Shown here: positions 1-64,000 of the stretch, one piece after another
Numbering within the stretch: the first letter of the stretch is position 1
Layout of the letters: the number at the start of each line of letters is the position of its first letter
Assembly (NCBI GenBank): GCA_964563755.1
Contig: CAZLYC010000001.1
Location: 203,548-267,547, forward strand
Origin: an uncultured Methanosarcinales archaeon
GTDB taxonomy: Archaea > Nanobdellota > Nanobdellia > Woesearchaeales > UBA11576
Direction: 5' to 3'
DNA: 64,000 nt
The notes under the pieces: generated by a model
Database searches by the model: none
Seen by the model: only the letters and a program-made list of their open reading frames with translations
Told to the model about the DNA's origin: nothing
Made by a program: the position numbers and the translations under genes

Positions 1-1
1 G

Positions 2-997
2 AAAGAGCAGAAGAAAACGCTAGAAGAGTTCAAGAACGGGGAATTCAACTGCCTTGTCGCAACATCGGTCGCAGAGGAAGGGATAGACATACCATACGTA
101 GATCTTGTCGTGTTCTATGAGCCAGTACCTTCGGGAATAAGGACGATACAAAGAAGAGGAAGAACGGGAAGACAGGACAAAGGCAGAGTGATTGTGCTTG
201 TCACAAAAGGCACAAGAGATGAAGGGCACAAATGGAGCGCTCACCATAAGGAAAAGAGGATGTATCGCGAGCTTGACATGCTGAAAACCAAGTTCAACGG
301 TTTTACTAAGAAGCAGGAATCAAATCTTGATAGGTTCATAGCACCAAATACTGAGCTCAAAATCTATTCAGACCTTCGCGAGAAGGCATCTGGAGTGATA
401 AAAGAGTTCGTCGATATGGGGATAAAGCTGGAACTCAAGACACTTGACGTAGGAGACTACATCCTGTCAGACAACGTCTGCGTAGAATACAAGAAAGTCC
501 CTGATTTTGTCGACTCAATAATAGACGGAAGACTCTTAGAACAGATAAAGGCACTAAAGAATAGCTATCAGAGGCCACTTATCATCGTCGAAGGCGAGGA
601 AGACATATACTCTCAGAGAAATATACACCCGAACGCAATACGAGGCATGCTTTCTACGATACTAATCAGCTATGGAATACCTGTTGTCCATACAAAAAAT
701 CAAAAAGAGACAGCAGCACTGATGGCTGTTATCGCCAAACGCGAACAAGACCCTGAAAGCAAAGACTTCAACCCACATGGAAGCAGGAAACCGATGACAT
801 TAAAAGAACAGCAGGAATACATTGTCTCAGCACTGCCTGGCATAGGACCTACGCTCGCAAAACCTCTCCTCGAGGAATTCGGCTCGATAAAGAACATAGC
901 GAACGCGAGCAATGAACAGCTGAAAAAAGTAGAGAAGATAGGAGAAAAAAAGGCAGCAGAGATACAGAAAATACTTTCTGAAGAATACAAACGTTAA
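2..997 (+). CDS. hef: Hef-like helicase/nuclease, C-terminal part (5' end lies outside the window)
   Basis: The frame is open from nt 2. Helicase motifs V/VI are present (VATSVAEEGIDIP, QRRGRTGR). An ERCC4-type nuclease motif follows (GDYIL...VEYKKVPDF). The C-terminus is an (HhH)2 (LPGIGPTLAKPLLEEFGSIKNI). Confidence 0.75.
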   Translation, partial: KEQKKTLEEFKNGEFNCLVATSVAEEGIDIPYVDLVVFYEPVPSGIRTIQRRGRTGRQDKGRVIVLVTKGTRDEGHKWSAHHKEKRMYRELDMLKTKFNGFTKKQESNLDRFIAPNTELKIYSDLREKASGVIKEFVDMGIKLELKTLDVGDYILSDNVCVEYKKVPDFVDSIIDGRLLEQIKALKNSYQRPLIIVEGEEDIYSQRNIHPNAIRGMLSTILISYGIPVVHTKNQKETAALMAVIAKREQDPESKDFNPHGSRKPMTLKEQQEYIVSALPGIGPTLAKPLLEEFGSIKNIANASNEQLKKVEKIGEKKAAEIQKILSEEYKR

Positions 998-1377
998 AAC
1001 TTATTGAAATACTTGTAGATACACTCAATATTTGTCAGTTTCGAATTCCTGAACAGAAACTCCCTGAAATAATTATCGACTTCAACACCTTCCCTTGTCA
1101 GGTTGCGCTTGAGATTAGAATAAAGCTTCTTGCCTTCAGAATCGAGGTCTGTCAGGATTATGACCTGCTTCGATCTCTCTGCAACACTTTCCGCAACAGC
1201 AAAAATTGCCTTGTTAATGATCACTATCCTGTCCGCTTCTATTCCTAGCTTAACAAGTGCTGCCCTGTCCTTTATGCCCTCGACAATAATCAGCTTATCA
1301 GAACTCTTAAGCTTCTCTAGCCAGTCAAGAATCGAAGGACTTTCCATTTTTACAATACCTTTTAAGCGTAAGACCAA
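994..1377 (-). CDS. Small Toprim-domain protein
   Basis: 127 aa with the Toprim signature IIVEGIKD...ILTDLDSEG. Confidence 0.6.
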   Translation of the reverse strand: MVLRLKGIVKMESPSILDWLEKLKSSDKLIIVEGIKDRAALVKLGIEADRIVIINKAIFAVAESVAERSKQVIILTDLDSEGKKLYSNLKRNLTREGVEVDNYFREFLFRNSKLTNIECIYKYFNKF

Positions 1378-1407
1378 CAGGTTTTAATATGTTTCCCAAT
1401 TATTTTT

Positions 1408-3021
1408 ATGAGCATGGACCCGATAATGCTAAGCCGTGTATTGCAGCACTACAAAAGAACAGAAGTCCAGAATGAACTAGTCAAATCCGCGCAGAACAAG
1501 GAAGCAGTAGGAAGCTTCGGCGGAAAAGGATACGCAAAAAGACCAGATGTCCTAATCTATCCTAACGATGTCCTTGAGCAGGTGAAGAACGGAGTGACAA
1601 GCTTCCATGTCTCAGAAGAGCTTTGGCAGAATCCACATATGATAAGCGTCGACATGAAGAAGCACGAATACAACGAGATGCGTATAGGATGGGACCTGGT
1701 TCTCGACATTGATTGCCCGTATTGGGAATTTTCAAAGATAACAACCTGGCTTTTCTACCAGTCACTAAAAGAGCACGGAATAAAATCAGTCACCATAAAA
1801 TTCTCAGGGAACAAAGGATTCCATCTAGGCGTCCCATTCGAATCATTCCCTGAAAAGATTATGATGAACATCTCAGGAAAGATGCAAGAGATACCGACGA
1901 AAGACCTATTTCCTGACGGACCAAGAAGAATAGCTGCTTACCTCCTTGATTACATAGGCAGGAAGCATGTAGATTTAAAAGGCGACACTATAACATTCGG
2001 CGGGAAATTCAGCTACAGCATGAAAGAGCTTGAAGAAAAGACAGGGAAAAAAAATTCAGAACTCGTAGAGACATACTGCGAGAGCTGCGGCAAGTCATCA
2101 AAACAGGAAAACACAAAGAAAATCCAGTTCTCGTGCCCTCAATGTGAATCAACAATATCAGGAACAGACACTGAGCAGTACAAGACATGCCCTAAATGCG
2201 GCATAATAATGGAACGGGCAGTAATAGACACGGCAAAGAAATGCTGCAAGAACCCGAAGATAACAACCGTCTTCAACCCGCTATCCATCGTCGATGTCGA
2301 TACAGTGCTTATAGCCCCAAGACATCTCTACAGAGCGCCATATTCATACCACGAGAAATCAGGACTCGTCTCAATACCCATAGACCCTGAAAAAATACTC
2401 GAATTCGAAAAGCAGCAGGCAGAGGCGAGCAAGATTCAGGCAGGAAAATACCAATTCCTCGACAGAAGCAGAGTAGCGAGAGGAGAGGGCACAAAACTAC
2501 TCATCGAGGCATTTGATTTCTCTGCTAGAAAAGAGGAGAAGAAGACGAGAGACGAGCAGGTCGAGAAGATGAACAAGGGAGACAAACCATTCGAAGAGAT
2601 AAACTTCGCAGTGCCTGAAAAATTCTTCCCGCCATGCATACAGCTGATATCAAAAGGACTTACCGACGGAAAAAAAAGAGCTGTGTTCATAATGACAAAT
2701 TTCCTCGCAAGCTGCGGATGGAATTACGAACAGATAGAAGACTGGCTCAAGAAATGGAACCAGAGGAACCCAGAGCCGCTCCGCGACCAATATTTCCTCG
2801 GACAGGTAAGATACGCGAAGCAGACGAAGAAAAAAGTACTTCCGCCGAACTGCGACAACACAGCATACTACAAATCATTCGGCATCTGCAAGCCAGACAA
2901 CTTCTGCAAATACATATCCAACCCAGCAAACTACGCGATAAAGAGGGCGAGGTACGCGCAGAGGGATGAAGAGAAGGGTAGCAAGAGAAAGAAGAAAGAG
3001 GAAACACCAAAAAAGGAGTAG
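1408..3021 (+). CDS. DNA primase, PriS catalytic domain fused to a PriL-CTD-like Cys-rich C-terminal domain
   Basis: The N-terminal half carries primase small-subunit motifs (WDLVLDIDC, SGNKGFHLGVP) and a Zn-ribbon insert (CESCG...CPQC...CPKCG). The C-terminal about 130 aa contain 4 Cys (FPPC, LASCGW, PPNCD, GICKPDNFC), consistent with a PriL-type Fe-S domain. A KE-rich tail ends the protein. Confidence 0.6.
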   Translation: MSMDPIMLSRVLQHYKRTEVQNELVKSAQNKEAVGSFGGKGYAKRPDVLIYPNDVLEQVKNGVTSFHVSEELWQNPHMISVDMKKHEYNEMRIGWDLVLDIDCPYWEFSKITTWLFYQSLKEHGIKSVTIKFSGNKGFHLGVPFESFPEKIMMNISGKMQEIPTKDLFPDGPRRIAAYLLDYIGRKHVDLKGDTITFGGKFSYSMKELEEKTGKKNSELVETYCESCGKSSKQENTKKIQFSCPQCESTISGTDTEQYKTCPKCGIIMERAVIDTAKKCCKNPKITTVFNPLSIVDVDTVLIAPRHLYRAPYSYHEKSGLVSIPIDPEKILEFEKQQAEASKIQAGKYQFLDRSRVARGEGTKLLIEAFDFSARKEEKKTRDEQVEKMNKGDKPFEEINFAVPEKFFPPCIQLISKGLTDGKKRAVFIMTNFLASCGWNYEQIEDWLKKWNQRNPEPLRDQYFLGQVRYAKQTKKKVLPPNCDNTAYYKSFGICKPDNFCKYISNPANYAIKRARYAQRDEEKGSKRKKKEETPKKE

Positions 3022-3241
3022 CTGGTCCTATGCCAAACATGCTATATCTTAGATGCACTACTTATATGCACTATATTATATACGTAGCAATCACGAAATA
3101 TAATCAACAACAGACAACCTAAATCTTTATAAACAAATGAAAGTTCGGTATGATAGTTCGGAATAAGCGTTTAAACGGTAAAAATGATGTTTAAATGCGT
3201 TGCAGGAATGAACGAGCCTGAAAAGACGACTATTTCAGTAC

Positions 3242-3261
3242 GAGTTTATTCGAATAAACTC
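3242..3261. repeat. Perfect 20-bp palindrome GAGTTTATTCGAATAAACTC, about 140 bp upstream of the r-protein operon
   Basis: Read directly from the sequence. Its position between the primase stop and the rpl3 start suggests an operator or terminator hairpin. Confidence 0.5.
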
Positions 3262-3398
3262 TAATTCTTGAAAAGACGTCATCAATAGGTTCCTAATAAA
3301 AATAAAGGCATAAAACGCCTTATTTAGACCTATTTAAGAATAACGGCTCTTCTTTCAAGCGTAAAAATCACGCAAAAACAGGAATAGACAGGTAAAAA

Positions 3399-4388
3399 AT
3401 GCCAAAGGCACACAAACCAAGAAGCGGAAGTATGCAGGTATGGCCTAGGTCAAGGGCTAAAAGGATATACCCTAGAATCTCTCATTTTCCTACATCCAAA
3501 GAAGTCAAGCTGACAGGCTTTGCAGGCTACAAAGTCGGCATGACACACACTATTGTTTCTGATCTTAAAAAGACATCACCTACACACGGCGAAGACATAT
3601 TCGTCCCGGTGACAGTCATCGAATGTCCGCCAGTAAGGATTGCCGGAGCAAGACTCTACAAGCAACAGTACAAATGCATACAGCCATTCATGGATGTTCT
3701 AGCAAAAGCAGACAAGGAGCTCTCAAGGAAAATAGACTCGCCGAAAAAAGAGTCAAAGAAGCTCGATACAGTCAAGCTTGAAGATTTCGACGAACTCAGG
3801 ATACTTCTCGAGACACAGCCAAAGATGACCGATATAGGCAAGAAGAAACCAGAGCTGTTCGAGGTCAACCTCGGCGGAAGCAAAGAGGACAAGCTGAATT
3901 ACGCAAAACAGAACCTAGGAAAAGAAATCACAGTCAAAGACATATTCAAGGAAGGACAGCTCGTCGACATCCACGCGATATCCAAAGGAAAAGGCCTGCA
4001 GGGACCGGTCAAGAGATTCGGAATAAGGGTCAGGCACCATAAGTCCGAGAAGACAAAGAGAGGACCGGGATGTATCGCAGGAGGATGGAGCGCACAAGGA
4101 CACACAATGTACCGAGTGCCGCACGCAGGACAGATGGGATTCCACTCAAGAGTCGACTACAACAAGAAGATAATGATGATAGGAGACGATGCGTCAAAAA
4201 TCAATGTCAAAGGCGGATTCGTAAGATACGGAGATGTCAAGAACACATATATTCTCGTCAAAGGAAGTGTCATAGGACCATCAAAGAGAATGATACGTTT
4301 TGAGTCAGCGATAAGACCCAAACCTACATCAGACATGACTCCTCCAGCAATACAATACATAAGCCAGGAATCGAAACAGGGCAAGTAA
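3399..4388 (+). CDS. rpl3: 50S ribosomal protein uL3
   Basis: Archaeal L3 N-terminus MPKAHKPRSGS...KVGMTH. First gene of the conserved operon. Confidence 0.95.
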   Translation: MPKAHKPRSGSMQVWPRSRAKRIYPRISHFPTSKEVKLTGFAGYKVGMTHTIVSDLKKTSPTHGEDIFVPVTVIECPPVRIAGARLYKQQYKCIQPFMDVLAKADKELSRKIDSPKKESKKLDTVKLEDFDELRILLETQPKMTDIGKKKPELFEVNLGGSKEDKLNYAKQNLGKEITVKDIFKEGQLVDIHAISKGKGLQGPVKRFGIRVRHHKSEKTKRGPGCIAGGWSAQGHTMYRVPHAGQMGFHSRVDYNKKIMMIGDDASKINVKGGFVRYGDVKNTYILVKGSVIGPSKRMIRFESAIRPKPTSDMTPPAIQYISQESKQGK

Positions 4389-4391
4389 AAA

Positions 4392-5222
4392 ATGAAACTC
4401 AAGATACTCGACACAAAAAATGCAGAGAAAGGCTCAAAGGAACTTCCGGAAATATTCAGCGAGCCAGTCAGGACAGACCTGATTAAGAGAGCAGTCGAGG
4501 CGCTGCAGGCGAACGCAAGGCAGCAGTACGGTACAGATCCGATAGCAGGAAGGAAATCAAGCGCAAAGCTATCACGAAGAAGACGCGATTACAAGACATC
4601 ATACGGCCATGGAATATCGAGAACTCCAAGAAAGATATTATCACGATCAGGAACAAGGTTCAACTGGGTAGGAGCATTCGCGCCAAACACCGTCGGCGGA
4701 AGGAAAGCACATCCACCCAAAGCCATGAAGATATGGGAGAAGAAGATAAACATCGGAGAGAACAGGAAAGCAATAAGGAGCGCTGTCGCAGCGACAATGT
4801 CGAAGGAACTCGTTCTTACCAGGGGACACAAGGCGCCTGCAGCATACCCATTCATGATATCAAACGACTTCGAGTCGATAAAGAAGACGAAGACTGTTGT
4901 GGAAGCCCTTGAGAAGCTGGGATTCGGGGAAGAACTAGAAAGGTCAGCGGAGAAGACAATAAGGGCAGGAAGAGCAAGACGAAGAGGAAGGAAATACAGG
5001 AGAAGGAAAGGCCCTCTATTCGTCGTCGCAAAAGAATGCTCATTGCTCGAAGCAGCAAGATGCATACCAGGTGTTGAGGTAGTCACAGTCAACCAGCTGA
5101 ATGCAGAACTGCTCGCACCAGGAACAGTCCCAGGAAGATTGACACTATTCACAGAATCAGCAGTAGAGAGGCTAGCGAAAGAGAAACTCTTCTACGACAA
5201 GCAGAACGTAAAGGCTAAATGA
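4392..5222 (+). CDS. rpl4: 50S ribosomal protein uL4
   Basis: Operon position and archaeal L4-like sequence. Confidence 0.9.
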   Translation: MKLKILDTKNAEKGSKELPEIFSEPVRTDLIKRAVEALQANARQQYGTDPIAGRKSSAKLSRRRRDYKTSYGHGISRTPRKILSRSGTRFNWVGAFAPNTVGGRKAHPPKAMKIWEKKINIGENRKAIRSAVAATMSKELVLTRGHKAPAAYPFMISNDFESIKKTKTVVEALEKLGFGEELERSAEKTIRAGRARRRGRKYRRRKGPLFVVAKECSLLEAARCIPGVEVVTVNQLNAELLAPGTVPGRLTLFTESAVERLAKEKLFYDKQNVKAK

Positions 5223-5485
5223 AAATGGAAACAGAAAGAGTCATCAAATACCCGCTATCGACGGAAAAAGCGATAAGGCTGATGGAATCCGAGAACAAGC
5301 TCATATTCACAGTAGATCTCAAGGCAAAAAAGAGCGAGATAAAGGATGCAATAGAAAAGACATTCAAAGTGAAAGTGACAAGGGTCAACACGCACGTTAC
5401 TCCGCAGGGAGAGAAGAGGGCATATGTCACGCTCTCATCCGAGACTCCAGCGCTCAATGTCGCAACTGACCTAGGACTTATGTAA
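5219..5485 (+). CDS. rpl23: 50S ribosomal protein uL23
   Basis: 88 aa, L23-like (KAIRLME...FTVD). Start overlaps the rpl4 stop. Confidence 0.9.
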   Translation: MKMETERVIKYPLSTEKAIRLMESENKLIFTVDLKAKKSEIKDAIEKTFKVKVTRVNTHVTPQGEKRAYVTLSSETPALNVATDLGLM

Positions 5486-5511
5486 ATATAATCTGAACTG
5501 ATGATCACACA

Positions 5512-6228
5512 ATGGGAAAAAACCTAATCCAGCAAGCAAGAGGAAAGGGAAGCCCCACATACAGGGCGCCAAGCTTCAGGTACAAGGGAGAGATAAGCCA
5601 CAACAGGCTCAGCTACGAAATACTTGAAGGAAATGTCACAGACCTCGTGCACTGCCAGGGACACTCAGCACCGCTAGCAGAAGTCAAGTTCGCCAACGGC
5701 GAGATATGCCTAGTACCTGCAGCAGAAGGAATAAAGGTTGGACAGAAAGTACAGAGCGGACCAAAGTCAGAAATGACACCAGGCAACACAGCTCCACTCT
5801 CTGACATCCCAGACGGAACAATGATATACAATATAGAAGGCATGCCAGGAGATGGAGGTAAATTCGTCAGGGCATCCGGCACATTCGCAAGAATCATAGG
5901 AAAGATGAGAGACACCGTCATAGTGCAGCTCCCATCAAAGAAGAGAAAAGAGTTCAACCCCAACTGCAGAGCATCAATAGGAACAGTAGCAGGAGGAGGA
6001 AGGACAGAGAAGCCAATACTCAAGGCAGGAAATGCCTTCTTCATGAATAAAGCAAAGAACAAGCTCTACCCGAAGATAGGCGGTTCATCGCAGAACGCAG
6101 TAGACCATCCATTCGGAAACAAGAGAACATCAAGAAAATCAAAATCAAGACCGGTCGGAAGGAACGCTCCACCAGGAAGAAAGGTAGGAATGATAGCTCC
6201 GAGAAGGACCGGAAGGAAGAAGAAGTAA
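5512..6228 (+). CDS. rpl2: 50S ribosomal protein uL2
   Basis: 238 aa with L2 motifs (GRNAPPGRKVGMIAPRRTGRKK). Confidence 0.95.
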   Translation: MGKNLIQQARGKGSPTYRAPSFRYKGEISHNRLSYEILEGNVTDLVHCQGHSAPLAEVKFANGEICLVPAAEGIKVGQKVQSGPKSEMTPGNTAPLSDIPDGTMIYNIEGMPGDGGKFVRASGTFARIIGKMRDTVIVQLPSKKRKEFNPNCRASIGTVAGGGRTEKPILKAGNAFFMNKAKNKLYPKIGGSSQNAVDHPFGNKRTSRKSKSRPVGRNAPPGRKVGMIAPRRTGRKKK

Positions 6229-6249
6229 ACAAACAAAAAAGGAACAAAA

Positions 6250-6633
6250 ATGGCCAGAAAAGAATTTTCATACCGCGGAAAATCACTCGAGCAGCTCCAG
6301 GCTATGGGAATAAAGGAGCTTGCGGAATTGCTTCCAGCAAGACCAAGAAGGAAAATCAAGAGAGGATTCACAGAACAGGAAAGCATACTACTAAGAAATA
6401 TCAGGACAAGCAAAAAACCGGTAGAGACACACTGCAGATCCATGATAATACTGCCAGAGATGGTCGGCAAGACAGTGAAAGTCCACAGCGGAAAGACATT
6501 CGACGACGTGATGATTGAGCCTGAAATGATTGGCCACTACATGGGAGAGTTCGTCATGACAAGAAAGAAGGTCACGCACTCAGCACCAGGAATCGGCGCC
6601 ACAAAATCATCAGCAAACATCTCAGTCAAGTAA
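6250..6633 (+). CDS. rps19: 30S ribosomal protein uS19
   Basis: GKTFDDVMIEPEMIGHYMGEF. Confidence 0.95.
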   Translation: MARKEFSYRGKSLEQLQAMGIKELAELLPARPRRKIKRGFTEQESILLRNIRTSKKPVETHCRSMIILPEMVGKTVKVHSGKTFDDVMIEPEMIGHYMGEFVMTRKKVTHSAPGIGATKSSANISVK

Positions 6634-6654
6634 AACCAAAAGACAAGAAACAAA

Positions 6655-7155
6655 ATGGCAAAACAACTATACGCATTCCAAGGCTTCAACAAGGAGCTGA
6701 TGGCAAGAGTTCTCGGAAGAGACCTGAGAATAAGCCTGAAGCAATCAGTTGAGGTGTGCAAATATCTCAGGCACAGGAAACTCGCCCAGTCAAAGAGACT
6801 ACTTCAGGAAGTACTTGACATGAAGAGAGCGATACCGTTCAGGACATTCACAAATGGGCTCGGCCACAGGAAAGGACACCTTGGACCAGGAAGATACCCT
6901 CAGAAAACAGCAGAGGCATTCCTGAAACTCCTTGAGTCAGTCGAGGCAAACGCGCAGACAAAAGGGCTCAACACAAGCGAACTCGAGATCATACACATAT
7001 GCGCGCACAAAGGCGCGAAGATGTTCCACCACGGCAGGCACTACGGAAGGCTCATGAAGAACACACACGTAGAGATTGTCGTCAAAGAAACACCAAAGAA
7101 AGAGGACAATAAGAAACAGAAGAAGACGGTCCAAAAGGCCGAGGTCAAAAAATGA
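6655..7155 (+). CDS. rpl22: 50S ribosomal protein uL22
   Basis: Operon order. L22-like with a KE-rich tail. Confidence 0.9.
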   Translation: MAKQLYAFQGFNKELMARVLGRDLRISLKQSVEVCKYLRHRKLAQSKRLLQEVLDMKRAIPFRTFTNGLGHRKGHLGPGRYPQKTAEAFLKLLESVEANAQTKGLNTSELEIIHICAHKGAKMFHHGRHYGRLMKNTHVEIVVKETPKKEDNKKQKKTVQKAEVKK

Positions 7156-8003
7156 TAGAAAGGCAAATCGTCGCATCAAGTGTTAAAGAGCTTGAGATAC
7201 AGGAATACGTCACACAGACACTCAAGAATCTCGGACAGAGCCACATAAAACTACAGAAGACCCCTCTTGGAGAGAAGATAATCATATTCGCATCAAGGCC
7301 AGGACTCATAGTCGGAAGGAAAGGCCAGAACATAAAGAAGCTCACTGAAGACCTCAAGGAAAAATTCAAGCTCGAGAACCCTCAGATAGAGATAAATGAA
7401 GTCGGAGTACCAGAACTTGATGCCCAGATAGTCGCAGAGAGAGTCGCGGGCTCGCTTGAGAAATTCGGAACACAGAGATTCAAGGGCATAGGCCACAAGA
7501 TAATGAGCGACGTGATGGGCGCAGGCGGACTCGGAATAGAAATCACAATCTCAGGAAAGATACCAAGCGCAAGAGCAAAAAGATGGAGATTCTACCAGGG
7601 ATACCTCAAGAAGAGCGGTGACGTCGCCATAGAAGGAGTCAAGAGAGCATACGCAGCAGCCCAGCTCAAGACAGGGACTGTCGGAATACAGGTAAGCATA
7701 ATGCCGCCCGACATAAAGCTGCCTGATAAGGTAATCATATTCCAAGAAAGCGAGACGACAGAACAGATAAAGTCCGACCTCGCAAAAGACGATAAGAAGG
7801 AAACGAAAGAACCTGCAAAAGAGCAGCAGAAGACAGAAGAGAAGAAAGATGAGAAAAAGAAGAAGCCAAGGAAGACAGTGAAAAAGAAAGATAAGACTGA
7901 CGCTACTTCCGCTCCAGAGCAGAAGAAAGAAGAGACTGCCACGGAGAAAAAGGCAGAAGAGCCTAAGACAGAAGAAAAAAAGCCTGAAGAGAAGGAAGAA
8001 TAA
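7152..8003 (+). CDS. rps3: 30S ribosomal protein uS3, with a long Lys/Glu-rich C-terminal tail
   Basis: KH domain (LIVGRKGQNIKKL). ATGA overlap with rpl22. The C-terminal about 90 aa are KE-rich low complexity. Confidence 0.95.
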   Translation: MIERQIVASSVKELEIQEYVTQTLKNLGQSHIKLQKTPLGEKIIIFASRPGLIVGRKGQNIKKLTEDLKEKFKLENPQIEINEVGVPELDAQIVAERVAGSLEKFGTQRFKGIGHKIMSDVMGAGGLGIEITISGKIPSARAKRWRFYQGYLKKSGDVAIEGVKRAYAAAQLKTGTVGIQVSIMPPDIKLPDKVIIFQESETTEQIKSDLAKDDKKETKEPAKEQQKTEEKKDEKKKKPRKTVKKKDKTDATSAPEQKKEETATEKKAEEPKTEEKKPEEKEE

Positions 8004-8008
8004 GAAAA

Positions 8009-8197
8009 ATGAAAGACCTAGACCTAACCAAGATGAGCAAGGACGAGCTAAAGGCAAAGATGCTCGAACTTAGGAAAGAACTCATCAAGCTTAATGCTCA
8101 AACTGCAACGGGAACTTCAGCGAAGAACCCAAAGCAGATAAGGATAGACAGAAAAAACATAGCAAGGCTACTCACAGCCTTGAAGGACAAGGAGTAA
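8009..8197 (+). CDS. rpl29: 50S ribosomal protein uL29
   Basis: 62 aa. Shows an L29-like KAKMLELRKEL pattern. Confidence 0.9.
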   Translation: MKDLDLTKMSKDELKAKMLELRKELIKLNAQTATGTSAKNPKQIRIDRKNIARLLTALKDKE

Positions 8198-8201
8198 ACA
8201 C

Positions 8202-8510
8202 ATGAGCGAAATCTGCTCTACGTGCGGACTACCAAAAGAGCTTTGCGTTTGCGAGACAATCGCAAAGGAGAACCAGCTGATAGAAGTTTCCATCGAAAGG
8301 AAGAAATTCGGAAAGTTTTATACTGTCGTCAGCGGCATAGACACCAAGGAAATCGACTTGGACCAGCTCGTGAAAAAACTCAAGAGCAAGCTCGCATGCG
8401 GCGGAACAGCCAAGGACGGAAAAATAGAGCTCCAGGGCCAGCATAAACACAGGGTCAGGGAAACTCTTTTGGAGATTGGTTTCGCACCCGAGACCATAGT
8501 CGTAAGATAA
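8202..8510 (+). CDS. Translation initiation factor aSUI1 (eIF1 homologue)
   Basis: SUI1 fold motifs (KFGKFYTVVSGID...LACGGTAKDG). This is its typical position in the archaeal operon. Confidence 0.9.
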   Translation: MSEICSTCGLPKELCVCETIAKENQLIEVSIERKKFGKFYTVVSGIDTKEIDLDQLVKKLKSKLACGGTAKDGKIELQGQHKHRVRETLLEIGFAPETIVVR

Positions 8511-8512
8511 TT

Positions 8513-8764
8513 ATGGCAAAACGCGAGAAACGCGAAAGAATCGCGCTCATCGGAGAAGAAATCAGGATAGCAGATGCAAAAAACAAGACGCTCACCGGAT
8601 TTACGGGAAACGTGGTCGGAGAGACAAGAAACACAATAACGATCAAAACCCAAACGGGCAACAAAACAATAATCAAGGAACAAGTCGAAATCGAGATCAA
8701 CGGAAAAAAAATACAAGGAAAAAATATCACAGGGCGCGTCGAAGAGCGCATCAAACAACAATAA
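8513..8764 (+). CDS. rnp1: RNase P protein component 1 (Rpp29/Rnp1)
   Basis: Rpp29 signature GxxGxVVGETRNTITIKT. Conserved position between SUI1 and rps17. Confidence 0.8.
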   Translation: MAKREKRERIALIGEEIRIADAKNKTLTGFTGNVVGETRNTITIKTQTGNKTIIKEQVEIEINGKKIQGKNITGRVEERIKQQ

Positions 8765-8775
8765 TGGTGAACTAA

Positions 8776-9210
8776 ATGACCAGGACAAAGGAAATCGGCA
8801 TGGGAACGAAATCACCTAGCCAGACATGCAATGACGCAAACTGCCCATTCCACGGAACGCTCAAGATAAGAGGAAAATCATTCACAGGGAAAGTGGTATC
8901 CAACAAGATGCAGAGATCCATAGTCGTAGAATGGTCAGGATGGAGACGCCTGCCCAAATACGAGAGATACCAGAAGACAAGGACAAAGATAACAGTACAC
9001 AATCCGCCATGCCTAAACGCCGTTGAGGGAGACCTCGTCAAGATAGGCGAATGCAGGCCTCTTAGCAAGACAAAGAACTTCGTCGTGCTGCAGGTCCTAG
9101 GAAAGGTTGAGAAATACACGCTCGAAAAAGAATCACTAGAGGAAGGAAAGAAGAGAATAAAGACCAAGGAGAAGAAAGAAGAAGCTCCTGAAACCAAAGA
9201 GGAAGAGTAA
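8776..9210 (+). CDS. rps17: 30S ribosomal protein uS17
   Basis: S17 OB-fold sequence, Cys pair and a KE-rich tail. Confidence 0.95.
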   Translation: MTRTKEIGMGTKSPSQTCNDANCPFHGTLKIRGKSFTGKVVSNKMQRSIVVEWSGWRRLPKYERYQKTRTKITVHNPPCLNAVEGDLVKIGECRPLSKTKNFVVLQVLGKVEKYTLEKESLEEGKKRIKTKEKKEEAPETKEEE

Positions 9211-9212
9211 AA

Positions 9213-9614
9213 ATGCAGTCAAGAAAAGCCAACGTCACAAGAGGATTGCTTGCAGGCTCATGGGTAGTCACCTGCGACAACTCAGGCGCAAAGATACTCA
9301 AGATAATATCATTCAAGAACAGGAAGACGACAAGACGAAGAGTACCATTCGGCGGAGTCGGTGACCTTGTCCTCGCGGCAGTCAAGAGAGGAAAGCCCGA
9401 GATGAGAAAACAGGTAGTGTTCGCAGTCATAGTCAGACAGAAGAAGGAATACAGAAGGTCAGACGGCATGAGGATAAAATTCGAGGACAATGCTGCCGTA
9501 GTACTAAAAGACGACAAAGGAAACCCGAAAGGAACAATACTCAAGGGCCCAATAGCAAAAGAGGCAGCAGGAAGATGGCCTGGAGTAGCAAAGATAGCTA
9601 GTGTCATAATATAA
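9213..9614 (+). CDS. rpl14: 50S ribosomal protein uL14
   Basis: VTCDNSGAKILKII motif. Confidence 0.95.
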   Translation: MQSRKANVTRGLLAGSWVVTCDNSGAKILKIISFKNRKTTRRRVPFGGVGDLVLAAVKRGKPEMRKQVVFAVIVRQKKEYRRSDGMRIKFEDNAAVVLKDDKGNPKGTILKGPIAKEAAGRWPGVAKIASVII

Positions 9615-9627
9615 TAAAGGTAAAAAA

Positions 9628-10035
9628 ATGAAAAACGCATTTTCAACAAGCTGGAAATCAAGCTCAAAACCGTCAAAGCAGAGGAAATACGCATACAATG
9701 CTCCCCTGCACATAAGACAGAAATTCGTCTCAGCACACCTGTCAAAGGAACTGAGGCAGAAATACAAGAAAAGGGCAATCCAGCTATGCAAAGGCGACAA
9801 GGTCAAGATACTCAGAGGACAGTTCAGCGGCAGAGAGAACAAGATAGAAAGAATAGACCTTAAGCAGACACTCATATACATATCAGGAGTGGAAAGGTCG
9901 AAGAAAGACGGCACGAAATCACTGCACCCAGTCCACCCATCAAACTTACTGATAACAGAGCTAAACCTGAACGACAAGGAAAGGAAGGCGAAACTCGAAA
10001 AGACAATCAAGGTCCAGAAGCAAGAGGTCAAATAA
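9628..10035 (+). CDS. rpl24: 50S ribosomal protein uL24
   Basis: KOW motif (KGDKVKILRGQFSGRE). Confidence 0.9.
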   Translation: MKNAFSTSWKSSSKPSKQRKYAYNAPLHIRQKFVSAHLSKELRQKYKKRAIQLCKGDKVKILRGQFSGRENKIERIDLKQTLIYISGVERSKKDGTKSLHPVHPSNLLITELNLNDKERKAKLEKTIKVQKQEVK

Positions 10036-10036
10036 A

Positions 10037-10741
10037 ATGCCCAGACGCCATCTAAAAAGAATAGCGGCACCAAGCACCTGGAGAATCAACAGGTCACAGA
10101 GGAAATACATATCAAGGCCACTCCCAGGAGGGCACAGCATGGAATATGCGATGTCCCTGACAGTAGCGATGAGGGATTTTATGGGCCTTGTTAAGACCGC
10201 AAAGGAGGCAAAAGGCATAATCAACACAAAGGATGTCTTTGTCGACAAGAAAAAGAGATCCGACGAGAAGCACCCTGTCGGCCTAATGGACATAATAGAG
10301 CTGCCGCAGCTTGAAGCGTACTTCAGAGTAACGCTTGACAGCAAGGGAAAAATCACAGTCGTAAAAGCAAGCGCAAAAGAAGCAAACACGAAGCTATCCA
10401 GGATAGAGTCAAAGACAAAACTTGCGGGCGGAAAAATCCAGCTCAACATGTTCGATGGAAGGAACCTGGCGATAGATAAGGACACATACAAGGTCGGAGA
10501 CACTCTGCTCCTCGCATTACCTGAACAGAAGATACTCGACCACATAAAGCTCGAGAAAGGCTCACTCGCGCTACTCATCGGCGGAAAGCACTCTGGTGCG
10601 ATAGCCAAGATAGAGGAAATAAGCGCAAACAGCATAATCTTAATGACATCAAAGAATCAGAAGTTCGAGACGCTAAAAAAATACGCATTCGTAGTAGGCA
10701 AGGACAAGCCGGCGCTCGACAGCCTGAAGCAAGCGAAGTAG
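10037..10741 (+). CDS. rps4e: 30S ribosomal protein eS4
   Basis: MPRRHLKRIAAPSTWRI N-terminus. Confidence 0.95.
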   Translation: MPRRHLKRIAAPSTWRINRSQRKYISRPLPGGHSMEYAMSLTVAMRDFMGLVKTAKEAKGIINTKDVFVDKKKRSDEKHPVGLMDIIELPQLEAYFRVTLDSKGKITVVKASAKEANTKLSRIESKTKLAGGKIQLNMFDGRNLAIDKDTYKVGDTLLLALPEQKILDHIKLEKGSLALLIGGKHSGAIAKIEEISANSIILMTSKNQKFETLKKYAFVVGKDKPALDSLKQAK

Positions 10742-10748
10742 ATAAAAA

Positions 10749-11261
10749 ATGAACCCGTGCCAACAGATCAGGATCGAGAAAATCACGCTCAACATAGGTG
10801 CAGGAACAAACATCGACAAGCTGGAGAAAGGTCTCAAGCTCCTCGAGATGATAACTGCCGCAAAGCCTGTCAAGACACTCTCGACAAAGAGGATAGCAGG
10901 ATGGGGCATAAGGCCTGGCCTACCGATAGGATGCAAGGTAACAATAAGAGGACCTAAAGCGATGACTATCCTCAAGCAGCTGCTCGGCGGAATCGACAAC
11001 AAGCTCAAGCCAAAACAGTTCGATGACGAAGGCAACCTTTCTTTCGGAATGAAGGAATACATAGACGTTCCAGGCCTCGAATACAGCCCAGAGATAGGCT
11101 CGATGGGATTCCAGGTCTGCGCGACGCTAGAAAGACCAGGATTCAGGGTAAAGAAGAGAAACGTGAACAAGAAGAAGCTAGGAAAAAAGCACAAGATAAC
11201 AAGGAAAGACGCGATAGAATTCATGAAATCAAATTTCAAAGCCATAATAGAGGAGGAATAA
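10749..11261 (+). CDS. rpl5: 50S ribosomal protein uL5
   Basis: Operon position. L5-like. Confidence 0.9.
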   Translation: MNPCQQIRIEKITLNIGAGTNIDKLEKGLKLLEMITAAKPVKTLSTKRIAGWGIRPGLPIGCKVTIRGPKAMTILKQLLGGIDNKLKPKQFDDEGNLSFGMKEYIDVPGLEYSPEIGSMGFQVCATLERPGFRVKKRNVNKKKLGKKHKITRKDAIEFMKSNFKAIIEEE

Positions 11262-11265
11262 ACGG

Positions 11266-11496
11266 ATGACAACATCAGACCATAAGAAGATGCTCGCACA
11301 GCTCAAGGTAAAGCCTGCTAAATTCAACAAGTTCATCAAGCACAACGCACCCAAGAAAAGGAGCTGCGGAATAAACCTGAACAAGTGCAGGAGATGCGGC
11401 ACATACCATGGTTTCATAAGCAAATACGGGCTCAACCTATGCAGACGATGCTTCAGGGAAGTCGGAACCAAGATGGGTTTCAAGAAATACAACTAA
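11266..11496 (+). CDS. rps14: 30S ribosomal protein uS14 (Zn-ribbon type)
   Basis: CGINLNKCRRCG...CRRCF zinc knuckle. Confidence 0.9.
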   Translation: MTTSDHKKMLAQLKVKPAKFNKFIKHNAPKKRSCGINLNKCRRCGTYHGFISKYGLNLCRRCFREVGTKMGFKKYN

Positions 11497-11508
11497 CGGT
11501 GGAAAAAA

Positions 11509-11901
11509 ATGTCACTAAATGATTCATTATCAAGCGCGATGTCAAAGATACAGAGCCACGAGAAGGTAGGCAAGAAGGACTGCATCATAAAACCGACATC
11601 AATCACTGTAAAAAGAGTCCTGGACATACTCAATGCAGAAGGGTATATAGGAGCTTATGAAGAAGTCGATGACTCAAAAGGAAAACATCTCAAGCTCAAC
11701 CTGCTCGGCAACATAAACAAGTGCGGCGCGATAAAGCCGACATTCTCAGTCAAGATAAATGATTACGACAAATTCGAGAAAAGATTCCTGCCCGCGAAGG
11801 GTTTTGGAGTGCTGATACTCACGACATCACAAGGACTCATGACACACTACAAGTCCAAAGAGAAGAAAATCGGCGGCAAGCTCGTCGCATACTGCTACTA
11901 A
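11509..11901 (+). CDS. rps8: 30S ribosomal protein uS8
   Basis: S8-like sequence in its operon position. Confidence 0.9.
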   Translation: MSLNDSLSSAMSKIQSHEKVGKKDCIIKPTSITVKRVLDILNAEGYIGAYEEVDDSKGKHLKLNLLGNINKCGAIKPTFSVKINDYDKFEKRFLPAKGFGVLILTTSQGLMTHYKSKEKKIGGKLVAYCY

Positions 11902-11902
11902 A

Positions 11903-12451
11903 ATGAGAATCAAGAAACAAGTCGAAAAAGTGAACGTGCCAGAGAAGGTACAGGTCGAGATAAATGGCAAGACCATAAAGATCAAAGGACCTAAAGGAGA
12001 GCTATCAAGGACATTTATATTCCCAAGAGTAGAGCTTTCACATGAGAACAACCAGGTGCTAGTCTTTGTCAAAGATTCAACAAAAGCAGAGAAGACACAG
12101 GTCGGCACGACAGCATCACACATAACAAACATGATGAAGGGCGTCACAGAAGGCCACACATACAAGCTCAAGATATGCTCAGGCCATTTCCCTATGAGCG
12201 TCGCCGTCACAGGAGACACATTCACGATAAAGAACTTCTTCGGAGAGAAAGTCCCGAGGACACTCAAGATAAAGGAAGGGGCGAAAGTCACTGTCTCAGG
12301 AAATGAGATAACTGTCGAAGGCATAGATATAGAGAAAGCAGGACAGGTGGCAGCAGACATAGAACTCCTCACAAGGATAGTCAAGCGCGACATAAGGATA
12401 TTCCAGGACGGAATATACATGACGCAGAAATCAAAGAAACAACTGATGTAA
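11903..12451 (+). CDS. rpl6: 50S ribosomal protein uL6
   Basis: L6-like sequence with two repeated domains. Confidence 0.9.
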   Translation: MRIKKQVEKVNVPEKVQVEINGKTIKIKGPKGELSRTFIFPRVELSHENNQVLVFVKDSTKAEKTQVGTTASHITNMMKGVTEGHTYKLKICSGHFPMSVAVTGDTFTIKNFFGEKVPRTLKIKEGAKVTVSGNEITVEGIDIEKAGQVAADIELLTRIVKRDIRIFQDGIYMTQKSKKQLM

Positions 12452-12453
12452 AA

Positions 12454-13056
12454 ATGGTAAACAAAGAAGCACTCCAGACAAGAGCAATATCAAAGAGAAA
12501 GAAACCCCTGTTCCTAAGACAGGACGCATTCAAGAGAAAGAGGCTCAAGAAACTCTGGAGAAGGCCGAGAGGCTCAGACAGCAAGACAAGGCTTAGAGTA
12601 AGAGGACAGGAAGCAAGACCTGAAGTAGGATGGGGCTCACCAAGAGCAGTGAAGGGCTGTGACAAATCAGGATTCCTGCCAATGGTAGTCAACAGCGTCG
12701 ATGACCTCCTCAAGATAGATGCGAAGACTCAAGGAGCAGTCATAGCATCCACAGTAGGCACAAAGAAAAAGATTGCGATACTAGAACAGGCAACATCAAA
12801 GAAGATAAGGATACTCAATGTCAAAGAATCCGAAAAGGCAGCGGCCAAACTGAAAGAGCAGTTCGAAAACAAGAAGAAAGAGAAACAGAAAATAAAGGAT
12901 GACAGGGAAAAGAAGAAAGAGACTGCCAAGAAAGAGGCCGAGAAGAAAAAATCAAAGGACGACAAGAAAGAGGAAAAGAAGGAAGAGCTCACGGATGAGC
13001 AGAAGAAAGAAGAGGAAAAGAAGGAGAAAGACAAGCTCCTCATCTCAACTCAATGA
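12454..13056 (+). CDS. rpl32e: 50S ribosomal protein eL32, with a long KE-rich tail
   Basis: L32e core (RRPRGSDSKTRLRVRG). The C-terminal about 90 aa are K/E low complexity. Confidence 0.9.
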   Translation: MVNKEALQTRAISKRKKPLFLRQDAFKRKRLKKLWRRPRGSDSKTRLRVRGQEARPEVGWGSPRAVKGCDKSGFLPMVVNSVDDLLKIDAKTQGAVIASTVGTKKKIAILEQATSKKIRILNVKESEKAAAKLKEQFENKKKEKQKIKDDREKKKETAKKEAEKKKSKDDKKEEKKEELTDEQKKEEEKKEKDKLLISTQ

Positions 13057-13066
13057 GGAATAAAAA

Positions 13067-13528
13067 ATGAAACTCAACGTCCAGAAAAGACTCGCAGCAT
13101 CAATCCTCAGGGCTTCGCCTAAAAGGATATGGTTCGACGATGAGAGGCTTGAAGACATAAAGGAATCGATAACCAAGCACGATCTCACATCACTCATAAA
13201 GGACGGAGCGATAAGGCTCAAGCCAGTCAAATCAATCTCAAGAGGCCGAGCAAGGAAGAAGAAGATACAGAAATCCAAAGGTCTCCAGAAAGGACACGGC
13301 TCAAGGAAAGGCGGCAAGAAGGCAAGATTCCCGAAGAAAGAGAACTGGATGGTAAAGATAAGGATCCAGAGAGAGTTCCTGAAAGAGCTAAGGAACAAGA
13401 AGATCATACCAAAGAAGACATACAGAGACCTGTACCTTAAATCCAAAGGAGGTTTCTTCAGGAGCAAGAGACACATCAAGCTATTCATAGAGGAGCAGAA
13501 CCTCGCGCAAAAGACAGCCAAGAAATAG
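13067..13528 (+). CDS. rpl19e: 50S ribosomal protein eL19
   Basis: MKLNVQKRLAASIL N-terminus. Confidence 0.9.
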   Translation: MKLNVQKRLAASILRASPKRIWFDDERLEDIKESITKHDLTSLIKDGAIRLKPVKSISRGRARKKKIQKSKGLQKGHGSRKGGKKARFPKKENWMVKIRIQREFLKELRNKKIIPKKTYRDLYLKSKGGFFRSKRHIKLFIEEQNLAQKTAKK

Positions 13529-13559
13529 ATTAAAATAAACAACACGAAAAAGAAACAAA

Positions 13560-14153
13560 ATGGCAACAAAGGACAAATACGGCAGAAGGAGAACAATCCC
13601 ATTCAGGAGAAAGCTTGAGGGAAAGACAAACTACATCAAGAGACTTGCGCTGCTGAAATCCGGCAGGTCAAGACTCGTCTTGAGGAAGTCCCTTAACACA
13701 GTCATCGCACAGGTAGTAGAATACAAGCCCCAGGGGGATAGCATACTCATATCCGCAACATCAAAAGAACTCAAGAAGTTCGGATGGAAAGGCCACACAG
13801 GCAATATCCCAAGCGCGTACCTAACCGGATTCCTCATCGGCACAAAGGCCAATAAGATGAAGATAAAAGACGCAATCGTCGACACGGGTCTTAGGGCACC
13901 CATAAGAGGCGGAAGGGTATTCGCAGCAATGAAAGGAGCGCTCGACGCAGGAATGGAGCTCAACTGCGGACAAGAGGCATTCCCAAAACCAGACAGGATA
14001 AGCGGAAAGCACATAGCGGACTATGCAAGCAAGATAAAGAATGACGCTCAGAAATACCAAAAGCAGTTCTCACGATACATAAAGGACGGAATGAAACCGG
14101 AAGAGCTGCCAAAACTGTTCGAAGAGACAAAAAAGAAGATACTCAGCTCATAA
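13560..14153 (+). CDS. rpl18: 50S ribosomal protein uL18
   Basis: YGRRRTIPFRRKLEGKTNY motif. Confidence 0.9.
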   Translation: MATKDKYGRRRTIPFRRKLEGKTNYIKRLALLKSGRSRLVLRKSLNTVIAQVVEYKPQGDSILISATSKELKKFGWKGHTGNIPSAYLTGFLIGTKANKMKIKDAIVDTGLRAPIRGGRVFAAMKGALDAGMELNCGQEAFPKPDRISGKHIADYASKIKNDAQKYQKQFSRYIKDGMKPEELPKLFEETKKKILSS

Positions 14154-14173
14154 TAAGAAACAAAGGAAACAAA

Positions 14174-14983
14174 ATGACAAAGGAAACAAGCCCAAAACCA
14201 GCGTCTGACGAGAAAGCAATCGTTCCGGAAATCGAGGAGCAGAAGCACCTCATAACACCGGTAGAAGAGGAAGAGATAGCATCATTAAAGGCCAAGCCCA
14301 CAGTAGACATAACTGCATGGAAGCCAAAGACGGCGCTCGGGAAGAAAGTCAAGTCAGGATCAGTATCAAACATAGACAGCATACTCAATAGCGAACAGAG
14401 CATACTCGAAGTAGAGATAGTAGATGCGCTGTTGCCATCACTCGAATCAGACCTGCTCCTCGTAGGACAGTCAAAAGGAAAGTTCGGCGGAGGACAGCGA
14501 AGGGTATTCAAGCAGACACAGAAGAAGACCAAGGAAGGCAACAAGCCAAGTTTCGCAACATTCGCAATCGTCGGAGACAAGGACGGCCACGTAGGCATGG
14601 GATACGGAAAAGCAAGAGAGACAGTCCCTGCAAGAGAGAAGGCAGTCAGGAAAGCCAAGCTCAACATAATCAAGATAAGACGCGGATGCGGCTCATGGCA
14701 GTGCAACTGCAAGGAACCACACTCGATACCATTCACAGTCGAAGGAAAATGCGGCTCAATAAAAGTCAGGCTGATGCCCGCACCTAAAGGAACAGGACTC
14801 TGCGCAGCAGGGGAAATCGCAAAGATACTCAAGATTGCAGGCATAAAGGACGTCTGGTCAAAGCCATTCGGCAACACGACATCAAGGATAAACCTGACAC
14901 TCGCAGTGTTCGACGCACTAAAAAAGCTCATGACAATGAAAGTCCAGGAGAAATACAAGCAGGTATTGAACCTCTCAGAATAA
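14174..14983 (+). CDS. rps5: 30S ribosomal protein uS5, with an N-terminal extension
   Basis: S5 dsRBD and C-terminal domain. An extra acidic leader of about 60 aa precedes them. Confidence 0.9.
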   Translation: MTKETSPKPASDEKAIVPEIEEQKHLITPVEEEEIASLKAKPTVDITAWKPKTALGKKVKSGSVSNIDSILNSEQSILEVEIVDALLPSLESDLLLVGQSKGKFGGGQRRVFKQTQKKTKEGNKPSFATFAIVGDKDGHVGMGYGKARETVPAREKAVRKAKLNIIKIRRGCGSWQCNCKEPHSIPFTVEGKCGSIKVRLMPAPKGTGLCAAGEIAKILKIAGIKDVWSKPFGNTTSRINLTLAVFDALKKLMTMKVQEKYKQVLNLSE

Positions 14984-14995
14984 AGGCTACGAAAA

Positions 14996-15406
14996 ATGGA
15001 AAAAGAAACAACACCAAAAACGCATAAGGCGACAGGAGAAAAACTGGCAGTAGTCAGGATAAGGAGCGCATCAAGAGCCAACCATGCAGTTCTTGACACG
15101 TTCAGGATGTTCAACCTAGACAGAAAATTCACATGCACGATAATAGAAAAGAGCCCTGTAACGATGGGCATGCTCAACAAGGTAAAGGATTTCTCGACAT
15201 TCGGCGAGATAGACGCTGAAACACTCAAGCTACTTCAGGAAAAGAGAGGAGAGAAGGACAAGGAAGGCAAGCTCAAGAAGTTCTTCAGGCTAGCTCCACC
15301 AAGAGGCGGATTCGAGCGAAAAGGACTCAAGGTCAGCTACTACGGCGGAGGCGCCCTGGGATACAGAGGACCTAACATGAGCAAGCTCATACAGAGAATG
15401 ATATGA
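14996..15406 (+). CDS. rpl30: 50S ribosomal protein uL30
   Basis: LAVVRIRSASRANHAV. Confidence 0.9.
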   Translation: MEKETTPKTHKATGEKLAVVRIRSASRANHAVLDTFRMFNLDRKFTCTIIEKSPVTMGMLNKVKDFSTFGEIDAETLKLLQEKRGEKDKEGKLKKFFRLAPPRGGFERKGLKVSYYGGGALGYRGPNMSKLIQRMI

Positions 15407-15431
15407 TAAATATGATAATCTGAGGTTAAAA

Positions 15432-15905
15432 ATGACCACTCACAGAAATAAGAAAGTAAGAAAACAGCGCGGAAGCAAGAACCACGGCAAAGGCATAGGA
15501 GCAAAGCATGCCAAAGGAGCAGGAAGCCGAGGCGGCCGCGGAATGGCAGGCTCAGGAAAAAGAGCAGACCAGAAAAAGCCATCAATATGGAAAGATGTCT
15601 ACTTCGGAAAGTTCGGATTCGTATCAAAATCAAGGACAGCAAAGATATACCCGATAAACATAAAGACAATAGAAGATACGCTTGAAACGCTTGTCAGAAG
15701 CGGAAAAGCCAAGCAGGAAAAAGACTCATTCACAATAGACCTCTCAGAGCTCGGCTACAACAAGCTCCTCAGCACAGGAAACCCGACAAAGAAACTCATA
15801 ATCACAGTAGCATACACGACCAAGACTGCCGCAGAGAAAATAAAGGCCGCAGGCGGCGAAGTCAAGGGAAAGGTCGTCGAAGAGAAGGCCGAAAAAGCGA
15901 AATAA
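15432..15905 (+). CDS. rpl15: 50S ribosomal protein uL15
   Basis: Gly-rich N-terminus (KGAGSRGGRGMAGSG). Confidence 0.9.
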   Translation: MTTHRNKKVRKQRGSKNHGKGIGAKHAKGAGSRGGRGMAGSGKRADQKKPSIWKDVYFGKFGFVSKSRTAKIYPINIKTIEDTLETLVRSGKAKQEKDSFTIDLSELGYNKLLSTGNPTKKLIITVAYTTKTAAEKIKAAGGEVKGKVVEEKAEKAK

Positions 15906-15940
15906 TCCTTTCAAAAATCCAAAAAAGAAGCCGGTGAACA

Positions 15941-17329
15941 ATGGCGCTCTTTGAAAACATAATAAGCTACCTTCCTGAAGTCGCGAAGCCGACACAAAGA
16001 AGACTTTCTTTCAAAGAAAAACTCAAATGGACAGGAATATGCCTGCTACTTTTCTTCGCACTTGGACTAGTTCCTCTTTTTGGACTAGGACAGAACGCAC
16101 TACAGCAATTTGAATACCTATCGATAATCCTAGGAGCGCAGTTCGGCTCAGTGATATCACTAGGAATCGGACCACTAGTTACAGCATCAATAGTCCTTCA
16201 GCTACTCAACGGTTCAGGACTCGTCAAGTTCGACCAGTCATCACACGAAGGAAGAAGAAGGTTCCAGGGAACACAGAAAATAATGAACATCTTCTTCGTA
16301 TTATTCGAGGCAGCAATATATGTCTTCATGGGAGGACTCGCGCCGCCAGCAGAGCTCGCAGGCACTGTCTTATACTGGCAGCTAGAGCTGTTCCTTGTAT
16401 TCCAACTATTCCTCGGTGGAGTACTCATTATGTTCATGGACGAAGTAGTTTCAAAATGGGGATTCGGATCAGGAATCAGCCTTTTCATCGTCGCTAATGT
16501 CGCACAGTCAGTATTCATGCAAGCGCTTAGCCCGCTCCAAAGCCCAACAAACCCTGAAATAGCAAGCGGAGCAATACCTGCACTGTTCCAAAGCCTTGCC
16601 GGAGGAGACGCAGTCACAGCAGGACTACAAATCTCGGTTGTCATCGCAACGATAGTCGTATTCGGCGTCGCAGTATACGCCCAAGCAATGAAGATTGAGA
16701 TACCATTATCATTCGGACGCGTAAGAGGACACGGCATAAGATGGCCGCTCTCATTCATATACACATCAAACATACCAGTCATACTTGTAGCAGCACTTCT
16801 TGCTAACATACAGCTGTTCGGAAGGCTACTTCAGAACTGGGGACATCCGTTTCTTGGAACGTTCGTCGGCAACTCGCCTTCGACGGGACTTGTTGCGTGG
16901 CTGTACTCTCCAGACATACTCGGCAAGTTAATAAGAGGCAGCATAACCGGAGCAGATTTTGGACACGCTTTCGTATACATCATATTCATGATTTCAGGAG
17001 CTGTCATGTTCAGCATATTCTGGGTACAGACATCAGGCATGGACGCAAGAAGCCAAGCAGACAAGATAATGGCATCAGGACTGCAGATACCAGGATTTAG
17101 GAAAGACCCAAGGATACTGGAAAAAGTCCTCGACAGGTACATAGGCCCTCTCACTGTGATGGGTGCGATAGCTGTAGGTCTCATAGCTTCATTAGCAGAC
17201 CTCACAGGAGCGTTTGGCAATGGGACAGGAATACTCTTGTCAGTCATGATAGTCTACAGGATGTACGAAGACATAGCCAAGCAGCACATGATGGACATGC
17301 ATCCGATGATGCGAAAATTCATGGAATAA
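15941..17329 (+). CDS. secY: Preprotein translocase subunit SecY
   Basis: 462 aa with 10 TM segments and SecY signature segments. Follows rpl15 as in all archaea. Confidence 0.95.
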   Translation: MALFENIISYLPEVAKPTQRRLSFKEKLKWTGICLLLFFALGLVPLFGLGQNALQQFEYLSIILGAQFGSVISLGIGPLVTASIVLQLLNGSGLVKFDQSSHEGRRRFQGTQKIMNIFFVLFEAAIYVFMGGLAPPAELAGTVLYWQLELFLVFQLFLGGVLIMFMDEVVSKWGFGSGISLFIVANVAQSVFMQALSPLQSPTNPEIASGAIPALFQSLAGGDAVTAGLQISVVIATIVVFGVAVYAQAMKIEIPLSFGRVRGHGIRWPLSFIYTSNIPVILVAALLANIQLFGRLLQNWGHPFLGTFVGNSPSTGLVAWLYSPDILGKLIRGSITGADFGHAFVYIIFMISGAVMFSIFWVQTSGMDARSQADKIMASGLQIPGFRKDPRILEKVLDRYIGPLTVMGAIAVGLIASLADLTGAFGNGTGILLSVMIVYRMYEDIAKQHMMDMHPMMRKFME

Positions 17330-17330
17330 A

Positions 17331-18125
17331 ATGTTTGAATCAATCCTAGACCCAATATTCTCGCCGTTGCTCAGGTTGATACCAATCATAGGCATAGCAA
17401 TAATCTCGCTTCTAATATCCCTGATAATCACCATCGTCTACAAGTACATGACAGACCAGACGATGATGAAAGACCTCAAGATGAGGCAGAAAGACTTCCA
17501 GAAAAAGATGAAGGAAAACAAGCAGAATCCTGAGAAACTCATGAAGCTACAGAAAGAAGCGATGGAAGTCAACATGAAATACATGACCCAGAGCTTCAAG
17601 CCGACACTCATAACATTCCTGCCGATAATAATCATATTCGGCTGGCTCAACGCAAACATAGCATACGAACCAATACTGCCTGGACAGGAGTTCTCTGTCA
17701 CGCTATTGTTCAACCAAGGATATACAGGCAATGTGACACTAGAAGAAGAAAGCCTTAAACAGATAGGCGGAGAATCGATTCTCAAGCTCGTCGGAGATGC
17801 GACACAAGAGATAAATGACGGGCAGGCAGCATTCAAATTCAAGGGAAAAGAGGGAAATTACAACATCATACTCAAATACGATGAGAAAGTATACGAGAAG
17901 GACATACTGATAACAATGGAACAGAAATACGCGTCTGTACAGAAACTCCTTAAGAAAGACCCTGTGAAGTCAATAACTCTTAGCAACAACAAGCTCATAG
18001 CGATAAACATCTTTGGCAAAGATGAAGGAGGACTCCTAAGCGGAAGAGTTGGCTGGCTCGGCACATACATAATATTCTCTATAATCTTCAGCATGGCGCT
18101 GAGAAAAATGCTCAACATATACTGA
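17331..18125 (+). CDS. DUF106/EMC3-like membrane protein (Oxa1-superfamily insertase homologue), with a C-terminal extension
   Basis: Topology is TM, coiled coil (MKDLKMRQKDFQKKMKE...) and a TM hairpin, as in archaeal DUF106. Lies directly downstream of secY. Confidence 0.6.
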   Translation: MFESILDPIFSPLLRLIPIIGIAIISLLISLIITIVYKYMTDQTMMKDLKMRQKDFQKKMKENKQNPEKLMKLQKEAMEVNMKYMTQSFKPTLITFLPIIIIFGWLNANIAYEPILPGQEFSVTLLFNQGYTGNVTLEEESLKQIGGESILKLVGDATQEINDGQAAFKFKGKEGNYNIILKYDEKVYEKDILITMEQKYASVQKLLKKDPVKSITLSNNKLIAINIFGKDEGGLLSGRVGWLGTYIIFSIIFSMALRKMLNIY

Positions 18126-18132
18126 TTCTGCC

Positions 18133-19161
18133 ATGAGCGAGACAAAAAAGCTCATAGAACAAGCACATGAGATTTTCAGGAAGAACCAAAAGCCAGAAGG
18201 CTGGTTCGGGAGATGCATATTCCTAAGCTGGTACTGCGACCTCGGCACATGCGACTTCTGCTTCCGCTCGACTATAAGACACAAGGCAAGATACGCGAAG
18301 ACCGCCAAAAGAGAGCTTTCAGCAATACTTGCGGAAGCGCTGATAAGCAAGAACCTCGGCTGGAGAATCGAATTCCTCACAGGAGGCTACAGGATATTCT
18401 CGTTTAACGAGATGCTTGACATAACAAAGAAGATACACCAGATATACGAACAGAAGCTCTGGATAAACCTCGGCACAATTGAAAGGGAGAAACTTCTTGA
18501 GATGAAACCCTTTGTCGAAGGAGTATGCGCATCAATTGAAACAATAAATCCGGAACTTCATGACAGGATATGCCCTGACAAGCCGATAGAGCCATATTCA
18601 AAGATGCTTTTTCTTGCTAAAGAGCTCGGATTCAAGACGAGCATGACAATCGTGATAGGTCTTGGTGAAAAACAAGAGGACTTTCCTCTACTTGAACGGT
18701 TTATAGATGAACATAAGCTTGATAGGATAACATTCTACGCACTAAAGCCAGTCAAAGGCACAAGATACACAAAAAGCCCTGAGGCCGATGATTATGCCTG
18801 GTGGATAGCTAAGACAAGGATAAGATTCCCTAACATTGAGATAATCGCAGGCCTGACACCAAAAAAGGGCGAAGAGTACGCAGGACTGATACTTAAAGCA
18901 GGAGCGAACGCAATAACAAAATTCCCGATAGTCAAGAAATTCAACTCAAGACAAGCACAAGAGATAGAACGACAGGCAAAATCCGATAGGGAGTTCAAAG
19001 GAACACTGACAAAAATGCCTGAGATAGACTGGAACAGCGAGATAGAGAAACTGCCTTTCGAGCAGGAGCTAAAGGCAGATATCAAGCAAAAGATCAGATG
19101 CATAGTCTCAAAGATGAAAGGCGAAAAGAACACGACAATCATCAGTGATGATTACGAATGA
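18133..19161 (+). CDS. Radical SAM-like TIM-barrel enzyme (non-canonical Cx4Cx2C)
   Basis: CDLGTCDFC cluster near the N-terminus. Partial beta/alpha barrel organisation with a BioB-like feel. Confidence 0.4.
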   Translation: MSETKKLIEQAHEIFRKNQKPEGWFGRCIFLSWYCDLGTCDFCFRSTIRHKARYAKTAKRELSAILAEALISKNLGWRIEFLTGGYRIFSFNEMLDITKKIHQIYEQKLWINLGTIEREKLLEMKPFVEGVCASIETINPELHDRICPDKPIEPYSKMLFLAKELGFKTSMTIVIGLGEKQEDFPLLERFIDEHKLDRITFYALKPVKGTRYTKSPEADDYAWWIAKTRIRFPNIEIIAGLTPKKGEEYAGLILKAGANAITKFPIVKKFNSRQAQEIERQAKSDREFKGTLTKMPEIDWNSEIEKLPFEQELKADIKQKIRCIVSKMKGEKNTTIISDDYE

Positions 19162-19174
19162 TACGAACGTTCCA

Positions 19175-19272
19175 ATGAATGCCGTGCTCGCACAGATTCT
19201 TTAATAATGAGTTGTTTGCCGAACTGCAGGGTAAACTGCTTTTTTATCACTTGCTCGCTAGACGTCATTCAT
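19175..19272. repeat. Copy 1 of a ~95-bp element with about 10-bp terminal inverted repeats (ATGAATGCCG...CGTCATTCAT)
   Basis: Shares three conserved boxes with 26322..26416 (atgccgYgctcgcacaga / ttgccSaactgca / tgctcgctagRcgKcat). The spacers between boxes are variable but equal in length. Confidence 0.55.
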
Positions 19273-19328
19273 TTTAAAGTAATGTACAAAATATTTAAAT
19301 AAGCCAGAGGCATATTGAGCCCTAAAAG

Positions 19329-20513
19329 ATGGTGCAAAAAAGAGAGAGACAGCAGACCCTGCCTGCCAATAACCTATTCGCGTTAGTAGCTGTGCTTCTA
19401 ATATTAAGCTCGCTGATTTCCAGCTATGCTACGTATGAACGCAATAGACAGATAACTGAGGAGATAAGCGGCAAGGCCTACACATACGCAGAAGCAAAGC
19501 TCTGCATAAACAAGCAGCCTACAATAAACAACACCTGCAACACATCAGCGACAACAGGCATAGGATATTATTGCGACCTTGAAGCATACGACCCTGACAA
19601 TGACACCATAACATTCTACGACAACACGACACTTTTCAACATAGATCCTAGTACAGGAGAGATAATATTCACGCCTTTACCGGCACATGAGGGCACACAT
19701 GACATACTGATAACCGCTAAGGACAACAAGAACTGCGTAAACTCAAACACAACTTACATCCTTCAGCTCATAATACCCATAACAGTGACTCCTCCAGCAG
19801 GTGGCGGAGGAGGTGGAGGAGGCGGTGGCGGAGGAATAGCACCAGAATGCGAGCCCCAATGGCAATGCACTCCTTGGAGCCTTTGCAAGCCCGACGGGAT
19901 AAGAGACAGGACATGCAAAAGCCTCAACAACTGCCCTGAAAACAAACCTTCAGAGAAAGATGAATGCATATATACATTGCTTCTCCCTCCGAAGATACCA
20001 AAAGCAAAAGAATTCTACCTATGCAACTTCGATGAACAGGACGAGTGCTTCGCAAACATAGGAACCAATGAAAACTGGGTCTACACACACAAGAAAACCG
20101 ACCATATACTCAACATCGCAAACATAGACGAAGAAGGATTCGACGCATCAATCGATAACGAAATATATTTCTCAGTACGCCTCCAAAGGATAAAAGGAAT
20201 TGATACTACAGGAGACGACATAAATGACTTCGAGTACATATTCCATAAGATAACAAACAACAGGGCAGATACGACAGTCAGGCTTGTCAAGCAGGTCGAG
20301 GTAATAATAGAAAGACCAGTATATATCGAAAGATGGCCGTACATACTGACACAGATTGTGATATTCATATACGACAACGCCTGCATGATAATGCTCATAG
20401 TCATGATAATGGCAGCATTACTAATCTACGGCTGGTTAATCGCGTTCATAGACAAGAAAAGAAAGGATAAACAGGAAGAAAAAGAGCGACTAGATAAGCT
20501 TCCTAAGCCTTGA
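19329..20513 (+). CDS. Membrane-anchored extracellular protein with a cadherin-like segment, a poly-Gly linker and a Cys-rich module
   Basis: N-terminal TM, a YDPDNDTITF...IDPSTGEI segment, a G12 run, CEPQWQCTPWSLC...C and a C-terminal TM. Confidence 0.5.
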   Translation: MVQKRERQQTLPANNLFALVAVLLILSSLISSYATYERNRQITEEISGKAYTYAEAKLCINKQPTINNTCNTSATTGIGYYCDLEAYDPDNDTITFYDNTTLFNIDPSTGEIIFTPLPAHEGTHDILITAKDNKNCVNSNTTYILQLIIPITVTPPAGGGGGGGGGGGGIAPECEPQWQCTPWSLCKPDGIRDRTCKSLNNCPENKPSEKDECIYTLLLPPKIPKAKEFYLCNFDEQDECFANIGTNENWVYTHKKTDHILNIANIDEEGFDASIDNEIYFSVRLQRIKGIDTTGDDINDFEYIFHKITNNRADTTVRLVKQVEVIIERPVYIERWPYILTQIVIFIYDNACMIMLIVMIMAALLIYGWLIAFIDKKRKDKQEEKERLDKLPKP

Positions 20514-21209
20514 TACATCTTCAATCTGCTCTTTAATTCCGTGAGGCGTCTCAAGCAACAGCATAGCATCATCAGGCAGAATGCCAACAATCTTCTCAAT
20601 GTCAAGATAACCATCTTTAAGATGACTGTGCTGGTCTTTGATACCTTCCTTGGTGTTATAGATATGAAAATACTTCGGCTTAAGCTTCAGAAGCTGCTTT
20701 AAAAAATCAAGATAGTCCATCTTCTCCTTATATGCGAAGCAGGCGGCATGTACAACATCAAGGCATAGTCCTTTATTTGAAGCAGACATTATCCTTGACA
20801 GCTCTTCAACAGTGCTTCCTATATGCTGACAGTCATGCATGCTGAAGGGTGGCATGTTCTCGACGATAAACCTAGAATCGAGCTTTGCGAGACTCTCAAT
20901 CACTTCATCTGCTGTGCAGGACTTAGACTCTATAAAACCCGGATGGATGACGATGTTATCTGCATCGAGTATGTCCGCAGCATCACTTGCAGCTTTAGAA
21001 CAAATATCATTAGTCTTTTTCTTGACTGGATTTGCAAGGTTAGAACCCCATCTTTCATGCGCGACATGAATAGAGAAATTTTCATGAAATTTCTTTAGTA
21101 TCTTAAAATCAGAACCAGGAATAGCCATGACCTCAAGAAAATCACAATGCTTTGCAATATCAGGTATATAATCCAGATCCTGCGGGAATATCTTGACACC
21201 TATTTTCAT
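20490..21209 (-). CDS. Sugar-phosphate isomerase/epimerase-like (xylose-isomerase TIM barrel) protein
   Basis: IHVAH, VIHPG, IVENMP and CLDVVHA-type motifs. Confidence 0.5.
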   Translation of the reverse strand: MKIGVKIFPQDLDYIPDIAKHCDFLEVMAIPGSDFKILKKFHENFSIHVAHERWGSNLANPVKKKTNDICSKAASDAADILDADNIVIHPGFIESKSCTADEVIESLAKLDSRFIVENMPPFSMHDCQHIGSTVEELSRIMSASNKGLCLDVVHAACFAYKEKMDYLDFLKQLLKLKPKYFHIYNTKEGIKDQHSHLKDGYLDIEKIVGILPDDAMLLLETPHGIKEQIEDVSRLRKLI

Positions 21210-21262
21210 GATTCAACACCGGAGAATGGAACTATCTCCACTTGTTTTTAATATTTTCCTAT

Positions 21263-22459
21263 TTATTCGTATCTAAGCGAGTCTACTGGCTTGAGCTTTG
21301 AAGCCTGTATCGCAGGAAGAGTTCCTGCAAGCCCACCGACGAAAAAAGAGAATGCAAGAGCACCAAATGTAAGATACCAAGGAAAAACAGCAGTTATTAT
21401 GCTATAACCTCCTGCTGCTGCGCCGAAAGCAACAAGCTTACTCAGCGAAACACCTAATGCTATGCCCATCACTCCACCGACAAGACCTAAAATGCCAGAC
21501 TCGATGAGGAAAATGAGAAACACATCACTGTTTCTAGCGCCTATAGCCTTCATAACGCCGATCTCCCTCGTGCGCTCAAGCACAGAAGTATACATGGTAT
21601 TAGTTATGTTGACACCGCCAACAAGAAGAGAGATTCCTGCAATACTTATCAATACAATCTGCACAATCGTAAGTACTGTCCCGAATGCTTCTACAAGCTG
21701 TTCAGAAGTCTGGACAATGAAATCTTCATCTCCTTCATCAACTCCTCTTGTCTTACGCAATGCTTTCTTAATCCTTTCAGCAACGTCTGAAGGTTTCGCA
21801 CCATCTTTAGTACTTACGAAAATATAATCAAGCTTATCCTTACTAAGCCCGAAGGTATCTATTGCAGCATCAAGCGTAATCTCAATCTGCCTATCATCCT
21901 GAGGATTGCCACGTCTCTCAACATTTCCAACAATGTTGAATTTCTTCCCTTCTATCTCTATCTTATCTCCAATGTCAGATGCCTTCTTGAACATGTTCGC
22001 ATTCCAGATATCATAGCCAACCATGGCGTCACTATCTCCATCTATTTCACGGCCAGCGACGGTCTTAAAACCAAAATCCTCCCCAAGACTCTTATCGGAC
22101 GCATGAACATCAAGACCTATGACCCAACTGTATTTCGTCTCTTTGCCGAAATGGATCTTTGCCATCTTAAACGCTGAACCACCGGCACTATCAACACCGG
22201 ACACTGACCGTATGGCTTGCAGGTCCTTGTCTGTGAGCTTATTTGTCTCAACAAGTCCACCTCTTCCTGGCTGGACAAAGACTTTATTTGTTCCGAGGGA
22301 AGCAAACTGCTTATTTATCTCATACTGCATACCTTGCCCAAGAGAGATAAGAGATACGACTGCAGCGATACCTATGAATATGCCTATCAAAGTAAGAAAA
22401 GTACGCTTCTTCTGATTCATGAACGTACTGAATGCAATCCTGAAATAGTCAGCCCACAT
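21263..22459 (-). CDS. ABC transporter permease, MacB/FtsX family
   Basis: N-terminal TM, a large extracytoplasmic domain and a C-terminal FtsX-like bundle of 3 TM. Confidence 0.8.
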   Translation of the reverse strand: MWADYFRIAFSTFMNQKKRTFLTLIGIFIGIAAVVSLISLGQGMQYEINKQFASLGTNKVFVQPGRGGLVETNKLTDKDLQAIRSVSGVDSAGGSAFKMAKIHFGKETKYSWVIGLDVHASDKSLGEDFGFKTVAGREIDGDSDAMVGYDIWNANMFKKASDIGDKIEIEGKKFNIVGNVERRGNPQDDRQIEITLDAAIDTFGLSKDKLDYIFVSTKDGAKPSDVAERIKKALRKTRGVDEGDEDFIVQTSEQLVEAFGTVLTIVQIVLISIAGISLLVGGVNITNTMYTSVLERTREIGVMKAIGARNSDVFLIFLIESGILGLVGGVMGIALGVSLSKLVAFGAAAGGYSIITAVFPWYLTFGALAFSFFVGGLAGTLPAIQASKLKPVDSLRYE

Positions 22460-22460
22460 C

Positions 22461-23675
22461 TTATTTCCTCAACGCATCGACAGGATTAAGCTTCGAAGCC
22501 TGCCTCGCAGGCAATGAGCCCGAAAGGGAACCTATCAAAAATGCGAACATCAATGCACTTATAATCAACGGAAGACCAAGATACGCCTTCAAAGAATCTA
22601 TACCATACTGCATCGCGACAATCTCCGCAGTCTTACTAAGACCAAGACCAAGAAGCACACCGATTATCCCGCCAATCATGCCAAGAAGACCTGACTCTAT
22701 CAAGAAAATCAAGAGTATGCTCGAATTCCTGGCACCGACAGACTTCATTATACCTATCTCCTTAGTGCGTTCAACAACAGACGTGTACATGGTATTCATT
22801 ATGCCGATTCCGCCGACGAGAAGAGATATGGCAGCTATGCCTACAAGAACTGCCTGCACTATGCCCAAAATCGCTTCAAATGCCTGTATCGCCTGAGCAG
22901 AAGTCTGGATTGTAAAATCCTCTTCTCCTTCTTTTACCCCCCTGAACTTCCTAAGCTTCCTCTTGGCGTTATCCGCGACAGAATCAACTTCGTAGCCTTC
23001 GCTAACCTTAATCATTATTGTAGTTATCTTTTCTGGCTGGTTGAATATCTCCCTTGCAGTCTCCTTAGGGATCCTTATAACATCATCACCAAAAATGCCG
23101 CCTGTCTTCTTGTGTATTCCCACAACTTCAAACTCCTGCATATTTATGAATATTATATCTCCTACGTGTATATCCTTATCGAAAGTATCATTTGCGATAT
23201 CTGAACCTATCGCGACTTTGTACTTGTCCCCTGCCCTAAGAAACCTGCCTTCAGAGATGTCGAACATAGACTGTGTCCTATAGAACTCAAGGTTCTTGCT
23301 GTCTACAGGAAAACCCCATACCAAATCCTGCTTGGTCTCACGGTTGAATGTCAAGTAAGCAGACTCACTGTATGGTGCAATGGCAATCTCGATGCCACGG
23401 ACCTTCTCAACAATATCAAAATCTCTTTCTGTAAACTCTGCAGCAGAGAGAAAACCGCCGACAGGCCCCATCGCTGCACCACCAGGACTTATTATTATCC
23501 TATCAGTACCCATCTTCTTGAACTCAGAAAGGATAGCATCCTGCATGCCCTGCGACAATGATACAAGAGCAACGACTGCCATTATACCTATGAATATGCC
23601 TAAGACAGTCAACCAGGACCTCAGCTTCCTCTTGAAAAGATTGCTTATTGCAATCTTGAAATAGTCAAGTATCAT
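22461..23675 (-). CDS. ABC transporter permease, MacB/FtsX family (paralogue)
   Basis: Same architecture as the neighbouring permease. Only 1 nt separates the two genes. Confidence 0.8.
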   Translation of the reverse strand: MILDYFKIAISNLFKRKLRSWLTVLGIFIGIMAVVALVSLSQGMQDAILSEFKKMGTDRIIISPGGAAMGPVGGFLSAAEFTERDFDIVEKVRGIEIAIAPYSESAYLTFNRETKQDLVWGFPVDSKNLEFYRTQSMFDISEGRFLRAGDKYKVAIGSDIANDTFDKDIHVGDIIFINMQEFEVVGIHKKTGGIFGDDVIRIPKETAREIFNQPEKITTIMIKVSEGYEVDSVADNAKRKLRKFRGVKEGEEDFTIQTSAQAIQAFEAILGIVQAVLVGIAAISLLVGGIGIMNTMYTSVVERTKEIGIMKSVGARNSSILLIFLIESGLLGMIGGIIGVLLGLGLSKTAEIVAMQYGIDSLKAYLGLPLIISALMFAFLIGSLSGSLPARQASKLNPVDALRK

Positions 23676-23700
23676 CGTAAAAAAATATTCAAAAAGATTA

Positions 23701-25074
23701 TTACTGCTTCTTGCGACGCTTCTCCCACCTGCGATAGCCGAACCAGACAGCGAGCATCACAATCACGACGATGATTATTATCATCACGCTGTTGCTCTTA
23801 GCAGTCCCTTTCTCCTCAGCAGTATATATCTTGTACTTCAGAGTAATATCCTTGCTATAATCTATGTTATTCGCGTCCTTAAATGTCACCTGCAAGGGGA
23901 AGGTTATTTCGCTCGTCTTTTTGCTGTTAATATTATTCTTCAGGTAGAGAGAGAAATCAACGCTCTCATAGTCGTCAGAATTCACATTGCCGACATACTC
24001 TTCTTTTGACGAGACAACGTCAAACTCCTCTGTGTCCTTGAGTATCACATCAAGGAACTTGACATCTGTAACTCCCCTGTTGACGAACTTAAAAGATATT
24101 GTGCCAGATTTCTTGCCTGCGACAAGGTCTGACTTGTCTATCACGACATACACATCAGGCGGAGCACCGACAACCATGCCGACTATATCATTCCTCGTGT
24201 ACTCATCACCCTGGTCGTTCTTGTAAGTCAAGATAAGCGGCATCTTGTATACTTTTGATGCTGCACCTGGATAGACCATCAGGTCAAAAGAGACGACAGA
24301 ACTCTTTCCTGGCTTTAGCTGCGAGAGCCTTTTCACACCAGACGAGGATATGGGTGTAAATGGCAAAGCGTCATAGAGCAAAGAAGACTCTGCGCCAGTC
24401 GCTGAACGCGGTATTGTTGAAAGAGTCAGATCCAGCTTCACTTCTATATCCTTCATCACAGATTCTGCAAGATTCGTGAGCTTCACGCTCAGTTTCCCAG
24501 TACTCCCCGGAGCTATTGTCGTCGGAGAGACTTCAAAACCGTCGATGACAACTGCCGTGTACGTGTTCCTGACCCTAACTTCAAAATCATCGAGCTTTCC
24601 CCAGCCAGGCAATCCTTTGTATCTGTAAAGAAGAGTCAGCTTGTTGACACCTTCTGACGCATCTTCAGCAATCCTGACCTTATAGTAAAGCACAACACCT
24701 TCCTCTCCTTTTTGGTGCCCTTGAATTGTCCCTAGGTCTTGCGTATCAGTATCAACACCAAGGAGCTCGAAAGGATAGTCTGGCACAAGCCTGAACTCGA
24801 CATCCTCTAGAGGTTTTGAACCTTTGTTAATTACCATCCATCTCAATTCAACATAATCACCAGGAGCCACAGGATCCGGCGTCTGGCTAATCATCGACAC
24901 ACGTATGCTTCCACCTGGAAGTATCGTATCCGTGTCTGCATAGACAAGAGTGCAAAGCAACATAAATACTGCAATAAAACTGACAACAAAAACTTTTTTA
25001 CTGTTCATTATTTTTTTCATACATAACACCTTCCTATTTTTTTCTTTTTTTAACATAATTTTTTTGATTATCAT
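23701..25074 (-). CDS. COG1361/CARDB-like cell-surface protein with a C-terminal TM anchor, partner of the ABC exporter
   Basis: Signal peptide, beta-sandwich-like repeats, and a C-terminal TM followed by RRWEKRRKK. The true start is probably the internal MKKIMNSKK. Confidence 0.45.
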   Translation of the reverse strand: MIIKKIMLKKEKNRKVLCMKKIMNSKKVFVVSFIAVFMLLCTLVYADTDTILPGGSIRVSMISQTPDPVAPGDYVELRWMVINKGSKPLEDVEFRLVPDYPFELLGVDTDTQDLGTIQGHQKGEEGVVLYYKVRIAEDASEGVNKLTLLYRYKGLPGWGKLDDFEVRVRNTYTAVVIDGFEVSPTTIAPGSTGKLSVKLTNLAESVMKDIEVKLDLTLSTIPRSATGAESSLLYDALPFTPISSSGVKRLSQLKPGKSSVVSFDLMVYPGAASKVYKMPLILTYKNDQGDEYTRNDIVGMVVGAPPDVYVVIDKSDLVAGKKSGTISFKFVNRGVTDVKFLDVILKDTEEFDVVSSKEEYVGNVNSDDYESVDFSLYLKNNINSKKTSEITFPLQVTFKDANNIDYSKDITLKYKIYTAEEKGTAKSNSVMIIIIVVIVMLAVWFGYRRWEKRRKKQ

Positions 25075-25845
25075 TCATTTATCGTTCTTATTTCCTGATT
25101 CTTTCTTCAATTTGATTCTGCACATAGATTTCACGTCGTGTTCATGTTTCTTGCCCTTCATTGTCTTGACTATCGATCCGTCCTTGAGGAACTCAATCCT
25201 CTCAGCGTGTTCAGCGACATTTGAGTCGTGAGTGACAAGCACTATTGTCTTGCACTGCTCTTTATGCATCTTCTTTAGGAAATCCATTACGAGCATGCCT
25301 GTCTTTGAGTCTAGATTGCCTGTAGGCTCATCTGCAAGCAGCACTTCAGGGTCGTTCGCAAGAGACCTTGCTATAGCAACCCTCTGCTGCTGGCCTCCTG
25401 AAAGCTCATTCGGCTTGTGGTTCATCCTCTCGCCAAGTTCGACGAGCTTCAACAGATCTATTGCCTTCTTTTTTCTCTCTTGGGAAGAAATTCCCTGGAA
25501 AGTCATCGGCAGCATGACGTTCTCAAGCGCAGTCATGTTCGGAATAAGATTGAACTGCTGGAATATGAAACCTATCTTCTTCCCACGTATCTGGGCAAGG
25601 TCAGACTCTGAAAGCTTGGATATGTCTTTTCCGTCGAGGAAAATGCGTCCTTTTGTCGGAATGTCAAGGCAGCCTATCATGTTCATGGCTGTACTTTTTC
25701 CTGATCCTGATGGCCCCATCACTGCCACGAACTCACCTTTATTTATCTCAAGATTCAGGCCTCTTAATGCAGGTACTTCTACATCGCCCATCTTGTAAAT
25801 CTTCCAGACATCCTCTATTTTAATCACAGTTCCTGTCTTTGCCAT
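25075..25845 (-). CDS. ABC transporter ATP-binding protein (MacB/LolD-like)
   Basis: Walker [10 protein letters not shown], signature [15 protein letters not shown], Walker [12 protein letters not shown]. Confidence 0.9.
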
Positions 25846-25846
25846 A

Positions 25847-26218
25847 TCATCTCACTCTTGTTTTCTTCTCCTTGCATAATTGGTTCAGCATCTCGATGCA
25901 TTCTGATTCAGAATTGCCTGTCATTGTGCAGAACACATCAATAGATGACTTTATGTTGCCAAGCAGCAAATTTTTCTGCTTCATGAAATCATCAACAGAC
26001 CTTTTACCCTGCTCTGTTATTGAGTATTTCTTTGCCCTTCCTTCCTCTTTAACAGAAATCTGGGACTTGTTCTTCAGTTCCTCAAGAAGAGGGTACATCG
26101 AGCCAGGGCTCGGCTTGCTGCCTGTCTTCTCTTTTATGGACTTCATTAGCTCGTAGCCTGACATCTCTTTAGAGTTCACAAGCTTCAGAACGAGCAGCTT
26201 AAGGTTCCCTGTAAACAT
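25847..26218 (-). CDS. PadR-family transcriptional regulator
   Basis: Winged HTH (LKLLVLKLV...MSGYELMK...GSMYPLLEELK). Confidence 0.8.
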   Translation of the reverse strand: MFTGNLKLLVLKLVNSKEMSGYELMKSIKEKTGSKPSPGSMYPLLEELKNKSQISVKEEGRAKKYSITEQGKRSVDDFMKQKNLLLGNIKSSIDVFCTMTGNSESECIEMLNQLCKEKKTRVR

Positions 26219-26321
26219 CAGACGCCTCCACCAGCACCACTATATCTATTCCGATATATCGGTTACGATACTGATATTTAAAGGTTATGTTTGGCAATGA
26301 AATTCAAACTAAACTTAATTT

Positions 26322-26416
26322 GTGATGCCGCGCTCGCACAGACCAATTCATGGTCTATTTTTGCCCAACTGCATCATTATAAGAAATAGTATTGGATGCT
26401 CGCTAGGCGGCATCAC
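26322..26416. repeat. Copy 2 of the ~95-bp element, with perfect 10-bp terminal inverted repeats GTGATGCCGC...GCGGCATCAC
   Basis: Conserved boxes align with 19175..19272. Lies in the divergent promoter region between PadR and a membrane-protein gene. Confidence 0.55.
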
Positions 26417-26468
26417 TGTGCTTATTGTGTTTATTTATGCTTATATTCAATATTCACAAATAATATAA

Positions 26469-27125
26469 ATGAAGCCTTTTCTCGACTATAGTATGTCAAG
26501 GATAAAACACCACAGGATAAGCGCTCAGATAAGGGATAAAGCGCCTGAAAAGAAAGGGATATCCAAGCAGGCGATATGGACAATCATACTGGGTTCTACA
26601 ATGGTATTCAGCATATTCGGCATAATGTTCAGCGGATATGACTCAGGAAGACAGCAGATCAAATATAATGATTACGAATTCCAGCAGACCACAACAGGAT
26701 GGAGTACAGAGATAGACGACAAGATGATTGAGTTCAACTACCTACCGCAGGAATTAGAAAGCATCCAGATAAGCTCTGAACCTGCCAATATACTCAAGGA
26801 ATCTAAGGTACTATACATCACATTCAACCCTAACAACAAGAGCGTACAGCAGTTTGAGCTCGCAAGACTACAGCTGGGACTGACGCTTTCAGAAAGCTTC
26901 CAGATATACACAATGCCTGGCATAACTGAACCAAGCGAATTGTACCAGCAACCGATAGTTGACTGCAACAACGCAACACAATCGTTGCCAATACTGAAGT
27001 TTGTAGAATCCAACGAGACAAAAGCATATCTAGAGGATAGTTGCATAATTATAGAAGCAGACAAGACCACTGCACTCGCGGTGAAAGACAAGATACTCTA
27101 CCAGATGCTCGGCATACTGGACTAA
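26469..27125 (+). CDS. Membrane-anchored hypothetical protein (paralogue A)
   Basis: N-terminal TM. The C-terminus ESNETKAYLEDSC...GILD is shared with the next gene. Confidence 0.5.
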   Translation: MKPFLDYSMSRIKHHRISAQIRDKAPEKKGISKQAIWTIILGSTMVFSIFGIMFSGYDSGRQQIKYNDYEFQQTTTGWSTEIDDKMIEFNYLPQELESIQISSEPANILKESKVLYITFNPNNKSVQQFELARLQLGLTLSESFQIYTMPGITEPSELYQQPIVDCNNATQSLPILKFVESNETKAYLEDSCIIIEADKTTALAVKDKILYQMLGILD

Positions 27126-27136
27126 AAGGTAATTCT

Positions 27137-27922
27137 ATGCCAAAACTACAAGAGGCACAGCTCCAGAAGATGAAGGCAGCGCAGGACTTTGACGACGATG
27201 ACATGGAACTGGATATAACCAAAAGAAAAAGGCTGCATCAAAAACGCGAAGACAAGAGTACTGATGAAGAGCCTGAAAAAGACAGTTCCAAGGACACAAG
27301 AAACCTCCTTATATTGATTGGATCCATAGCGCTGATATTCCTCATATTCGTAGGTCTGAGATTTATATTCACTCCAGAAAAGCATGAACTTACAATAGAA
27401 GACCTCCACAAGGCAAACCTAGAAGGCAAGCTCCTGCCTGAACAGGGATACATGTACCATGGGTACTCATTCGTCAACTATGCAGGGATATGGCACTCAC
27501 AGGTGCAGAAAGGCAATACTATGTATGACATAACATTCAACTACGACCCTAAATCCGTCGAGAACATAACAGTCGAAGGCAAACTGCAACGATTCTCTCA
27601 GACACAAGTTTACATAACGTTTGACACAAACGCAACAGCACCAAAATACATAACAGTCGCAAATGCAGGACTTTCAATGAGCCTCGCAAAAGGCTTCCAG
27701 TACAACCTCACAGCAACATGCACGAACAACGAGAGCAGTGTATGCCAGAATAACGGAGTAGTGACTTGTGACGATAAGGATAAGCCAGTGATATACTTCA
27801 AGGAATCGAACGAGACCAAGATAGTTCTAGAGGACAACTGCGTCACTATACAAGGATATGGTCCAGACCTTGTCAGGGCGAAGGACAGGCTGCTTCTTAG
27901 ATGGTATGGGATACTTGATTGA
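27137..27922 (+). CDS. Membrane-anchored hypothetical protein (paralogue B)
   Basis: Start refined to the internal ATG (MPKLQEAQ) after the stop of the upstream gene. Contains a TM. The C-terminus ESNETKIVLEDNC...GILD is shared with 26469..27125. Confidence 0.5.
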   Translation: MPKLQEAQLQKMKAAQDFDDDDMELDITKRKRLHQKREDKSTDEEPEKDSSKDTRNLLILIGSIALIFLIFVGLRFIFTPEKHELTIEDLHKANLEGKLLPEQGYMYHGYSFVNYAGIWHSQVQKGNTMYDITFNYDPKSVENITVEGKLQRFSQTQVYITFDTNATAPKYITVANAGLSMSLAKGFQYNLTATCTNNESSVCQNNGVVTCDDKDKPVIYFKESNETKIVLEDNCVTIQGYGPDLVRAKDRLLLRWYGILD

Positions 27923-27981
27923 TTTTCTGTTTTTTATAAAATAGCTATATAATAAAATAAAAAGAAATATCTAAAAAAATT

Positions 27982-28671
27982 TTAGTAGTTCTGCGCTGCA
28001 GTAAACGTTACGTATGCCGAGCAGTTTCCTGTAGGACCTTTCGGAACGTCCAATATGATTGTGACGTTGAAGTCGTCCTTTGAGTCTACATCTGAAAGGT
28101 TCTCGCAGATAAGCTCAGGAGTCGAGATGAATTGAAGACCAGTGCCAACAGTTGACAAATCTTTATGTTTAAGGTCGTCTGCTTCGTTATTGCATCCATT
28201 TGACCCTATGACTTTTCCGCCCCAGAAGTAATATAATCCATCTTGAGAGCCTGTCACAACAGTTGAACCGTTGCAGCTACCAAAGAAATTAGTGACGTTC
28301 CTGGACGAATTAATTGTCACGTTCACCTGGATGTTTCCATCATTCTCTACCTGAAAATCATATGGGTTGTATACGCTGTGCGCCAGCCAGCAATCTGGCT
28401 TTGGGAATGATGAGTTAAGCCTGCACTCAACGTTATCAGCGATTGTCGCATTCCTTGTGCCTGAACCGAAATCAACAATACCATAATTCAGCTTTATTGA
28501 CAATGTTGTGTTGATGTAGACCTGCGCCTGACCACTAGGAGCAGTTGCATGCCCTGTGATGCTGTTAGATATAACATCAGTGCCTCTTAGCGCAAAGAAT
28601 GTGCCTGCCAAAGAGACGACTATTGCAACAACGAGAAGTGTCGCGAGAGTCTTATTTGAAACTGTGTCCAT
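27982..28671 (-). CDS. Secreted sequon-rich protein (paralogue of 30395..31096)
   Basis: Conserved N-terminus (MDxxSNKTLATLLVVAIVxSLAGTFFA) and C-terminus (TGNCS..VTFTAAQNY) shared with its paralogue. Many NxS/T sequons. Confidence 0.55.
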   Translation of the reverse strand: MDTVSNKTLATLLVVAIVVSLAGTFFALRGTDVISNSITGHATAPSGQAQVYINTTLSIKLNYGIVDFGSGTRNATIADNVECRLNSSFPKPDCWLAHSVYNPYDFQVENDGNIQVNVTINSSRNVTNFFGSCNGSTVVTGSQDGLYYFWGGKVIGSNGCNNEADDLKHKDLSTVGTGLQFISTPELICENLSDVDSKDDFNVTIILDVPKGPTGNCSAYVTFTAAQNY

Positions 28672-28709
28672 TTTTTATTACCTCCTTTGGAACCAAAGAT
28701 GATTATTAA

Positions 28710-29159
28710 TTATTGCCTTAATAACACCACTTTAGCCTCTCCAGTTATGTTTCTTACATGACCATACCCACCAGGTATTGTCGCATAAGCGTTAACAACC
28801 CTTAGTTCATTTGGTCCAATCACGAAATTATTGTCGCTGAATGTTACATATCCTCTTGCTTCACCGCTTAGGGTTATCTTAACCATGACAGGATAATCCT
28901 TGCTATTGTTCAAGATTATATTCTTTTCAGCCATACCTCCTGAACTTGGAATCTTCCCAAAGTGAAGATTTGGGTCGGCGTTAAAACCAACAGTTTTTCC
29001 AGCGACAGACTTAATCAGGATATCATATGTCTTCATGTAAGACACTTTGTAGAACGAATAATACAGAGTGACTGCACCAACACCTAAAAGGAAGACTATG
29101 AATATCAGTGCGATAACTGTCTTCATGCCGAATGTTTCATGTTTCTTCTTCATTTTCAT
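28710..29159 (-). CDS. Small membrane-anchored hypothetical protein
   Basis: N-terminal TM followed by a beta-rich domain. Confidence 0.4.
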   Translation of the reverse strand: MKMKKKHETFGMKTVIALIFIVFLLGVGAVTLYYSFYKVSYMKTYDILIKSVAGKTVGFNADPNLHFGKIPSSGGMAEKNIILNNSKDYPVMVKITLSGEARGYVTFSDNNFVIGPNELRVVNAYATIPGGYGHVRNITGEAKVVLLRQ

Positions 29160-29184
29160 GACACCTGCTTACATACTATAAAAA

Positions 29185-30360
29185 TCATTCTTTTTTCTTC
29201 CTATAAACTGCGAGGAAGATGTTTATCAGCGTCAAGAGTATGACTGCTATTATCAGTATAATGGTCAGCGAAGATGAACTGCTTAGGACACCTGGCTTTT
29301 CTTGCACTGCAGAAGCAGGGCCTATCTCTGGAGGAGTTGTAAGCTTTACCTTGCCATCCACAACCGCTTTCTTCTCAGCATAGAAAACTTCAATTTTTAC
29401 ATCATATTCCTTATCAGTAAATTTTGATGTATCTATGAAAGACTCTATATCCATAGTCTGCCATGGCTGAAGCTTCACAGTAGGGCTTTGCGTATTAACT
29501 TCATTTTCACCATCATAAATCTTTATCTTGGCGTATATATCAAGAGGATCATTCCAACCGCTTTCTACACTCACTATGAAACGTTTTATACCGCCAGTCT
29601 CAAGCTCTTTCGTATACCCTTTGATTTTGATGTTCAAATCACCTATCCTAAAGCTCGCATTGAGAACCGTTTCTATATTATCGCATCCTACGAATGCAGT
29701 AGCAGAATAGTTTCCAGGAAGAAGGCCTTTAGTGTCAAAAACACCTGTAAGACTCTCTTTGGAATTTGATGGGATGCTCTTTTCAGTCAGCGTGACAGTG
29801 CCAAGCCTTTCCTTGTTGATATTTAATACTTCTACCCTGCCAGATGCCTTGTTTATCTGTTCTAGACCAATATTCTCGATGTTCACAATAAAATTGGCAG
29901 GCGTATCCTGATTTGTATCCTTTGCAATGAAACTTATCAGGGGCATTATTCCGGGATGTAAAACTTTAAATGAATGCACTGCGCAGACGCTTGCCCTGCC
30001 GCAGACCATGCCTTGCTGCGGACACTCCTCTACAACACAAATCTTAGCGTAATGCTCTCCGGGAGGAGCTAAACTTGCTGGGAGATTTATTGTTCCAGAG
30101 ATTGTCTCCGCGGTGCCTTTTTCCATCCTGAACTCAGTTTTTGCGAAAGTTACGTACTGCTTTAGTTCGCCTTCTGCAAATACAGTATATAGATTATCAA
30201 CCCGTTGGTCTGAAAGAAGCACATAACTGAAAGGAATAGTGGTATCAGGGCTAAAAAGATGCTTTTCATTGAAATTAGCGCCAGAAAGACCTACAGCGTA
30301 AACAAAATTACTAGAAACTAGCACGATTAAACTTATAACTAGTAGATTAAAGATTTTCAT
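29185..30360 (-). CDS. Secreted protein with a cleavable signal peptide and a C-terminal TM anchor
   Basis: The N-terminus carries a signal-peptide-like hydrophobic stretch ending VYA. The C-terminus ends LTIILIIAVILLTLINIFLAVYRKKKE. Confidence 0.45.
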   Translation of the reverse strand: MKIFNLLVISLIVLVSSNFVYAVGLSGANFNEKHLFSPDTTIPFSYVLLSDQRVDNLYTVFAEGELKQYVTFAKTEFRMEKGTAETISGTINLPASLAPPGEHYAKICVVEECPQQGMVCGRASVCAVHSFKVLHPGIMPLISFIAKDTNQDTPANFIVNIENIGLEQINKASGRVEVLNINKERLGTVTLTEKSIPSNSKESLTGVFDTKGLLPGNYSATAFVGCDNIETVLNASFRIGDLNIKIKGYTKELETGGIKRFIVSVESGWNDPLDIYAKIKIYDGENEVNTQSPTVKLQPWQTMDIESFIDTSKFTDKEYDVKIEVFYAEKKAVVDGKVKLTTPPEIGPASAVQEKPGVLSSSSSLTIILIIAVILLTLINIFLAVYRKKKE

Positions 30361-30394
30361 TTTAAAAAAAAAGAAAAAAAGGAAAAAATTCCTT

Positions 30395-31096
30395 TTAGTA
30401 GTTCTGCGCTGCCGTGAATGTCACGAACGATGAGCAGTTTCCTGTAGGACCTTTCGGGACGTCCAATATGATTGTGACGTTGAATGTGTCCTTAGTATCT
30501 ACATCTGAAAGGTTCTCGCAGAGCAGTTCTGTGCTTGATGCGAATGGATGCGGGGTTGACAAATCTTGATTTGCCAAGTCGTTTGCTTCATTGTTGCATC
30601 CGCCAGTTGTACCGCCTACGTCAGGGTCTGTAATGACTTTTCCGCCCCAGTGGAAATAGTTGCCGTCTTCAAACGCGATAACTGTTGTTGAACCGTTGCA
30701 GCTACCAAAGAAGTTAGTTCCTGTTCTGGAAGCGTTTATAGTCACGTTGACCTGGATGTTTCCATCGTTCTCAACCTGGAAATCCCAAGGATCATATGTG
30801 CTTAATGCATACCAGCAGTCATGCTTTGGGTATGATGAGTTGAGCCTACACTCAATGGTATCAGCGATTGTCGCATTCCTATAGCCGGAACCGAAATCGA
30901 CCAACGCTTGGTTCAGTACTATTGAAAGCGTCGTGTTGATATAGACCTGCGCCTGACCGCTTGGAGCGACGGCTTGTCCTGTAACAACGTTTGTTATGGT
31001 AGTCACGCCCCTCATAGCGAAGAATGTGCCTGCCAAAGAAATAACTATAGCGACAACCAGTAATGTTGCCAATGTTTTATTAGATAGTTCATCCAT
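30395..31096 (-). CDS. Secreted sequon-rich protein (paralogue of 27982..28671)
   Basis: See 27982..28671. The 3' about 130 nt of the two genes are nearly identical at the DNA level. Confidence 0.55.
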   Translation of the reverse strand: MDELSNKTLATLLVVAIVISLAGTFFAMRGVTTITNVVTGQAVAPSGQAQVYINTTLSIVLNQALVDFGSGYRNATIADTIECRLNSSYPKHDCWYALSTYDPWDFQVENDGNIQVNVTINASRTGTNFFGSCNGSTTVIAFEDGNYFHWGGKVITDPDVGGTTGGCNNEANDLANQDLSTPHPFASSTELLCENLSDVDTKDTFNVTIILDVPKGPTGNCSSFVTFTAAQNY

Positions 31097-31111
31097 CTTT
31101 TCTAACCTCCT

Positions 31112-31348
31112 TTATTTGAGTATGCTTACGCCAACTCTGCCGCCAGTATTCTGGACAACAGGCTCTGTGGCCGTTGAAGGCCCTAAAATTCCTACACTGA
31201 CCTTTCCAGGTTCTTGATTATCGATCTCGACGTTCTTATAGATGGTTGTAGGCTGTGACAGTATTGTCCATGTTCCGACAACAGAAACGACGAGGGTGAG
31301 AACCAAGAGAACTAGAACTGTCCTTTTCGAAATATCATTGTTCTCCAT
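31112..31348 (-). CDS. Small signal-anchored protein (78 aa). Candidate minor pilin-like or anchoring subunit
   Basis: MENNDISKRTVLVLLVLTLVVSVV... First gene of the minus-strand surface operon. Confidence 0.35.
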   Translation of the reverse strand: MENNDISKRTVLVLLVLTLVVSVVGTWTILSQPTTIYKNVEIDNQEPGKVSVGILGPSTATEPVVQNTGGRVGVSILK

Positions 31349-31468
31349 CTTTCACTAACCTCCTTTTGGGACCGCCTTAAGAGGCTGTCTTACACTAAAA
31401 TACTATGATTAGAGGGCTTCTACCTCAAAATACTATTTAAATTTTTCGGTTGTAACCCCTGTTACGGA

Positions 31469-31481
31469 CTTACTGTGTAAG
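31469..31481. promoter_or_regulatory. CTTACTGTGTAAG palindrome (CTTAC-N3-GTAAG) in the promoter region of the surface-protein operon
   Basis: Same 13-bp palindrome family as the five copies at 45032..45204. Lies about 120 bp upstream of the 31348 start on the minus strand. Confidence 0.5.
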
Positions 31482-31540
31482 TCAGAGTGATTTCTTCGGA
31501 AAAAGAAGAAATGTTGAAGTTCACTGATGAGTGGTTATAC

Positions 31541-32320
31541 TTAATCATTTGGTTCAGAACTCGAAATACAATATGTCTCTAGTTTAGCATCTCCTTCTGG
31601 ACTTATCAAGCAATAGTGTCTGCAACCTTTTTCAGCAGAGGCATTAATATAAATTTTCCAAATACCTGTCTTCGTATCATATTTCCCTTCTTCTGTAAAA
31701 TCTCCTTTTTTAGCGCAGGAACTATCTTTTGCTTGTTCAACCGCTTCTTGGAATGAAATAACATTTTCTTCTACGCAGCAGAACTGAACAGGAACACCAA
31801 AACCAGTTTCACCTATGTTCTTTTCACCTTCTAAACAAGATGAATCACTGTCTTGAATTATGCCTCCACTTCTTATACATTCATCCATGCTTATTACAAT
31901 CTGTGACTTTTTTGATAATGATACAGATTTAACTTGCATATTTTCTATACTTAAGTAGCCCTCCATAGATTCTCGTTTTCTAATACTGCCTGCGTCATAG
32001 GAATAAGAAACAGGAAATTTTAGACAATCATAGCAATCTCCTTTTGATTCTGTTCCTATGCTTAAATACGAGCCATGTGATTTGTATTCTTCACTGTTTT
32101 CAACGTGTTCTTTAACAATATTTTTTGCTTGCTCCATCTCCGAGTAATTGAATTCTTTATATTTTTCAGTTCCTTTATCGGTTGTTTTGGCGTTTAAACT
32201 AATTTCACTCTTCTTTTCACATCCCGTTGCAATAAAAAGAATGAGAGCAATCAATATAGTAATAATCACAGATGTCCTCTTTTTTGAAAGCGAATTTTTA
32301 CGATCTTTTTTTTCTGACAT
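31541..32320 (-). CDS. Cys-rich lipoprotein-like secreted protein
   Basis: Lipobox-like LFIATGC after the TM segment. Cysteines are spread through the mature part. Confidence 0.4.
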   Translation of the reverse strand: MSEKKDRKNSLSKKRTSVIITILIALILFIATGCEKKSEISLNAKTTDKGTEKYKEFNYSEMEQAKNIVKEHVENSEEYKSHGSYLSIGTESKGDCYDCLKFPVSYSYDAGSIRKRESMEGYLSIENMQVKSVSLSKKSQIVISMDECIRSGGIIQDSDSSCLEGEKNIGETGFGVPVQFCCVEENVISFQEAVEQAKDSSCAKKGDFTEEGKYDTKTGIWKIYINASAEKGCRHYCLISPEGDAKLETYCISSSEPND

Positions 32321-32370
32321 GATAGTTTATCCCAAACACATTTTTAATTCTTTTTTTAGTCCTGTTTAAA

Positions 32371-35300
32371 TTATATTTCTCTAATCTTCTGCTGCAAATA
32401 ATCAATCTCTGTTCTGAGTTGTGAGAGTTCCTCTTGCTGTCTTGCCTGTTCCTCAACCAGTTTTATTCTCTTTACATTCTGCAGGTCTATATCTTTTTGC
32501 TGTGTTTTCAGCAGTTCAAGCACGTATATAGGTATCCTATATTTCAGATGAATAGAATCAGGCCTGCTCTGATTGTCGTAAATGACGAGCTCTCTTAGAC
32601 CAAGAGCATCCAGTTCTTCAGCGATATAACCAAAAGACTCTTTCGTATCACTTTCTGGTGAACCAGGTCTCTCTTCAACAAATCCTGTTCCATCATCATT
32701 AGTTATATTAAACAATTCAACACCAGTATCACCTTTCTCTTTGAATGCCTTTGGCTCAATATCAAGCAACCTTGAAAAGTCCCTGTCTAAACTAGTTATA
32801 TTCTCCTTAAACCTTTCAGAGGATATCAGTGCTCCTCCAACAAGGTAATATCCTGTACTTCTCCATCTTACATCTTGTTGATTTCCGCTACCAGTAGTGC
32901 CAGGATTATAATAAAAACTCCCGTCCACCTCCAGATTGTACCTTGTATATAAGCAGCCGGTGCAGTCTGCAGGTAGAAATGATATCGATGCACTTCCTAC
33001 AACCATCTCCTGGCAGGATACATCTAATGACCTATATGCTGTTGAGCTGGATTGACCCTCTATGGCAACTTGGTTGCTGTAAGCATACACTCCGTCTGCA
33101 TTTGAGTAAGCACCATACGCATAATTGGAAGTATTGTACCTGCCATATACTGTACTAGTTGTGGTGTATGGAGCATAACCATATATGTTACCGTCATTTA
33201 CATTAACGCCTCTGCTGTATGTTCCATTCGCAACAATTCCATGATTATAATCGTCCCCTACAGCATAACCATACACACCATAATTAGTTCCTGAGGTTTC
33301 AGTCGCATCTCCGCGCACAGCATAACACGTACCGGCCGAATATTGAGGTAACCTCGTATTTGTATTTGACTGGTCAGCATATACTATGTATGTATTTGAT
33401 GGGCTACTGCCTCCATCAGTCACAGCAAGTCTTGTTCCAGGCACACCATTAGTAACACCCATACCAACATAACCGCTACCATCAACTATCAGCCTGTCTG
33501 AATCAGCCTCCCCGACATATAAATTACCAAGCACTTCAATCACACCTCCCCCGGTGTATATCGCTTTTTCACAATACATCCTGATCCATGTAGAATCTTC
33601 CATGTTCCAGCCAGCGCAAGCATTCTCTATGTAGAAACCTGCAGAGCCTGAAACATCCACCCGTCCATTGACATAGATGTCACCATTGACAGAAAGCGCA
33701 TAGTCAGGGGTTGTGTTTCTTATGCCTATCTGGCCATCTATGGTCATAACTTCTGTGCCATACTGATAAATTGCCAGATTATCCTGATTTGCATCGTTAT
33801 CGATACCTATCTCCAGCTCAGTATTCTCTCCTCCTCCGTCATTCTTGTATCGTATATATGCCTCATCCCATCCTCCACCCCATGGATCAGTGCCGAAATG
33901 GATCTCAGAATCAGTTCCATCCCACAGATCAATGAAACCATCTGTATCTTCCATGTCAAGCCACTTCGAAGAGTGTATAGAACCATCCCTCACGCTAAGA
34001 GCGATTTTTGCGTTAGTGTCAGGAGTGTCTGCATTTCCATTATTGGCCGGCGGAAGCGTATCGCTGAATATACTGACCCAGCCGTCAGCGACAAAAGAAA
34101 GTGTCCAGCCGCTGATGCCCATAGCATAAGTATTCGCATAAAGGCCGAGTTTCCATCCGCCTGAGGGAGTCGCGTAAGGAGGCGTTGATGTTATCGGAGC
34201 ATCACCTGCAAGGTCTATGTAGCCATTCACATCTAGGTAGTTGCTAGGTGTGTTCGTCTGAATGCCCACTTTTCCTAGAATTGTGACATTTCCGTCTGAA
34301 GCTATTCCATTTCCGGAGTCTACAAATACTCCTCCTGGTCCGACAAAAAGACCATTGCCTATATACATGTCATTACCGACCTGAGCATTATCTGAAACAT
34401 CAAGAGTGCTTGACGCCAAACTTCCTATGTTGGCTGCGGAGGATTCGAGACCTGTAAGCTCTATTATCGACAGGCCGTCATCAGAATAGCTTGTTGCATA
34501 TATGTATTTGCCCGAAACATAAATATCGTTTACCTCATCGAGTGTTGTTGCAGAACCTGCTCCCTCTGGCGATTCTGTGTCTTTTATCACTCCTGCCTGT
34601 CTTGGTCGAGTCACGTTGGAAACGTCTATTATCGTAATGCTGTCCGAAGTTGAGCATGCTAAATATGCATAATTACCTGACACCACTATGGATCTAGGCG
34701 ACTGGATATTTGTTGTAGAATCATCACTCAAATTCCCAACTTCTACAGGGTTGGTAGGATTTGAGATGTTCACTATTGATATAGCATTATCACTTGTGGA
34801 AGCCACATACGCATACGAACCAGATACATAAACTCCGAATGGTCCATTGAGTCTTTTATTCAAGTCGTCTTGTATGTACCCGACTTCTACAGGGTTGGCA
34901 GGATTTGAAATGTTTATTATAGAAAGCCCAGCATCATTATATGCGGCAACATAAGCGAAATCCCCTGATACATACACTCCTCTTGCACCCTCAAGCGTGG
35001 TGGCAGTCCCGCCAAATTCCGAGTCATTGATGTGGCTCACTTCAAAGGGGCTGTTCGGGTTCGATACGTCTATTATGTAAAGGCCTCCGCTTGTGCCACC
35101 ATATCCTCCAGTCACGTACGCATACTTACTGGAAACATAAACTGAAGAAAGCTGTAATGGGATGTAAAGCGAGCCAGCAATCCTGAGTGTCGAAGGGTTC
35201 GATATATCTATTATGGTAAGCCTGTTTGAAATCCAACTCGTTACATAAGCGAATCTTCCTGCCACGTAAACATCTTGAGCACCATTCAGGTATGCATGCG

Positions 35301-35793
35301 TCAAATTTCCAACCATGCTCGGTCTTTTCGGATCGGATATATCTATCACTGAAAAACTGTCATCGAAGTAACCTGCAACATAAGCATATCTGCCCCTGAC
35401 ATAAAAGTAATTTGCCCCGTCAAGCAAAGCTTCAGTGCCGCCTTCAGGCGATGAAGTGTCCCTCAAATATGCTATTTCGGTCATGTTTATTCTTGACAGG
35501 TTGATTCCGCGGCTCCCATTCACATCTAAAGAACTCTTCGGTGCAAGCGTTCCTATTCCTGCGAAATCATTTGCTGTGTCTATATACAATGAATCACCTA
35601 TCTTAAGGTTGTCTCCGCCGATGGTGTTTATGTAGTGTGTCTTTGCTGAGACAAACGATGCAAAAATAATGATTGATAACAAGAGAACAAATAACCTTGC
35701 AAAATTCAAAATATCTGAAACATCGCGCTTTGTTTTTCCAAGTCGATCTTTTTGTTGTCTTGTCATTTTAAACTCATTATGGGAGAGCAGCAA
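32371..35793 (-). CDS. Large secreted fibre-like protein with an LVIVD beta-propeller and a C-terminal S74-like intramolecular chaperone domain
   Basis: Signal peptide (likely start at the internal MTRQQ). Seven LVIVD repeats (YAYVA...GLSIIDISNP.NPVEVG). A central Trp/Gly-rich fibre domain. The C-terminus has SSERFKENI...FGYIAEELDALG plus a coiled coil. Confidence 0.7.
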   Translation of the reverse strand: MLLSHNEFKMTRQQKDRLGKTKRDVSDILNFARLFVLLLSIIIFASFVSAKTHYINTIGGDNLKIGDSLYIDTANDFAGIGTLAPKSSLDVNGSRGINLSRINMTEIAYLRDTSSPEGGTEALLDGANYFYVRGRYAYVAGYFDDSFSVIDISDPKRPSMVGNLTHAYLNGAQDVYVAGRFAYVTSWISNRLTIIDISNPSTLRIAGSLYIPLQLSSVYVSSKYAYVTGGYGGTSGGLYIIDVSNPNSPFEVSHINDSEFGGTATTLEGARGVYVSGDFAYVAAYNDAGLSIINISNPANPVEVGYIQDDLNKRLNGPFGVYVSGSYAYVASTSDNAISIVNISNPTNPVEVGNLSDDSTTNIQSPRSIVVSGNYAYLACSTSDSITIIDVSNVTRPRQAGVIKDTESPEGAGSATTLDEVNDIYVSGKYIYATSYSDDGLSIIELTGLESSAANIGSLASSTLDVSDNAQVGNDMYIGNGLFVGPGGVFVDSGNGIASDGNVTILGKVGIQTNTPSNYLDVNGYIDLAGDAPITSTPPYATPSGGWKLGLYANTYAMGISGWTLSFVADGWVSIFSDTLPPANNGNADTPDTNAKIALSVRDGSIHSSKWLDMEDTDGFIDLWDGTDSEIHFGTDPWGGGWDEAYIRYKNDGGGENTELEIGIDNDANQDNLAIYQYGTEVMTIDGQIGIRNTTPDYALSVNGDIYVNGRVDVSGSAGFYIENACAGWNMEDSTWIRMYCEKAIYTGGGVIEVLGNLYVGEADSDRLIVDGSGYVGMGVTNGVPGTRLAVTDGGSSPSNTYIVYADQSNTNTRLPQYSAGTCYAVRGDATETSGTNYGVYGYAVGDDYNHGIVANGTYSRGVNVNDGNIYGYAPYTTTSTVYGRYNTSNYAYGAYSNADGVYAYSNQVAIEGQSSSTAYRSLDVSCQEMVVGSASISFLPADCTGCLYTRYNLEVDGSFYYNPGTTGSGNQQDVRWRSTGYYLVGGALISSERFKENITSLDRDFSRLLDIEPKAFKEKGDTGVELFNITNDDGTGFVEERPGSPESDTKESFGYIAEELDALGLRELVIYDNQSRPDSIHLKYRIPIYVLELLKTQQKDIDLQNVKRIKLVEEQARQQEELSQLRTEIDYLQQKIREI

Positions 35794-38700
35794 GCCTCAC
35801 CTTGATATCTTCTATTTCTTTTTCTAATTCAGACATTTCCTGTTCAGTAACATTGACTAAATTATCAATAATTTTATCAAATGTTTTTAATTCATCAATT
35901 TCATTTTTTCCTGCAGCAATATCCTTATTCTGCTCTTTTAAAACCTCTACCTCGTAAATCGGGAGCTTGTCATATTTTACAGTGTACGGAAGACTTTCAT
36001 TGTCATATTCAACAAGTTTTTCAAGTCCAATCAGATCAACACTTTCCGCTAAATATCCCATATCCCATTCATGCCCTTCTTTGTAGTTAAAGGATATTGG
36101 TTCCATTATCAATACCTTAGAAAAGTCGTCTTCAAAAGGAACAATGTCTTTTTTGTACCTTGCTGATGAACTTGACCTATAGAGATATTGACCTGTTGTT
36201 GCGTAATAGACAGGATACCCGCTGGCGCAACTGTCAGTGTTAAGATATGAAAGATAAAGATACCCGTCAACTTCCAATGAACCGCTTGCATACATATCTC
36301 CATTGTTAGTTATATCTCCAGAATCAGGTGCTCCGGAGTTAGTCACTCTTACATGACCTCCATAGAAATATCCTGCCAAGCCAGCTCCTGCAGAGCTTGT
36401 ATATATTCCATAAGTACTACCTAGAGCAACCATACCTGTTCCACCATTAACATCGTCAGCTAAAAAGAGATAATTCGAACCCTGCTGGAAAATAGCTCCA
36501 CTTCCATATATTGCTCCGCCAAGAACGGCCATCCTAATTGTACCATCACCCAGGTTGTATCCTATGAATCCTGCAGTGGATCCACTACCAAAAACACCAT
36601 AATCTGTCGTGCCTCCTGTCGCATAACCATATATGCCGTATGCAGTTGTTTCTCCTGCAGCATAAGCATTTATGCCTCTATCATAGTACCCGTCATCATA
36701 GCCTGCATGCGCATAACATCCGGCACTGCCTTGAGAATAAAGCGTGTCATTCACCGCTCCTGCTCCATTTATTGCGAGCAAAGCAGTTGGACTAGTAACA
36801 CCACCAATTCCAGTTTTGCCATCGGATTTAACTATGAACCTGCTTCCGCTTGAACCAACATAAAGCTCATTATCTGTGCGTAACTGTCTATCAGTCGTAT
36901 CTCCTCTATGATAGACGTTCTGAACGCTTCCTGTCGTCTGTATCCAGTTAGGGTCAGTCATTATCCATCCGCCGTCATACGTGCTGAACCTGAGAGCATT
37001 AGCTCCTGCAATCCTGAGCCATCCGGGTGTAACGAAAACATTCTCGTTTACATGGAGCGCATAGCCTGCCGTAGGAGACTCAGTGTGCATGCCTACAACG
37101 CCGCTCTGTATCGTCAGCCTGTCAGCGCCTGAATTGTAAAGAGCAATATCATCATCTGCATCATTCGATGTACCTATCTGCAGCTCAGTAGTCTCTCCTC
37201 CTCCATAATTTTTGTAAACTATCCAAGCTTCATCATAACCACCGCCCCAGGGGTCAGTACCAAAATGAATAGTCGATCCAGTTCCATTCCAAAGATCAAT
37301 GTATCCTGTAGGTCTCTCCCTATCGACAAGCTTCCTTGAGAAAATTTTACCGTCCATCTTGAAAGCAACATTCGAGTTTGAGTCAGGCACATTTGCATTA
37401 GCATTGTCTGCAGGAAGAGTGCTGGAATTGAAAATGCTCCACCAGTAGCCATATAACGCAAGAGTATATTCTGCAACTCCTAATGCGTACCCGTTGCTCC
37501 AGAACCCTAACTTCCATCCAACATTTGTGCTTGCCATCGGAGGAGCGGAAGTTATGCTATCGGAACCAGCAGCCTCAATGAAACCGTTCACATCAAGAGT
37601 GTTATTGTGAGTCTGCGTATTGACAGATATGCTGCCCCAAACAGTCATGTTTCCATCTGACGCTATGCCGTTTCCAGCATCAGCATACAATCCGCCAGGA
37701 CCGACAAAAAGACCATTGCCGACATACATATCGTTACCTACTTGAGTATTATCTGAAACATCTAAATTATCCGTCGCAAGGTCACCTATGCTTGCTGCGT
37801 CTGTGCCTATTGATGGCATTGAAAGTACTAAAATCTTTGCGCCAGTGGTTAATATGTAAACATATTTTCCAGAAACCTCTAACTTGCTGTAACTATCAGT
37901 ATCTGGGTGGATGTAACTTCCTATTAATCTAATATTGCTGACATTCGAGATGTCAAACAAATGAATATAACTTGTAAATACCTTGCTGGAAATCACTAAC
38001 GCATATTTTCCATAAACAACAACTTTTTTTGGGTTCTCAAGCAATGCGTTTGAGTATGTGCCAACTAACTGCGGCGAAGAGGGATTAGATATGTTAAGTA
38101 TCGATATGCTGAACTTGTTTGCGGCAGTAACATACGCATACGACCCAGATACATATAAACTATTTGCGCCATCCAGATTGTTAGTATCAGTATAATTTCC
38201 AACATAAACAGGATTCAGCGGATTCGATACATCAATGATTGTAACAAAATCATAATCGTATGAAGAAACATATGCATATCTTCCCTGTACTTTTATGTCT
38301 GAAGCACTCAAACTGTCATACTGCATCGAATTTGCCATCTTTGGATTTGAAGAATTCGAGATATCAATTATATTCAAATAATCATATGTAGGAACATACG
38401 CGTATCTTCCAGACATATATAAACTTCCAGCGCTTGATCCGGAAATAAGCCTGCTATCATTCCGGTATTGACCGACAATACGTGGCGCAGAAGGATTAGA
38501 GATGTCAGTTATGACAAGCTTACCTTCACTGGCGGTAGAAAGAGAATATGCATACTTTCCATGCACCTCAAGTTTTTCAGGATACATCAGTCCAACATCG
38601 AACAGTCTTCCAACTATGTTCACAAAAGCAGGATTAGATATATCCAGGATGTATAGATTAGTATAAACACCGACATAAAGGTACTTTCCTTGTATTGCTG

Positions 38701-39019
38701 TCCCTCTGTGCGCATTAATGTCTGGGAAATATTTTGAAGATACATGCGTCAGGTTGTAAGGAGTGACAATCATCCCCCTGCTGCCGTTGACGTGGAGGTC
38801 TGCTTTTGGCGCAGTGGTCTTTATGCCGACTCTGTTGTTCGTCTCATCTATGAATATGTTGTCATTGCCTATGCTTATGTTGTTGCCGCTTATCGAGTTC
38901 AGGTAATCCGTGCCTGCGATGGCGAATGATGCAAGCAAGATAAGGATTGTCAAACATAATATTAGCGCTTTCGCTCTTGAATCACTTTTTTCCTGTCCGT
39001 GATGCTTTTTTTTATTCAT
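35777..39019 (-). CDS. Large secreted fibre-like protein, LVIVD beta-propeller plus S74-like C-terminal domain (paralogue)
   Basis: Same architecture as 32371..35793. The C-terminus has SSSARYKKDI...MGYLAESVDLIG. Confidence 0.7.
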   Translation of the reverse strand: MNKKKHHGQEKSDSRAKALILCLTILILLASFAIAGTDYLNSISGNNISIGNDNIFIDETNNRVGIKTTAPKADLHVNGSRGMIVTPYNLTHVSSKYFPDINAHRGTAIQGKYLYVGVYTNLYILDISNPAFVNIVGRLFDVGLMYPEKLEVHGKYAYSLSTASEGKLVITDISNPSAPRIVGQYRNDSRLISGSSAGSLYMSGRYAYVPTYDYLNIIDISNSSNPKMANSMQYDSLSASDIKVQGRYAYVSSYDYDFVTIIDVSNPLNPVYVGNYTDTNNLDGANSLYVSGSYAYVTAANKFSISILNISNPSSPQLVGTYSNALLENPKKVVVYGKYALVISSKVFTSYIHLFDISNVSNIRLIGSYIHPDTDSYSKLEVSGKYVYILTTGAKILVLSMPSIGTDAASIGDLATDNLDVSDNTQVGNDMYVGNGLFVGPGGLYADAGNGIASDGNMTVWGSISVNTQTHNNTLDVNGFIEAAGSDSITSAPPMASTNVGWKLGFWSNGYALGVAEYTLALYGYWWSIFNSSTLPADNANANVPDSNSNVAFKMDGKIFSRKLVDRERPTGYIDLWNGTGSTIHFGTDPWGGGYDEAWIVYKNYGGGETTELQIGTSNDADDDIALYNSGADRLTIQSGVVGMHTESPTAGYALHVNENVFVTPGWLRIAGANALRFSTYDGGWIMTDPNWIQTTGSVQNVYHRGDTTDRQLRTDNELYVGSSGSRFIVKSDGKTGIGGVTSPTALLAINGAGAVNDTLYSQGSAGCYAHAGYDDGYYDRGINAYAAGETTAYGIYGYATGGTTDYGVFGSGSTAGFIGYNLGDGTIRMAVLGGAIYGSGAIFQQGSNYLFLADDVNGGTGMVALGSTYGIYTSSAGAGLAGYFYGGHVRVTNSGAPDSGDITNNGDMYASGSLEVDGYLYLSYLNTDSCASGYPVYYATTGQYLYRSSSSARYKKDIVPFEDDFSKVLIMEPISFNYKEGHEWDMGYLAESVDLIGLEKLVEYDNESLPYTVKYDKLPIYEVEVLKEQNKDIAAGKNEIDELKTFDKIIDNLVNVTEQEMSELEKEIEDIKVRLAALP

Positions 39020-39021
39020 TT

Positions 39022-42000
39022 TTAATTTTTAAAAGCGAGTTTTGTCTCTATTTCTGCAAACTGTATCTTAAGCTCGACTAATTTTTCATTCATATAATCA
39101 ATAGCTTCCTGACGCTCCCTAACCCCAGATTCAAGATCAATTATCTGTATGTTCATCTCATCCAGTTCTTTCTTGTTGATTTTAATCATCTCTACGATGT
39201 ATATGGGTATATGCTCATAAGAAACATCCTCTGGGGAGTTGTTAAGGTATCTCACAAGATTTTTTATTCCTAACGCATCAATTTCCTCTGCGATGTAACC
39301 GAAATCACTGATATTTGAATTAATTCTGGTGAACGCTTTAGGCTCAAGCTTCAGAATCTTTGAAAAATCATCTTCGAAAGGATGTATATCTTCTTTATAT
39401 CTTTCAGATGAAGTAAATCTACAGAGTTTTGATACTCCATTCCAGTAAACTAGATAATCTGCTGCGTTGATATATGTCTGAAGATTATCCAGATATACAG
39501 TACCATCAACTTCAAAATCATTGTAGACGTAAAGATCTCCGCTGAGAGTCATATTATTCATAGTGCCCGCACTTCCAATTTTAACTGGATCTCCTGTAAA
39601 ATATGCTCCATATGTATTTCCGCATGCGTCTACAGCGATACCTGAGTCAGTATAACCTTTAGCACCCCATCCTGGCCCGCCAAGCGCACCCCAATCTCCT
39701 CCATCTGTACCATATGCTCCGTAATCCCCGCCGAGATACCCATATCTTGTAGCGCAATTGTTTGCATCGCAGCCATAGATGCCATAATCTCCATAACCAT
39801 ACACCCCATAGTCATTTGCACCCATGGACACTACACCTTGATTCTGTACTCCAGTACCACTTGTTGCGCTTCCATACGCTCCTATGTTAGAACTACCATC
39901 CCTATATGCAAGCAAAGCGTCATTGTCCTGAAGCCCCATAGCAGACACCATCGCTGCAGAGTTTCCGCTTTCACGTATGCTGAGCCGTGAAGCAGGAGTT
40001 GTAGTCAGTATACCTGTATATCCTCCTAAAGAAGTCGCTTTAACAATAAACTTGTCACCATTAGGACCTACCTGCAGCTCATGGTCCGTCATCAGAGTAC
40101 CGCCGACCCTTACATTCTTACCACCATAAGAGTAAAGCCAGTAGCCATCAGGCGTGTACCATCCGCCCCCGTAGTTTTCCCAGTAAACCCCGCTTGGATA
40201 ATTGACCCTGACCCAATTGTTCGCAAGCATGTTTCCTTGCACCTGAAGATTATAGCTTCCTGGATTAGTATCATAAATGCCGACTCTACCGTTCCTTATC
40301 GTCATAACTTCAGCGCCCTGCTGGACAAATGAAATCTTGTCGTCAGCATCATTAGATATACCAATCTGCAATTCAGTGTCTTCACCAGAGCCATCCTGCA
40401 GATAAGTTATCCAGGCAGCATCACCACTCCCTCCCCAGGGGTCGTCTCCCATCAGTATGCTGGAGTCAGTCCCATCCCACAAATCAATAGTGCTATTATC
40501 ATTCACGCCATCTTGATATATGCTTTTGTCATACCACTTTGAGGCACGCACTTCGCCGCTGTCTACACTCATGGCAGCCTCTGCATTCGAATCAGGAGTT
40601 GTACCGTCAGCATTATTCAAAGGTGGAGAATAGAACCAGTCAACCCACGTATTTGTCATAATTGCAAGAGTCCAAGAAGCTATTCCTATTGCGTATGTGT
40701 TCGAGTAAAGCCCTATTTTCCAGCCAACATCATAATCCACAGTTGGAGGAAGAGCAGTTATAGGATGCACATTAGCATTCGCTCCTACAAAACCATTGAC
40801 AGTCAATGCATTTGTGGGTTCAGTGTTTATTCCTAGGTTACCATGAACTATCAGGTTGCCGTCAGTCGTCACACCTTTGCCTTCATCAACATAAACTCCG
40901 CCAGGACCAACATACATGCCGTTACCAACATAAAGATCATTTGATATCTCTAAATTTCCGGAGACATCAAGATTGTTCGAAGCAACATCACCTATGCTCG
41001 CAGCAGCCAGTTCAACACCGCCATGCTCAAATACTGCAAATGTGTTTGAAGTACCACTACCAACTAAGTAAAGGTATTTACCCACACCATATAGTCCATA
41101 AGCCTGGTCAATATACCCGCTGTTAGCATAAGTTCCGACAATGACCGGATTAGTGACATTAGATACATCTATTACTGCTATGCTGTCGCCGTCATAGCTC
41201 GACACATAAGCGAAACCTCCTGCGACATAGATGCCATTCGCACCGTTCAGGTTTGTAGAATCAGACAAAGTGCTGACCCTTTGCATATTAAACGGGTTAG
41301 AGATGTTAACTATAGTCAAGCTGTCATCATAATAATCAGCAACATACGCGTACTTTCCTGAAACATAGACATCATAAGCACCATTGAGATTGTCACCATC
41401 ACAGATGCTATTGACATAGTTGATATTTGAAGCATTGCTTATATTGATTATTGCAAGACAGTCGCTGGCATATGAAGCAATATAAGCGAAAGTTCCCTGC
41501 ACATAAAGTCCAGATGCATCATTTATGTATGTGGCGCTCTGATAGCTCGATACAAATGTAGGATTTGAAGAGTTAGATATATCAATGACTGTGAATCTGT
41601 CAGATGTCGCACCAGAAGTAACATACGCATATTTTCCAGATACATAGACGCTGTTTGCAGCATCAAGATAAGTGCCGCTAGTATAATAACCAGTGACCGA
41701 TGGAGAGTATGGATTAGAGACATCAGCAATAGTCAGCATGTCATCAGCTGCAGCAGTTATGTAAGCATACTTTCCAGCAACAAATATGCCACTAGCAGCA
41801 TCAAACCTGTCTGTGTTATATAGGCTGCTTACCAGCGTAGGACTGTATGGATTGGAAACATCCATTATCGTCAATCTATCACCGGTAAAAACAGCGACAT
41901 AAGCATATTTGCCCTGTACATAGACATCATAAGGACCTGCCATATATGTCCCACTAGTGTATCTGCCGACCAGGACGGGCGTGGATGAATCTACTTTTAT

Positions 42001-42204
42001 GCTGCTACCGTTGATATCTAAATCAACACGAGGCACCTTAGTCTTGAAGCCCACCCTATCATTAGTATCATCAACCCACATCAAATCATCACCGAAACTG
42101 AGGTTAGCGCCATCCTGATGCTTGATGTAATGAGTGCCTACAGCAAGAGCTACATCTACAAGAAGTACTATGATTATAATTGAAACAATCCACCTCATTT
42201 TCAT
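39022..42204 (-). CDS. Large secreted fibre-like protein, LVIVD beta-propeller plus S74-like C-terminal domain (paralogue)
   Basis: Same architecture as 32371..35793. The C-terminus has TSSERYKEDI...FGYIAEEIDALG. Confidence 0.7.
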   Translation of the reverse strand: MKMRWIVSIIIIVLLVDVALAVGTHYIKHQDGANLSFGDDLMWVDDTNDRVGFKTKVPRVDLDINGSSIKVDSSTPVLVGRYTSGTYMAGPYDVYVQGKYAYVAVFTGDRLTIMDVSNPYSPTLVSSLYNTDRFDAASGIFVAGKYAYITAAADDMLTIADVSNPYSPSVTGYYTSGTYLDAANSVYVSGKYAYVTSGATSDRFTVIDISNSSNPTFVSSYQSATYINDASGLYVQGTFAYIASYASDCLAIINISNASNINYVNSICDGDNLNGAYDVYVSGKYAYVADYYDDSLTIVNISNPFNMQRVSTLSDSTNLNGANGIYVAGGFAYVSSYDGDSIAVIDVSNVTNPVIVGTYANSGYIDQAYGLYGVGKYLYLVGSGTSNTFAVFEHGGVELAAASIGDVASNNLDVSGNLEISNDLYVGNGMYVGPGGVYVDEGKGVTTDGNLIVHGNLGINTEPTNALTVNGFVGANANVHPITALPPTVDYDVGWKIGLYSNTYAIGIASWTLAIMTNTWVDWFYSPPLNNADGTTPDSNAEAAMSVDSGEVRASKWYDKSIYQDGVNDNSTIDLWDGTDSSILMGDDPWGGSGDAAWITYLQDGSGEDTELQIGISNDADDKISFVQQGAEVMTIRNGRVGIYDTNPGSYNLQVQGNMLANNWVRVNYPSGVYWENYGGGWYTPDGYWLYSYGGKNVRVGGTLMTDHELQVGPNGDKFIVKATSLGGYTGILTTTPASRLSIRESGNSAAMVSAMGLQDNDALLAYRDGSSNIGAYGSATSGTGVQNQGVVSMGANDYGVYGYGDYGIYGCDANNCATRYGYLGGDYGAYGTDGGDWGALGGPGWGAKGYTDSGIAVDACGNTYGAYFTGDPVKIGSAGTMNNMTLSGDLYVYNDFEVDGTVYLDNLQTYINAADYLVYWNGVSKLCRFTSSERYKEDIHPFEDDFSKILKLEPKAFTRINSNISDFGYIAEEIDALGIKNLVRYLNNSPEDVSYEHIPIYIVEMIKINKKELDEMNIQIIDLESGVRERQEAIDYMNEKLVELKIQFAEIETKLAFKN

Positions 42205-44345
42205 TAACCCAGACTGACCAACACTTTTATTTCACAAGAATCATTATTACAATCCTCCATCGCCTTACCTACGATGGAGCCGAAATCATCCTTTGTCGCT
42301 TTCTCTGCAAAGCCTTTGACTGTTGAACTTGTGAGCATGTCAAACTTAGCTACTGGACCTTTGACTTTCGTGCTGACAATGCCAGTTATACCGACAGCGA
42401 CGCCATCATTTGCAGCGTTACCGATTATTGTAGGACTGTCTGACACGACGCCAGCAACAGACGGCTGCCTATGAGAAGAACATTTCACGACTTTCATGTC
42501 ATCATTCAAGCATACGACATCACCTGCTTCCAATGCTTCCGCAGCAGGCATCATCTCTGCGAAGTCTGCGCCGTAGCCGGTGAGGTTGCCGCCGTAGTAG
42601 ATGTTCCTAGTAACATAAAGATCCCCATTCTGCGTTATGTTCACCATCGGCGTGTTGCTTCCGGCATTCCTCCTTATGAACATCAACGGAACGCTGCCAT
42701 CACCGAAATCAGTGACATTAACATACCATCCCCAAGAGTTAGTATTCCCTCCTAAAAACATAGCATTATTAGACCCTATATCCAGTCTGGCAATCGGAGC
42801 AGTCGTCCCGATGCCGACATTGCCGGAACCGTCAATATTTAATACATCTCTAGGAGTCATTGAAGAACTATATTGTCTTAAATGAATCATTCCGTAAACT
42901 CCAGCGCCGCCGCCAGTGTAGACCGAACCAAAATAAGCGTCAGAACTTGACTGACCATATCCCATAAAAGCATACTGACCTTGCGAATCAGGCCTATTTA
43001 CACGAACACCATTCTCATAAACATTAGCATTTCCAGGCCTTATAACATCAAGAGCAGAGTAAGGAATCGAAGTCCCGATGCCGACATTGCCTGCGCTGCT
43101 TATCCTCATACGTTCTCCGTATGTGCCTGTGTTATTGGTTGTTGAGAATGCTAATGCTATAGCACCAGATGAATATTGATTTCTTCCAGTAATCGCCGCA
43201 CCAATCAATCCATCCGAAGCTTCAAATGCTATGCTTGACCCATCATCTGGTGTGGTGTACTTATGATTTGATAAAACAATAAGGGGATTTATGATTCCTG
43301 TTGTTCCAGTGTCATCGTTACGCACTTCAAGCTTATAGCTAGGACTTGTGGTGTTGATGCCGACATTGCCGCCTGTGTTGAAGTAGCTGTTGGCACCGGA
43401 GTCTCCTGTGATACGTGTCCTTGCAGTAATAGAAGGATAATCCCCCATATTTGCAAGAGTCATATCCCCAAGGCTGATAGCATAATCAACATTAAGCTCA
43501 GCACCATTACCATTACTCATCAAGAACATAGTGGGATATGTCATACCTGTGGCAGAATTAGTATGCATAAAAGCAGGACCATAACCAGTACCATCGTCCC
43601 TATAATGCCAGAATCCTTTATACGGATAAACATTCTGTCTGAGTGAGGCACCACTTCCTGTAGAATTAAATGCAATATCTCCTGAACCAACATCTAATCT
43701 CGCATTAGGATTTGTTGTCCCGATGCCGACGTTGCCTGTTGAGGATATTCTCATATTCTCGCTGCTGCCTGTGCCTAAAATAAGATCAGGCGAACCATAA
43801 ATCCCGTTCCATGCAGGAACGCCAAGAGTCAAATTTATGGATTGACCGTATCTTGCAATTAAAGAACCTGCAATACGTGTCTGACCACCAGGTCCAGTTA
43901 TGTTCGTGCTATAGAAATCACCATTCACAGTCAATTTCTGGCCAGGAGTGTCTGTTCCGATGCCGACGTTTCCTCCTGATGCCTGAATGCTAAGATTAAC
44001 ATTATTGCTCACGCCTATCTGTGTGGCCTGAATACGAGCAGAAGTATCGCCGTCAATCACTCCTAAGTTGATTCCGTAACCAGAACTCAGGTCTCCTACG
44101 TGCATCTGATAATTTGCGACAACATCTTTTTGTACTTGTAAACTATAGGATGCGGTTGGAGTACCAATACCAACATTAACAGTATCTGGAAACAAGAAAT
44201 TCCCGTCGTTGCCACTGAACAATCCGCCGCTTATCTGTGAAGCAGGATGGCCCGGGTTAGGAGCTGTTGAGAATGCTCCGTATGATAAACCTATGAGTAC
44301 TACAATATATAGTAAGATTGCAGACCTCTTTTTAACAAGACTCAT
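42204..44345 (-). CDS. Secreted fibre protein with NVGIGT-type tandem repeats and a peptidase-G2-like C-terminal intramolecular chaperone domain
   Basis: Signal peptide. At least six repeats of N(V/I)GIGTxxPxxxL(D/E)V. The C-terminus GADFAEMM...GDVVCLNDDMKVVKC...VAGVVSDSPTIIGNA resembles the GADYAE...ILGVVS motif family of phi29 gp12-type auto-chaperones. Confidence 0.55.
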   Translation of the reverse strand: MSLVKKRSAILLYIVVLIGLSYGAFSTAPNPGHPASQISGGLFSGNDGNFLFPDTVNVGIGTPTASYSLQVQKDVVANYQMHVGDLSSGYGINLGVIDGDTSARIQATQIGVSNNVNLSIQASGGNVGIGTDTPGQKLTVNGDFYSTNITGPGGQTRIAGSLIARYGQSINLTLGVPAWNGIYGSPDLILGTGSSENMRISSTGNVGIGTTNPNARLDVGSGDIAFNSTGSGASLRQNVYPYKGFWHYRDDGTGYGPAFMHTNSATGMTYPTMFLMSNGNGAELNVDYAISLGDMTLANMGDYPSITARTRITGDSGANSYFNTGGNVGINTTSPSYKLEVRNDDTGTTGIINPLIVLSNHKYTTPDDGSSIAFEASDGLIGAAITGRNQYSSGAIALAFSTTNNTGTYGERMRISSAGNVGIGTSIPYSALDVIRPGNANVYENGVRVNRPDSQGQYAFMGYGQSSSDAYFGSVYTGGGAGVYGMIHLRQYSSSMTPRDVLNIDGSGNVGIGTTAPIARLDIGSNNAMFLGGNTNSWGWYVNVTDFGDGSVPLMFIRRNAGSNTPMVNITQNGDLYVTRNIYYGGNLTGYGADFAEMMPAAEALEAGDVVCLNDDMKVVKCSSHRQPSVAGVVSDSPTIIGNAANDGVAVGITGIVSTKVKGPVAKFDMLTSSTVKGFAEKATKDDFGSIVGKAMEDCNNDSCEIKVLVSLG

Positions 44346-44521
44346 CTTTTTGCACCTTGCTCTACTGCTGGCTCTAACGTCAACTCTTTTAGAACAACTT
44401 CCCCTCTCTCATTCAGCGTCGGAAAAATCTCAGTACCCTTCCTCCAACGCTTCATCTTTATTATGCCTAAAGGTAAAGTTATGTTGAACTGGCCTTCCTT
44501 AGGATTCTGAATCTTTACCAT
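44342..44521 (-). CDS. AbrB/MazE-like (swapped-hairpin) small DNA-binding protein, 59 aa, absent from the ORF track
   Basis: Hand translation gives MVKIQNPKEGQFNITLPLGIIKMKRWRKGTEIFPTLNERGEVVLKELTLEPAVEQGAKR. Its TGA stop overlaps the ATG of the fibre gene (ATGA). Confidence 0.5.
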   Translation of the reverse strand: MVKIQNPKEGQFNITLPLGIIKMKRWRKGTEIFPTLNERGEVVLKELTLEPAVEQGAKR

Positions 44522-45031
44522 TCAATCACACTATTATTATATTAGTATTAAAAATTATCTAAATTAATATTATCATAATAATTTTAATTATTAAAATACT
44601 ATTAAAATAGTATTTAAGTATTATTATATAAAAAGCTTTTGTTTTTGCTTTGTGAAATCTTGTTCATTTCCTTCTTTACAGGATTTTTCTGTTTTGGGTA
44701 TTACCTGTTGTCAAATATTCTGAGTCTGCTAAACTATTAAGTTATTCTCGACGATACAAAAATATTTTTCCGTCGATAAAATTTGCAAATTATTTTTTAG
44801 CTGATATTTTTTGAAAAATTTCGCTTGTTTCTCTACGGATTTTTTTATTTTCAAGCGAACTTCACAAAACGGCTTTTCTTACTTGGGATCTTATGTTTTA
44901 GCCGTTGAACTTCTCGATCGCTGAGATTTTTTCCAAAATTAAGTTATTTTTAATATTATTTTATTACTATATAAATATTACTTTTAGTTTAAGATAATAT
45001 TATTATAATATTACATTTTTCTCGATTTTTA

Positions 45032-45204
45032 CTTACGTTGTAGGTATAAAATTGCTTATTTTCGAAATACATACATTGTAAGAAAAAGACTTACGTTGTA
45101 AGTTTTATGGAAAAGTTTATATATAAATGCTACTTACAGTGTGAGAATTTACTTGTTCTGAAAAAAACCAAAAGGTTTAAATACACCTATACTCACATTG
45201 TAAG
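45032..45204. promoter_or_regulatory. Five copies of the 13-bp palindrome CTYAC-N3-GTRAG upstream of the HTH and giant-protein genes
   Basis: Copies are CTTACGTTGTAGG (45032), aTACATTGTAAG (45071), CTTACGTTGTAAG (45090), CTTACAGTGTGAG (45133) and CTCACATTGTAAG (45193). Confidence 0.6.
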
Positions 45205-45249
45205 TAAATTTTTGAATATATTACAATATTTTATTTAAGTTATTCGCGG

Positions 45250-45480
45250 GTGTTTGGTATAGTTTCAAAAGAGGACGAAGTAGTAGAGATACCTAGTGCA
45301 ATATTCAGAGATAGAACTAGGGCCCCCCTCGAATCAATTTCTCAGTATCTTAAAGACGTGAAAGGCCTATCTTTCCACGAGATAGCAGTACTTCTAAACC
45401 GCGATGACCGAACAATCTGGACCTGCTACAGCAGAGCGAAAAAGAAACAGCAACAGCAGAATGAGGTGGTCAAGGAATAA
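45250..45480 (+). CDS. Small HTH protein (sigma-70 region-4/LuxR-like helix-turn-helix), GTG start
   Basis: LSFHEIAVLLNRDDRTIWTCYSRAKKK fits the r4-type HTH pattern (E.IA..L...D.T....RA.KK). Its stop overlaps the start of the giant ORF (TAATG). Confidence 0.4.
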   Translation: MFGIVSKEDEVVEIPSAIFRDRTRAPLESISQYLKDVKGLSFHEIAVLLNRDDRTIWTCYSRAKKKQQQQNEVVKE

Positions 45481-48400
45481 TGGCCACAGAAGACAGGATC
45501 AAGGAACTGCAGAGTCAGATAGCAGGACTTGATAGAGAGATTGAGCAAGAGAAAAAAGCAGAACAGAAGATAGCGCAGGAAATAGCAAGAAATGCAGAAA
45601 AAGAAAGAACCGCATCAACACAGAGAACAAACCAAGAAGCAAACAAAGAAAAATCATCAACAAGCATGGTGACATCAGTTGTCGTAATATCTCTCATACT
45701 CATACTCTCCGCGATACTTGTTCTTAAGACTCTAAGTCCTACGGGCTACTCAGTTCTTGCGCAAAACCAAACACCCACAGAACTGCTCCAGGTAGAGCAA
45801 CAGATGCTTGAAGACATGAACGTAGAAGAAGTCATAGCAATCCAAGAGGCAACAGAAAAGAACTACACAGAACCAATCAACGAGACACTGCCGGAAGAGC
45901 CGCAGAATGAGATCATAGAAGAACCAATACCTCAACTTCCAGAGCAGCAGGAGCAGAACGCAACACTGAATGAGACTGCGTCAGAAACAAACACAACAAT
46001 AAACGAGACAATGGCGCCAGTCAACGCGTCAGTCCCTGTTGTAAACGAGACAGTGAACATAACAAACGTGACACTCTACAACGAGACACAGCAAATCAAC
46101 ATAACTCTCAATGAGACAAACATAACAGATGAATTCAATATAACCCTGAACTTAACACTCAATGAAACCAACTTCACAGCAGAACTCAACATAACACTGA
46201 ACGAAACAAACCTCACAGAGCAGCTTAACATAACATTCAACGAGACTAACCTGACATCAGAGCTTAATGCCACACTTAACATAACTAACGAAACAGCAAT
46301 CATATCGGAAGAAAATCTGACAACAGAGACAGGATTACCAGAAGAGCTAATCCAGGGATACGCAAGAGTCGGTCAAGCAGTCAACTGGACAAGAAGAATA
46401 CTGGTCAACACAACAGGGGAGCTCAACATAACACTCAAGCTGCCGAAGCAGACATCAAAAGTAAAGATTTATGAGATAACTGGAGGAGTAGATCCAGCAC
46501 TGGTTGAAGAAGAAGGCCAGACAGAGATATCAGGAAGCACAGTTCTAAACGCTAGACAATGGTCAGACTGGCACGCAAAGATAGGCAAGACAAAGAAACT
46601 CCTCAAATCAGACAAGATAGGCATCAATAATCCTGTTCTTTTGACTCAGCAGTTAGAGGAATCAACAGATTCTGAAACCGACAGCCAAACACCCGCAATA
46701 ATTGGCTATTCTGCATTGAATGTAGAGTCCGGTGAAGGGGTCATGCTGAAATTCCTCAACTGGTTGAGTTCTTTATTCGGAATAACTGGCGCAGCGACAT
46801 TGGATACCGAATCGATACGCCTGACGAGACCGGATGACGGCGCAACAGTCGATAGGAACCTAAACCTGCTATACAGAGCAGCAAAAGACTTTGACTCCTG
46901 CACACTCTACCTTGACGAAAACAAGGTAAAGACAGACGAACTTGTGCTTGAAGGACTCAATTTCTTCCAGCTAAGTAGGATGAGTGATGGAATACACGAC
47001 TGGAAGATAGTCTGCCTCGACAAAAACCGAGAAGTCGAATCAGAGACAAGGACATTCACAGTAGGAACAACAACCATACCAACACCTATACAGCCAATAA
47101 TACCAATCCAGAACGAGACAACACCAGAGCAGAACACAACCCTGCCTGAGAATGAGAGTGTAGAACAGATAGAAGAAGAGACAGAAGAAGCAGAATACAA
47201 CTTTGTCGAAATAAACATAACAGACACAGTTGACGAAGCTCCAAAAGTCTATGAAATCGAGTACCAGACAGCAGGACCAGAGGCATCTGAGCAAGTGCAG
47301 AACCAGTACATAAAGGCAGTAACTGTAGGAAGCGACATAGAATTCAAGAATATAACTGCATACACAGAGCTGCCATGGGTGCCAGAGTGGCTAGTCAAAC
47401 TCTACTGGAGCAACAAAGGTTACGAACAAGTTGAAGATATCAAGCTTATAGACGCAAACCAAGACGGACTTTACGATGCGATGGAATGGACAGTCCCGCA
47501 CCTCTCGAACCAGACCTATGAAGTCAACCTCACTTATGAGATAACGCAGATAAACATAACACACGCAGAAAGGACACCAGAGAACGGAATAAAAGAGGAC
47601 ATAACAGGATATGTAGCAGATGCTGACGGCTCATCAATACAAGTAAACACAAAAGAAATCTATTTCGAGCTCCAGACTGACCTAGCAGAAAACGATACGA
47701 TATCATTCTTTGCAGAAGCTAACAAGAGAAACACGATATTCCTGAAAGATATGGATGGAAATATCATAAGCACACTCACACTAAGCGACAAGAACTGGTC
47801 ATGGTATAACATGACGATAACAGGACTAAGCCTTACGACAAACAAGTTCTACCTAAGTTCAGAATCGCTAGTCAAGTATGACTACATAACAGCATTCGAC
47901 AAGAAGCTCATAATACCAAAGAAGATGGTCGCGCCAAAGAACGTAAGCCTGGTGCTCGCGCAGGATGAAACAGTAGATGTAACCGAAATCAGACAGTTCA
48001 AGCCAGCAGAAGTGATTGTGCAGTCAACCACAGATCAGAACCAGACAGTCCCGATAGCAGAGTTCAGCGTAGAATTCCAGAGCGCAGAACTTGACATAGA
48101 CATGTCAGGACTTGTCGCAGAGACAGACCCTGTCGAAAGGAAATCAGTCATGCACATGGATGAATGGCCTGCAGAAATAAGCCACAACAAGACACTCTAC
48201 ATACCATCACACGGAAGAGGCTCGGTCTATATCTGCCCAGAAGCAAAGAACATAGATGAAGTCAACCAGTTCTGCCCAGGAATAGTGTACTTGAAGCTTG
48301 GAGAGAACAAGATAAACAAGACACAGGAACAGGCACTGCTTCAGATAGAGACAAACGAAACGCTCAACGAAACAATAAATGAGACAAACGGTACAGAGAT

Positions 48401-51400
48401 ACTGAACGAGACAACAGAGCTTAATGAGACGACAGAGCTCAACATGACTTCAAATGAGACAATCCTGGAGATTAATCAGACAATTGAGCAAGATATCAAT
48501 ATCACTGAAAATGTCACAACAGAATTCAACACGACAGAACAGGCAAGCAACGAAACAGCCTATAACGGCACAACAATAATTGTCACAGAAGTTGAAATCA
48601 ACGGCGTCATGTTCTACAAAGTATCCGGACTCACAGGCACAGGAGGCGGAGAGACAATAGAGGTGCTGAACATACACAGCTATCCTATCCTCGGAGGAGT
48701 CTGGACAGTAGACTTCATAACAAAAGGCACAGCGAACCTGACAATAACACCAATAGAGAATACCAGCTGGTCAGAGATGGACACAGACAACATCTTCACG
48801 GCAAACGACCTTGAATTCCTAGAGCTGAGCTGCGGAGAGGAGTCACTAAAAGACAACATCATAGCGATGACAGAGAACGGCACAGCGTTCGATTACGATG
48901 AACTTGCGAACAGCACAGTCAACGTGACGGCAATCATTATCCAGAACTACTCATGCAACCTGACAGGACACCTGAGCAACAAGGAACTCTTATCAGGACA
49001 TCACGCATTCTTCTTCCAGTTTGGAGAAGCGAACGCAACAGCATACAACTATGTCGCAACACTAAGTTGCAGAGTAGCAGCCGCATGTGAATACACAGAG
49101 GTATTAAGACTATCATCAATCACGAACGCCCACGTTGAACTCAGTAACTTCTCAAACTACGAGTACAGTATCTGCTGCAGGGACCTCGGAGGACAGAAGC
49201 TAAGGAACAACTGCTCTGACCCTAGAAATGTCACTATACTGAAAGCATCAGCAGAGACAAACGCCCACGTAGAGAAGATAACCCAGTCTAACTACAATGT
49301 GCCTGTATGCCTCAGTCATGAGAATCGCGACTTGAACATGACATGCGGATATGACAGCGTGAACAACTGCTCAGGATGGCAGGCCTGCGTAGCATCCATC
49401 AGCTCAACAGAGAGAGGAATGGATACAAACCTTGAAGTTGCAGAGTGCGGCTCGCCAAACAATTACACCACAAAGATATGCTGCAATATAGGCACAAACC
49501 AGACAGGACCCTCTCTGCCACCAGCACAGCCTAACCAGACAGGATGCGTAGGACCACATGACGACTTCACGCCTATAGACAACGTTACGCTATGCGCAGG
49601 AACATACTATACCAATGACGCAGCAGGAGACGGACTCATAAAAGTTGGAAGCAATAATGTCACACTGAACTGCAACGGAACCGTAATGGTAGGAAACGGA
49701 GCAGGAATAGGAATATACTCGAATTACAACGTGACGATAAATGGATGTGATGTAAGGAATTATGGGAAAGGAGTTGAGGTAAAAGGCTCCGATTTCCTCA
49801 ACGTAACTCTCAGCTGGAATTCAACAGGTGTGGATATCATTGATGGAATGGCTATAGACTCAGAAAATAATCTTGCTATAGCAGGAAGATGGTTGAACGG
49901 CAGCCAGAATGATTGGGGAATAGCCAGATACTATCCGAATGGAACACAGATTTGGAATAGATCTCTTGTATGGAATGCGACAGCTAGCGATCTGTTAATG
50001 GATATGACATATGATTCTGCAGGCAATCTGATTTCAGTCGGTTGGTGGTTTAACAACAGTTTTTATAGATGGGCCATAGCAAAATATGACTCTTCAGGCA
50101 ATCTATTATTCACCAGCTCTCCAATCTTCAATATCACAAAAAATGAAACCGCAACTGCAGTAGCAACGGATACCCTGAACAACATAATCGTTGTAGGAAG
50201 AAAAGAGTTACGTTCATGGTCTGAGTGGCAGATAGTCAAGTACAACTCAACCGGAAGCTTAATCTGGAATATAACACCTTTATGGAATAATGATTATGGA
50301 AATTTTCTGTATTCTGTAACTACCGATTCCCTTAACAACATAATTGTAGCTGGTGCATGTGTTTGGCCAGCCAAACAAAATTGGTGTGCTGCTAAATATT
50401 ACTCCAATGGAACACAAATATGGAACAGAACTTTCGTCTGGAATGCGACAGGTAGTCAGGAGTACGCAAAAGACGTCGTCATAGATTCAAATGACAATGT
50501 AATACTTGCTGGCAGATGGAGTAATAATGGTAATTATGACTGGAGCGTTATAAAACTCACATCTGACGGAACACAACTATGGAACAAATCATTAAAATGG
50601 GGGGACAGCGTAGATAGCGCTGAAAGCGTGGCTGTAGATTCTAATGATAATATACTTATTGCAGGAAACTGGCGAAGCGGAAGCAATAACGTGTGGGGTG
50701 TTGCAAAATATTATCCTAATGGCACACAAATAACCAACAGAAGTCTATTCTCAGGAAGCAATTCACTAACATATGCTAATGAAGTCGTTGTCGATTCGTC
50801 AGATAATATCATAGTCGCCGGTTCATGGGATAATGGCGGAGGAGACTGGAATTTTATGAAATTAACCCCTGACTTGACCGCTTCAGCATTCACACCCCGA
50901 GTGATATTGAACAATTCGTACATCAGGAATGCAGAAACAGGAGTGACTCTTGATGGAACTTCAAATTCACGAATAACCAACACAACCATAACTGGCACAA
51001 CAACCGGCCTCTACATGTCAGCAGCGAATGGCACAGTGATAACTAATCTTACAGTCTACAATAATACAAACGACATTTATGTTGATGGAACTGCTTCATC
51101 ATTTACGTATAATGCAACAAACATAACATTCGACTCTCCTGCAGGAACACTGCAGAATTACAGCAGATTAACAATATCTGATACTGTAGATGACTCAACA
51201 GCATACTCTTTATCTTGGGCATACATGTCATGGACACCTGTAAAGAGGAAGTCATTCGCACAGAAATTCATAGACCTGACTGCAGAAACAGGAATGCCGA
51301 ACATAGATTCAATGACATGGTACTGGCTCGATTCAGAACTCCCGACATATGATGAACTCAGGTTCCAGGTCTGGCAATTCGACCCAGTATATAGAGGAGG

Positions 51401-54400
51401 GCACACAGAAGGAAACTGGACAAGGATAAATTATCAGCTAGACACAGCCAATAACCTTATAAGACTAGCAAACTTGATTCCACAGAGCATATATGGCATC
51501 CTAGACTCGGGCAATGAAGCACCGAACATGACGGGAGTATCACTGACATCTCAGCTTGGAAAGAACTACACAAATGAGAGTCTAACTGCTCTCGCATTAG
51601 GACTCAGCGACCTAGATTCTGACAACGTCACGCTGACATACAACTGGTTCGTAGATGACAAATCAATAGCTGTCCTCAACATGCCGTTCGAAGCAAGAAG
51701 GGATGAGAACGAGAGCAACTGGACAAGGGAGTACTCGCCATACATGAATGATGGAAGAGTGCAGGGACCAAGATGGAACAAGACGGCTGGATGGAATAAT
51801 ACAGGAGCGTACGAGTTTGATGGCGTTAATGATTATATCTTAGTCTCAAACTTTGATTATGATATCTTAAGGCAGGGAAAGGAGACAAGCAGCTGGACGC
51901 TTGAAGCACGTGTTAAACCTGCAGGTTCACAAAATTCATCCGAGAAAATGATTGTAGGACGCGCAGGATGCCATGGCGGCATATACGCCTTCCCCAGTGA
52001 TTTCAGATTCACCATAAAAACTACTGATTGTTGGACTGGATCAAAGAGTATTACATACACTCCGCCTGACATGAATAGTTGGTATCATCTAGTCGCAGTG
52101 TATGATAATCGTATCATGTCATTCTATGCAAACGGTGTCCTGGTGGGGACAGACATATTCAATGCAACAATGTTCAACTATAACACTAATCTTTACATCG
52201 GAGGTATAGGCACCTATGTTTTCAACGGTACTGTGGATTCTGTGAGGATATATGATCGTGCATTATCCGCAGACCAGGTAAAGGCACTCTATGAGAACAA
52301 GACATACCTACTCACAGAGGCAGAGACACGAGGCAGAGAAACATGGAAGGTTCAGATAACACCTAACGACGGCTGGGAAGACGGACCTGCTGTCATGAGC
52401 AACTCACTCTATGTGTATGAACTCGCGTTCAATAATACAAAGCTTAACGCTTCACGACCTACCAATTATACCAACGAAAGCTTGACAGTATACACTGATT
52501 ACCTGAATGCGACAAACAGGACAATAGTCAACTGGTTTGTGGACAATTTCTCGATGGCTGTGCTTAATATGCCGTTCGACGGACTGAGCCCGAAGCATCC
52601 AAGGACAGAAAATGCACTGGTCGGATCATGGTGGTTTGAGGGAGACGCGAATGACAAGAGCGGAAAAGGCATGGATGGAGTAGTTACTGGTTCAACTGTT
52701 GGTGATGGCAAGGTTGACAAGGCATATTTGTTCAATGGCGTGGATCAATCCATCAATATATCTAATTACGATTCTCTTGTTAATAATGTAACAAATCAGA
52801 TGACGATAGGACTTTGGGTCAAGCCTGTCGGATATCCTGCAGTAGGATACGCTGAAGCATTACGAAAAGAGATAAGTTACCATTTCTCATATAATGCAGC
52901 TGTACCTGGATGGGATATAGGATTCAAAAATGAAACAAACGGACAACAATTCCCGGGACATATCGATACATCTCAAGTGCCTCTAAATAAGTGGACTCAT
53001 CTATTGCTGACATATGATGGCTCAACAATATCTGTTTATGTCAATGGTGTGCTTTCCAAGAGCGCAAATTTAGTTTTCAAAATAGGTTCAAACAACAACG
53101 ATAACCTGTACATAGGTAATTATGGCAGTTCAGAAGAATCAGGACTCCTAAGCAGGTACTTCAATGGCAGCATTGACGAAGTCTACATCTGGAACAGGTC
53201 GTTATCTGCAACTGAGATAAGAACCATCTACGAGGAAGGCCTGAACAATTACGAAGATGCCAAGGACTATTCTACTAACGGCAATACTGGAACTGTCGTG
53301 AATGCAACGTGGAACAGGACTGGCGGGCCGAATAACACAGGAGCATATACTTTCGATGGTGTCGATGATTATATCATAATAGATCATGATGGCTCAACAG
53401 ATATGTTTGATTCTATATCTGTTGAGGCTTGGGTAAAGGTAAGTTCTTTGGGAACAGAACAGTATCCATCTATAGCAGGTAAACAATACGGCGGATTATA
53501 TCCTAGCAATAATCCCTATGCGCTTTACATACAGAACTCTGATGATACGTTGAGGTTTGGCAAGAGGAATATCGATGGTATCTGGGGCGGCTCCGCATAC
53601 ACTAGTGTGACTCCTTATATCGGTGAATGGATTCATGTTGTGGGTATGCTTGACGGAACGAATTTAAGGCTTTATGTCAATGGTGAAAAAGTAAGTGAAG
53701 TGTCTACCCGCATAGGCACACAGAATGACGACAGTCCTGTACTGATTGGAGCAGATGATAATGATGGCAACGGAGTTGCCGACAATTTCTTCAACGGCAC
53801 GATAGACATTGTGAGGATATACTACAGGGCATTATCTGCAGAGCAGATCACTGCTTTGTACGCGAACAGGACTTATTTGATACCCTCTTCAGAGACCCGC
53901 GGCGGTGAGACCTGGCAGGCATTGCTCACGCCGCAGGATAGTTATGAGGACGGCACTGCCGTGTACAGCAACCCGATATATATCTATGAGTTGGCGCTGC
54001 TGAACACGAAACTGAATGCGTCAAGCGTAACGAATTATACTAATCAGAATCTTACTGTCTACACAACGTTTGCAAATGGCACAAATAACACAATAGTCAA
54101 CTGGTTCGTTGATAACAGTTCGATGGCGGTCCTCAACATGCCGTTTGAAGCTTTGAGTCAGAAGCACCACGAGATAGATGATTTGATGGTTTGCGCTTTG
54201 CAGTTCGAAGGAGACGCGACTGACAAGAGCGGAAAAGGTAATACTGGAATAGTGAACGGCGCAGTAATAGCTGACGCAAAGATAAAGAAGGGCTATTCTT
54301 TCGATGGTATTAATGATTATATCAATATCTCAAATTCACAAAGCCTGCAGAACTACACATCATTCACGGTCGCATTATGGTTCAAGTATGCAGGAAGAGG

Positions 54401-57400
54401 CCCTCAGAACAAGCAATACACTACAATAATCAACAAGAACGCGATAGGCAACGGAAATCTGGACCCATATCATATCTGGGTTGAAAATTCAAGTCAGGAA
54501 TTGATTGTGCGTTTAGGAAGCGGCACTTCGGCAATCTATATGAGTCCATTGATAAGTGTAAATGACAACAAATTCCACCATGTGACTGTTGTTTTCGATG
54601 ATGCTCTTGATAAATACTACATGTATTTTGATGGACGCAGAGCAGCAACTAATAGGGTGTCGTCAAGCTGGAAACCAACAACAAATACTGACTCATTGAT
54701 GATAGGAAACTGGCAACCGTACGGAAGCTACTTCAATGGAACAATAGATGAAGTCATGATATGGAACCGGTCATTATCCGCTACAGAAGCTAGAGAATTA
54801 TATGATGAAGGCCTGAACAACTATGAAGATGCGAAGGACTATTCGAGCAATGGAAATACTGGCAATGTTGTCAATGCCACGTTGAATAAGACGGGAGGAA
54901 TAAACAACACGGGAGCATACGAATTCAATGGTGTTGGTTCATACATAGATATCAATAATTCCCTGTCTTTGCAAGACATAACAGAATCAAGTTTCACATT
55001 CGAATCATGGTACTATCCATCCTCACTTCCATCCACAAATCCCACACATGACCAGCATGCACTAGTATGCAAGAGGGGATACCACACTGCCCTGAGGTTC
55101 AACAGCGGCGGGTCATTTAGATTCAGCATCTGGAACTCATTAAATACTGCTTTTACTGTCACATCCAGTGCATATCCTGCAAATAACTGGTATCATGTAG
55201 TCGGAGTCGCAGACGAATCCACGAAGACCATAACACTTTACGTTAACGGACAGAAGTTCGGCCCAATACACTATACGGGCATTCTTAGAGATTATGGAAA
55301 TGTGAGCACAAGGATAGGATTATGCAATGATGTAGGCCTAGCTTATGACAACATGGCTAACGGTACTATTGATGGTGTGAAAATATATGACAGAGCTTTA
55401 TCACAAGATCAGGTAATCTCTTCGTATGAAGGTAGGCTTAATGTCACTGTCGAAGCAGAGACTCGCGGCGGAGAGACATGGTATGCTGAGCTTACACCTC
55501 AGGATGGCTATGAAGACGGACCAATAGTAACTAGCAACTCAATATACATCTATGACTTGGCACTGCTGAACACCAAGCTTAATGCAACACGTGTTACTAA
55601 TTACACTAATGAGAATCTAACTGTTTACACAACGTTTGCGAACGGCACTAACATGACGACAGTCAACTGGTTCGTTGACAACACGTCGATGGCTGTGTTG
55701 AACATGCCATTTGAGCCGTTAACCAAAAAGCACCACAACATAGAAGAATCGATGGTCGGCGCATGGTGGTTTGAAGAAAATTCAAGAGACAGTAGCGGCA
55801 AAGGAAATCACGGCACTGTTGATGGCCCCGCAATAACTACTGTGGGTAAAGTAGGCAAAGCTTACACATTTAACGGCCTATGGGACACAATACCAACAAC
55901 CAACAGCGCCTCTTTGAACATAACAAGAGCAATAACAATAAGCGTTTGGGTCAAGCCAAATACGATAGCAACAAACCCTGTACTTATTGACAAAGGATAT
56001 TCAACATCATATTACCTGCAGCTACTTTCAGCAGGCCAGATAGAATTCGGCATGGACTACCCAGAAATATCTGTCCAAAGCGACACAGGAATTGTTCTTG
56101 CAGGAGAATGGTCTCATATCGTTGGAACATACGACTCGAGCGTATCAGTAAATAATCTTAAGATATATAAAAACGGTAAACTCGTGAATCAGTTCACAAG
56201 AACTGGAACAGGCACAGGAAATTCCGAGATACTCACAATAGGATCTAACATTTATGCAGGAGAGTACTTCAATGGTACGATTGATGAAGTGGCCATATGG
56301 AACAGGTCACTTTCTGCAGCAGAAGTCGATCATCTATATGCGGACAGCCTTGACAACAACGATGGAGCCAAGGATTACTCGACTAATGGAAACAACGCAA
56401 ACATATCAGGAGCAATATGGACGTCAAGCGAAGGGTGGAATAACACAGGTACTTACCAGTTCGACGGAATAGACGATTACCTCGAAGTTGCGGATTCTGC
56501 AAGCCTCAAACCGACAGAGGCTGTATCAATAGAAGTCTGGGTGAAGCCAGGAAGACAGAATTTCACACAGGAAAGATATGTTGTATTAGATTATCAGGCA
56601 GAGAAGGACGTTTCAGTAATGAGTTATGTCGATAATAACAACATCACATATGGCGCAAACAGCATGCTTCTCGACAGCGGACAGATAGGCACAATACTCG
56701 CTTCACAGATTGCCGTCGGAGATGTGATAAACGGAACAGGACCTTTTGAGGCGGCATTTATAGGAGATGGAGGAGACATGCCTGTCCCTGCAAGTTTCGC
56801 AGGAAAAGAATTCGCGTATAACGTGACAAGGAATCCACCGCAGAACATATCAGTCTGCGCGCCATTCGAGGCAGCGAATGTCTATCTCTACAACAGTTCA
56901 AGAAGCCAGGTGGCAACATTCAGCTTGACTAAAGGCAGCTGCAACAAGTTCAGTTATAGCTTCGCTGATTCATGGTTCTATATGAATGCAACAGGACGCG
57001 TAGTTGCGCAAGCGATGAACACATTTTCAGATGCGTTTGTAATGTATCCTCTTTCAGATGACCTGTGGGGGATTGCTTCTGGCGCAGGGTATGTCGCAAT
57101 AGCATCTAATGGAGTCAATGTAACATATTATAATTCAGATTCTACAACAGCAACAGCAGTGTATAACTATGGAAATTCATTCTCACCGCTTGGAGGAGCA
57201 GGACAAGGCTCAGGTGTAGCAACCCATATAGTGGCCAACCAGCCTGCAATAGGCGTAATAAGTTCAGCTGACGCAGATGGTGGAGAGGCTGCGACATATT
57301 ACCCGACAAAAGAACTAAGCTATGTGTTCGGCATACCACAGTATGCACAGTACTTAGCATTCGCGGCAACACAACCTAACACTGTGTGCTACATGAAGTA

Positions 57401-60400
57401 CGCTGATGGAAGGACTTCTCCATATATACATGCTAACGGAACAGTCTTTACAAAGATATCTGGAAGAAATCTCAATCCGCCTTACCCGAACAAGCTATAT
57501 GTTGGCAACGAGTCAGCAGCTCCTGACCAGAGCATAACAAATGCAACGATGTTCATCTGTAACAATCTCGTGTACGCTTATTATGAGGACAATTCTACTG
57601 CTGACGAGACAAACATGTGGGGTCTAAAGGACCCAGGAATAGTCTTCAAGCCAGGAGCATACGGACTTGCGTTCAGTCCGTCAGGAAAGATAGATGGATA
57701 CGTGAACGGCAAAGGAATTTCTGCAGATGGCACATTTGACCAGTGGCAGCACGTAGTTATGACATATGATGGCGCATACATAAGCATATACGTGAACGGT
57801 CAGCTCAAAGATAGGGACAGATTACAGGGAAGCATATTGCAGAGCACAAGCACGCTCACGATAGGAAAGTATGGCAATGAATACTTCAACGGTTCAATCG
57901 ACGGCCTGAAGATATACGACAGAGCGTTATCTGCGGACCAGATACTGGCAGCTTACCAGAACAGGACTGACAAGATATCGGATGCTGAGACAAGAGGCGG
58001 AGAGACATGGGTTTCAATCCTCACACCGAATGATGGATTTGAGGATGGATCGAGTGTCACAAGCAACGACCTGTTCGTATACAACATAGGTGCTGAAAAC
58101 ATAACGCTCGATTCTTCATTAGGAACAGGAACCATACTTGAGAACCTCACTGTAAAATATAACCTGACGAACGGTTCGACAATTTCGAACATAAACTGGT
58201 TCGTCAACGGAACATCCATTACATTGCTAAACATGCCATTTGACGCATTGACTGCCAAGCATCATGAAATCGAGAGTTCAGTCACCGCAGCATGGCAATT
58301 TGAGGGAGACGCTACAGACAAGAGCTCAAAAGCGCAGCATGGAACAGTCTACGGAGCGACACTATCTGACGGAAAAGTGAAGAACGCATACAGCTTCGAT
58401 GGCAATGATGATTACATAAACGCAGGAACTGTAGCAACAGATTTCACAAACGGAATGACGATAGCAGTTTGGGTATACTATAATTCACTGCCTTCCTGGT
58501 CAAGGATAATTGACTTCGGCCAGAACTCTGGTGATGACAATATACTGATCGCGAACTGGGGCACGACAGACGACCTCGTCTTTGACATATGGAACGGAGC
58601 GACAGATGGAAAAATCACAGCATATGATGCAATCGATATTGGAAAATGGATGCACCTTGCCTTTACAGTAGACTCATCCGGAAACGGCGCCATATACAAG
58701 AACGGCAAGGCAATAAAGACAGGAACCACCAACGTTCCCCCTGCAGTGTCAAGGGACAAGGCGTACATAGGAAAATCAAACTGGGCAGCTGACGCCAACT
58801 TCAGCGGAAATATCGACGAGCTTTATATGTGGAACCGCTCGCTGAACGCTTCAGAAATAAGAGGTGTGTACGAAGAAGGACTTAACAATTATGAAGATAC
58901 TAAAGATTACTCAGGAAACGCAAACACAGGATATGTGAATGGCAGCGCCTGGAACAGCACAGGCGGATTCAATAATACCGGAGCATACCAATTCGATGGA
59001 GTAAATGATTATATCGATCTCAGGAGCTATTTCCCAGATGTCAATATTTCATTCTCTATACTTTTCTGGGTAAAGCCGGGCGCATCACAGGTCACCTATG
59101 CAGACATATTTGGAAACCATGGTGGCTACAAAGGAATGGTCATGCAGCAGGACGCTTCAAACACTAATAGTTTCGGTTGGGGTTATGGCAACGGAACCGC
59201 TTGGGCACCAGGATTGCCTGCAGTACAGCTTATTGCGGACGCATGGCAGCACATAGCAATAGTCAAGAACACGACAAATTGCACACTCTACCTGAATTCA
59301 ATATTCAACGTATCAATTGATTGTTCATCACCATATGTCCCTAATAGCGGAAGAAACATGTGGATAGGCCAGGGATACCAGGGAGGACCAACTGAAAGAT
59401 TCTTCAACGGCAGCATAGACAACTTCATGATATTCAACAGGTCGCTTACATCATCGCAGATACTTGCACTCTACCAGAACAGGACCAACTTCCTCAGCTT
59501 CAACGAAACAAGAGGAGGAGACATGTGGTATGCGGAAGTCACACCAAACGATGGATATGAAGATGGAAGGACGCAGACGACTGGCAACGTGACAATAAAG
59601 GGATGCGCAGTGCCTTATGACGGGTTGGTCTTGACATCGAGCGTTGAACTGTGTCCAGGAACATTCTATGTGAATGATGCTGCAGCCAACGGACTCATTA
59701 ACATATCTGCAAGTAACATAAACATAACATGCTTAGGAACAACTCTTTACGGAAACAACGTAGGGTATGCTTTCATAAACAGTCCGAGTGCAGCCTATAA
59801 TAATATTACAATACAAGGATGCCGGATAGTCAACTATACAAGAGCATATACCTCATCACCTAACTTTGGTGTGAAAAACTTCACTTTCTTCAACAACACT
59901 GTAGTAAATTTCAGCAGTTACGCATTATACTCGCAAGTCTCAGGAGGCCAAAACTGGAATATATCAGGAAACAGATTCTATGGTGTACCAACGAGCGGAT
60001 CATCATATGGTGCATATCTATATTACAATTCTTTCTCCACTGTAGAGAACAATCTGTTCTATTCAAACTATAACGGACTTACAATATACAATTCAGACAA
60101 CACGACAATAAGGAACAACACGTTCAACCAATCAGCAAACGTGGGAGTGTACACTACAGGAATTAATAGTGCGGACTTCCTCACTAATGTAACTATAGAA
60201 TATAATAATTTTACAGCAAGCAGCGGAACTCAACAGATACATATCCTGAACTATGTGCAGAACATAACTATAAGAAACAACAGCTTTAATGCAGGCAGTT
60301 CATACAATATATACGCCACCGGTGCCGGTAACGGAGTCAATGCACATAAGTACATAAACATATCCGACAACAATTTCATTAATGTTGCGTCATCTCAAAT

Positions 60401-63400
60401 ATATTTCTCATACAGCTACAACAGCACTGTTAGGGGGAATAATTTTTCAACTACAACAGGAACGCCTACAGCTTCATTATACGTAACAAGTGATGTGGAT
60501 TACCTTACCGTGTATGACAATAATTTCTTCAGGCAAGGATCTTATGCAATCTATTGCAATGCGGCGGTAGGAGCTGGTGTCAGCTCTTTCCTGAATATAA
60601 CAAATAACCTAATCAACCTGTCCACAAGCCGCGGCATATATCTGTATGACTACTGTGATAATGGGGTGATAACAGGCAATAGTATAAACTCATCAGCAAC
60701 TGCGAACATATATCTATATACAACTGGAACTGTTAACAATACAATATATAATAACTCATTCTATGGCGTACCTGCTGACTATGCATATGTAACAACCACC
60801 CTTACAGGAAACGCATTCAGCAAGAGGATAAACGGCGTCTGGGTAGGAAACTTCTGGGCTGACATAAACTCCAGCAGCATAAGGATATACGACTCGAACC
60901 ATGACGGATACGGAGATACAGGAGGAGAATATCCTTATAATAGCACCAATAGGGCTAATGTATATGGGGATGTAAATGATTACGGTCCAATACTGCCACC
61001 TGATACTGATCAGGATGGAGCGTACGACAGGATAGATTGCGCACCGAACAATGTTACACTGGTTCCTCCATACGATGAGCTCAAAGTCAACACTTCAATG
61101 ACGTTCTGCTCCGGAAGCTATCGCGAAAGAGATGCGGGAGCATTTGGAACAATAAAGATAACGAACAGCAACATAAACCTCTCTTGCAACGGAACAGCAA
61201 TAATAGGAGAAAATACCGGATACGGAATAGTCAACTCATACTCAAATGTTACGATACAGGGATGCAATGTCGGGAATTACAGCACTGCTGCTTTGGCTGG
61301 TGGATTGTGGAATAGGACTTTTGTGTGGAATGCAACAGGCAATGATGTTCCGTATGGTGTTGCTGTAGATTCTTTGGATAACACCTATGTGGCAGGTTAC
61401 TGGTATAATGGTTCCCAATCTGATTGGAGTTTTGTCAAGTATGATTCATATGGAAATTATGTATTCAACAGGACTTTTGTCTGGAATGCAACAGGCAACG
61501 ATTCCGCTCGTGCTGTAGCAATCGATATTTATGGCAACATTTATGTCACTGGCAGTTGGCGTAATGACAGCCAGGATGATTGGGGCTTGGTCAAATATAA
61601 TTCAACTGGAGATTATGTCTGGAACAGAAGTTTTGTCTGGAATTCAACTGGTTCAGATGTAGCTTATGATGTTGCTGTTGATTATTCTGGTAATGTTTAC
61701 GTTACTGGTATTTGGAGAAATGGAACTCAGGGTGACTGGGGACTTGTCAAATGGGATGCTAACGGAAACTATTTGTGGAACATAAGCAAGGTGTGGAGTC
61801 CGACCAATGATGATACTGCTTGGGGCGTTGCAACTGATAGCCAAGGAAATGTAATCGTTGCAGGAGCTTGGCGAAATGGCTCAAGCCATGATTGGGGAAT
61901 CGTTAAATATAGCACTGATGGAGTCCTGCTCTGGAACAGCAGCAGTGGCTGGAGCGGTACACAAACTGATGAAGCATGGGATGTCGCCGTTGATAATCAA
62001 GATAATATTCTGGCTTCTGGAGAATGGAGTGATGCTTTTGGCGAGTATTGGGGTGTCGCCAAGTTCAGAAGTTCTGATGGCTTGTTATTATGGAACAAGA
62101 GTGTGGCGTGGAATCCAACATTCAACGGAATTGCTCTTGGTGTAGATTCTGACAGCAAAAATAACGTATTAATCGGCGGTTACTGTTATGTTGGTTCTTC
62201 TGAGGAATGGTGTGCAGCAAAATTCAGTCCTGATGGTATTATACTATGGAACAGGAGCGTGGTATGGAACGCTACAGGTGACGATTATATTTGGGATGTT
62301 GCTGTTGATAGCTCAGATAATCTGTTGGCTGCAGGTCACTGGAAACGAGGAAATAGAAATACTTGGGGTATCGCTAAGTTGAGCGGTGCAGGTGACATCA
62401 TAACTTCAAATTCCATTTTCATTAATGACACATTTGCAAATAGCACAAAAGGAATAGAATTATCCGGACGCATAACATATACAAACATAACTAATTCAAC
62501 ATTATGGAGCAATACCTATGGAGCTCACCTTGGCAATGAATCTGCAAGAACAACAATAGCACACAGTACAGCAAATGCAAGCACATCAAGAGGAATATAC
62601 GTAGACAAGGCAAATGATACTAGGCTAATCAATGTAACTTTGTATAATACTACAATAGGAATGTATGTAGAGGCAGGACAAAATCCAATCTGGCTGAACA
62701 TAACAGATGCAAGCTTCAGGCCAAATAATGGACTGCTCAATAATTATACAAAACTAAATGTATCGGACATAGTGAATGCCTCAAGCGCATACTCGATAAC
62801 ATGGGCGACAAACACGACGCCATTATCTGAACGCATGCCTCCGTTCAGGTATAAGTTCGTCGACATAACAACACAAGCTGGAGCGACATCGATAGACAGA
62901 GTTACGTGGAGCTGGCTTGACTCAGAACTGACAGGATATGACGAAACAAATTTCACGCTCTGGAAATATACAACGTACTGGGTCAATATAAGTTCACAGC
63001 TGGATACTGCATCAAACACTTTGACTGTCTACAACCTTAATCCGCAGAGCATATATGGAATACTGCAGGATGGAAACGCAGCTCCGACAATAACTAGCGT
63101 GATAGTCAACTCAACTTATGGAATGAATTACACGGACGAGAACATAACTGCTTATGCTTTCGGCATGAGCGACCCGAATAATGACAACATAACGCTCATC
63201 TACAACTGGTTCGTGAACAACAGATCTCTGGCAGTCTTGAATATGCCGTTCGAGGCAGATAACGGTAATGAATATGTCATAGCGAGGGACTTCTCGGATA
63301 TTGGAGAAGATGGAACAGTATATGGAGCGGTGTGGAACAGGACAGGAGGAATAAACAACAGCGGAGCTTACCAGTTCGACGGTGTAAATGACTACATAGA

Positions 63401-64000
63401 CGCGAAGAATGACGATAAATTCAAGATGTTTGATGAAATAACATTGTCTGCATGGGTAAAGACGACGAAAGAAGGATTCATAGTCTCGAAATCACTCGCA
63501 TCAGACATAACTACTATCTATAATTTTTCAAGTTGCGGACAGGCAGGAAGATTCGGGCCTTCACAGGGACAGTGCGATTCAGAATATGTCGGAACAACTC
63601 TTGAGGGATTAGTCACTGTCGGTGGCGGAATACAGAGTTGGACTGTGCCTGCAACAGGCAAATACACAATAGAAACAGTAGGCGCAAGAGGTGGTTTAGG
63701 CACTACTTACGTCGGAGGATCCGGCGCTAGGATGAGAGGTGAATTCTATCTGAATGCAGGCACAGTAATAAAAGTGCTTCCCGGACATGAAGGAGGAAAC
63801 ATAACGGGTTACAAGGCAGGAGGTGGCGGTGGCGGTTCATTTGTAGTATACGCAAACAACACACCTCTAATAATTGCTGGTGGAGGTGGCGGTGGCGGTG
63901 GAAACAGCAATGCTGCGAATGGACAGCCGGGCATTACAGGGACGATGGGTGGAAATGGTTCTATGGGAACATATATTGGCGGAATCAATGGTGCAGGCGG
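45480..64000 (+). CDS. Giant cell-surface protein, more than 6,170 aa and truncated by the window end. Domains: signal-anchor, sequon-repeat stalks, Cys-rich modules, beta-helix, SBBP beta-propeller repeats, about 11 LamG domains and a Gly-rich domain
   Basis: Frame 0 is open from the ATG at 45480 to nt 64000 with no stop, which is why it is missing from the ORF track. Hand translation shows a coiled coil plus TM (45664..45726). Repeated FDGVNDYI...FNGTIDEVxIWNRSLSA modules are LamG. WN.S..WN.T..D.A.DVAVDS.GN repeats are SBBP. Three CxGxYxxNDAAxxGLI...CNGT...NVTIxGCxVxNY modules mark beta-helix starts. Confidence 0.85.
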   Translation, partial: MATEDRIKELQSQIAGLDREIEQEKKAEQKIAQEIARNAEKERTASTQRTNQEANKEKSSTSMVTSVVVISLILILSAILVLKTLSPTGYSVLAQNQTPTELLQVEQQMLEDMNVEEVIAIQEATEKNYTEPINETLPEEPQNEIIEEPIPQLPEQQEQNATLNETASETNTTINETMAPVNASVPVVNETVNITNVTLYNETQQINITLNETNITDEFNITLNLTLNETNFTAELNITLNETNLTEQLNITFNETNLTSELNATLNITNETAIISEENLTTETGLPEELIQGYARVGQAVNWTRRILVNTTGELNITLKLPKQTSKVKIYEITGGVDPALVEEEGQTEISGSTVLNARQWSDWHAKIGKTKKLLKSDKIGINNPVLLTQQLEESTDSETDSQTPAIIGYSALNVESGEGVMLKFLNWLSSLFGITGAATLDTESIRLTRPDDGATVDRNLNLLYRAAKDFDSCTLYLDENKVKTDELVLEGLNFFQLSRMSDGIHDWKIVCLDKNREVESETRTFTVGTTTIPTPIQPIIPIQNETTPEQNTTLPENESVEQIEEETEEAEYNFVEINITDTVDEAPKVYEIEYQTAGPEASEQVQNQYIKAVTVGSDIEFKNITAYTELPWVPEWLVKLYWSNKGYEQVEDIKLIDANQDGLYDAMEWTVPHLSNQTYEVNLTYEITQINITHAERTPENGIKEDITGYVADADGSSIQVNTKEIYFELQTDLAENDTISFFAEANKRNTIFLKDMDGNIISTLTLSDKNWSWYNMTITGLSLTTNKFYLSSESLVKYDYITAFDKKLIIPKKMVAPKNVSLVLAQDETVDVTEIRQFKPAEVIVQSTTDQNQTVPIAEFSVEFQSAELDIDMSGLVAETDPVERKSVMHMDEWPAEISHNKTLYIPSHGRGSVYICPEAKNIDEVNQFCPGIVYLKLGENKINKTQEQALLQIETNETLNETINETNGTEILNETTELNETTELNMTSNETILEINQTIEQDINITENVTTEFNTTEQASNETAYNGTTIIVTEVEINGVMFYKVSGLTGTGGGETIEVLNIHSYPILGGVWTVDFITKGTANLTITPIENTSWSEMDTDNIFTANDLEFLELSCGEESLKDNIIAMTENGTAFDYDELANSTVNVTAIIIQNYSCNLTGHLSNKELLSGHHAFFFQFGEANATAYNYVATLSCRVAAACEYTEVLRLSSITNAHVELSNFSNYEYSICCRDLGGQKLRNNCSDPRNVTILKASAETNAHVEKITQSNYNVPVCLSHENRDLNMTCGYDSVNNCSGWQACVASISSTERGMDTNLEVAECGSPNNYTTKICCNIGTNQTGPSLPPAQPNQTGCVGPHDDFTPIDNVTLCAGTYYTNDAAGDGLIKVGSNNVTLNCNGTVMVGNGAGIGIYSNYNVTINGCDVRNYGKGVEVKGSDFLNVTLSWNSTGVDIIDGMAIDSENNLAIAGRWLNGSQNDWGIARYYPNGTQIWNRSLVWNATASDLLMDMTYDSAGNLISVGWWFNNSFYRWAIAKYDSSGNLLFTSSPIFNITKNETATAVATDTLNNIIVVGRKELRSWSEWQIVKYNSTGSLIWNITPLWNNDYGNFLYSVTTDSLNNIIVAGACVWPAKQNWCAAKYYSNGTQIWNRTFVWNATGSQEYAKDVVIDSNDNVILAGRWSNNGNYDWSVIKLTSDGTQLWNKSLKWGDSVDSAESVAVDSNDNILIAGNWRSGSNNVWGVAKYYPNGTQITNRSLFSGSNSLTYANEVVVDSSDNIIVAGSWDNGGGDWNFMKLTPDLTASAFTPRVILNNSYIRNAETGVTLDGTSNSRITNTTITGTTTGLYMSAANGTVITNLTVYNNTNDIYVDGTASSFTYNATNITFDSPAGTLQNYSRLTISDTVDDSTAYSLSWAYMSWTPVKRKSFAQKFIDLTAETGMPNIDSMTWYWLDSELPTYDELRFQVWQFDPVYRGGHTEGNWTRINYQLDTANNLIRLANLIPQSIYGILDSGNEAPNMTGVSLTSQLGKNYTNESLTALALGLSDLDSDNVTLTYNWFVDDKSIAVLNMPFEARRDENESNWTREYSPYMNDGRVQGPRWNKTAGWNNTGAYEFDGVNDYILVSNFDYDILRQGKETSSWTLEARVKPAGSQNSSEKMIVGRAGCHGGIYAFPSDFRFTIKTTDCWTGSKSITYTPPDMNSWYHLVAVYDNRIMSFYANGVLVGTDIFNATMFNYNTNLYIGGIGTYVFNGTVDSVRIYDRALSADQVKALYENKTYLLTEAETRGRETWKVQITPNDGWEDGPAVMSNSLYVYELAFNNTKLNASRPTNYTNESLTVYTDYLNATNRTIVNWFVDNFSMAVLNMPFDGLSPKHPRTENALVGSWWFEGDANDKSGKGMDGVVTGSTVGDGKVDKAYLFNGVDQSINISNYDSLVNNVTNQMTIGLWVKPVGYPAVGYAEALRKEISYHFSYNAAVPGWDIGFKNETNGQQFPGHIDTSQVPLNKWTHLLLTYDGSTISVYVNGVLSKSANLVFKIGSNNNDNLYIGNYGSSEESGLLSRYFNGSIDEVYIWNRSLSATEIRTIYEEGLNNYEDAKDYSTNGNTGTVVNATWNRTGGPNNTGAYTFDGVDDYIIIDHDGSTDMFDSISVEAWVKVSSLGTEQYPSIAGKQYGGLYPSNNPYALYIQNSDDTLRFGKRNIDGIWGGSAYTSVTPYIGEWIHVVGMLDGTNLRLYVNGEKVSEVSTRIGTQNDDSPVLIGADDNDGNGVADNFFNGTIDIVRIYYRALSAEQITALYANRTYLIPSSETRGGETWQALLTPQDSYEDGTAVYSNPIYIYELALLNTKLNASSVTNYTNQNLTVYTTFANGTNNTIVNWFVDNSSMAVLNMPFEALSQKHHEIDDLMVCALQFEGDATDKSGKGNTGIVNGAVIADAKIKKGYSFDGINDYINISNSQSLQNYTSFTVALWFKYAGRGPQNKQYTTIINKNAIGNGNLDPYHIWVENSSQELIVRLGSGTSAIYMSPLISVNDNKFHHVTVVFDDALDKYYMYFDGRRAATNRVSSSWKPTTNTDSLMIGNWQPYGSYFNGTIDEVMIWNRSLSATEARELYDEGLNNYEDAKDYSSNGNTGNVVNATLNKTGGINNTGAYEFNGVGSYIDINNSLSLQDITESSFTFESWYYPSSLPSTNPTHDQHALVCKRGYHTALRFNSGGSFRFSIWNSLNTAFTVTSSAYPANNWYHVVGVADESTKTITLYVNGQKFGPIHYTGILRDYGNVSTRIGLCNDVGLAYDNMANGTIDGVKIYDRALSQDQVISSYEGRLNVTVEAETRGGETWYAELTPQDGYEDGPIVTSNSIYIYDLALLNTKLNATRVTNYTNENLTVYTTFANGTNMTTVNWFVDNTSMAVLNMPFEPLTKKHHNIEESMVGAWWFEENSRDSSGKGNHGTVDGPAITTVGKVGKAYTFNGLWDTIPTTNSASLNITRAITISVWVKPNTIATNPVLIDKGYSTSYYLQLLSAGQIEFGMDYPEISVQSDTGIVLAGEWSHIVGTYDSSVSVNNLKIYKNGKLVNQFTRTGTGTGNSEILTIGSNIYAGEYFNGTIDEVAIWNRSLSAAEVDHLYADSLDNNDGAKDYSTNGNNANISGAIWTSSEGWNNTGTYQFDGIDDYLEVADSASLKPTEAVSIEVWVKPGRQNFTQERYVVLDYQAEKDVSVMSYVDNNNITYGANSMLLDSGQIGTILASQIAVGDVINGTGPFEAAFIGDGGDMPVPASFAGKEFAYNVTRNPPQNISVCAPFEAANVYLYNSSRSQVATFSLTKGSCNKFSYSFADSWFYMNATGRVVAQAMNTFSDAFVMYPLSDDLWGIASGAGYVAIASNGVNVTYYNSDSTTATAVYNYGNSFSPLGGAGQGSGVATHIVANQPAIGVISSADADGGEAATYYPTKELSYVFGIPQYAQYLAFAATQPNTVCYMKYADGRTSPYIHANGTVFTKISGRNLNPPYPNKLYVGNESAAPDQSITNATMFICNNLVYAYYEDNSTADETNMWGLKDPGIVFKPGAYGLAFSPSGKIDGYVNGKGISADGTFDQWQHVVMTYDGAYISIYVNGQLKDRDRLQGSILQSTSTLTIGKYGNEYFNGSIDGLKIYDRALSADQILAAYQNRTDKISDAETRGGETWVSILTPNDGFEDGSSVTSNDLFVYNIGAENITLDSSLGTGTILENLTVKYNLTNGSTISNINWFVNGTSITLLNMPFDALTAKHHEIESSVTAAWQFEGDATDKSSKAQHGTVYGATLSDGKVKNAYSFDGNDDYINAGTVATDFTNGMTIAVWVYYNSLPSWSRIIDFGQNSGDDNILIANWGTTDDLVFDIWNGATDGKITAYDAIDIGKWMHLAFTVDSSGNGAIYKNGKAIKTGTTNVPPAVSRDKAYIGKSNWAADANFSGNIDELYMWNRSLNASEIRGVYEEGLNNYEDTKDYSGNANTGYVNGSAWNSTGGFNNTGAYQFDGVNDYIDLRSYFPDVNISFSILFWVKPGASQVTYADIFGNHGGYKGMVMQQDASNTNSFGWGYGNGTAWAPGLPAVQLIADAWQHIAIVKNTTNCTLYLNSIFNVSIDCSSPYVPNSGRNMWIGQGYQGGPTERFFNGSIDNFMIFNRSLTSSQILALYQNRTNFLSFNETRGGDMWYAEVTPNDGYEDGRTQTTGNVTIKGCAVPYDGLVLTSSVELCPGTFYVNDAAANGLINISASNINITCLGTTLYGNNVGYAFINSPSAAYNNITIQGCRIVNYTRAYTSSPNFGVKNFTFFNNTVVNFSSYALYSQVSGGQNWNISGNRFYGVPTSGSSYGAYLYYNSFSTVENNLFYSNYNGLTIYNSDNTTIRNNTFNQSANVGVYTTGINSADFLTNVTIEYNNFTASSGTQQIHILNYVQNITIRNNSFNAGSSYNIYATGAGNGVNAHKYINISDNNFINVASSQIYFSYSYNSTVRGNNFSTTTGTPTASLYVTSDVDYLTVYDNNFFRQGSYAIYCNAAVGAGVSSFLNITNNLINLSTSRGIYLYDYCDNGVITGNSINSSATANIYLYTTGTVNNTIYNNSFYGVPADYAYVTTTLTGNAFSKRINGVWVGNFWADINSSSIRIYDSNHDGYGDTGGEYPYNSTNRANVYGDVNDYGPILPPDTDQDGAYDRIDCAPNNVTLVPPYDELKVNTSMTFCSGSYRERDAGAFGTIKITNSNINLSCNGTAIIGENTGYGIVNSYSNVTIQGCNVGNYSTAALAGGLWNRTFVWNATGNDVPYGVAVDSLDNTYVAGYWYNGSQSDWSFVKYDSYGNYVFNRTFVWNATGNDSARAVAIDIYGNIYVTGSWRNDSQDDWGLVKYNSTGDYVWNRSFVWNSTGSDVAYDVAVDYSGNVYVTGIWRNGTQGDWGLVKWDANGNYLWNISKVWSPTNDDTAWGVATDSQGNVIVAGAWRNGSSHDWGIVKYSTDGVLLWNSSSGWSGTQTDEAWDVAVDNQDNILASGEWSDAFGEYWGVAKFRSSDGLLLWNKSVAWNPTFNGIALGVDSDSKNNVLIGGYCYVGSSEEWCAAKFSPDGIILWNRSVVWNATGDDYIWDVAVDSSDNLLAAGHWKRGNRNTWGIAKLSGAGDIITSNSIFINDTFANSTKGIELSGRITYTNITNSTLWSNTYGAHLGNESARTTIAHSTANASTSRGIYVDKANDTRLINVTLYNTTIGMYVEAGQNPIWLNITDASFRPNNGLLNNYTKLNVSDIVNASSAYSITWATNTTPLSERMPPFRYKFVDITTQAGATSIDRVTWSWLDSELTGYDETNFTLWKYTTYWVNISSQLDTASNTLTVYNLNPQSIYGILQDGNAAPTITSVIVNSTYGMNYTDENITAYAFGMSDPNNDNITLIYNWFVNNRSLAVLNMPFEADNGNEYVIARDFSDIGEDGTVYGAVWNRTGGINNSGAYQFDGVNDYIDAKNDDKFKMFDEITLSAWVKTTKEGFIVSKSLASDITTIYNFSSCGQAGRFGPSQGQCDSEYVGTTLEGLVTVGGGIQSWTVPATGKYTIETVGARGGLGTTYVGGSGARMRGEFYLNAGTVIKVLPGHEGGNITGYKAGGGGGGSFVVYANNTPLIIAGGGGGGGGNSNAANGQPGITGTMGGNGSMGTYIGGINGAG
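46076..46303 (+). repeat. Tandem 39-bp repeats encoding about 13-aa N-glycosylation-sequon repeats (NITLNETNxTxEL) within the giant ORF
   Basis: About 5 to 6 imperfect direct repeats are visible in the DNA (…gaactcaacataacactgaacgaaacaaacctcacagag / cagcttaacataacattcaacgagactaacctgacatca…). Confidence 0.7.

What the first reader, a model, noticed from the sequence alone, without database searches (positions are those of the whole stretch)
45032..45204. Five copies of a 13-bp palindrome CTTAC-N3-GTAAG upstream of the HTH/giant gene pair, and a sixth copy in the promoter of the distant surface-protein operon (31469..31481)
The copies are spaced 30 to 50 bp apart in the AT-rich region immediately upstream of the small HTH gene and the giant ORF. 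A perfect copy (gaCTTACTGTGTAAGtc) sits about 120 bp upstream of the start of the minus-strand secreted-protein operon 14 kb away. No other copy was noticed in the window. This looks like a dedicated operator set defining a cell-surface regulon, possibly bound by the adjacent HTH or by the AbrB-like protein.
Basis: seen in the sequence. Interest (0 to 1): 0.7.

Follow-up and report, generated by a model that had tools for sequence, protein, structure and literature searches.

The report
Conserved operator array before giant-gene regulator
The repeated palindrome is real: it is the conserved DNA target that sits in front of a small, uncharacterised DNA-binding protein gene fused in an operon with giant cell-surface protein genes in many tiny symbiotic (DPANN) archaea, so it most likely is the switch that controls how much of these huge adhesin-like proteins is made.

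Summary
The five clustered copies exist, but only 45090 is a perfect CTTAC-N3-GTAAG; the other four have one mismatch. A sixth, exact copy lies at 31469.

A weight matrix built only from other genomes gives a 17-bp palindrome, TACTTACAWTGTAAGTA. It ranks these six positions as the top six of the 64-kb window.

In 80 loci from DPANN archaea (Woesearchaeota/Nanoarchaeota MAGs) that encode homologues of the 76-aa HTH, the motif is about 160-fold enriched in the 600 bp upstream of the HTH gene. It occurs in 46 of 53 loci with a real upstream spacer and in 1 of 27 where the HTH is operon-internal. It sits 6-10 bp downstream of a canonical TATA box.

Proteins with one canonical and one diverged HTH repeat have asymmetric, single-orientation sites instead.

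The HTH folds like sigma-70 region 4 but is not a sigma factor. Its stop codon overlaps the start of the giant LamG/beta-helix gene.

Best reading: auto-regulatory operators of this HTH, probably repressive.

The AbrB-like protein is an unlikely binder. The sixth site is plausible but is not conserved in four orthologous promoters.

No binding or transcript data exist.

The parts
45032..45044 (.). Site 1, ttaCTTACGTTGTAGGtat (one mismatch). Upstream auxiliary operator with no TATA box directly before it.
   Evidence: PWM score 23.0
45070..45082 (.). Site 2, ataCATACATTGTAAGaaa (one mismatch)
   Evidence: PWM score 20.1
45090..45102 (.). Site 3, agaCTTACGTTGTAAGttt (perfect core), 20 bp from site 2
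   Evidence: PWM score 17.6
45116..45123 (+). Distal TATA box TTTATATA, preceded by the purine-rich BRE-like GAAAAG. It ends 9 bp before the core of site 4.
   Evidence: The same TATA-to-site phasing is seen across loci.
45133..45145 (.). Site 4, ctaCTTACAGTGTGAGaat (one mismatch). It lies between the distal TATA box and the inferred transcription start at about 45146-45149.
   Evidence: (score 18.4)
45176..45183 (+). Proximal TATA box TTTAAATA, preceded by AAAAGG. It ends 8 bp before the core of site 5.
   Evidence: The block is conserved in L005, L006 and L009.
45192..45204 (.). Site 5, ataCTCACATTGTAAGtaa (one mismatch), the best match to the family matrix. It lies between the proximal TATA box and the inferred transcription start at about 45206-45209.
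   Evidence: (score 26.1)
45250..45480 (+). Gene for the 76-aa single-domain HTH protein (GTG start, sigma-70 region-4-like fold). This is the proposed binder of the sites.
   Evidence: The start matches homologues beginning (M/V)FGI.
45480..64000 (+). Giant ORF of more than 6173 aa that runs off the window. It has an N-terminal membrane helix, at least 9 LamG domains, beta-helix and propeller repeats. Its ATG overlaps the HTH stop codon (TAATG).
   Evidence: Stop/start overlap is conserved in other loci.
31469..31481 (.). Sixth site, ggaCTTACTGTGTAAGtca. The core is exact, but the flanks and centre fit the family consensus poorly. It lies 27 bp upstream of the BRE/TATA of the p78 operon promoter.
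   Evidence: (score 11.2). It is not conserved in orthologous promoters.
31434..31447 (-). BRE/TATA (GAAAAATTTAAATA) of the p78 operon promoter
   Evidence: It is conserved in L011 and L086-L090.
27982..31348 (-). Operon of five small membrane-anchored or secreted proteins (78, 233, 391, 149 and 229 aa). p233 has a beta-rich domain with weak resemblance to donor-strand pilus/fibre subunits. This operon is a possible second target.
44981..44993 (.). Possible decayed copy of the TATA+site unit (CTTTTAGTTTAAG, 3 mismatches). The surrounding 27 nt are 78% identical to the site-4 unit.
   Evidence: family D5; PWM score 0.1

Best explanation
The palindromes are operators for the 76-aa HTH protein encoded just downstream.

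The protein is a stand-alone domain with a sigma-70 region-4-like fold. It belongs to a large uncharacterised family found mainly in Woesearchaeota/Nanoarchaeota-type (DPANN) archaea. Two HTH units, either a homodimer or, in relatives, two repeats in one chain, would read the two TACTTACA half-sites of the 17-bp palindrome.

In the window, sites 4 and 5 each lie 8-9 bp downstream of a canonical BRE/TATA element. They would cover roughly -17 to -3 of two tandem promoters. Sites 1-3 lie further upstream and would add cooperative occupancy.

The HTH gene is the first cistron, and its stop codon overlaps the start codon of the giant surface-protein gene. The regulator is therefore made in step with every transcript of the giant gene and feeds back on initiation.

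The position between TATA and the transcription start predicts repression, by the rule known from archaeal regulators such as TrmB/TrmBL1, SurR, NrpR, Phr and MDR1 (my own knowledge, not tested here).

Shown: motif conservation, positional phasing, protein/site covariation, and gene coupling. Inferred: physical binding, dimerisation, transcription start positions, and the sign of regulation.
For: (1) The motif (up to 1 mismatch) occurs 138 times in 55.4 kb upstream of HTH homologues and 8 times in 511.6 kb elsewhere in the same 80 loci, about 160-fold enrichment.

(2) It is present in 46 of 53 loci with at least 85 bp of non-coding DNA upstream. It is present in 1 of 27 loci where the HTH directly follows another gene (Fisher p=1e-13).

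(3) Spacer sequences, copy number (1-9) and GC content differ between loci while the 17-mer is kept. The conservation is therefore not simple shared ancestry of the whole region.

(4) Covariation: loci encoding only canonical repeats have 151 palindromic and 2 asymmetric sites. The 7 loci encoding one canonical plus one diverged repeat (NRNxxxLAVTYRN) have 2 palindromic and 21 asymmetric CTTACAwRATAT sites, all on the gene strand.

(5) The 3' end of TTTA[AT]ATA lies 6-10 bp before the site core in 30 of 47 cases. The window's two HTH promoters are 2 of only 5 BRE+TATA consensus matches in 64 kb.

(6) The AF2 model (pLDDT 88.7) has ECF sigma region-4 domains as its top structural matches, including sigmaE region 4 bound to -35 DNA.

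(7) The HTH stop codon overlaps the start of the downstream large ORF in most loci. The downstream ORFs are mostly giant.
Against: There is no binding assay, no transcript 5' ends and no expression data.

The covariation rests on essentially one clade, so on one or two evolutionary events.

Site spacings (38, 20, 43, 59 bp here; mode 40-48 bp across loci) are not clean multiples of the helical repeat.

The tight TATA-to-site distance could equally suit a factor that cooperates with TBP/TFB rather than blocks RNA polymerase.

Another regulator encoded elsewhere in these genomes cannot be formally excluded.

Foldseek E-values for the 76-aa model are weak (about 1e-2). The Pfam Sigma70_r4_2 score (24.0 bits) is below the gathering cut-off of 25.7.
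Confidence: 0.75

Rival explanations
1. The binder is the same, but the sign and mechanism are the opposite. The sigma-4-like domain would act as a positive, promoter-specific factor. Bound at a fixed distance downstream of TATA, or at upstream sites, it would recruit or stabilise TBP/TFB/RNA polymerase and switch the giant-gene operon on.
For: The TATA-to-site distance is strictly 6-10 bp in diverged genomes. The fold is that of a promoter-recognition domain. Many sites lie upstream of the TATA box, as do window sites 1-3 and the 31469 site 27 bp upstream of BRE/TATA. By the archaeal rule, that upstream position is the activating one.
Against: A protein sitting on about -17 to -3 normally clashes with RNA polymerase. 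The sites are palindromic and occur in arrays that lack TATA boxes in some loci, such as L011, which looks like classical operators. There is no region-2 or other polymerase-binding part in the 76 aa.
Confidence: 0.15
2. The AbrB-like 59-aa protein (44342-44521, minus strand), or another factor not encoded next to the sites, binds the palindromes. On this view the HTH gene is merely a regulated target.
For: The gene is divergent from the array in the window and in L005, L006 and L009.
Against: AbrB-like homologues are absent from the neighbourhood of the other 40-plus arrays, whereas an HTH homologue is always present. Site symmetry tracks HTH repeat composition. There is no AbrB/SpoVT Pfam match. 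The sites lie 510 bp or more from the AbrB-like start codon.
Confidence: 0.03
3. The repeats are not transcriptional operators. They would be iterons of a replication origin, recombination or inversion sites, a restriction-modification target, or hairpins in an RNA.
For: The sites lie in a long AT-rich divergent spacer at a strand switch, where cumulative GC skew reaches its minimum. They are palindromic.
Against: - One contig (CAYOQS) carries more than one HTH locus, and other genomes also have several.
- The association is with the HTH gene, and no orc1/cdc6 gene flanks the spacer.
- The phasing to TATA boxes is strict.
- The asymmetric variant cannot form a hairpin.
- There is no Rfam match.
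- The motif is not spread through coding DNA.
Confidence: 0.03
4. For the sixth copy only: the 31469 site is a chance or lineage-specific occurrence without regulatory function.
For: - Its PWM score is only 11.2, with poor flanks and centre.
- Shuffled windows give 0.28 positions at or above that score.
- The orthologous p78 promoters in L086 (syntenic), L088, L089 and L090 have the conserved BRE/TATA and Shine-Dalgarno sequence but no site.
Against: The exact 10/10 core is expected only 0.06 times per window. It falls in a 192-bp promoter spacer of precisely the operon that sits divergently next to the array in L011, L013, L036, L061 and L083.
Confidence: 0.45

Closest known systems
Archaeal repressors whose operators overlap the core promoter downstream of TATA (MDR1, NrpR, Phr, LrpA, TrmB/TrmBL1, SurR), from my own knowledge of the literature
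   Same: A palindromic operator placed between the TATA box and the transcription start. The regulator's own gene is under the operator. Extra upstream sites are present.
   Different: The protein fold and family differ: a 76-aa sigma-4-like domain with no ligand-binding part, not a winged-helix, Lrp or TrmB protein. Tandem arrays of up to nine sites are common, often as repeated TATA+operator units. The regulator is translationally coupled to a giant gene.
Region 4 of ECF sigma factors (e.g. E. coli sigmaE region 4 on -35 DNA, PDB 2h27; SigR region 4, 5fgm)
   Same: These are the best structural matches of the AF2 model. There are weak sequence hits to Sigma70_r4_2 and ECF sigma models.
   Different: There is no region 2, so it is not a sigma factor. 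Archaea use TBP/TFB. The sites are two-fold symmetric and lie downstream of TATA, unlike a single -35 element read by a monomer within a holoenzyme.
GerE / LuxR-type stand-alone HTH proteins of bacteria (about 74 aa, bind as dimers), from my own knowledge
   Same: A protein that consists of little more than one four-helix HTH domain related to sigma region 4. It would act as a dimer on paired sites.
   Different: There is no Pfam GerE/LuxR hit at E<=0.01. The host is archaeal. Family members carry 1-4 tandem repeats in one chain.
'Sigma-70-like' genes reported as prevalent and unexplained in Woesearchaeota (Castelle et al. 2021, PMC8204110)
   Same: Same lineage and same weak sigma-70 annotation. 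That paper notes that no anti-sigma factors were found and the mechanism is unclear.
   Different: I could not check that their family fam00359 is this family. If it is, the present data argue that these proteins are operator-binding regulators rather than sigma factors.

Membership tests
Sigma-70 family sigma factor (ECF type) | Region 4 domain scoring above the curated family threshold | tested here: not met
   Pfam Sigma70_r4_2 scores 24.0 bits against a cut-off of 25.7. NCBIfam sigma models score 11-19 bits against cut-offs of 130-323.
Sigma-70 family sigma factor (ECF type) | Region 2 (core-polymerase binding and -10 recognition) in the same protein | tested here: not met
   The protein is 76 aa with a single helical domain, helices at 16-19, 26-36, 42-49 and 53-75.
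Sigma-70 family sigma factor (ECF type) | Region-4-like three-dimensional fold | tested here: met
   The top Foldseek PDB matches are all ECF sigma region 4 domains, with TM-scores of about 0.53-0.68 normalised to the query. E-values are weak (about 1e-2) because the domain is short.
LuxR/GerE-type HTH | Match to the GerE/LuxR C-terminal HTH profile | tested here: not met
   No such Pfam family appears at E<=0.01. RcsB appears only at rank 48 of the fold search.
   No AbrB/SpoVT hit in Pfam at E<=10 or in NCBIfam at E<=1. The fold was not predicted.
Auto-regulated transcription factor with a promoter-overlapping operator | Conserved sites upstream of the factor's own gene across diverged genomes | tested here: met
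   About 160-fold enrichment. Sites are present in 46 of 53 loci with a promoter spacer.
Auto-regulated transcription factor with a promoter-overlapping operator | Site placed between TATA and the transcription start | tested here: inconclusive
   The TATA-to-site distance of 6-10 bp is shown. The transcription starts are inferred, not mapped.
Auto-regulated transcription factor with a promoter-overlapping operator | Specific physical binding of the factor to the site | not testable with these tools
   Only indirect support is available: site symmetry covaries with the repeat composition of the protein.
Archaeal replication origin (ORB repeats next to orc1/cdc6) | Adjacent orc1/cdc6 gene and one or few such loci per genome | tested here: not met
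   The genes flanking the spacer are the 59-aa gene and the HTH gene. One contig (CAYOQS) carries two HTH loci, and other genomes carry two or more.

The most novel reading that the evidence does not exclude
A bacterial-type promoter-recognition module, a free sigma-70 region-4 domain, has been built into the archaeal TBP/TFB initiation system. It would act as a dedicated promoter-specificity factor, docking at a fixed 6-10 bp downstream of TATA to license transcription of giant host-attachment genes. The several HTH-giant cassettes per genome, all sharing one operator, would then cross-regulate each other.
Probability: 0.12. Interest if true: 0.85.

Novelty: new member of a known kind. Interest (0 to 1): 0.6.

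Why it matters
Giant LamG/beta-helix surface proteins are the main candidates for how DPANN archaea attach to their hosts. Nothing is known about their control, and the organisms are uncultured.

This finding pairs a concrete 17-bp operator with a concrete 76-aa protein. The pair is conserved across roughly 2,000 sequence clusters of the family. That gives a directly testable handle, by EMSA, DAP-seq or in vitro transcription, that does not need cultivation.

It also offers an explanation for the 'sigma-70-like' genes noted as puzzling in Woesearchaeota (PMC8204110). On this reading they are operator-binding regulators, not sigma factors.

The switch from palindromic to asymmetric sites in proteins with one diverged repeat is a natural experiment on how HTH repeat composition sets operator symmetry.

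Tried and rejected
- **p391 scan of metagenome contigs.** The scan with the 391-aa operon protein returned a single short contig and was useless for footprinting the sixth site.
- **Look-up of P0002.** It was not on record.
- **Cluster look-up for an organism name.** No accession or name came back. The window's genome is known only as a 303-kb NCBI contig and as a Logan contig from run SRR14492172.
- **PDB sequence search with the HTH profile.** Nothing significant.
- **Rfam scan of the spacer.** No match.
- **Two-copy pattern in viral contigs.** No match, so there is no sign of a viral origin.
- **Literature search for the 13-mers.** They occur in no held paper; the hits for shorter 11-mers were unrelated.
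- **Sigma-70-type promoter scan.** Irrelevant for an archaeon.
- **ARAGORN on the window and on L055.** No tRNA found.
- **The 60504 hit.** Rejected as chance.
- **Strict helical phasing of the sites.** Considered and not supported.

Full report
**Observation**

Region 45032-45204 contains five matches to CTTAC-N3-GTAAG. One is perfect (45090). Four have one mismatch each (45032, 45070, 45133, 45192). A perfect copy lies at 31469-31481.

With up to one mismatch the window holds 7 hits against 1.3 expected. None of 100 shuffles reached 7. The seventh hit, at 60504 inside the giant ORF, is chance (see the matrix result below).

Centre-to-centre spacings in the cluster are 38, 20, 43 and 59 bp.

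**Genes**

- The cluster lies in the 728-bp spacer between a 59-aa minus-strand gene (44342-44521) and a 76-aa plus-strand gene (GTG at 45250, ending at 45480).
- The 76-aa gene's TAA stop overlaps the ATG of an ORF that runs off the window after more than 6173 codons.
- The giant protein has an N-terminal membrane helix, at least nine LamG domains, and beta-helix and propeller repeats.
- The 76-aa protein has one sub-threshold Pfam hit, Sigma70_r4_2, at 24.0 bits against a cut-off of 25.7.
- Its AF2 model is confident (pLDDT 88.7). Its best PDB matches are all region 4 domains of ECF sigma factors.
- It has no region 2, so it is not a sigma factor.
- The 59-aa protein gave no AbrB/SpoVT hit.

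**Where the window comes from**

The closest relatives of the window's proteins are in MAGs labelled Woesearchaeota or Nanoarchaeota. Some are labelled 'uncultured Methanosarcinales', a label that looks doubtful for a 774-kb chromosome.

The HTH family is large. A profile search finds 2,171 50%-identity clusters at E<=1e-3. Members carry one to four tandem HTH repeats.

**Comparative test**

I fetched 80 loci encoding HTH homologues from species-representative genomes.

It occurs 8 times in the remaining 511.6 kb.
- Sites are present in 46 of 53 loci that have at least 85 bp of non-coding DNA before the HTH gene. They are present in 1 of 27 loci where the HTH directly follows another gene and so has no promoter of its own.
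- Copy number per locus is 1-9. Spacers between copies are not alignable, and host GC content varies. This is conservation by selection.
- The pooled sites define a 17-bp palindrome, TACTTACAWTGTAAGTA.
The next best scores 3.4, and 60504 scores -0.3.

**Who binds**

The HTH gene is the only constant neighbour of the arrays. Homologues of the 59-aa gene are adjacent only in the three closest relatives, L005, L006 and L009.

Six of the seven spacer-bearing loci without the palindrome encode proteins in which a canonical repeat (LNRDDRTIWTxYxRAKKK) is joined to a diverged one (NRNxxxLAVTYRNAKKK). The seventh, L044, encodes a single canonical repeat.

In five of those six loci, and in L084, which encodes the same kind of protein, the upstream sites keep the CTTACA half. 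The other half is replaced by wRATAT. L076 carries no sites at all.

All 21 such sites point the same way as the gene. Canonical-only loci have 151 palindromic and 2 asymmetric sites.

This is the pattern expected if each HTH unit reads one half-site. It comes from essentially one clade, so it counts as one or two evolutionary events.

**Position in the promoter**

A canonical archaeal TATA box, TTTA[AT]ATA, ends 6-10 bp before the site core in 30 of 47 cases. It is often preceded by cGAAA.

In the window, a purine-rich BRE followed by this TATA box occurs only five times in 64 kb. Two of the five are at 45116-45123 and 45176-45183, which lie 9 and 8 bp before sites 4 and 5.

These TATA+site blocks are the conserved islands when the window is aligned with L005, L006 and L009.

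With a transcription start about 23-26 nt after the TATA box (general archaeal knowledge, not mapped here), sites 4 and 5 cover about -17 to -3 of two tandem promoters. Sites 1-3 lie upstream.

**Coupling**

The HTH stop codon overlaps the start of the next gene in most loci: as ATGA in about 38 of 80, and as TAATG here. The next gene is usually giant.

**Mechanism proposed**

The HTH dimer occupies the operators and feeds back on the promoters that drive its own gene and the giant gene. In relatives a two-repeat chain would do the same job.

Placement downstream of TATA predicts repression. The fixed TATA distance, and the many sites upstream of TATA, leave activation open. I give that alternative about 15%.

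**The sixth site**

It lies 27 bp upstream of the BRE/TATA of a five-gene operon of small membrane-anchored proteins. One of them, p233, models confidently (pLDDT 84.7). It weakly resembles donor-strand pilus or fibre subunits such as Csu pili, Pyrodictium cannulae and TasA-like fibres, all with E>1e-3.

For a real link: homologues of this operon lie divergently right beside the array in L011, L013, L036, L061 and L083, or inside HTH-giant operons in L016, L037, L046 and L051.

Against: four orthologous stand-alone promoters keep the BRE/TATA and the Shine-Dalgarno sequence but have no site. These include the syntenic one in the CAYOQS genome. A score of 11 arises 0.28 times per shuffled window.

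I rate the site as functional at about even odds.

**Rivals rejected**

- An origin of replication, recombination sites or RNA hairpins do not fit several observations. One contig (CAYOQS) carries more than one HTH locus, the phasing to TATA boxes is strict, the asymmetric variant cannot form a hairpin, and there is no Rfam hit.
- There is no sign of the arrays in viral contigs.

**Novelty**

The 13-mers occur in no held paper. Searches on DPANN regulators and giant proteins found no description of this pair.

Castelle et al. 2021 noted unexplained sigma-70-like genes in Woesearchaeota. I could not verify that these are the same family.

The kind of system, an auto-regulated HTH with promoter-overlapping operators, is well known. 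The family, its operator and its link to giant genes are new.

Noticed in passing
window 44525-44620 and 44936-45013: Two extremely AT-rich blocks in the same spacer are imperfect direct and inverted repeats of each other (73-89% over 19-49 nt). They flank the central part of the spacer. Their function is unknown.
   Followed up: no
L055 2330-2346: A perfect 17-mer (gTACTTACATTGTAAGTAt, score 28.5) occurs in a GC-rich Woesearchaeota contig 1.6 kb from the HTH array. It lies just after a tRNA-like 3' end (GGGGGTTCAAATCCCCC) that ARAGORN did not call, and it is not upstream of any obvious gene.
   Followed up: partly
proteins P0227-P0375; L052, L060, L070, L076, L080, L084: The HTH family includes chains with 2, 3 and 4 tandem repeats. 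It also includes apparent C-terminal fusions to proteins of 800-5900 aa. These could be true fusions or read-through gene calls.
   Followed up: partly
window 32371-44345 (minus strand): An operon of four 713-1140-aa proteins. The one scanned (39022-42204) has LVIVD repeats and a C-terminal Peptidase_S74 (endosialidase intramolecular chaperone) domain. Peptidase_S74 or LVIVD proteins also sit next to the p78 operon in L086 and L088.
   Followed up: partly
window 25847-31348; L086, L088, L089, L090: The block p78-p233-p391-p149, then two opposite-strand genes of about 210-290 aa, then a small gene (PadR or HTH_24 hits in L086 and L088) and an ABC-transporter gene, is syntenic across four other Woesearchaeota/Nanoarchaeota genomes. 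The operon promoter (cGAAAnnTTTAAATA ... AAAGGAGGTTAG ... ATGGAG) is also highly conserved.
   Followed up: partly
window 45241-45255; L005, L006, L009: The 12 nt TCGCGGGTGTTT around the GTG start of the HTH gene are invariant among the four close relatives, although the rest of the leader is not alignable. This may be a ribosome-binding or start-context element.
   Followed up: no
window 45221-45233: ATTACAATATTTT lies 17 bp before the GTG start. It aligns with the third TATA+site unit of L005 and L006 and looks like a decayed site that keeps only the left half.
   Followed up: partly
L061 (OZ246410.1) and other loci labelled 'uncultured Methanosarcinales': Many loci carrying this DPANN-type module come from MAGs labelled Methanosarcinales, including a 774-kb 'chromosome'. 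The taxonomic label looks unreliable.
   Followed up: no
window 20000-49000: Cumulative GC skew falls from about 16 kb to a minimum near 45-49 kb and then rises. The minimum coincides with the switch of coding strand at the divergent spacer. This is probably a gene-strand effect rather than an origin.
   Followed up: no

What the first reader, a model, noticed from the sequence alone, without database searches (positions are those of the whole stretch)
45480..64000. Giant ORF of more than 6,170 codons open to the end of the window, invisible in the supplied ORF track
Frame 0 has no stop from 45480 to 64000, and the only plus-strand ORFs listed in this span are three short ones in frame 1. Hand translation gives the architecture below.
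- Coiled coil plus TM.
- A sequon-repeat stalk.
- A Cys-rich module.
- Beta-helix start plus SBBP propeller (49560..50900).
- Beta-helix plus a beta-sandwich with YGIL (50900..51640).
- Five double-LamG units (51640..59500), with an inserted unknown domain at 56540..57640.
- A long parallel beta-helix (59580..60900).
- A second beta-helix start plus SBBP propeller (61020..62390).
- A duplicate of the 50900..51900 module (62400..63480).
- A Gly-rich domain.
This is a very large adhesin-like protein, plausibly the organism's main host-contact molecule.
Basis: seen in the sequence. Interest (0 to 1): 0.8.

Follow-up and report, generated by a model that had tools for sequence, protein, structure and literature searches.

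The report
Giant DPANN archaeal surface protein gene
A real gene of more than 6,170 codons in a tiny Woesearchaeota-like (DPANN) archaeon encodes a heavily sugar-coated surface protein built from lectin-like modules; it belongs to a widespread but barely described class probably used to hold on to other cells, and its end lies beyond the window.

Summary
One frame is stop-free from 45465 to 64000, with an ATG at 45480.

The host is a DPANN archaeon of the Woesearchaeota/Nanoarchaeota type. The visible protein is 6,173 aa and about 678 kDa without glycans. It has a 62-aa N-terminal tail without sequons, read as cytoplasmic, one transmembrane helix, and then a sequon-rich region read as the ectodomain. 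N-glycosylation sequons number 275, against 109 expected.

- There are 9 complete LamG domains (1+2+2+2+2), not 5 pairs, apparently looped out of five ~90-aa "frame" domains.
- The 379-aa insert belongs to an un-annotated domain family with 412 cluster representatives.
- The Gly-rich end is homologous to the ALK/LTK ligand-binding domain (E=5e-11) and is cut by the window edge.

The gene is not an orphan or an artefact. A collinear ortholog exists (L081), and dozens of metagenome loci carry related giant ORFs of up to ≥7,332 aa.

New here: a 76-aa HTH gene overlaps the start codon and lies behind five operator-like palindromes. This small-gene/large-gene pairing recurs in related loci.

Verdict: a new member of a known kind. 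The adhesin role is plausible but untested.

The parts
45032..45204 (.). Array of five operator-like palindromes, CTTAC-N3-GTAAG and one-mismatch variants, at 45032, 45070, 45090, 45133 and 45192. It includes two TATA-like boxes at 45116-45127 and 45176-45183, each followed 6-9 nt later by a palindrome.
   Evidence: The window has 7 sites with at most 1 mismatch against 1.3 expected, and 5 of them lie within 172 bp here (exact-pattern test). The sequence was read directly. The block is about 89% identical to the ortholog locus L081, palindromes and TATA boxes included.
45250..45480 (+). Gene for a small helix-turn-helix protein of 76 aa, GTG start, resembling sigma-70 region 4. Its TAA stop overlaps the ATG of the giant gene (TAATG).
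   Evidence: Pfam Sigma70_r4_2 scores E=3e-5 at 24.0 bits, against a gathering score of 25.7. There are 152 homologs, many annotated PF08281 and named Nanoarchaeota or Woesearchaeota where named, including an identical 76-aa protein, P0287. It is 76% identical in L081 at the same position. In the related loci, 26 of 28 family hits abut the 5' end of an ORF of at least 1,000 aa.
45480..64000 (+). Giant ORF with 6,173 codons visible from the ATG and no stop in the window. The visible part is about 678 kDa with pI 4.5.
45480..45725 (+). N-terminal charged helical segment of 62 aa without sequons, read as cytoplasmic, followed by a single hydrophobic helix at aa 64-82 (45669-45725). The helix is followed by PTGYS, a possible signal-peptidase site.
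   Evidence: Kyte-Doolittle score is 2.98 over aa 64-82, and the next-best segment in the protein scores 1.24. There are no sequons before aa 96. The same layout is seen in L081 and many family members. The coiled coil was not tested with a predictor.
45765..46364 (+). Sequon-repeat stalk 1, built on NxT/NxS with a 13-aa unit NITLNETNLTxEL. A second, shorter stalk lies at 48270-48536.
   Evidence: The first 250 aa hold 22 sequons. Tandem Repeats Finder finds periods of 39 and 51 nt at 46098-46267.
46365..49499 (+). Membrane-proximal region with no Pfam or PDB relatives. It comprises blocks A/B (46365-48269), block C (48537-49064) and a Cys-rich module with three TNAHVE-like repeats (49062-49499).
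   Evidence: No Pfam hit at E up to 5 and no PDB sequence hit. It is conserved at 49-68% identity in the L081 ortholog, and block C is also present in 7 further loci.
49500..51536 (+). Module 1: a beta-helix N-terminal cap (49500-49769), a propeller with a ~52-aa repeat (about seven blades inferred) of the DUF5122/SBBP type (49770-50879), then beta-helix turns plus a beta-rich domain ending in YGIL (50880-51536).
   Evidence: Pfam DUF5122 at E=2.5e-9 and Beta_helix at E=1.8e-6. The cap is 36-42% identical to the starts of the other two beta-helix segments, and the blades repeat every ~52 aa.
51537..59594 (+). LamG array: five ~90-aa 'frame' domains. Each frame is split into an N-half (...NWFVDNxSxAVLNMPF) and a C-half (ETRGGETWxxxxTPxDGxEDG) by 1, 2, 2, 2 and 2 Laminin_G_3 domains, giving 9 complete LamG domains.
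   Evidence: Pfam Laminin_G_3 at E down to 4.5e-83. Unit alignment A1 and motif census. Spliced N-half plus C-half aligns to contiguous ~90-aa repeats of P0063 at E=4e-9. About 100 homologous ~315-aa framed units occur in metagenome loci. The nesting is not confirmed by structure: the AF2 model has pLDDT 58.
56553..57689 (+). A 379-aa all-beta domain inserted into the eighth LamG after the strand ...SIEVWVKPG. It belongs to a domain family without Pfam coverage.
59580..60929 (+). Long uninterrupted right-handed parallel beta-helix.
   Evidence: Pfam Beta_helix at E=4.6e-17 and NosD at E=2.9e-13.
61020..63101 (+). Module 2, a duplicate of module 1: beta-helix cap, SBBP/DUF5122 propeller (61305-62429), then beta-helix turns plus the YGIL domain (62430-63101).
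   Evidence: Pfam SBBP at E=8.7e-6. It is 36-57% identical to module 1.
63102..64000 (+). Sixth frame N-half and the start of a tenth LamG (63369-), which after ...ITLSAWVKT runs into an ALK/LTK-type TNF-like/glycine-rich domain (63504-64000). The domain is cut by the window end.
   Evidence: phmmer against the PDB matches ALK and LTK ectodomains (7nwz, 7ls0, 7nx0) at E=5e-11. Database homologs carry PF12810 and are about 300-340 aa when they stand alone. The entry point aligns with the insertion point of the 379-aa domain.
42204..44345 (-). Divergently transcribed 713-aa secreted protein with GNVGIGT repeats. It is the conserved neighbour of the giant gene.
   Evidence: A homolog with 33% identity sits in the same divergent position in L081. 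Repeats are listed. No Pfam hit.

Best explanation
**What it is.** This is a functional gene of a Woesearchaeota-like DPANN archaeon for a giant, N-glycosylated cell-surface protein. The visible part is at least 6,173 aa, and I infer at least about 6,300-6,500 aa in total.

**Topology.**
- The first 62 residues lack sequons and are read as staying in the cytoplasm.
- One hydrophobic helix either anchors the chain or serves as a long signal peptide.
- The rest is exported and decorated at many of its 275 sequons.

**Order of parts, from the membrane outwards.**
1. A glycan-coated stalk.
2. About 1,000 aa of lineage-specific domains.
3. A beta-helix/propeller module.
4. A rod of five small 'frame' domains that carry nine lectin-like LamG domains as side branches, one of which carries a further 379-aa beta-sandwich insert.
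5. A long beta-helix.
6. A second beta-helix/propeller module.
7. A distal LamG carrying an ALK-type TNF-like/glycine-rich domain.

**Most likely function.** It is a long, multivalent binder of glycans or surface proteins on another cell, that is, host or partner attachment. The distal end, which would make first contact, lies at or beyond the window edge.

**Regulation.** Transcription is probably set by the translationally coupled 76-aa HTH protein, acting on the five palindromes that flank two TATA-like boxes.

**Shown here.**
- The gene is real and conserved.
- The host is archaeal and DPANN-like.
- The domain content and order.
- The sequon excess.
- The pairing of the HTH gene with large genes.

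**Inferred.**
- Membrane topology and actual glycosylation.
- The nesting of LamG domains in frame domains.
- The binding function.
- That the HTH protein binds the palindromes.
For: **Real gene.**
- The frame is open over 6,178 codons.
- Pfam domains are found along its length.
- A collinear ortholog has 42-48% identity over about 2,600 aa, with a conserved divergent neighbour.
- An independent assembly is identical over 4.4 kb.

**Archaeal DPANN host.**
- The window holds an archaeal ribosomal protein operon and SecY.
- It holds a fused PriS-PriL primase.
- The best uL3 relatives, at 50-65% identity, are mostly MAGs titled Woesearchaeota, Nanoarchaeota or Nanoarchaeia; many others carry 'uncultured Methanosarcinales' titles that I take to be mislabels.

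**Extracellular and glycosylated.**
- There is one strong TM helix.
- There are no sequons before aa 96.
- Sequons number 275 against 109 +/- 9 in shuffles, or 4.45 per 100 aa, compared with 0-0.5 in the cytoplasmic and integral-membrane housekeeping proteins of the same window.

**Binding-type domains.**
- Laminin_G_3, SBBP/DUF5122 and Beta_helix/NosD.
- An ALK/LTK ligand-binding domain homolog.
- Sub-domains of the insert resemble small beta-sandwich and CBM folds.

**Belongs to a class.**
- 75 metagenome loci carry the same framed LamG unit.
- Many of them hold sequon-rich ORFs of 3,000 to at least 7,332 aa, and most of those whose 5' end is visible have the same N-terminal single-TM layout.

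**Literature.**
- Giant surface proteins of 8,880-9,409 aa are proposed to mediate host interaction in cultured nanohaloarchaea (PMC10266531).
- LamG proteins are expanded in DPANN (PMC5498576).

**Regulator.**
Against: - No binding, localisation, expression or glycosylation data exist for this protein or any close relative.
- The C-terminus is missing, so a second anchor, an enzymatic domain or an ATPase cannot be excluded. Nanohaloarchaeal giants carry an ATPase.
- The motif TGYS after the TM helix fits a signal-peptidase site, so the protein might be released rather than anchored.
- Beta-helix domains are also the fold of many polysaccharide lyases and hydrolases.
- Only about a quarter of related large genes have the HTH partner.
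- The structure model meant to test the LamG-in-frame nesting was of low confidence.
Confidence: 0.6

Rival explanations
1. It is a structural envelope or matrix component. On this reading the giant glycoprotein forms or reinforces the cell's own surface layer or an extracellular matrix, and the LamG and propeller domains mediate self-assembly rather than recognition of another cell.
For: [quoted passage not shown] This comes from a reference cited in PMC5498576.
- Glycosylation potential is very high.
- The gene sits in a cluster with four other large secreted proteins.
Against: - A single-copy 680-kDa monomer is an unlikely lattice unit.
- The family evolves fast (42-48% identity in the ortholog), while the promoter/HTH cassette is 78-89% identical. 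That pattern is more typical of interaction proteins than of structural ones.
- Related genomes hold several different versions.
Confidence: 0.2
2. It is a tethered polysaccharide-processing platform. On this reading the beta-helix segments are active glycan lyases or hydrolases, and the LamG, propeller and insert domains act as carbohydrate-binding modules that feed them. The purpose would be nutrient scavenging or breaching a host wall.
For: - Beta_helix/NosD hits.
- One family member of the insert domain is fused to a sulfatase, P0158.
- Giant proteins of predatory Omnitrophota are proposed to combine attachment and carbohydrate degradation (bioRxiv 10.1101/2023.11.21.568195).
Against: - No catalytic family was detected: no glycoside hydrolase, polysaccharide lyase, peptidase or sulfatase model hits the 6,173 aa.
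- No catalytic residues could be assigned.
- PDB sequence searches of the propeller/beta-helix module found nothing.
Confidence: 0.12
3. It is an assembly artefact or a decaying pseudogene. On this reading a chimeric or collapsed repeat assembly happens to stay in frame, or the gene is no longer functional.
For: - The window ends inside the gene, so its integrity downstream is unknown.
- The gene is internally repetitive at the domain level.
Against: - A chance open frame has a probability of about 1e-163.
- No repeat pair exceeds about 75% DNA identity within the giant gene (81% anywhere in the window).
- An independent assembly is identical over 44928-49376.
- The ortholog is collinear over 2,600 aa.
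- The sequon excess and domain integrity are maintained to the last codon.
Confidence: 0.03

Closest known systems
Giant membrane-anchored surface proteins of Nanohaloarchaeota (the 'SPEARE' proteins; SVXNc_0300 at 9,409 aa and BNXNv_0298 at 8,880 aa; PMC10266531)
   Same: - DPANN host.
- Size class of thousands of residues.
- N-terminal export or anchor signal.
- Acidic ectodomain made of adhesion-type beta domains.
- Proposed role in host contact.
   Different: - Those proteins are described as Ig-like/fibronectin arrays ending in a VirB4/TraG-like ATPase, with a second VirB4 ATPase gene downstream.
- Here the modules are LamG, SBBP propellers, beta-helices and an ALK-type domain.
- No ATPase is seen in the 6,173 aa visible.
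- The flanking genes differ.
- Direct sequence comparison was not possible with these tools.
LamG (Laminin_G_3, PF13385) surface proteins expanded in DPANN genomes (for example Mia14, PMC5498576, and nanohaloarchaeal SVXNc_0801-0831, PMC10266531)
   Same: - Concanavalin-A-like LamG domains, secreted and multi-copy.
- Proposed binding of glycans or glycoproteins of the host.
   Different: - Described examples have up to about five LamG domains and are far smaller.
- Here nine to ten LamG domains sit in a conserved 'framed' ~315-aa unit.
- They are combined with propellers, beta-helices and nested inserts in one chain of more than 6,000 aa.
Unnamed metagenomic family of giant ORFs built from the framed LamG unit (loci L081-L155; for example L103 at >=7,298 aa, L136 at >=7,332 aa, L112 at 5,601 aa complete, and L157 at 7,282 aa)
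   Same: - The same unit motifs (S[MIL][AT][VL]LNMPF and NNTGAYxFD).
- Sequon richness of 3-9 per 100 aa.
- N-terminal single TM helix.
- Often the same upstream HTH gene.
- L081 is a true collinear ortholog.
   Different: - Outside L081, the order and choice of accessory domains differ.
- Some members have a C-terminal TM helix as well.
- None of the fetched loci has the 379-aa insert or the ALK-type domain.
Extracellular TNF-like/glycine-rich ligand-binding domain of metazoan ALK and LTK receptor kinases (PDB 7nwz, 7ls0, 7nx0; Pfam PF12810)
   Same: - Clear sequence homology over the first ~100 residues, at E=5e-11. This includes the CGxxGxxGPxQxxC start and the GIQxWxVPATGxYxI strand.
- Runs of glycine follow, as in ALK.
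   Different: - Here the domain is not part of a receptor kinase.
- It appears to be entered from a LamG loop.
- It is truncated by the window.
- PF12810 is already known from many bacterial secreted proteins, so its presence in a prokaryote is not new in itself.
Giant extracellular proteins of bacteria (Omnitrophota giant genes, bioRxiv 10.1101/2023.11.21.568195; Apilactobacillus Giant1-5, PMC12863079)
   Same: - Very long, mostly extracellular, modular chains.
- Implicated in attachment to other cells.
- Found in small-genome organisms.
   Different: - Different domain of life and no homology of architecture.
- Omnitrophota giants have many TM helices and SecA-like domains, which are absent here.

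Membership tests
Laminin_G_3 / concanavalin-A-like lectin superfamily (PF13385) | Significant match to the family profile above the gathering score | tested here: met
   E values run from 3.7e-46 to 4.5e-83 per 800-aa tile, with bit scores of 128-277 against a cut-off of 27.6. Nine complete copies were counted by their N- and C-terminal motifs.
SBBP / DUF5122 beta-propeller repeats (PF06739, PF17164) | Repeat profile match and tandem blades of about 50 aa | tested here: met
   DUF5122 scores 37.7 bits (cut-off 27) in propeller 1. SBBP scores 26.0 bits (cut-off 20.5) in propeller 2. A ~52-aa periodicity over about 370 aa is seen in both. The blade number of about seven is inferred, not modelled.
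Right-handed parallel beta-helix (PF13229 Beta_helix; PF05048 NosD) | Profile match above the gathering score | tested here: met
   The long helix at 59.6-60.9 kb scores 62.5 and 50.2 bits. The segment after propeller 1 scores 28.1 bits against a cut-off of 25.9.
ALK/LTK glycine-rich domain family (PF12810; TNF-like plus polyglycine-helix module) | Sequence homology to the solved ALK/LTK ectodomain | tested here: met
   phmmer gives E=5e-11 and 46 bits to 7nwz, 7mzy, 7nx0 and 7ls0 over query residues 29-126. The best database homologs are annotated PF12810.
ALK/LTK glycine-rich domain family (PF12810; TNF-like plus polyglycine-helix module) | Complete domain of about 300 aa with several polyglycine stretches, and a direct match to the Pfam model | tested here: inconclusive
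   Only about 165 residues lie inside the window. Two Gly runs are visible. hmmscan with Pfam gave no hit even at E up to 5.
Nanohaloarchaeal giant 'SPEARE'-type proteins | Giant size with an N-terminal export signal and a predicted extracellular bulk | tested here: met
   At least 6,173 aa, one N-terminal TM helix and a sequon-rich remainder.
Nanohaloarchaeal giant 'SPEARE'-type proteins | Distal VirB4/TraG-like ATPase domain and an adjacent VirB4-type ATPase gene (PMC10266531) | tested here: inconclusive
   No ATPase family hits the visible 6,173 aa. The C-terminus and the downstream genes lie outside the window.
Nanohaloarchaeal giant 'SPEARE'-type proteins | Sequence homology to SVXNc_0300, BNXNv_0298 or the Nanohaloarchaeum antarcticus protein | not tested
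None of the homology searches returned a named nanohaloarchaeal protein.
Framed-LamG giant ORF family (metagenomic, unnamed) | Repeated ~315-aa unit: N-half motif ...NWxxNGxSIAVLNMPFE, then LamG, then C-half motif ETxxGxxWxxxVTPNDGxxDG | tested here: met
   Five complete units plus one started. 75 loci were found with these motifs. About 100 full-length unit homologs at 26-43% identity were found.
Sigma-70 region 4 type HTH (PF08281), for the upstream 76-aa protein | Profile match above the gathering score | tested here: inconclusive
   24.0 bits against a gathering score of 25.7, with E=3e-5. Many homologs at 60-80% identity carry a precomputed PF08281 hit, and one is named 'sigma factor-like helix-turn-helix DNA-binding protein' by NCBI.
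DGR-diversified surface proteins of DPANN/CPR | A template/variable repeat pair and a nearby reverse transcriptase | tested here: not met
   No near-identical repeat pair occurs anywhere in the 64-kb window; the best pairs are 75-81% identical. No RT domain was found among the ORFs scanned. The part of the gene beyond the window is not covered.

The most novel reading that the evidence does not exclude
Giant adhesin-like genes of Woesearchaeota-type DPANN archaea form a conserved two-part cassette. The first part is a tiny sigma-70-region-4-like HTH protein, translationally coupled to the giant gene. It would autoregulate the operon through an array of short palindromes placed around tandem TATA boxes. 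The second part is a fast-evolving giant glycoprotein in which lectin domains, and even an ALK-type ligand-binding domain, are nested as loop insertions in a rod of small frame domains. If so, DPANN cells would have a dedicated, possibly switch-like, control of host attachment. They would also have a modular 'bottle-brush' way of building multivalent binders. Neither has been described in the papers I could search.
Probability: 0.35. Interest if true: 0.6.

Novelty: new member of a known kind. Interest (0 to 1): 0.45.

Why it matters
DPANN archaea make up a large share of archaeal diversity and are thought to live attached to other cells. How they recognise and hold a partner is largely unknown, and for Woesearchaeota there is no cultured host-symbiont pair.

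This gene, its ortholog and about 75 related loci define a concrete candidate family for that contact. The family has a recognisable repeat unit that can be used to find and count such genes in fragmented metagenomes.

Two side results give handles for experiments.
- A small HTH protein with a defined palindromic site could be tested in vitro without culturing the organism.
- Two soluble domains could be expressed and screened for ligands: the 379-aa insert family, which has 412 cluster representatives and no annotation, and the ALK-type domain.

None of this overturns current views. It adds a well-dissected example and a regulatory lead.

Tried and rejected
**Finding the stop codon.** None of these gave DNA past position 64000.
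- Exact-protein look-ups of two neighbours found nothing.
- A genome-collection scan with the C-terminal 533 aa found nothing.
- A metagenome scan with the last 57 nt of the window found nothing.
- The identical HTH protein P0287 is on a 303,349-nt NCBI contig, but only a 4.4-kb Logan contig could be fetched.

**Homology searches that failed or were uninformative.**
- Whole-protein searches failed: one exceeded the 5,000-aa limit and one timed out.
- The word-indexed search of aa 296-930 returned one weak hit. This was probably because sequon-like words saturated the candidate list, since the ortholog L081 was found later by another route.

**Pfam and PDB at permissive thresholds.** Nothing was found for the N-terminal 1,340 aa, the insert, the YGIL domain or the Gly-rich end.

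**Structure test of the LamG-in-frame nesting.**
- The 8-sequence alignment gave pLDDT 58, with the C-half unmodelled.
- The nesting therefore rests on sequence evidence only.

**Other attempts.**
- The AlphaFold-database fold library was unavailable.
- I looked among the GRD homologs for a GRD nested in a LamG. I found none, so that nesting is an inference from the alignment position alone.
- I considered a DGR-type diversification target. There is no template/variable repeat in the window.
- I considered a viral or island origin because of the Peptidase_S74 neighbours. GC content of the gene (0.41-0.46) matches the rest of the window, and the gene lies 28 kb from the ribosomal protein operon.
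- The 59-aa ORF upstream of orf713 looked AbrB-like by eye, but Pfam does not support that.
Full report
**1. The observation**

The frame that contains 45480 is free of stop codons from 45465 to the last base of the window, which is 6,178 codons.
- With the window's base composition, about 5.9% of random codons would be stops. A chance run of this length therefore has a probability near 1e-163.
- The first ATG is at 45480 and is preceded by GAGGTGG.
- The ORF lister omits ORFs that run off the source.
- GC content of the gene (0.41-0.46) is that of the rest of the window.

**2. Is it a sound assembly and a live gene?**

- Internal repeats are old. DNA copies are 62-75% identical and protein copies 25-67%. 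Repeat collapse is therefore unlikely.
- A separate per-run assembly (Logan, SRR14492172) is 100% identical to 44928-49376.
- A metagenome contig, L081 (Ga0105099_10002455), carries a collinear ortholog. Residues 83-2653 align at 42-48% identity, and a homolog of the divergent upstream neighbour orf713 sits in the same place.
- Recognisable domains continue to the last codon.
- The pseudogene or artefact reading is therefore very unlikely for the part that can be seen. The 3' end could not be reached.

**3. The organism**

- The window carries an archaeal ribosomal protein operon (uL3, uL4, uL2, uS3, eS4 and others), SecY, an XPF/ERCC4 nuclease and a fused PriS-PriL primase.
- In a scan of one genome per species, the best uL3 relatives reach only 50-65% identity.
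- Most of those with an informative title are MAGs titled Woesearchaeota, Nanoarchaeota, Nanoarchaeia or Nanobdellota. Many others, including the best hit, carry 'uncultured Methanosarcinales' titles that I take to be mislabels.
- The host is therefore a DPANN archaeon of that group, without a close sequenced species representative.

**4. Anatomy of the protein** (aa numbers count from the ATG)

*N-terminus and topology*
- aa 1-62 form a charged, helix-prone tail without sequons.
- aa 64-82 form the only strongly hydrophobic segment. Its Kyte-Doolittle score is 2.98, and the next best is 1.24.
- The first sequon is at aa 96.

*Sequon excess*
- The chain has 275 N-x-S/T sequons against 109 +/- 9 in shuffled versions.
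- That is 4.45 per 100 aa, against 0-0.5 in cytoplasmic and integral-membrane housekeeping proteins of the same window.
- This pattern is the basis for placing everything after the helix outside the cell.

*Membrane-proximal part*
- Two sequon stalks are present (45765-46364 and 48270-48536).
- About 1,000 aa have no Pfam or PDB relatives, including a Cys-rich module with three TNAHVE-like repeats.
- These regions are conserved at 49-68% identity in L081.

*Module 1 (49500-51536)*
- It comprises a beta-helix cap, a DUF5122/SBBP propeller with a ~52-aa repeat (about seven blades inferred), beta-helix turns and a beta-rich domain ending in YGIL.

*LamG region (51537-59594)*
- It holds nine complete Laminin_G_3 domains in the pattern 1+2+2+2+2.
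- Each group is bracketed by an N-half (...NWFVDNxSxAVLNMPF) and a C-half (ETRGGETW...TPxDGxEDG).
- When the LamG domains are cut out, N-half plus C-half align end to end with contiguous ~90-aa repeats of another protein, P0063, at E=4e-9.
- The simplest reading is that LamG domains are loop insertions in a small 'frame' domain, giving a rod with lectin side branches.
- A structure model meant to test this was poor (pLDDT 58). The nesting is inferred, not shown.

*The 379-aa insert (56553-57689)*
- The eighth LamG carries this insert after its third strand.
- An exhaustive search found 412 cluster representatives of the domain, in proteins of up to 7,853 aa, with no Pfam model.
- Its AF2 model is confident (pLDDT 87.5) and all-beta.
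- Foldseek finds nothing for the whole domain.

*Distal part*
- A long NosD-type beta-helix follows (59580-60929).
- Module 2 (61020-63101) is 36-57% identical to module 1.
- A sixth frame N-half comes next, and a tenth LamG starts at 63369.
- After the strand ITLSAWVKT, the same position as the 379-aa insert, the chain enters a domain homologous to the TNF-like/glycine-rich ligand-binding domain of ALK and LTK, at E=5e-11 to 7nwz, 7ls0 and 7nx0.
- Stand-alone relatives of that domain are about 300-340 aa and carry PF12810.
- About 165 residues of it are visible. The protein must therefore continue by at least ~150 aa, and by ~300 or more if the LamG and frame resume.
- I found no other example of this domain nested in a LamG.

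**5. The class it belongs to**

- A metagenome scan with the unit alignment returned 75 loci.
- Their longest ORFs are sequon-rich (mostly 3-6 per 100 aa) and often giant:
  - at least 7,332 aa (L136);
  - at least 7,298 aa (L103);
  - at least 6,867 aa (L122);
  - at least 6,002 aa (L092);
  - 5,601 aa (L112) and 5,481 aa (L109), both complete.
- About 100 full-length ~315-aa framed units were recovered from them.
- Most members whose 5' end is visible have a short N-terminal tail and one TM helix. Some also have a C-terminal TM helix.
- Published work already describes giant surface proteins (8,880-9,409 aa) and LamG expansions in DPANN and proposes host contact as their role (PMC10266531, PMC5498576).
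- Giant genes are reported as rarer in archaea than in bacteria (bioRxiv 10.1101/2023.11.21.568195).
- The present gene is thus a new, well-resolved member of a known kind. Its module set differs from the nanohaloarchaeal examples.

**6.

*The small gene*
- A 76-aa ORF at 45250-45480 ends with a TAA that overlaps the giant's ATG.
- It is a sigma-70-region-4-like HTH: 24.0 bits against a cut-off of 25.7, and its homologs are annotated PF08281.

*The palindromes*
- Upstream, five copies of CTTAC-N3-GTAAG or one-mismatch variants lie within 172 bp.
- Two of them sit 6-9 nt after TATA-like boxes.
- The window as a whole has 7 such sites against 1.3 expected.

*Conservation*
- The whole 330-nt block is about 89% identical in L081, and the HTH protein is 76% identical. 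The best-conserved coding parts of the giant are only 67-69% identical in DNA.

*Recurrence*
- A profile of the HTH family found 28 hits in about 1 Mb of related loci.
- 26 of these abut the 5' end of an ORF of at least 1,000 aa on the same strand, often as a tandem pair.
- 15 of 56 such large ORFs have the HTH partner.
- Two look-ups that started from HTH homologs alone again landed in front of genes of 2,845 and 1,651 aa. One of them sits beside a 7,282-aa LamG/beta-helix gene.
- Other lineages show their own repeated short motifs after TATA-like boxes.

*Reading*
- I read this as a dedicated autoregulatory switch. That the protein binds these sites is inference.
- I found no paper describing the pairing in the searchable library.

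**7. Function**

- The domain types are those of carbohydrate and protein binders. They include lectin-like LamG domains, propellers, beta-helices and a ligand-binding domain type.
- They are combined with a single N-terminal anchor, dense glycosylation potential, a DPANN host and fast divergence.
- Together these make multivalent attachment to another cell the best-supported role (confidence 0.6).
- If the anchor is N-terminal, the distal, first-contact end is the part at and beyond the window edge.
- The rivals are:
  - a structural envelope role (0.2);
  - a tethered glycan-degrading platform (0.12; no catalytic family detected);
  - an artefact or pseudogene (0.03).
- Whether the N-terminal helix is kept as an anchor or removed at the TGYS motif is open.

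**8. Verdict**

The architecture is right apart from the LamG count, the adhesin role is plausible, and the 'main host-contact molecule' claim is untested.
- Novelty: new member of a known kind. Three leads are worth following: the HTH/operator cassette, the nested build and the un-annotated 379-aa domain family.
- Interest: 0.45.

Noticed in passing
window 32371-42204 (- strand): Three paralogous secreted proteins of 1,060-1,140 aa, each with 5-6 LVIVD beta-propeller repeats. Two end in a Peptidase_S74 (endosialidase intramolecular chaperone) domain, as in trimeric phage tail spikes. Together with orf713 they form a surface-protein cluster divergent from the giant gene.
   Followed up: partly
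window 42204-44345 (- strand); L081 4-933: orf713 is a secreted 713-aa protein with repeated ...GNVGIGT... motifs and no Pfam hit. Its homolog (33% identity) occupies the same divergent position next to the giant gene's ortholog. A 59-aa ORF (44342-44521, -) overlaps its start, and the region 44188-44540 is 75% identical in DNA to L081.
   Followed up: partly
window 31469-31481: This is the only perfect CTTAC-N3-GTAAG palindrome outside the giant gene's promoter. On the - strand it lies just upstream of a TTTAAATA box, a 78-aa TM protein ORF and the sequon-rich gene at 30395-31096. The same HTH protein may therefore control a small regulon.
   Followed up: no
window 27950-28688 and 30363-31113 (- strand): A duplicated segment (75-81% DNA identity) encodes two paralogous ~230-aa proteins. 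Their N-termini look pilin-like or signal-anchor-like (MDxxSNKTLATLLVVAIVxSLAGTFFAxRG). They have 4.3-4.8 sequons per 100 aa, as rich as the giant protein.
   Followed up: no
window 1408-3021 (+ strand): A single 537-aa protein carries both the DNA primase small-subunit (PriS) and large-subunit (PriL) domains. From my own knowledge, such a fusion is a trait reported for Nanoarchaeota and DPANN lineages.
   Followed up: partly
window 45714-45728 and 46740-46799; N-termini of L081, L083, L109, L128, L147, L082: A motif (I/L/P)TG(Y/F/A)(A/S) follows the N-terminal TM helix in many family members and fits a signal-peptidase -3/-1 site. A second, weakly hydrophobic copy (FLNWLSSLFGITGAA, aa 421-439) lies inside the ectodomain and is conserved in L081.
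   Followed up: no
L092, L101, L142, L143 (ORF starts) and protein P0001: A different conserved cytoplasmic N-terminal motif, MVYKKYIKRNGKLYGPYxYH..., precedes the TM helix in several other giant ORFs of the family. These lack the upstream HTH gene, so this may be an alternative cytoplasmic module.
   Followed up: no
L119, L086, L135, L125, L089, L118, L124 (300 nt upstream of their HTH genes): Each lineage has its own 3-5 copies of a short repeated motif (for example ACACACAnnGTAGGA in L119 and L086, and CTACAnAnTAGnA in L135 and L125). The motif often sits a few bases after a TATA-like box, mirroring the palindrome array of the window.
   Followed up: partly
L157 1-8608 and 10001-19294; L158 10001-20207: Loci reached from HTH homologs alone hold more very large genes. 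L157 has a 7,282-aa LamG/beta-helix protein and a 2,845-aa protein. L158 has a 1,651-aa protein and a 2,677-aa protein with LysM and Hint/intein-like domains.
   Followed up: no
window 21263-25845 (- strand): Two MacB/FtsX-type permease genes, a 457-aa secreted protein and an ABC ATPase form an export-type operon between the housekeeping genes and the surface-protein cluster.
   Followed up: no
protein P0158: One member of the 379-aa insert-domain family is fused to a sulfatase domain. Others follow DUF2341 or sit inside LamG_3, which hints at a glycan-related role for this un-annotated domain.
   Followed up: no
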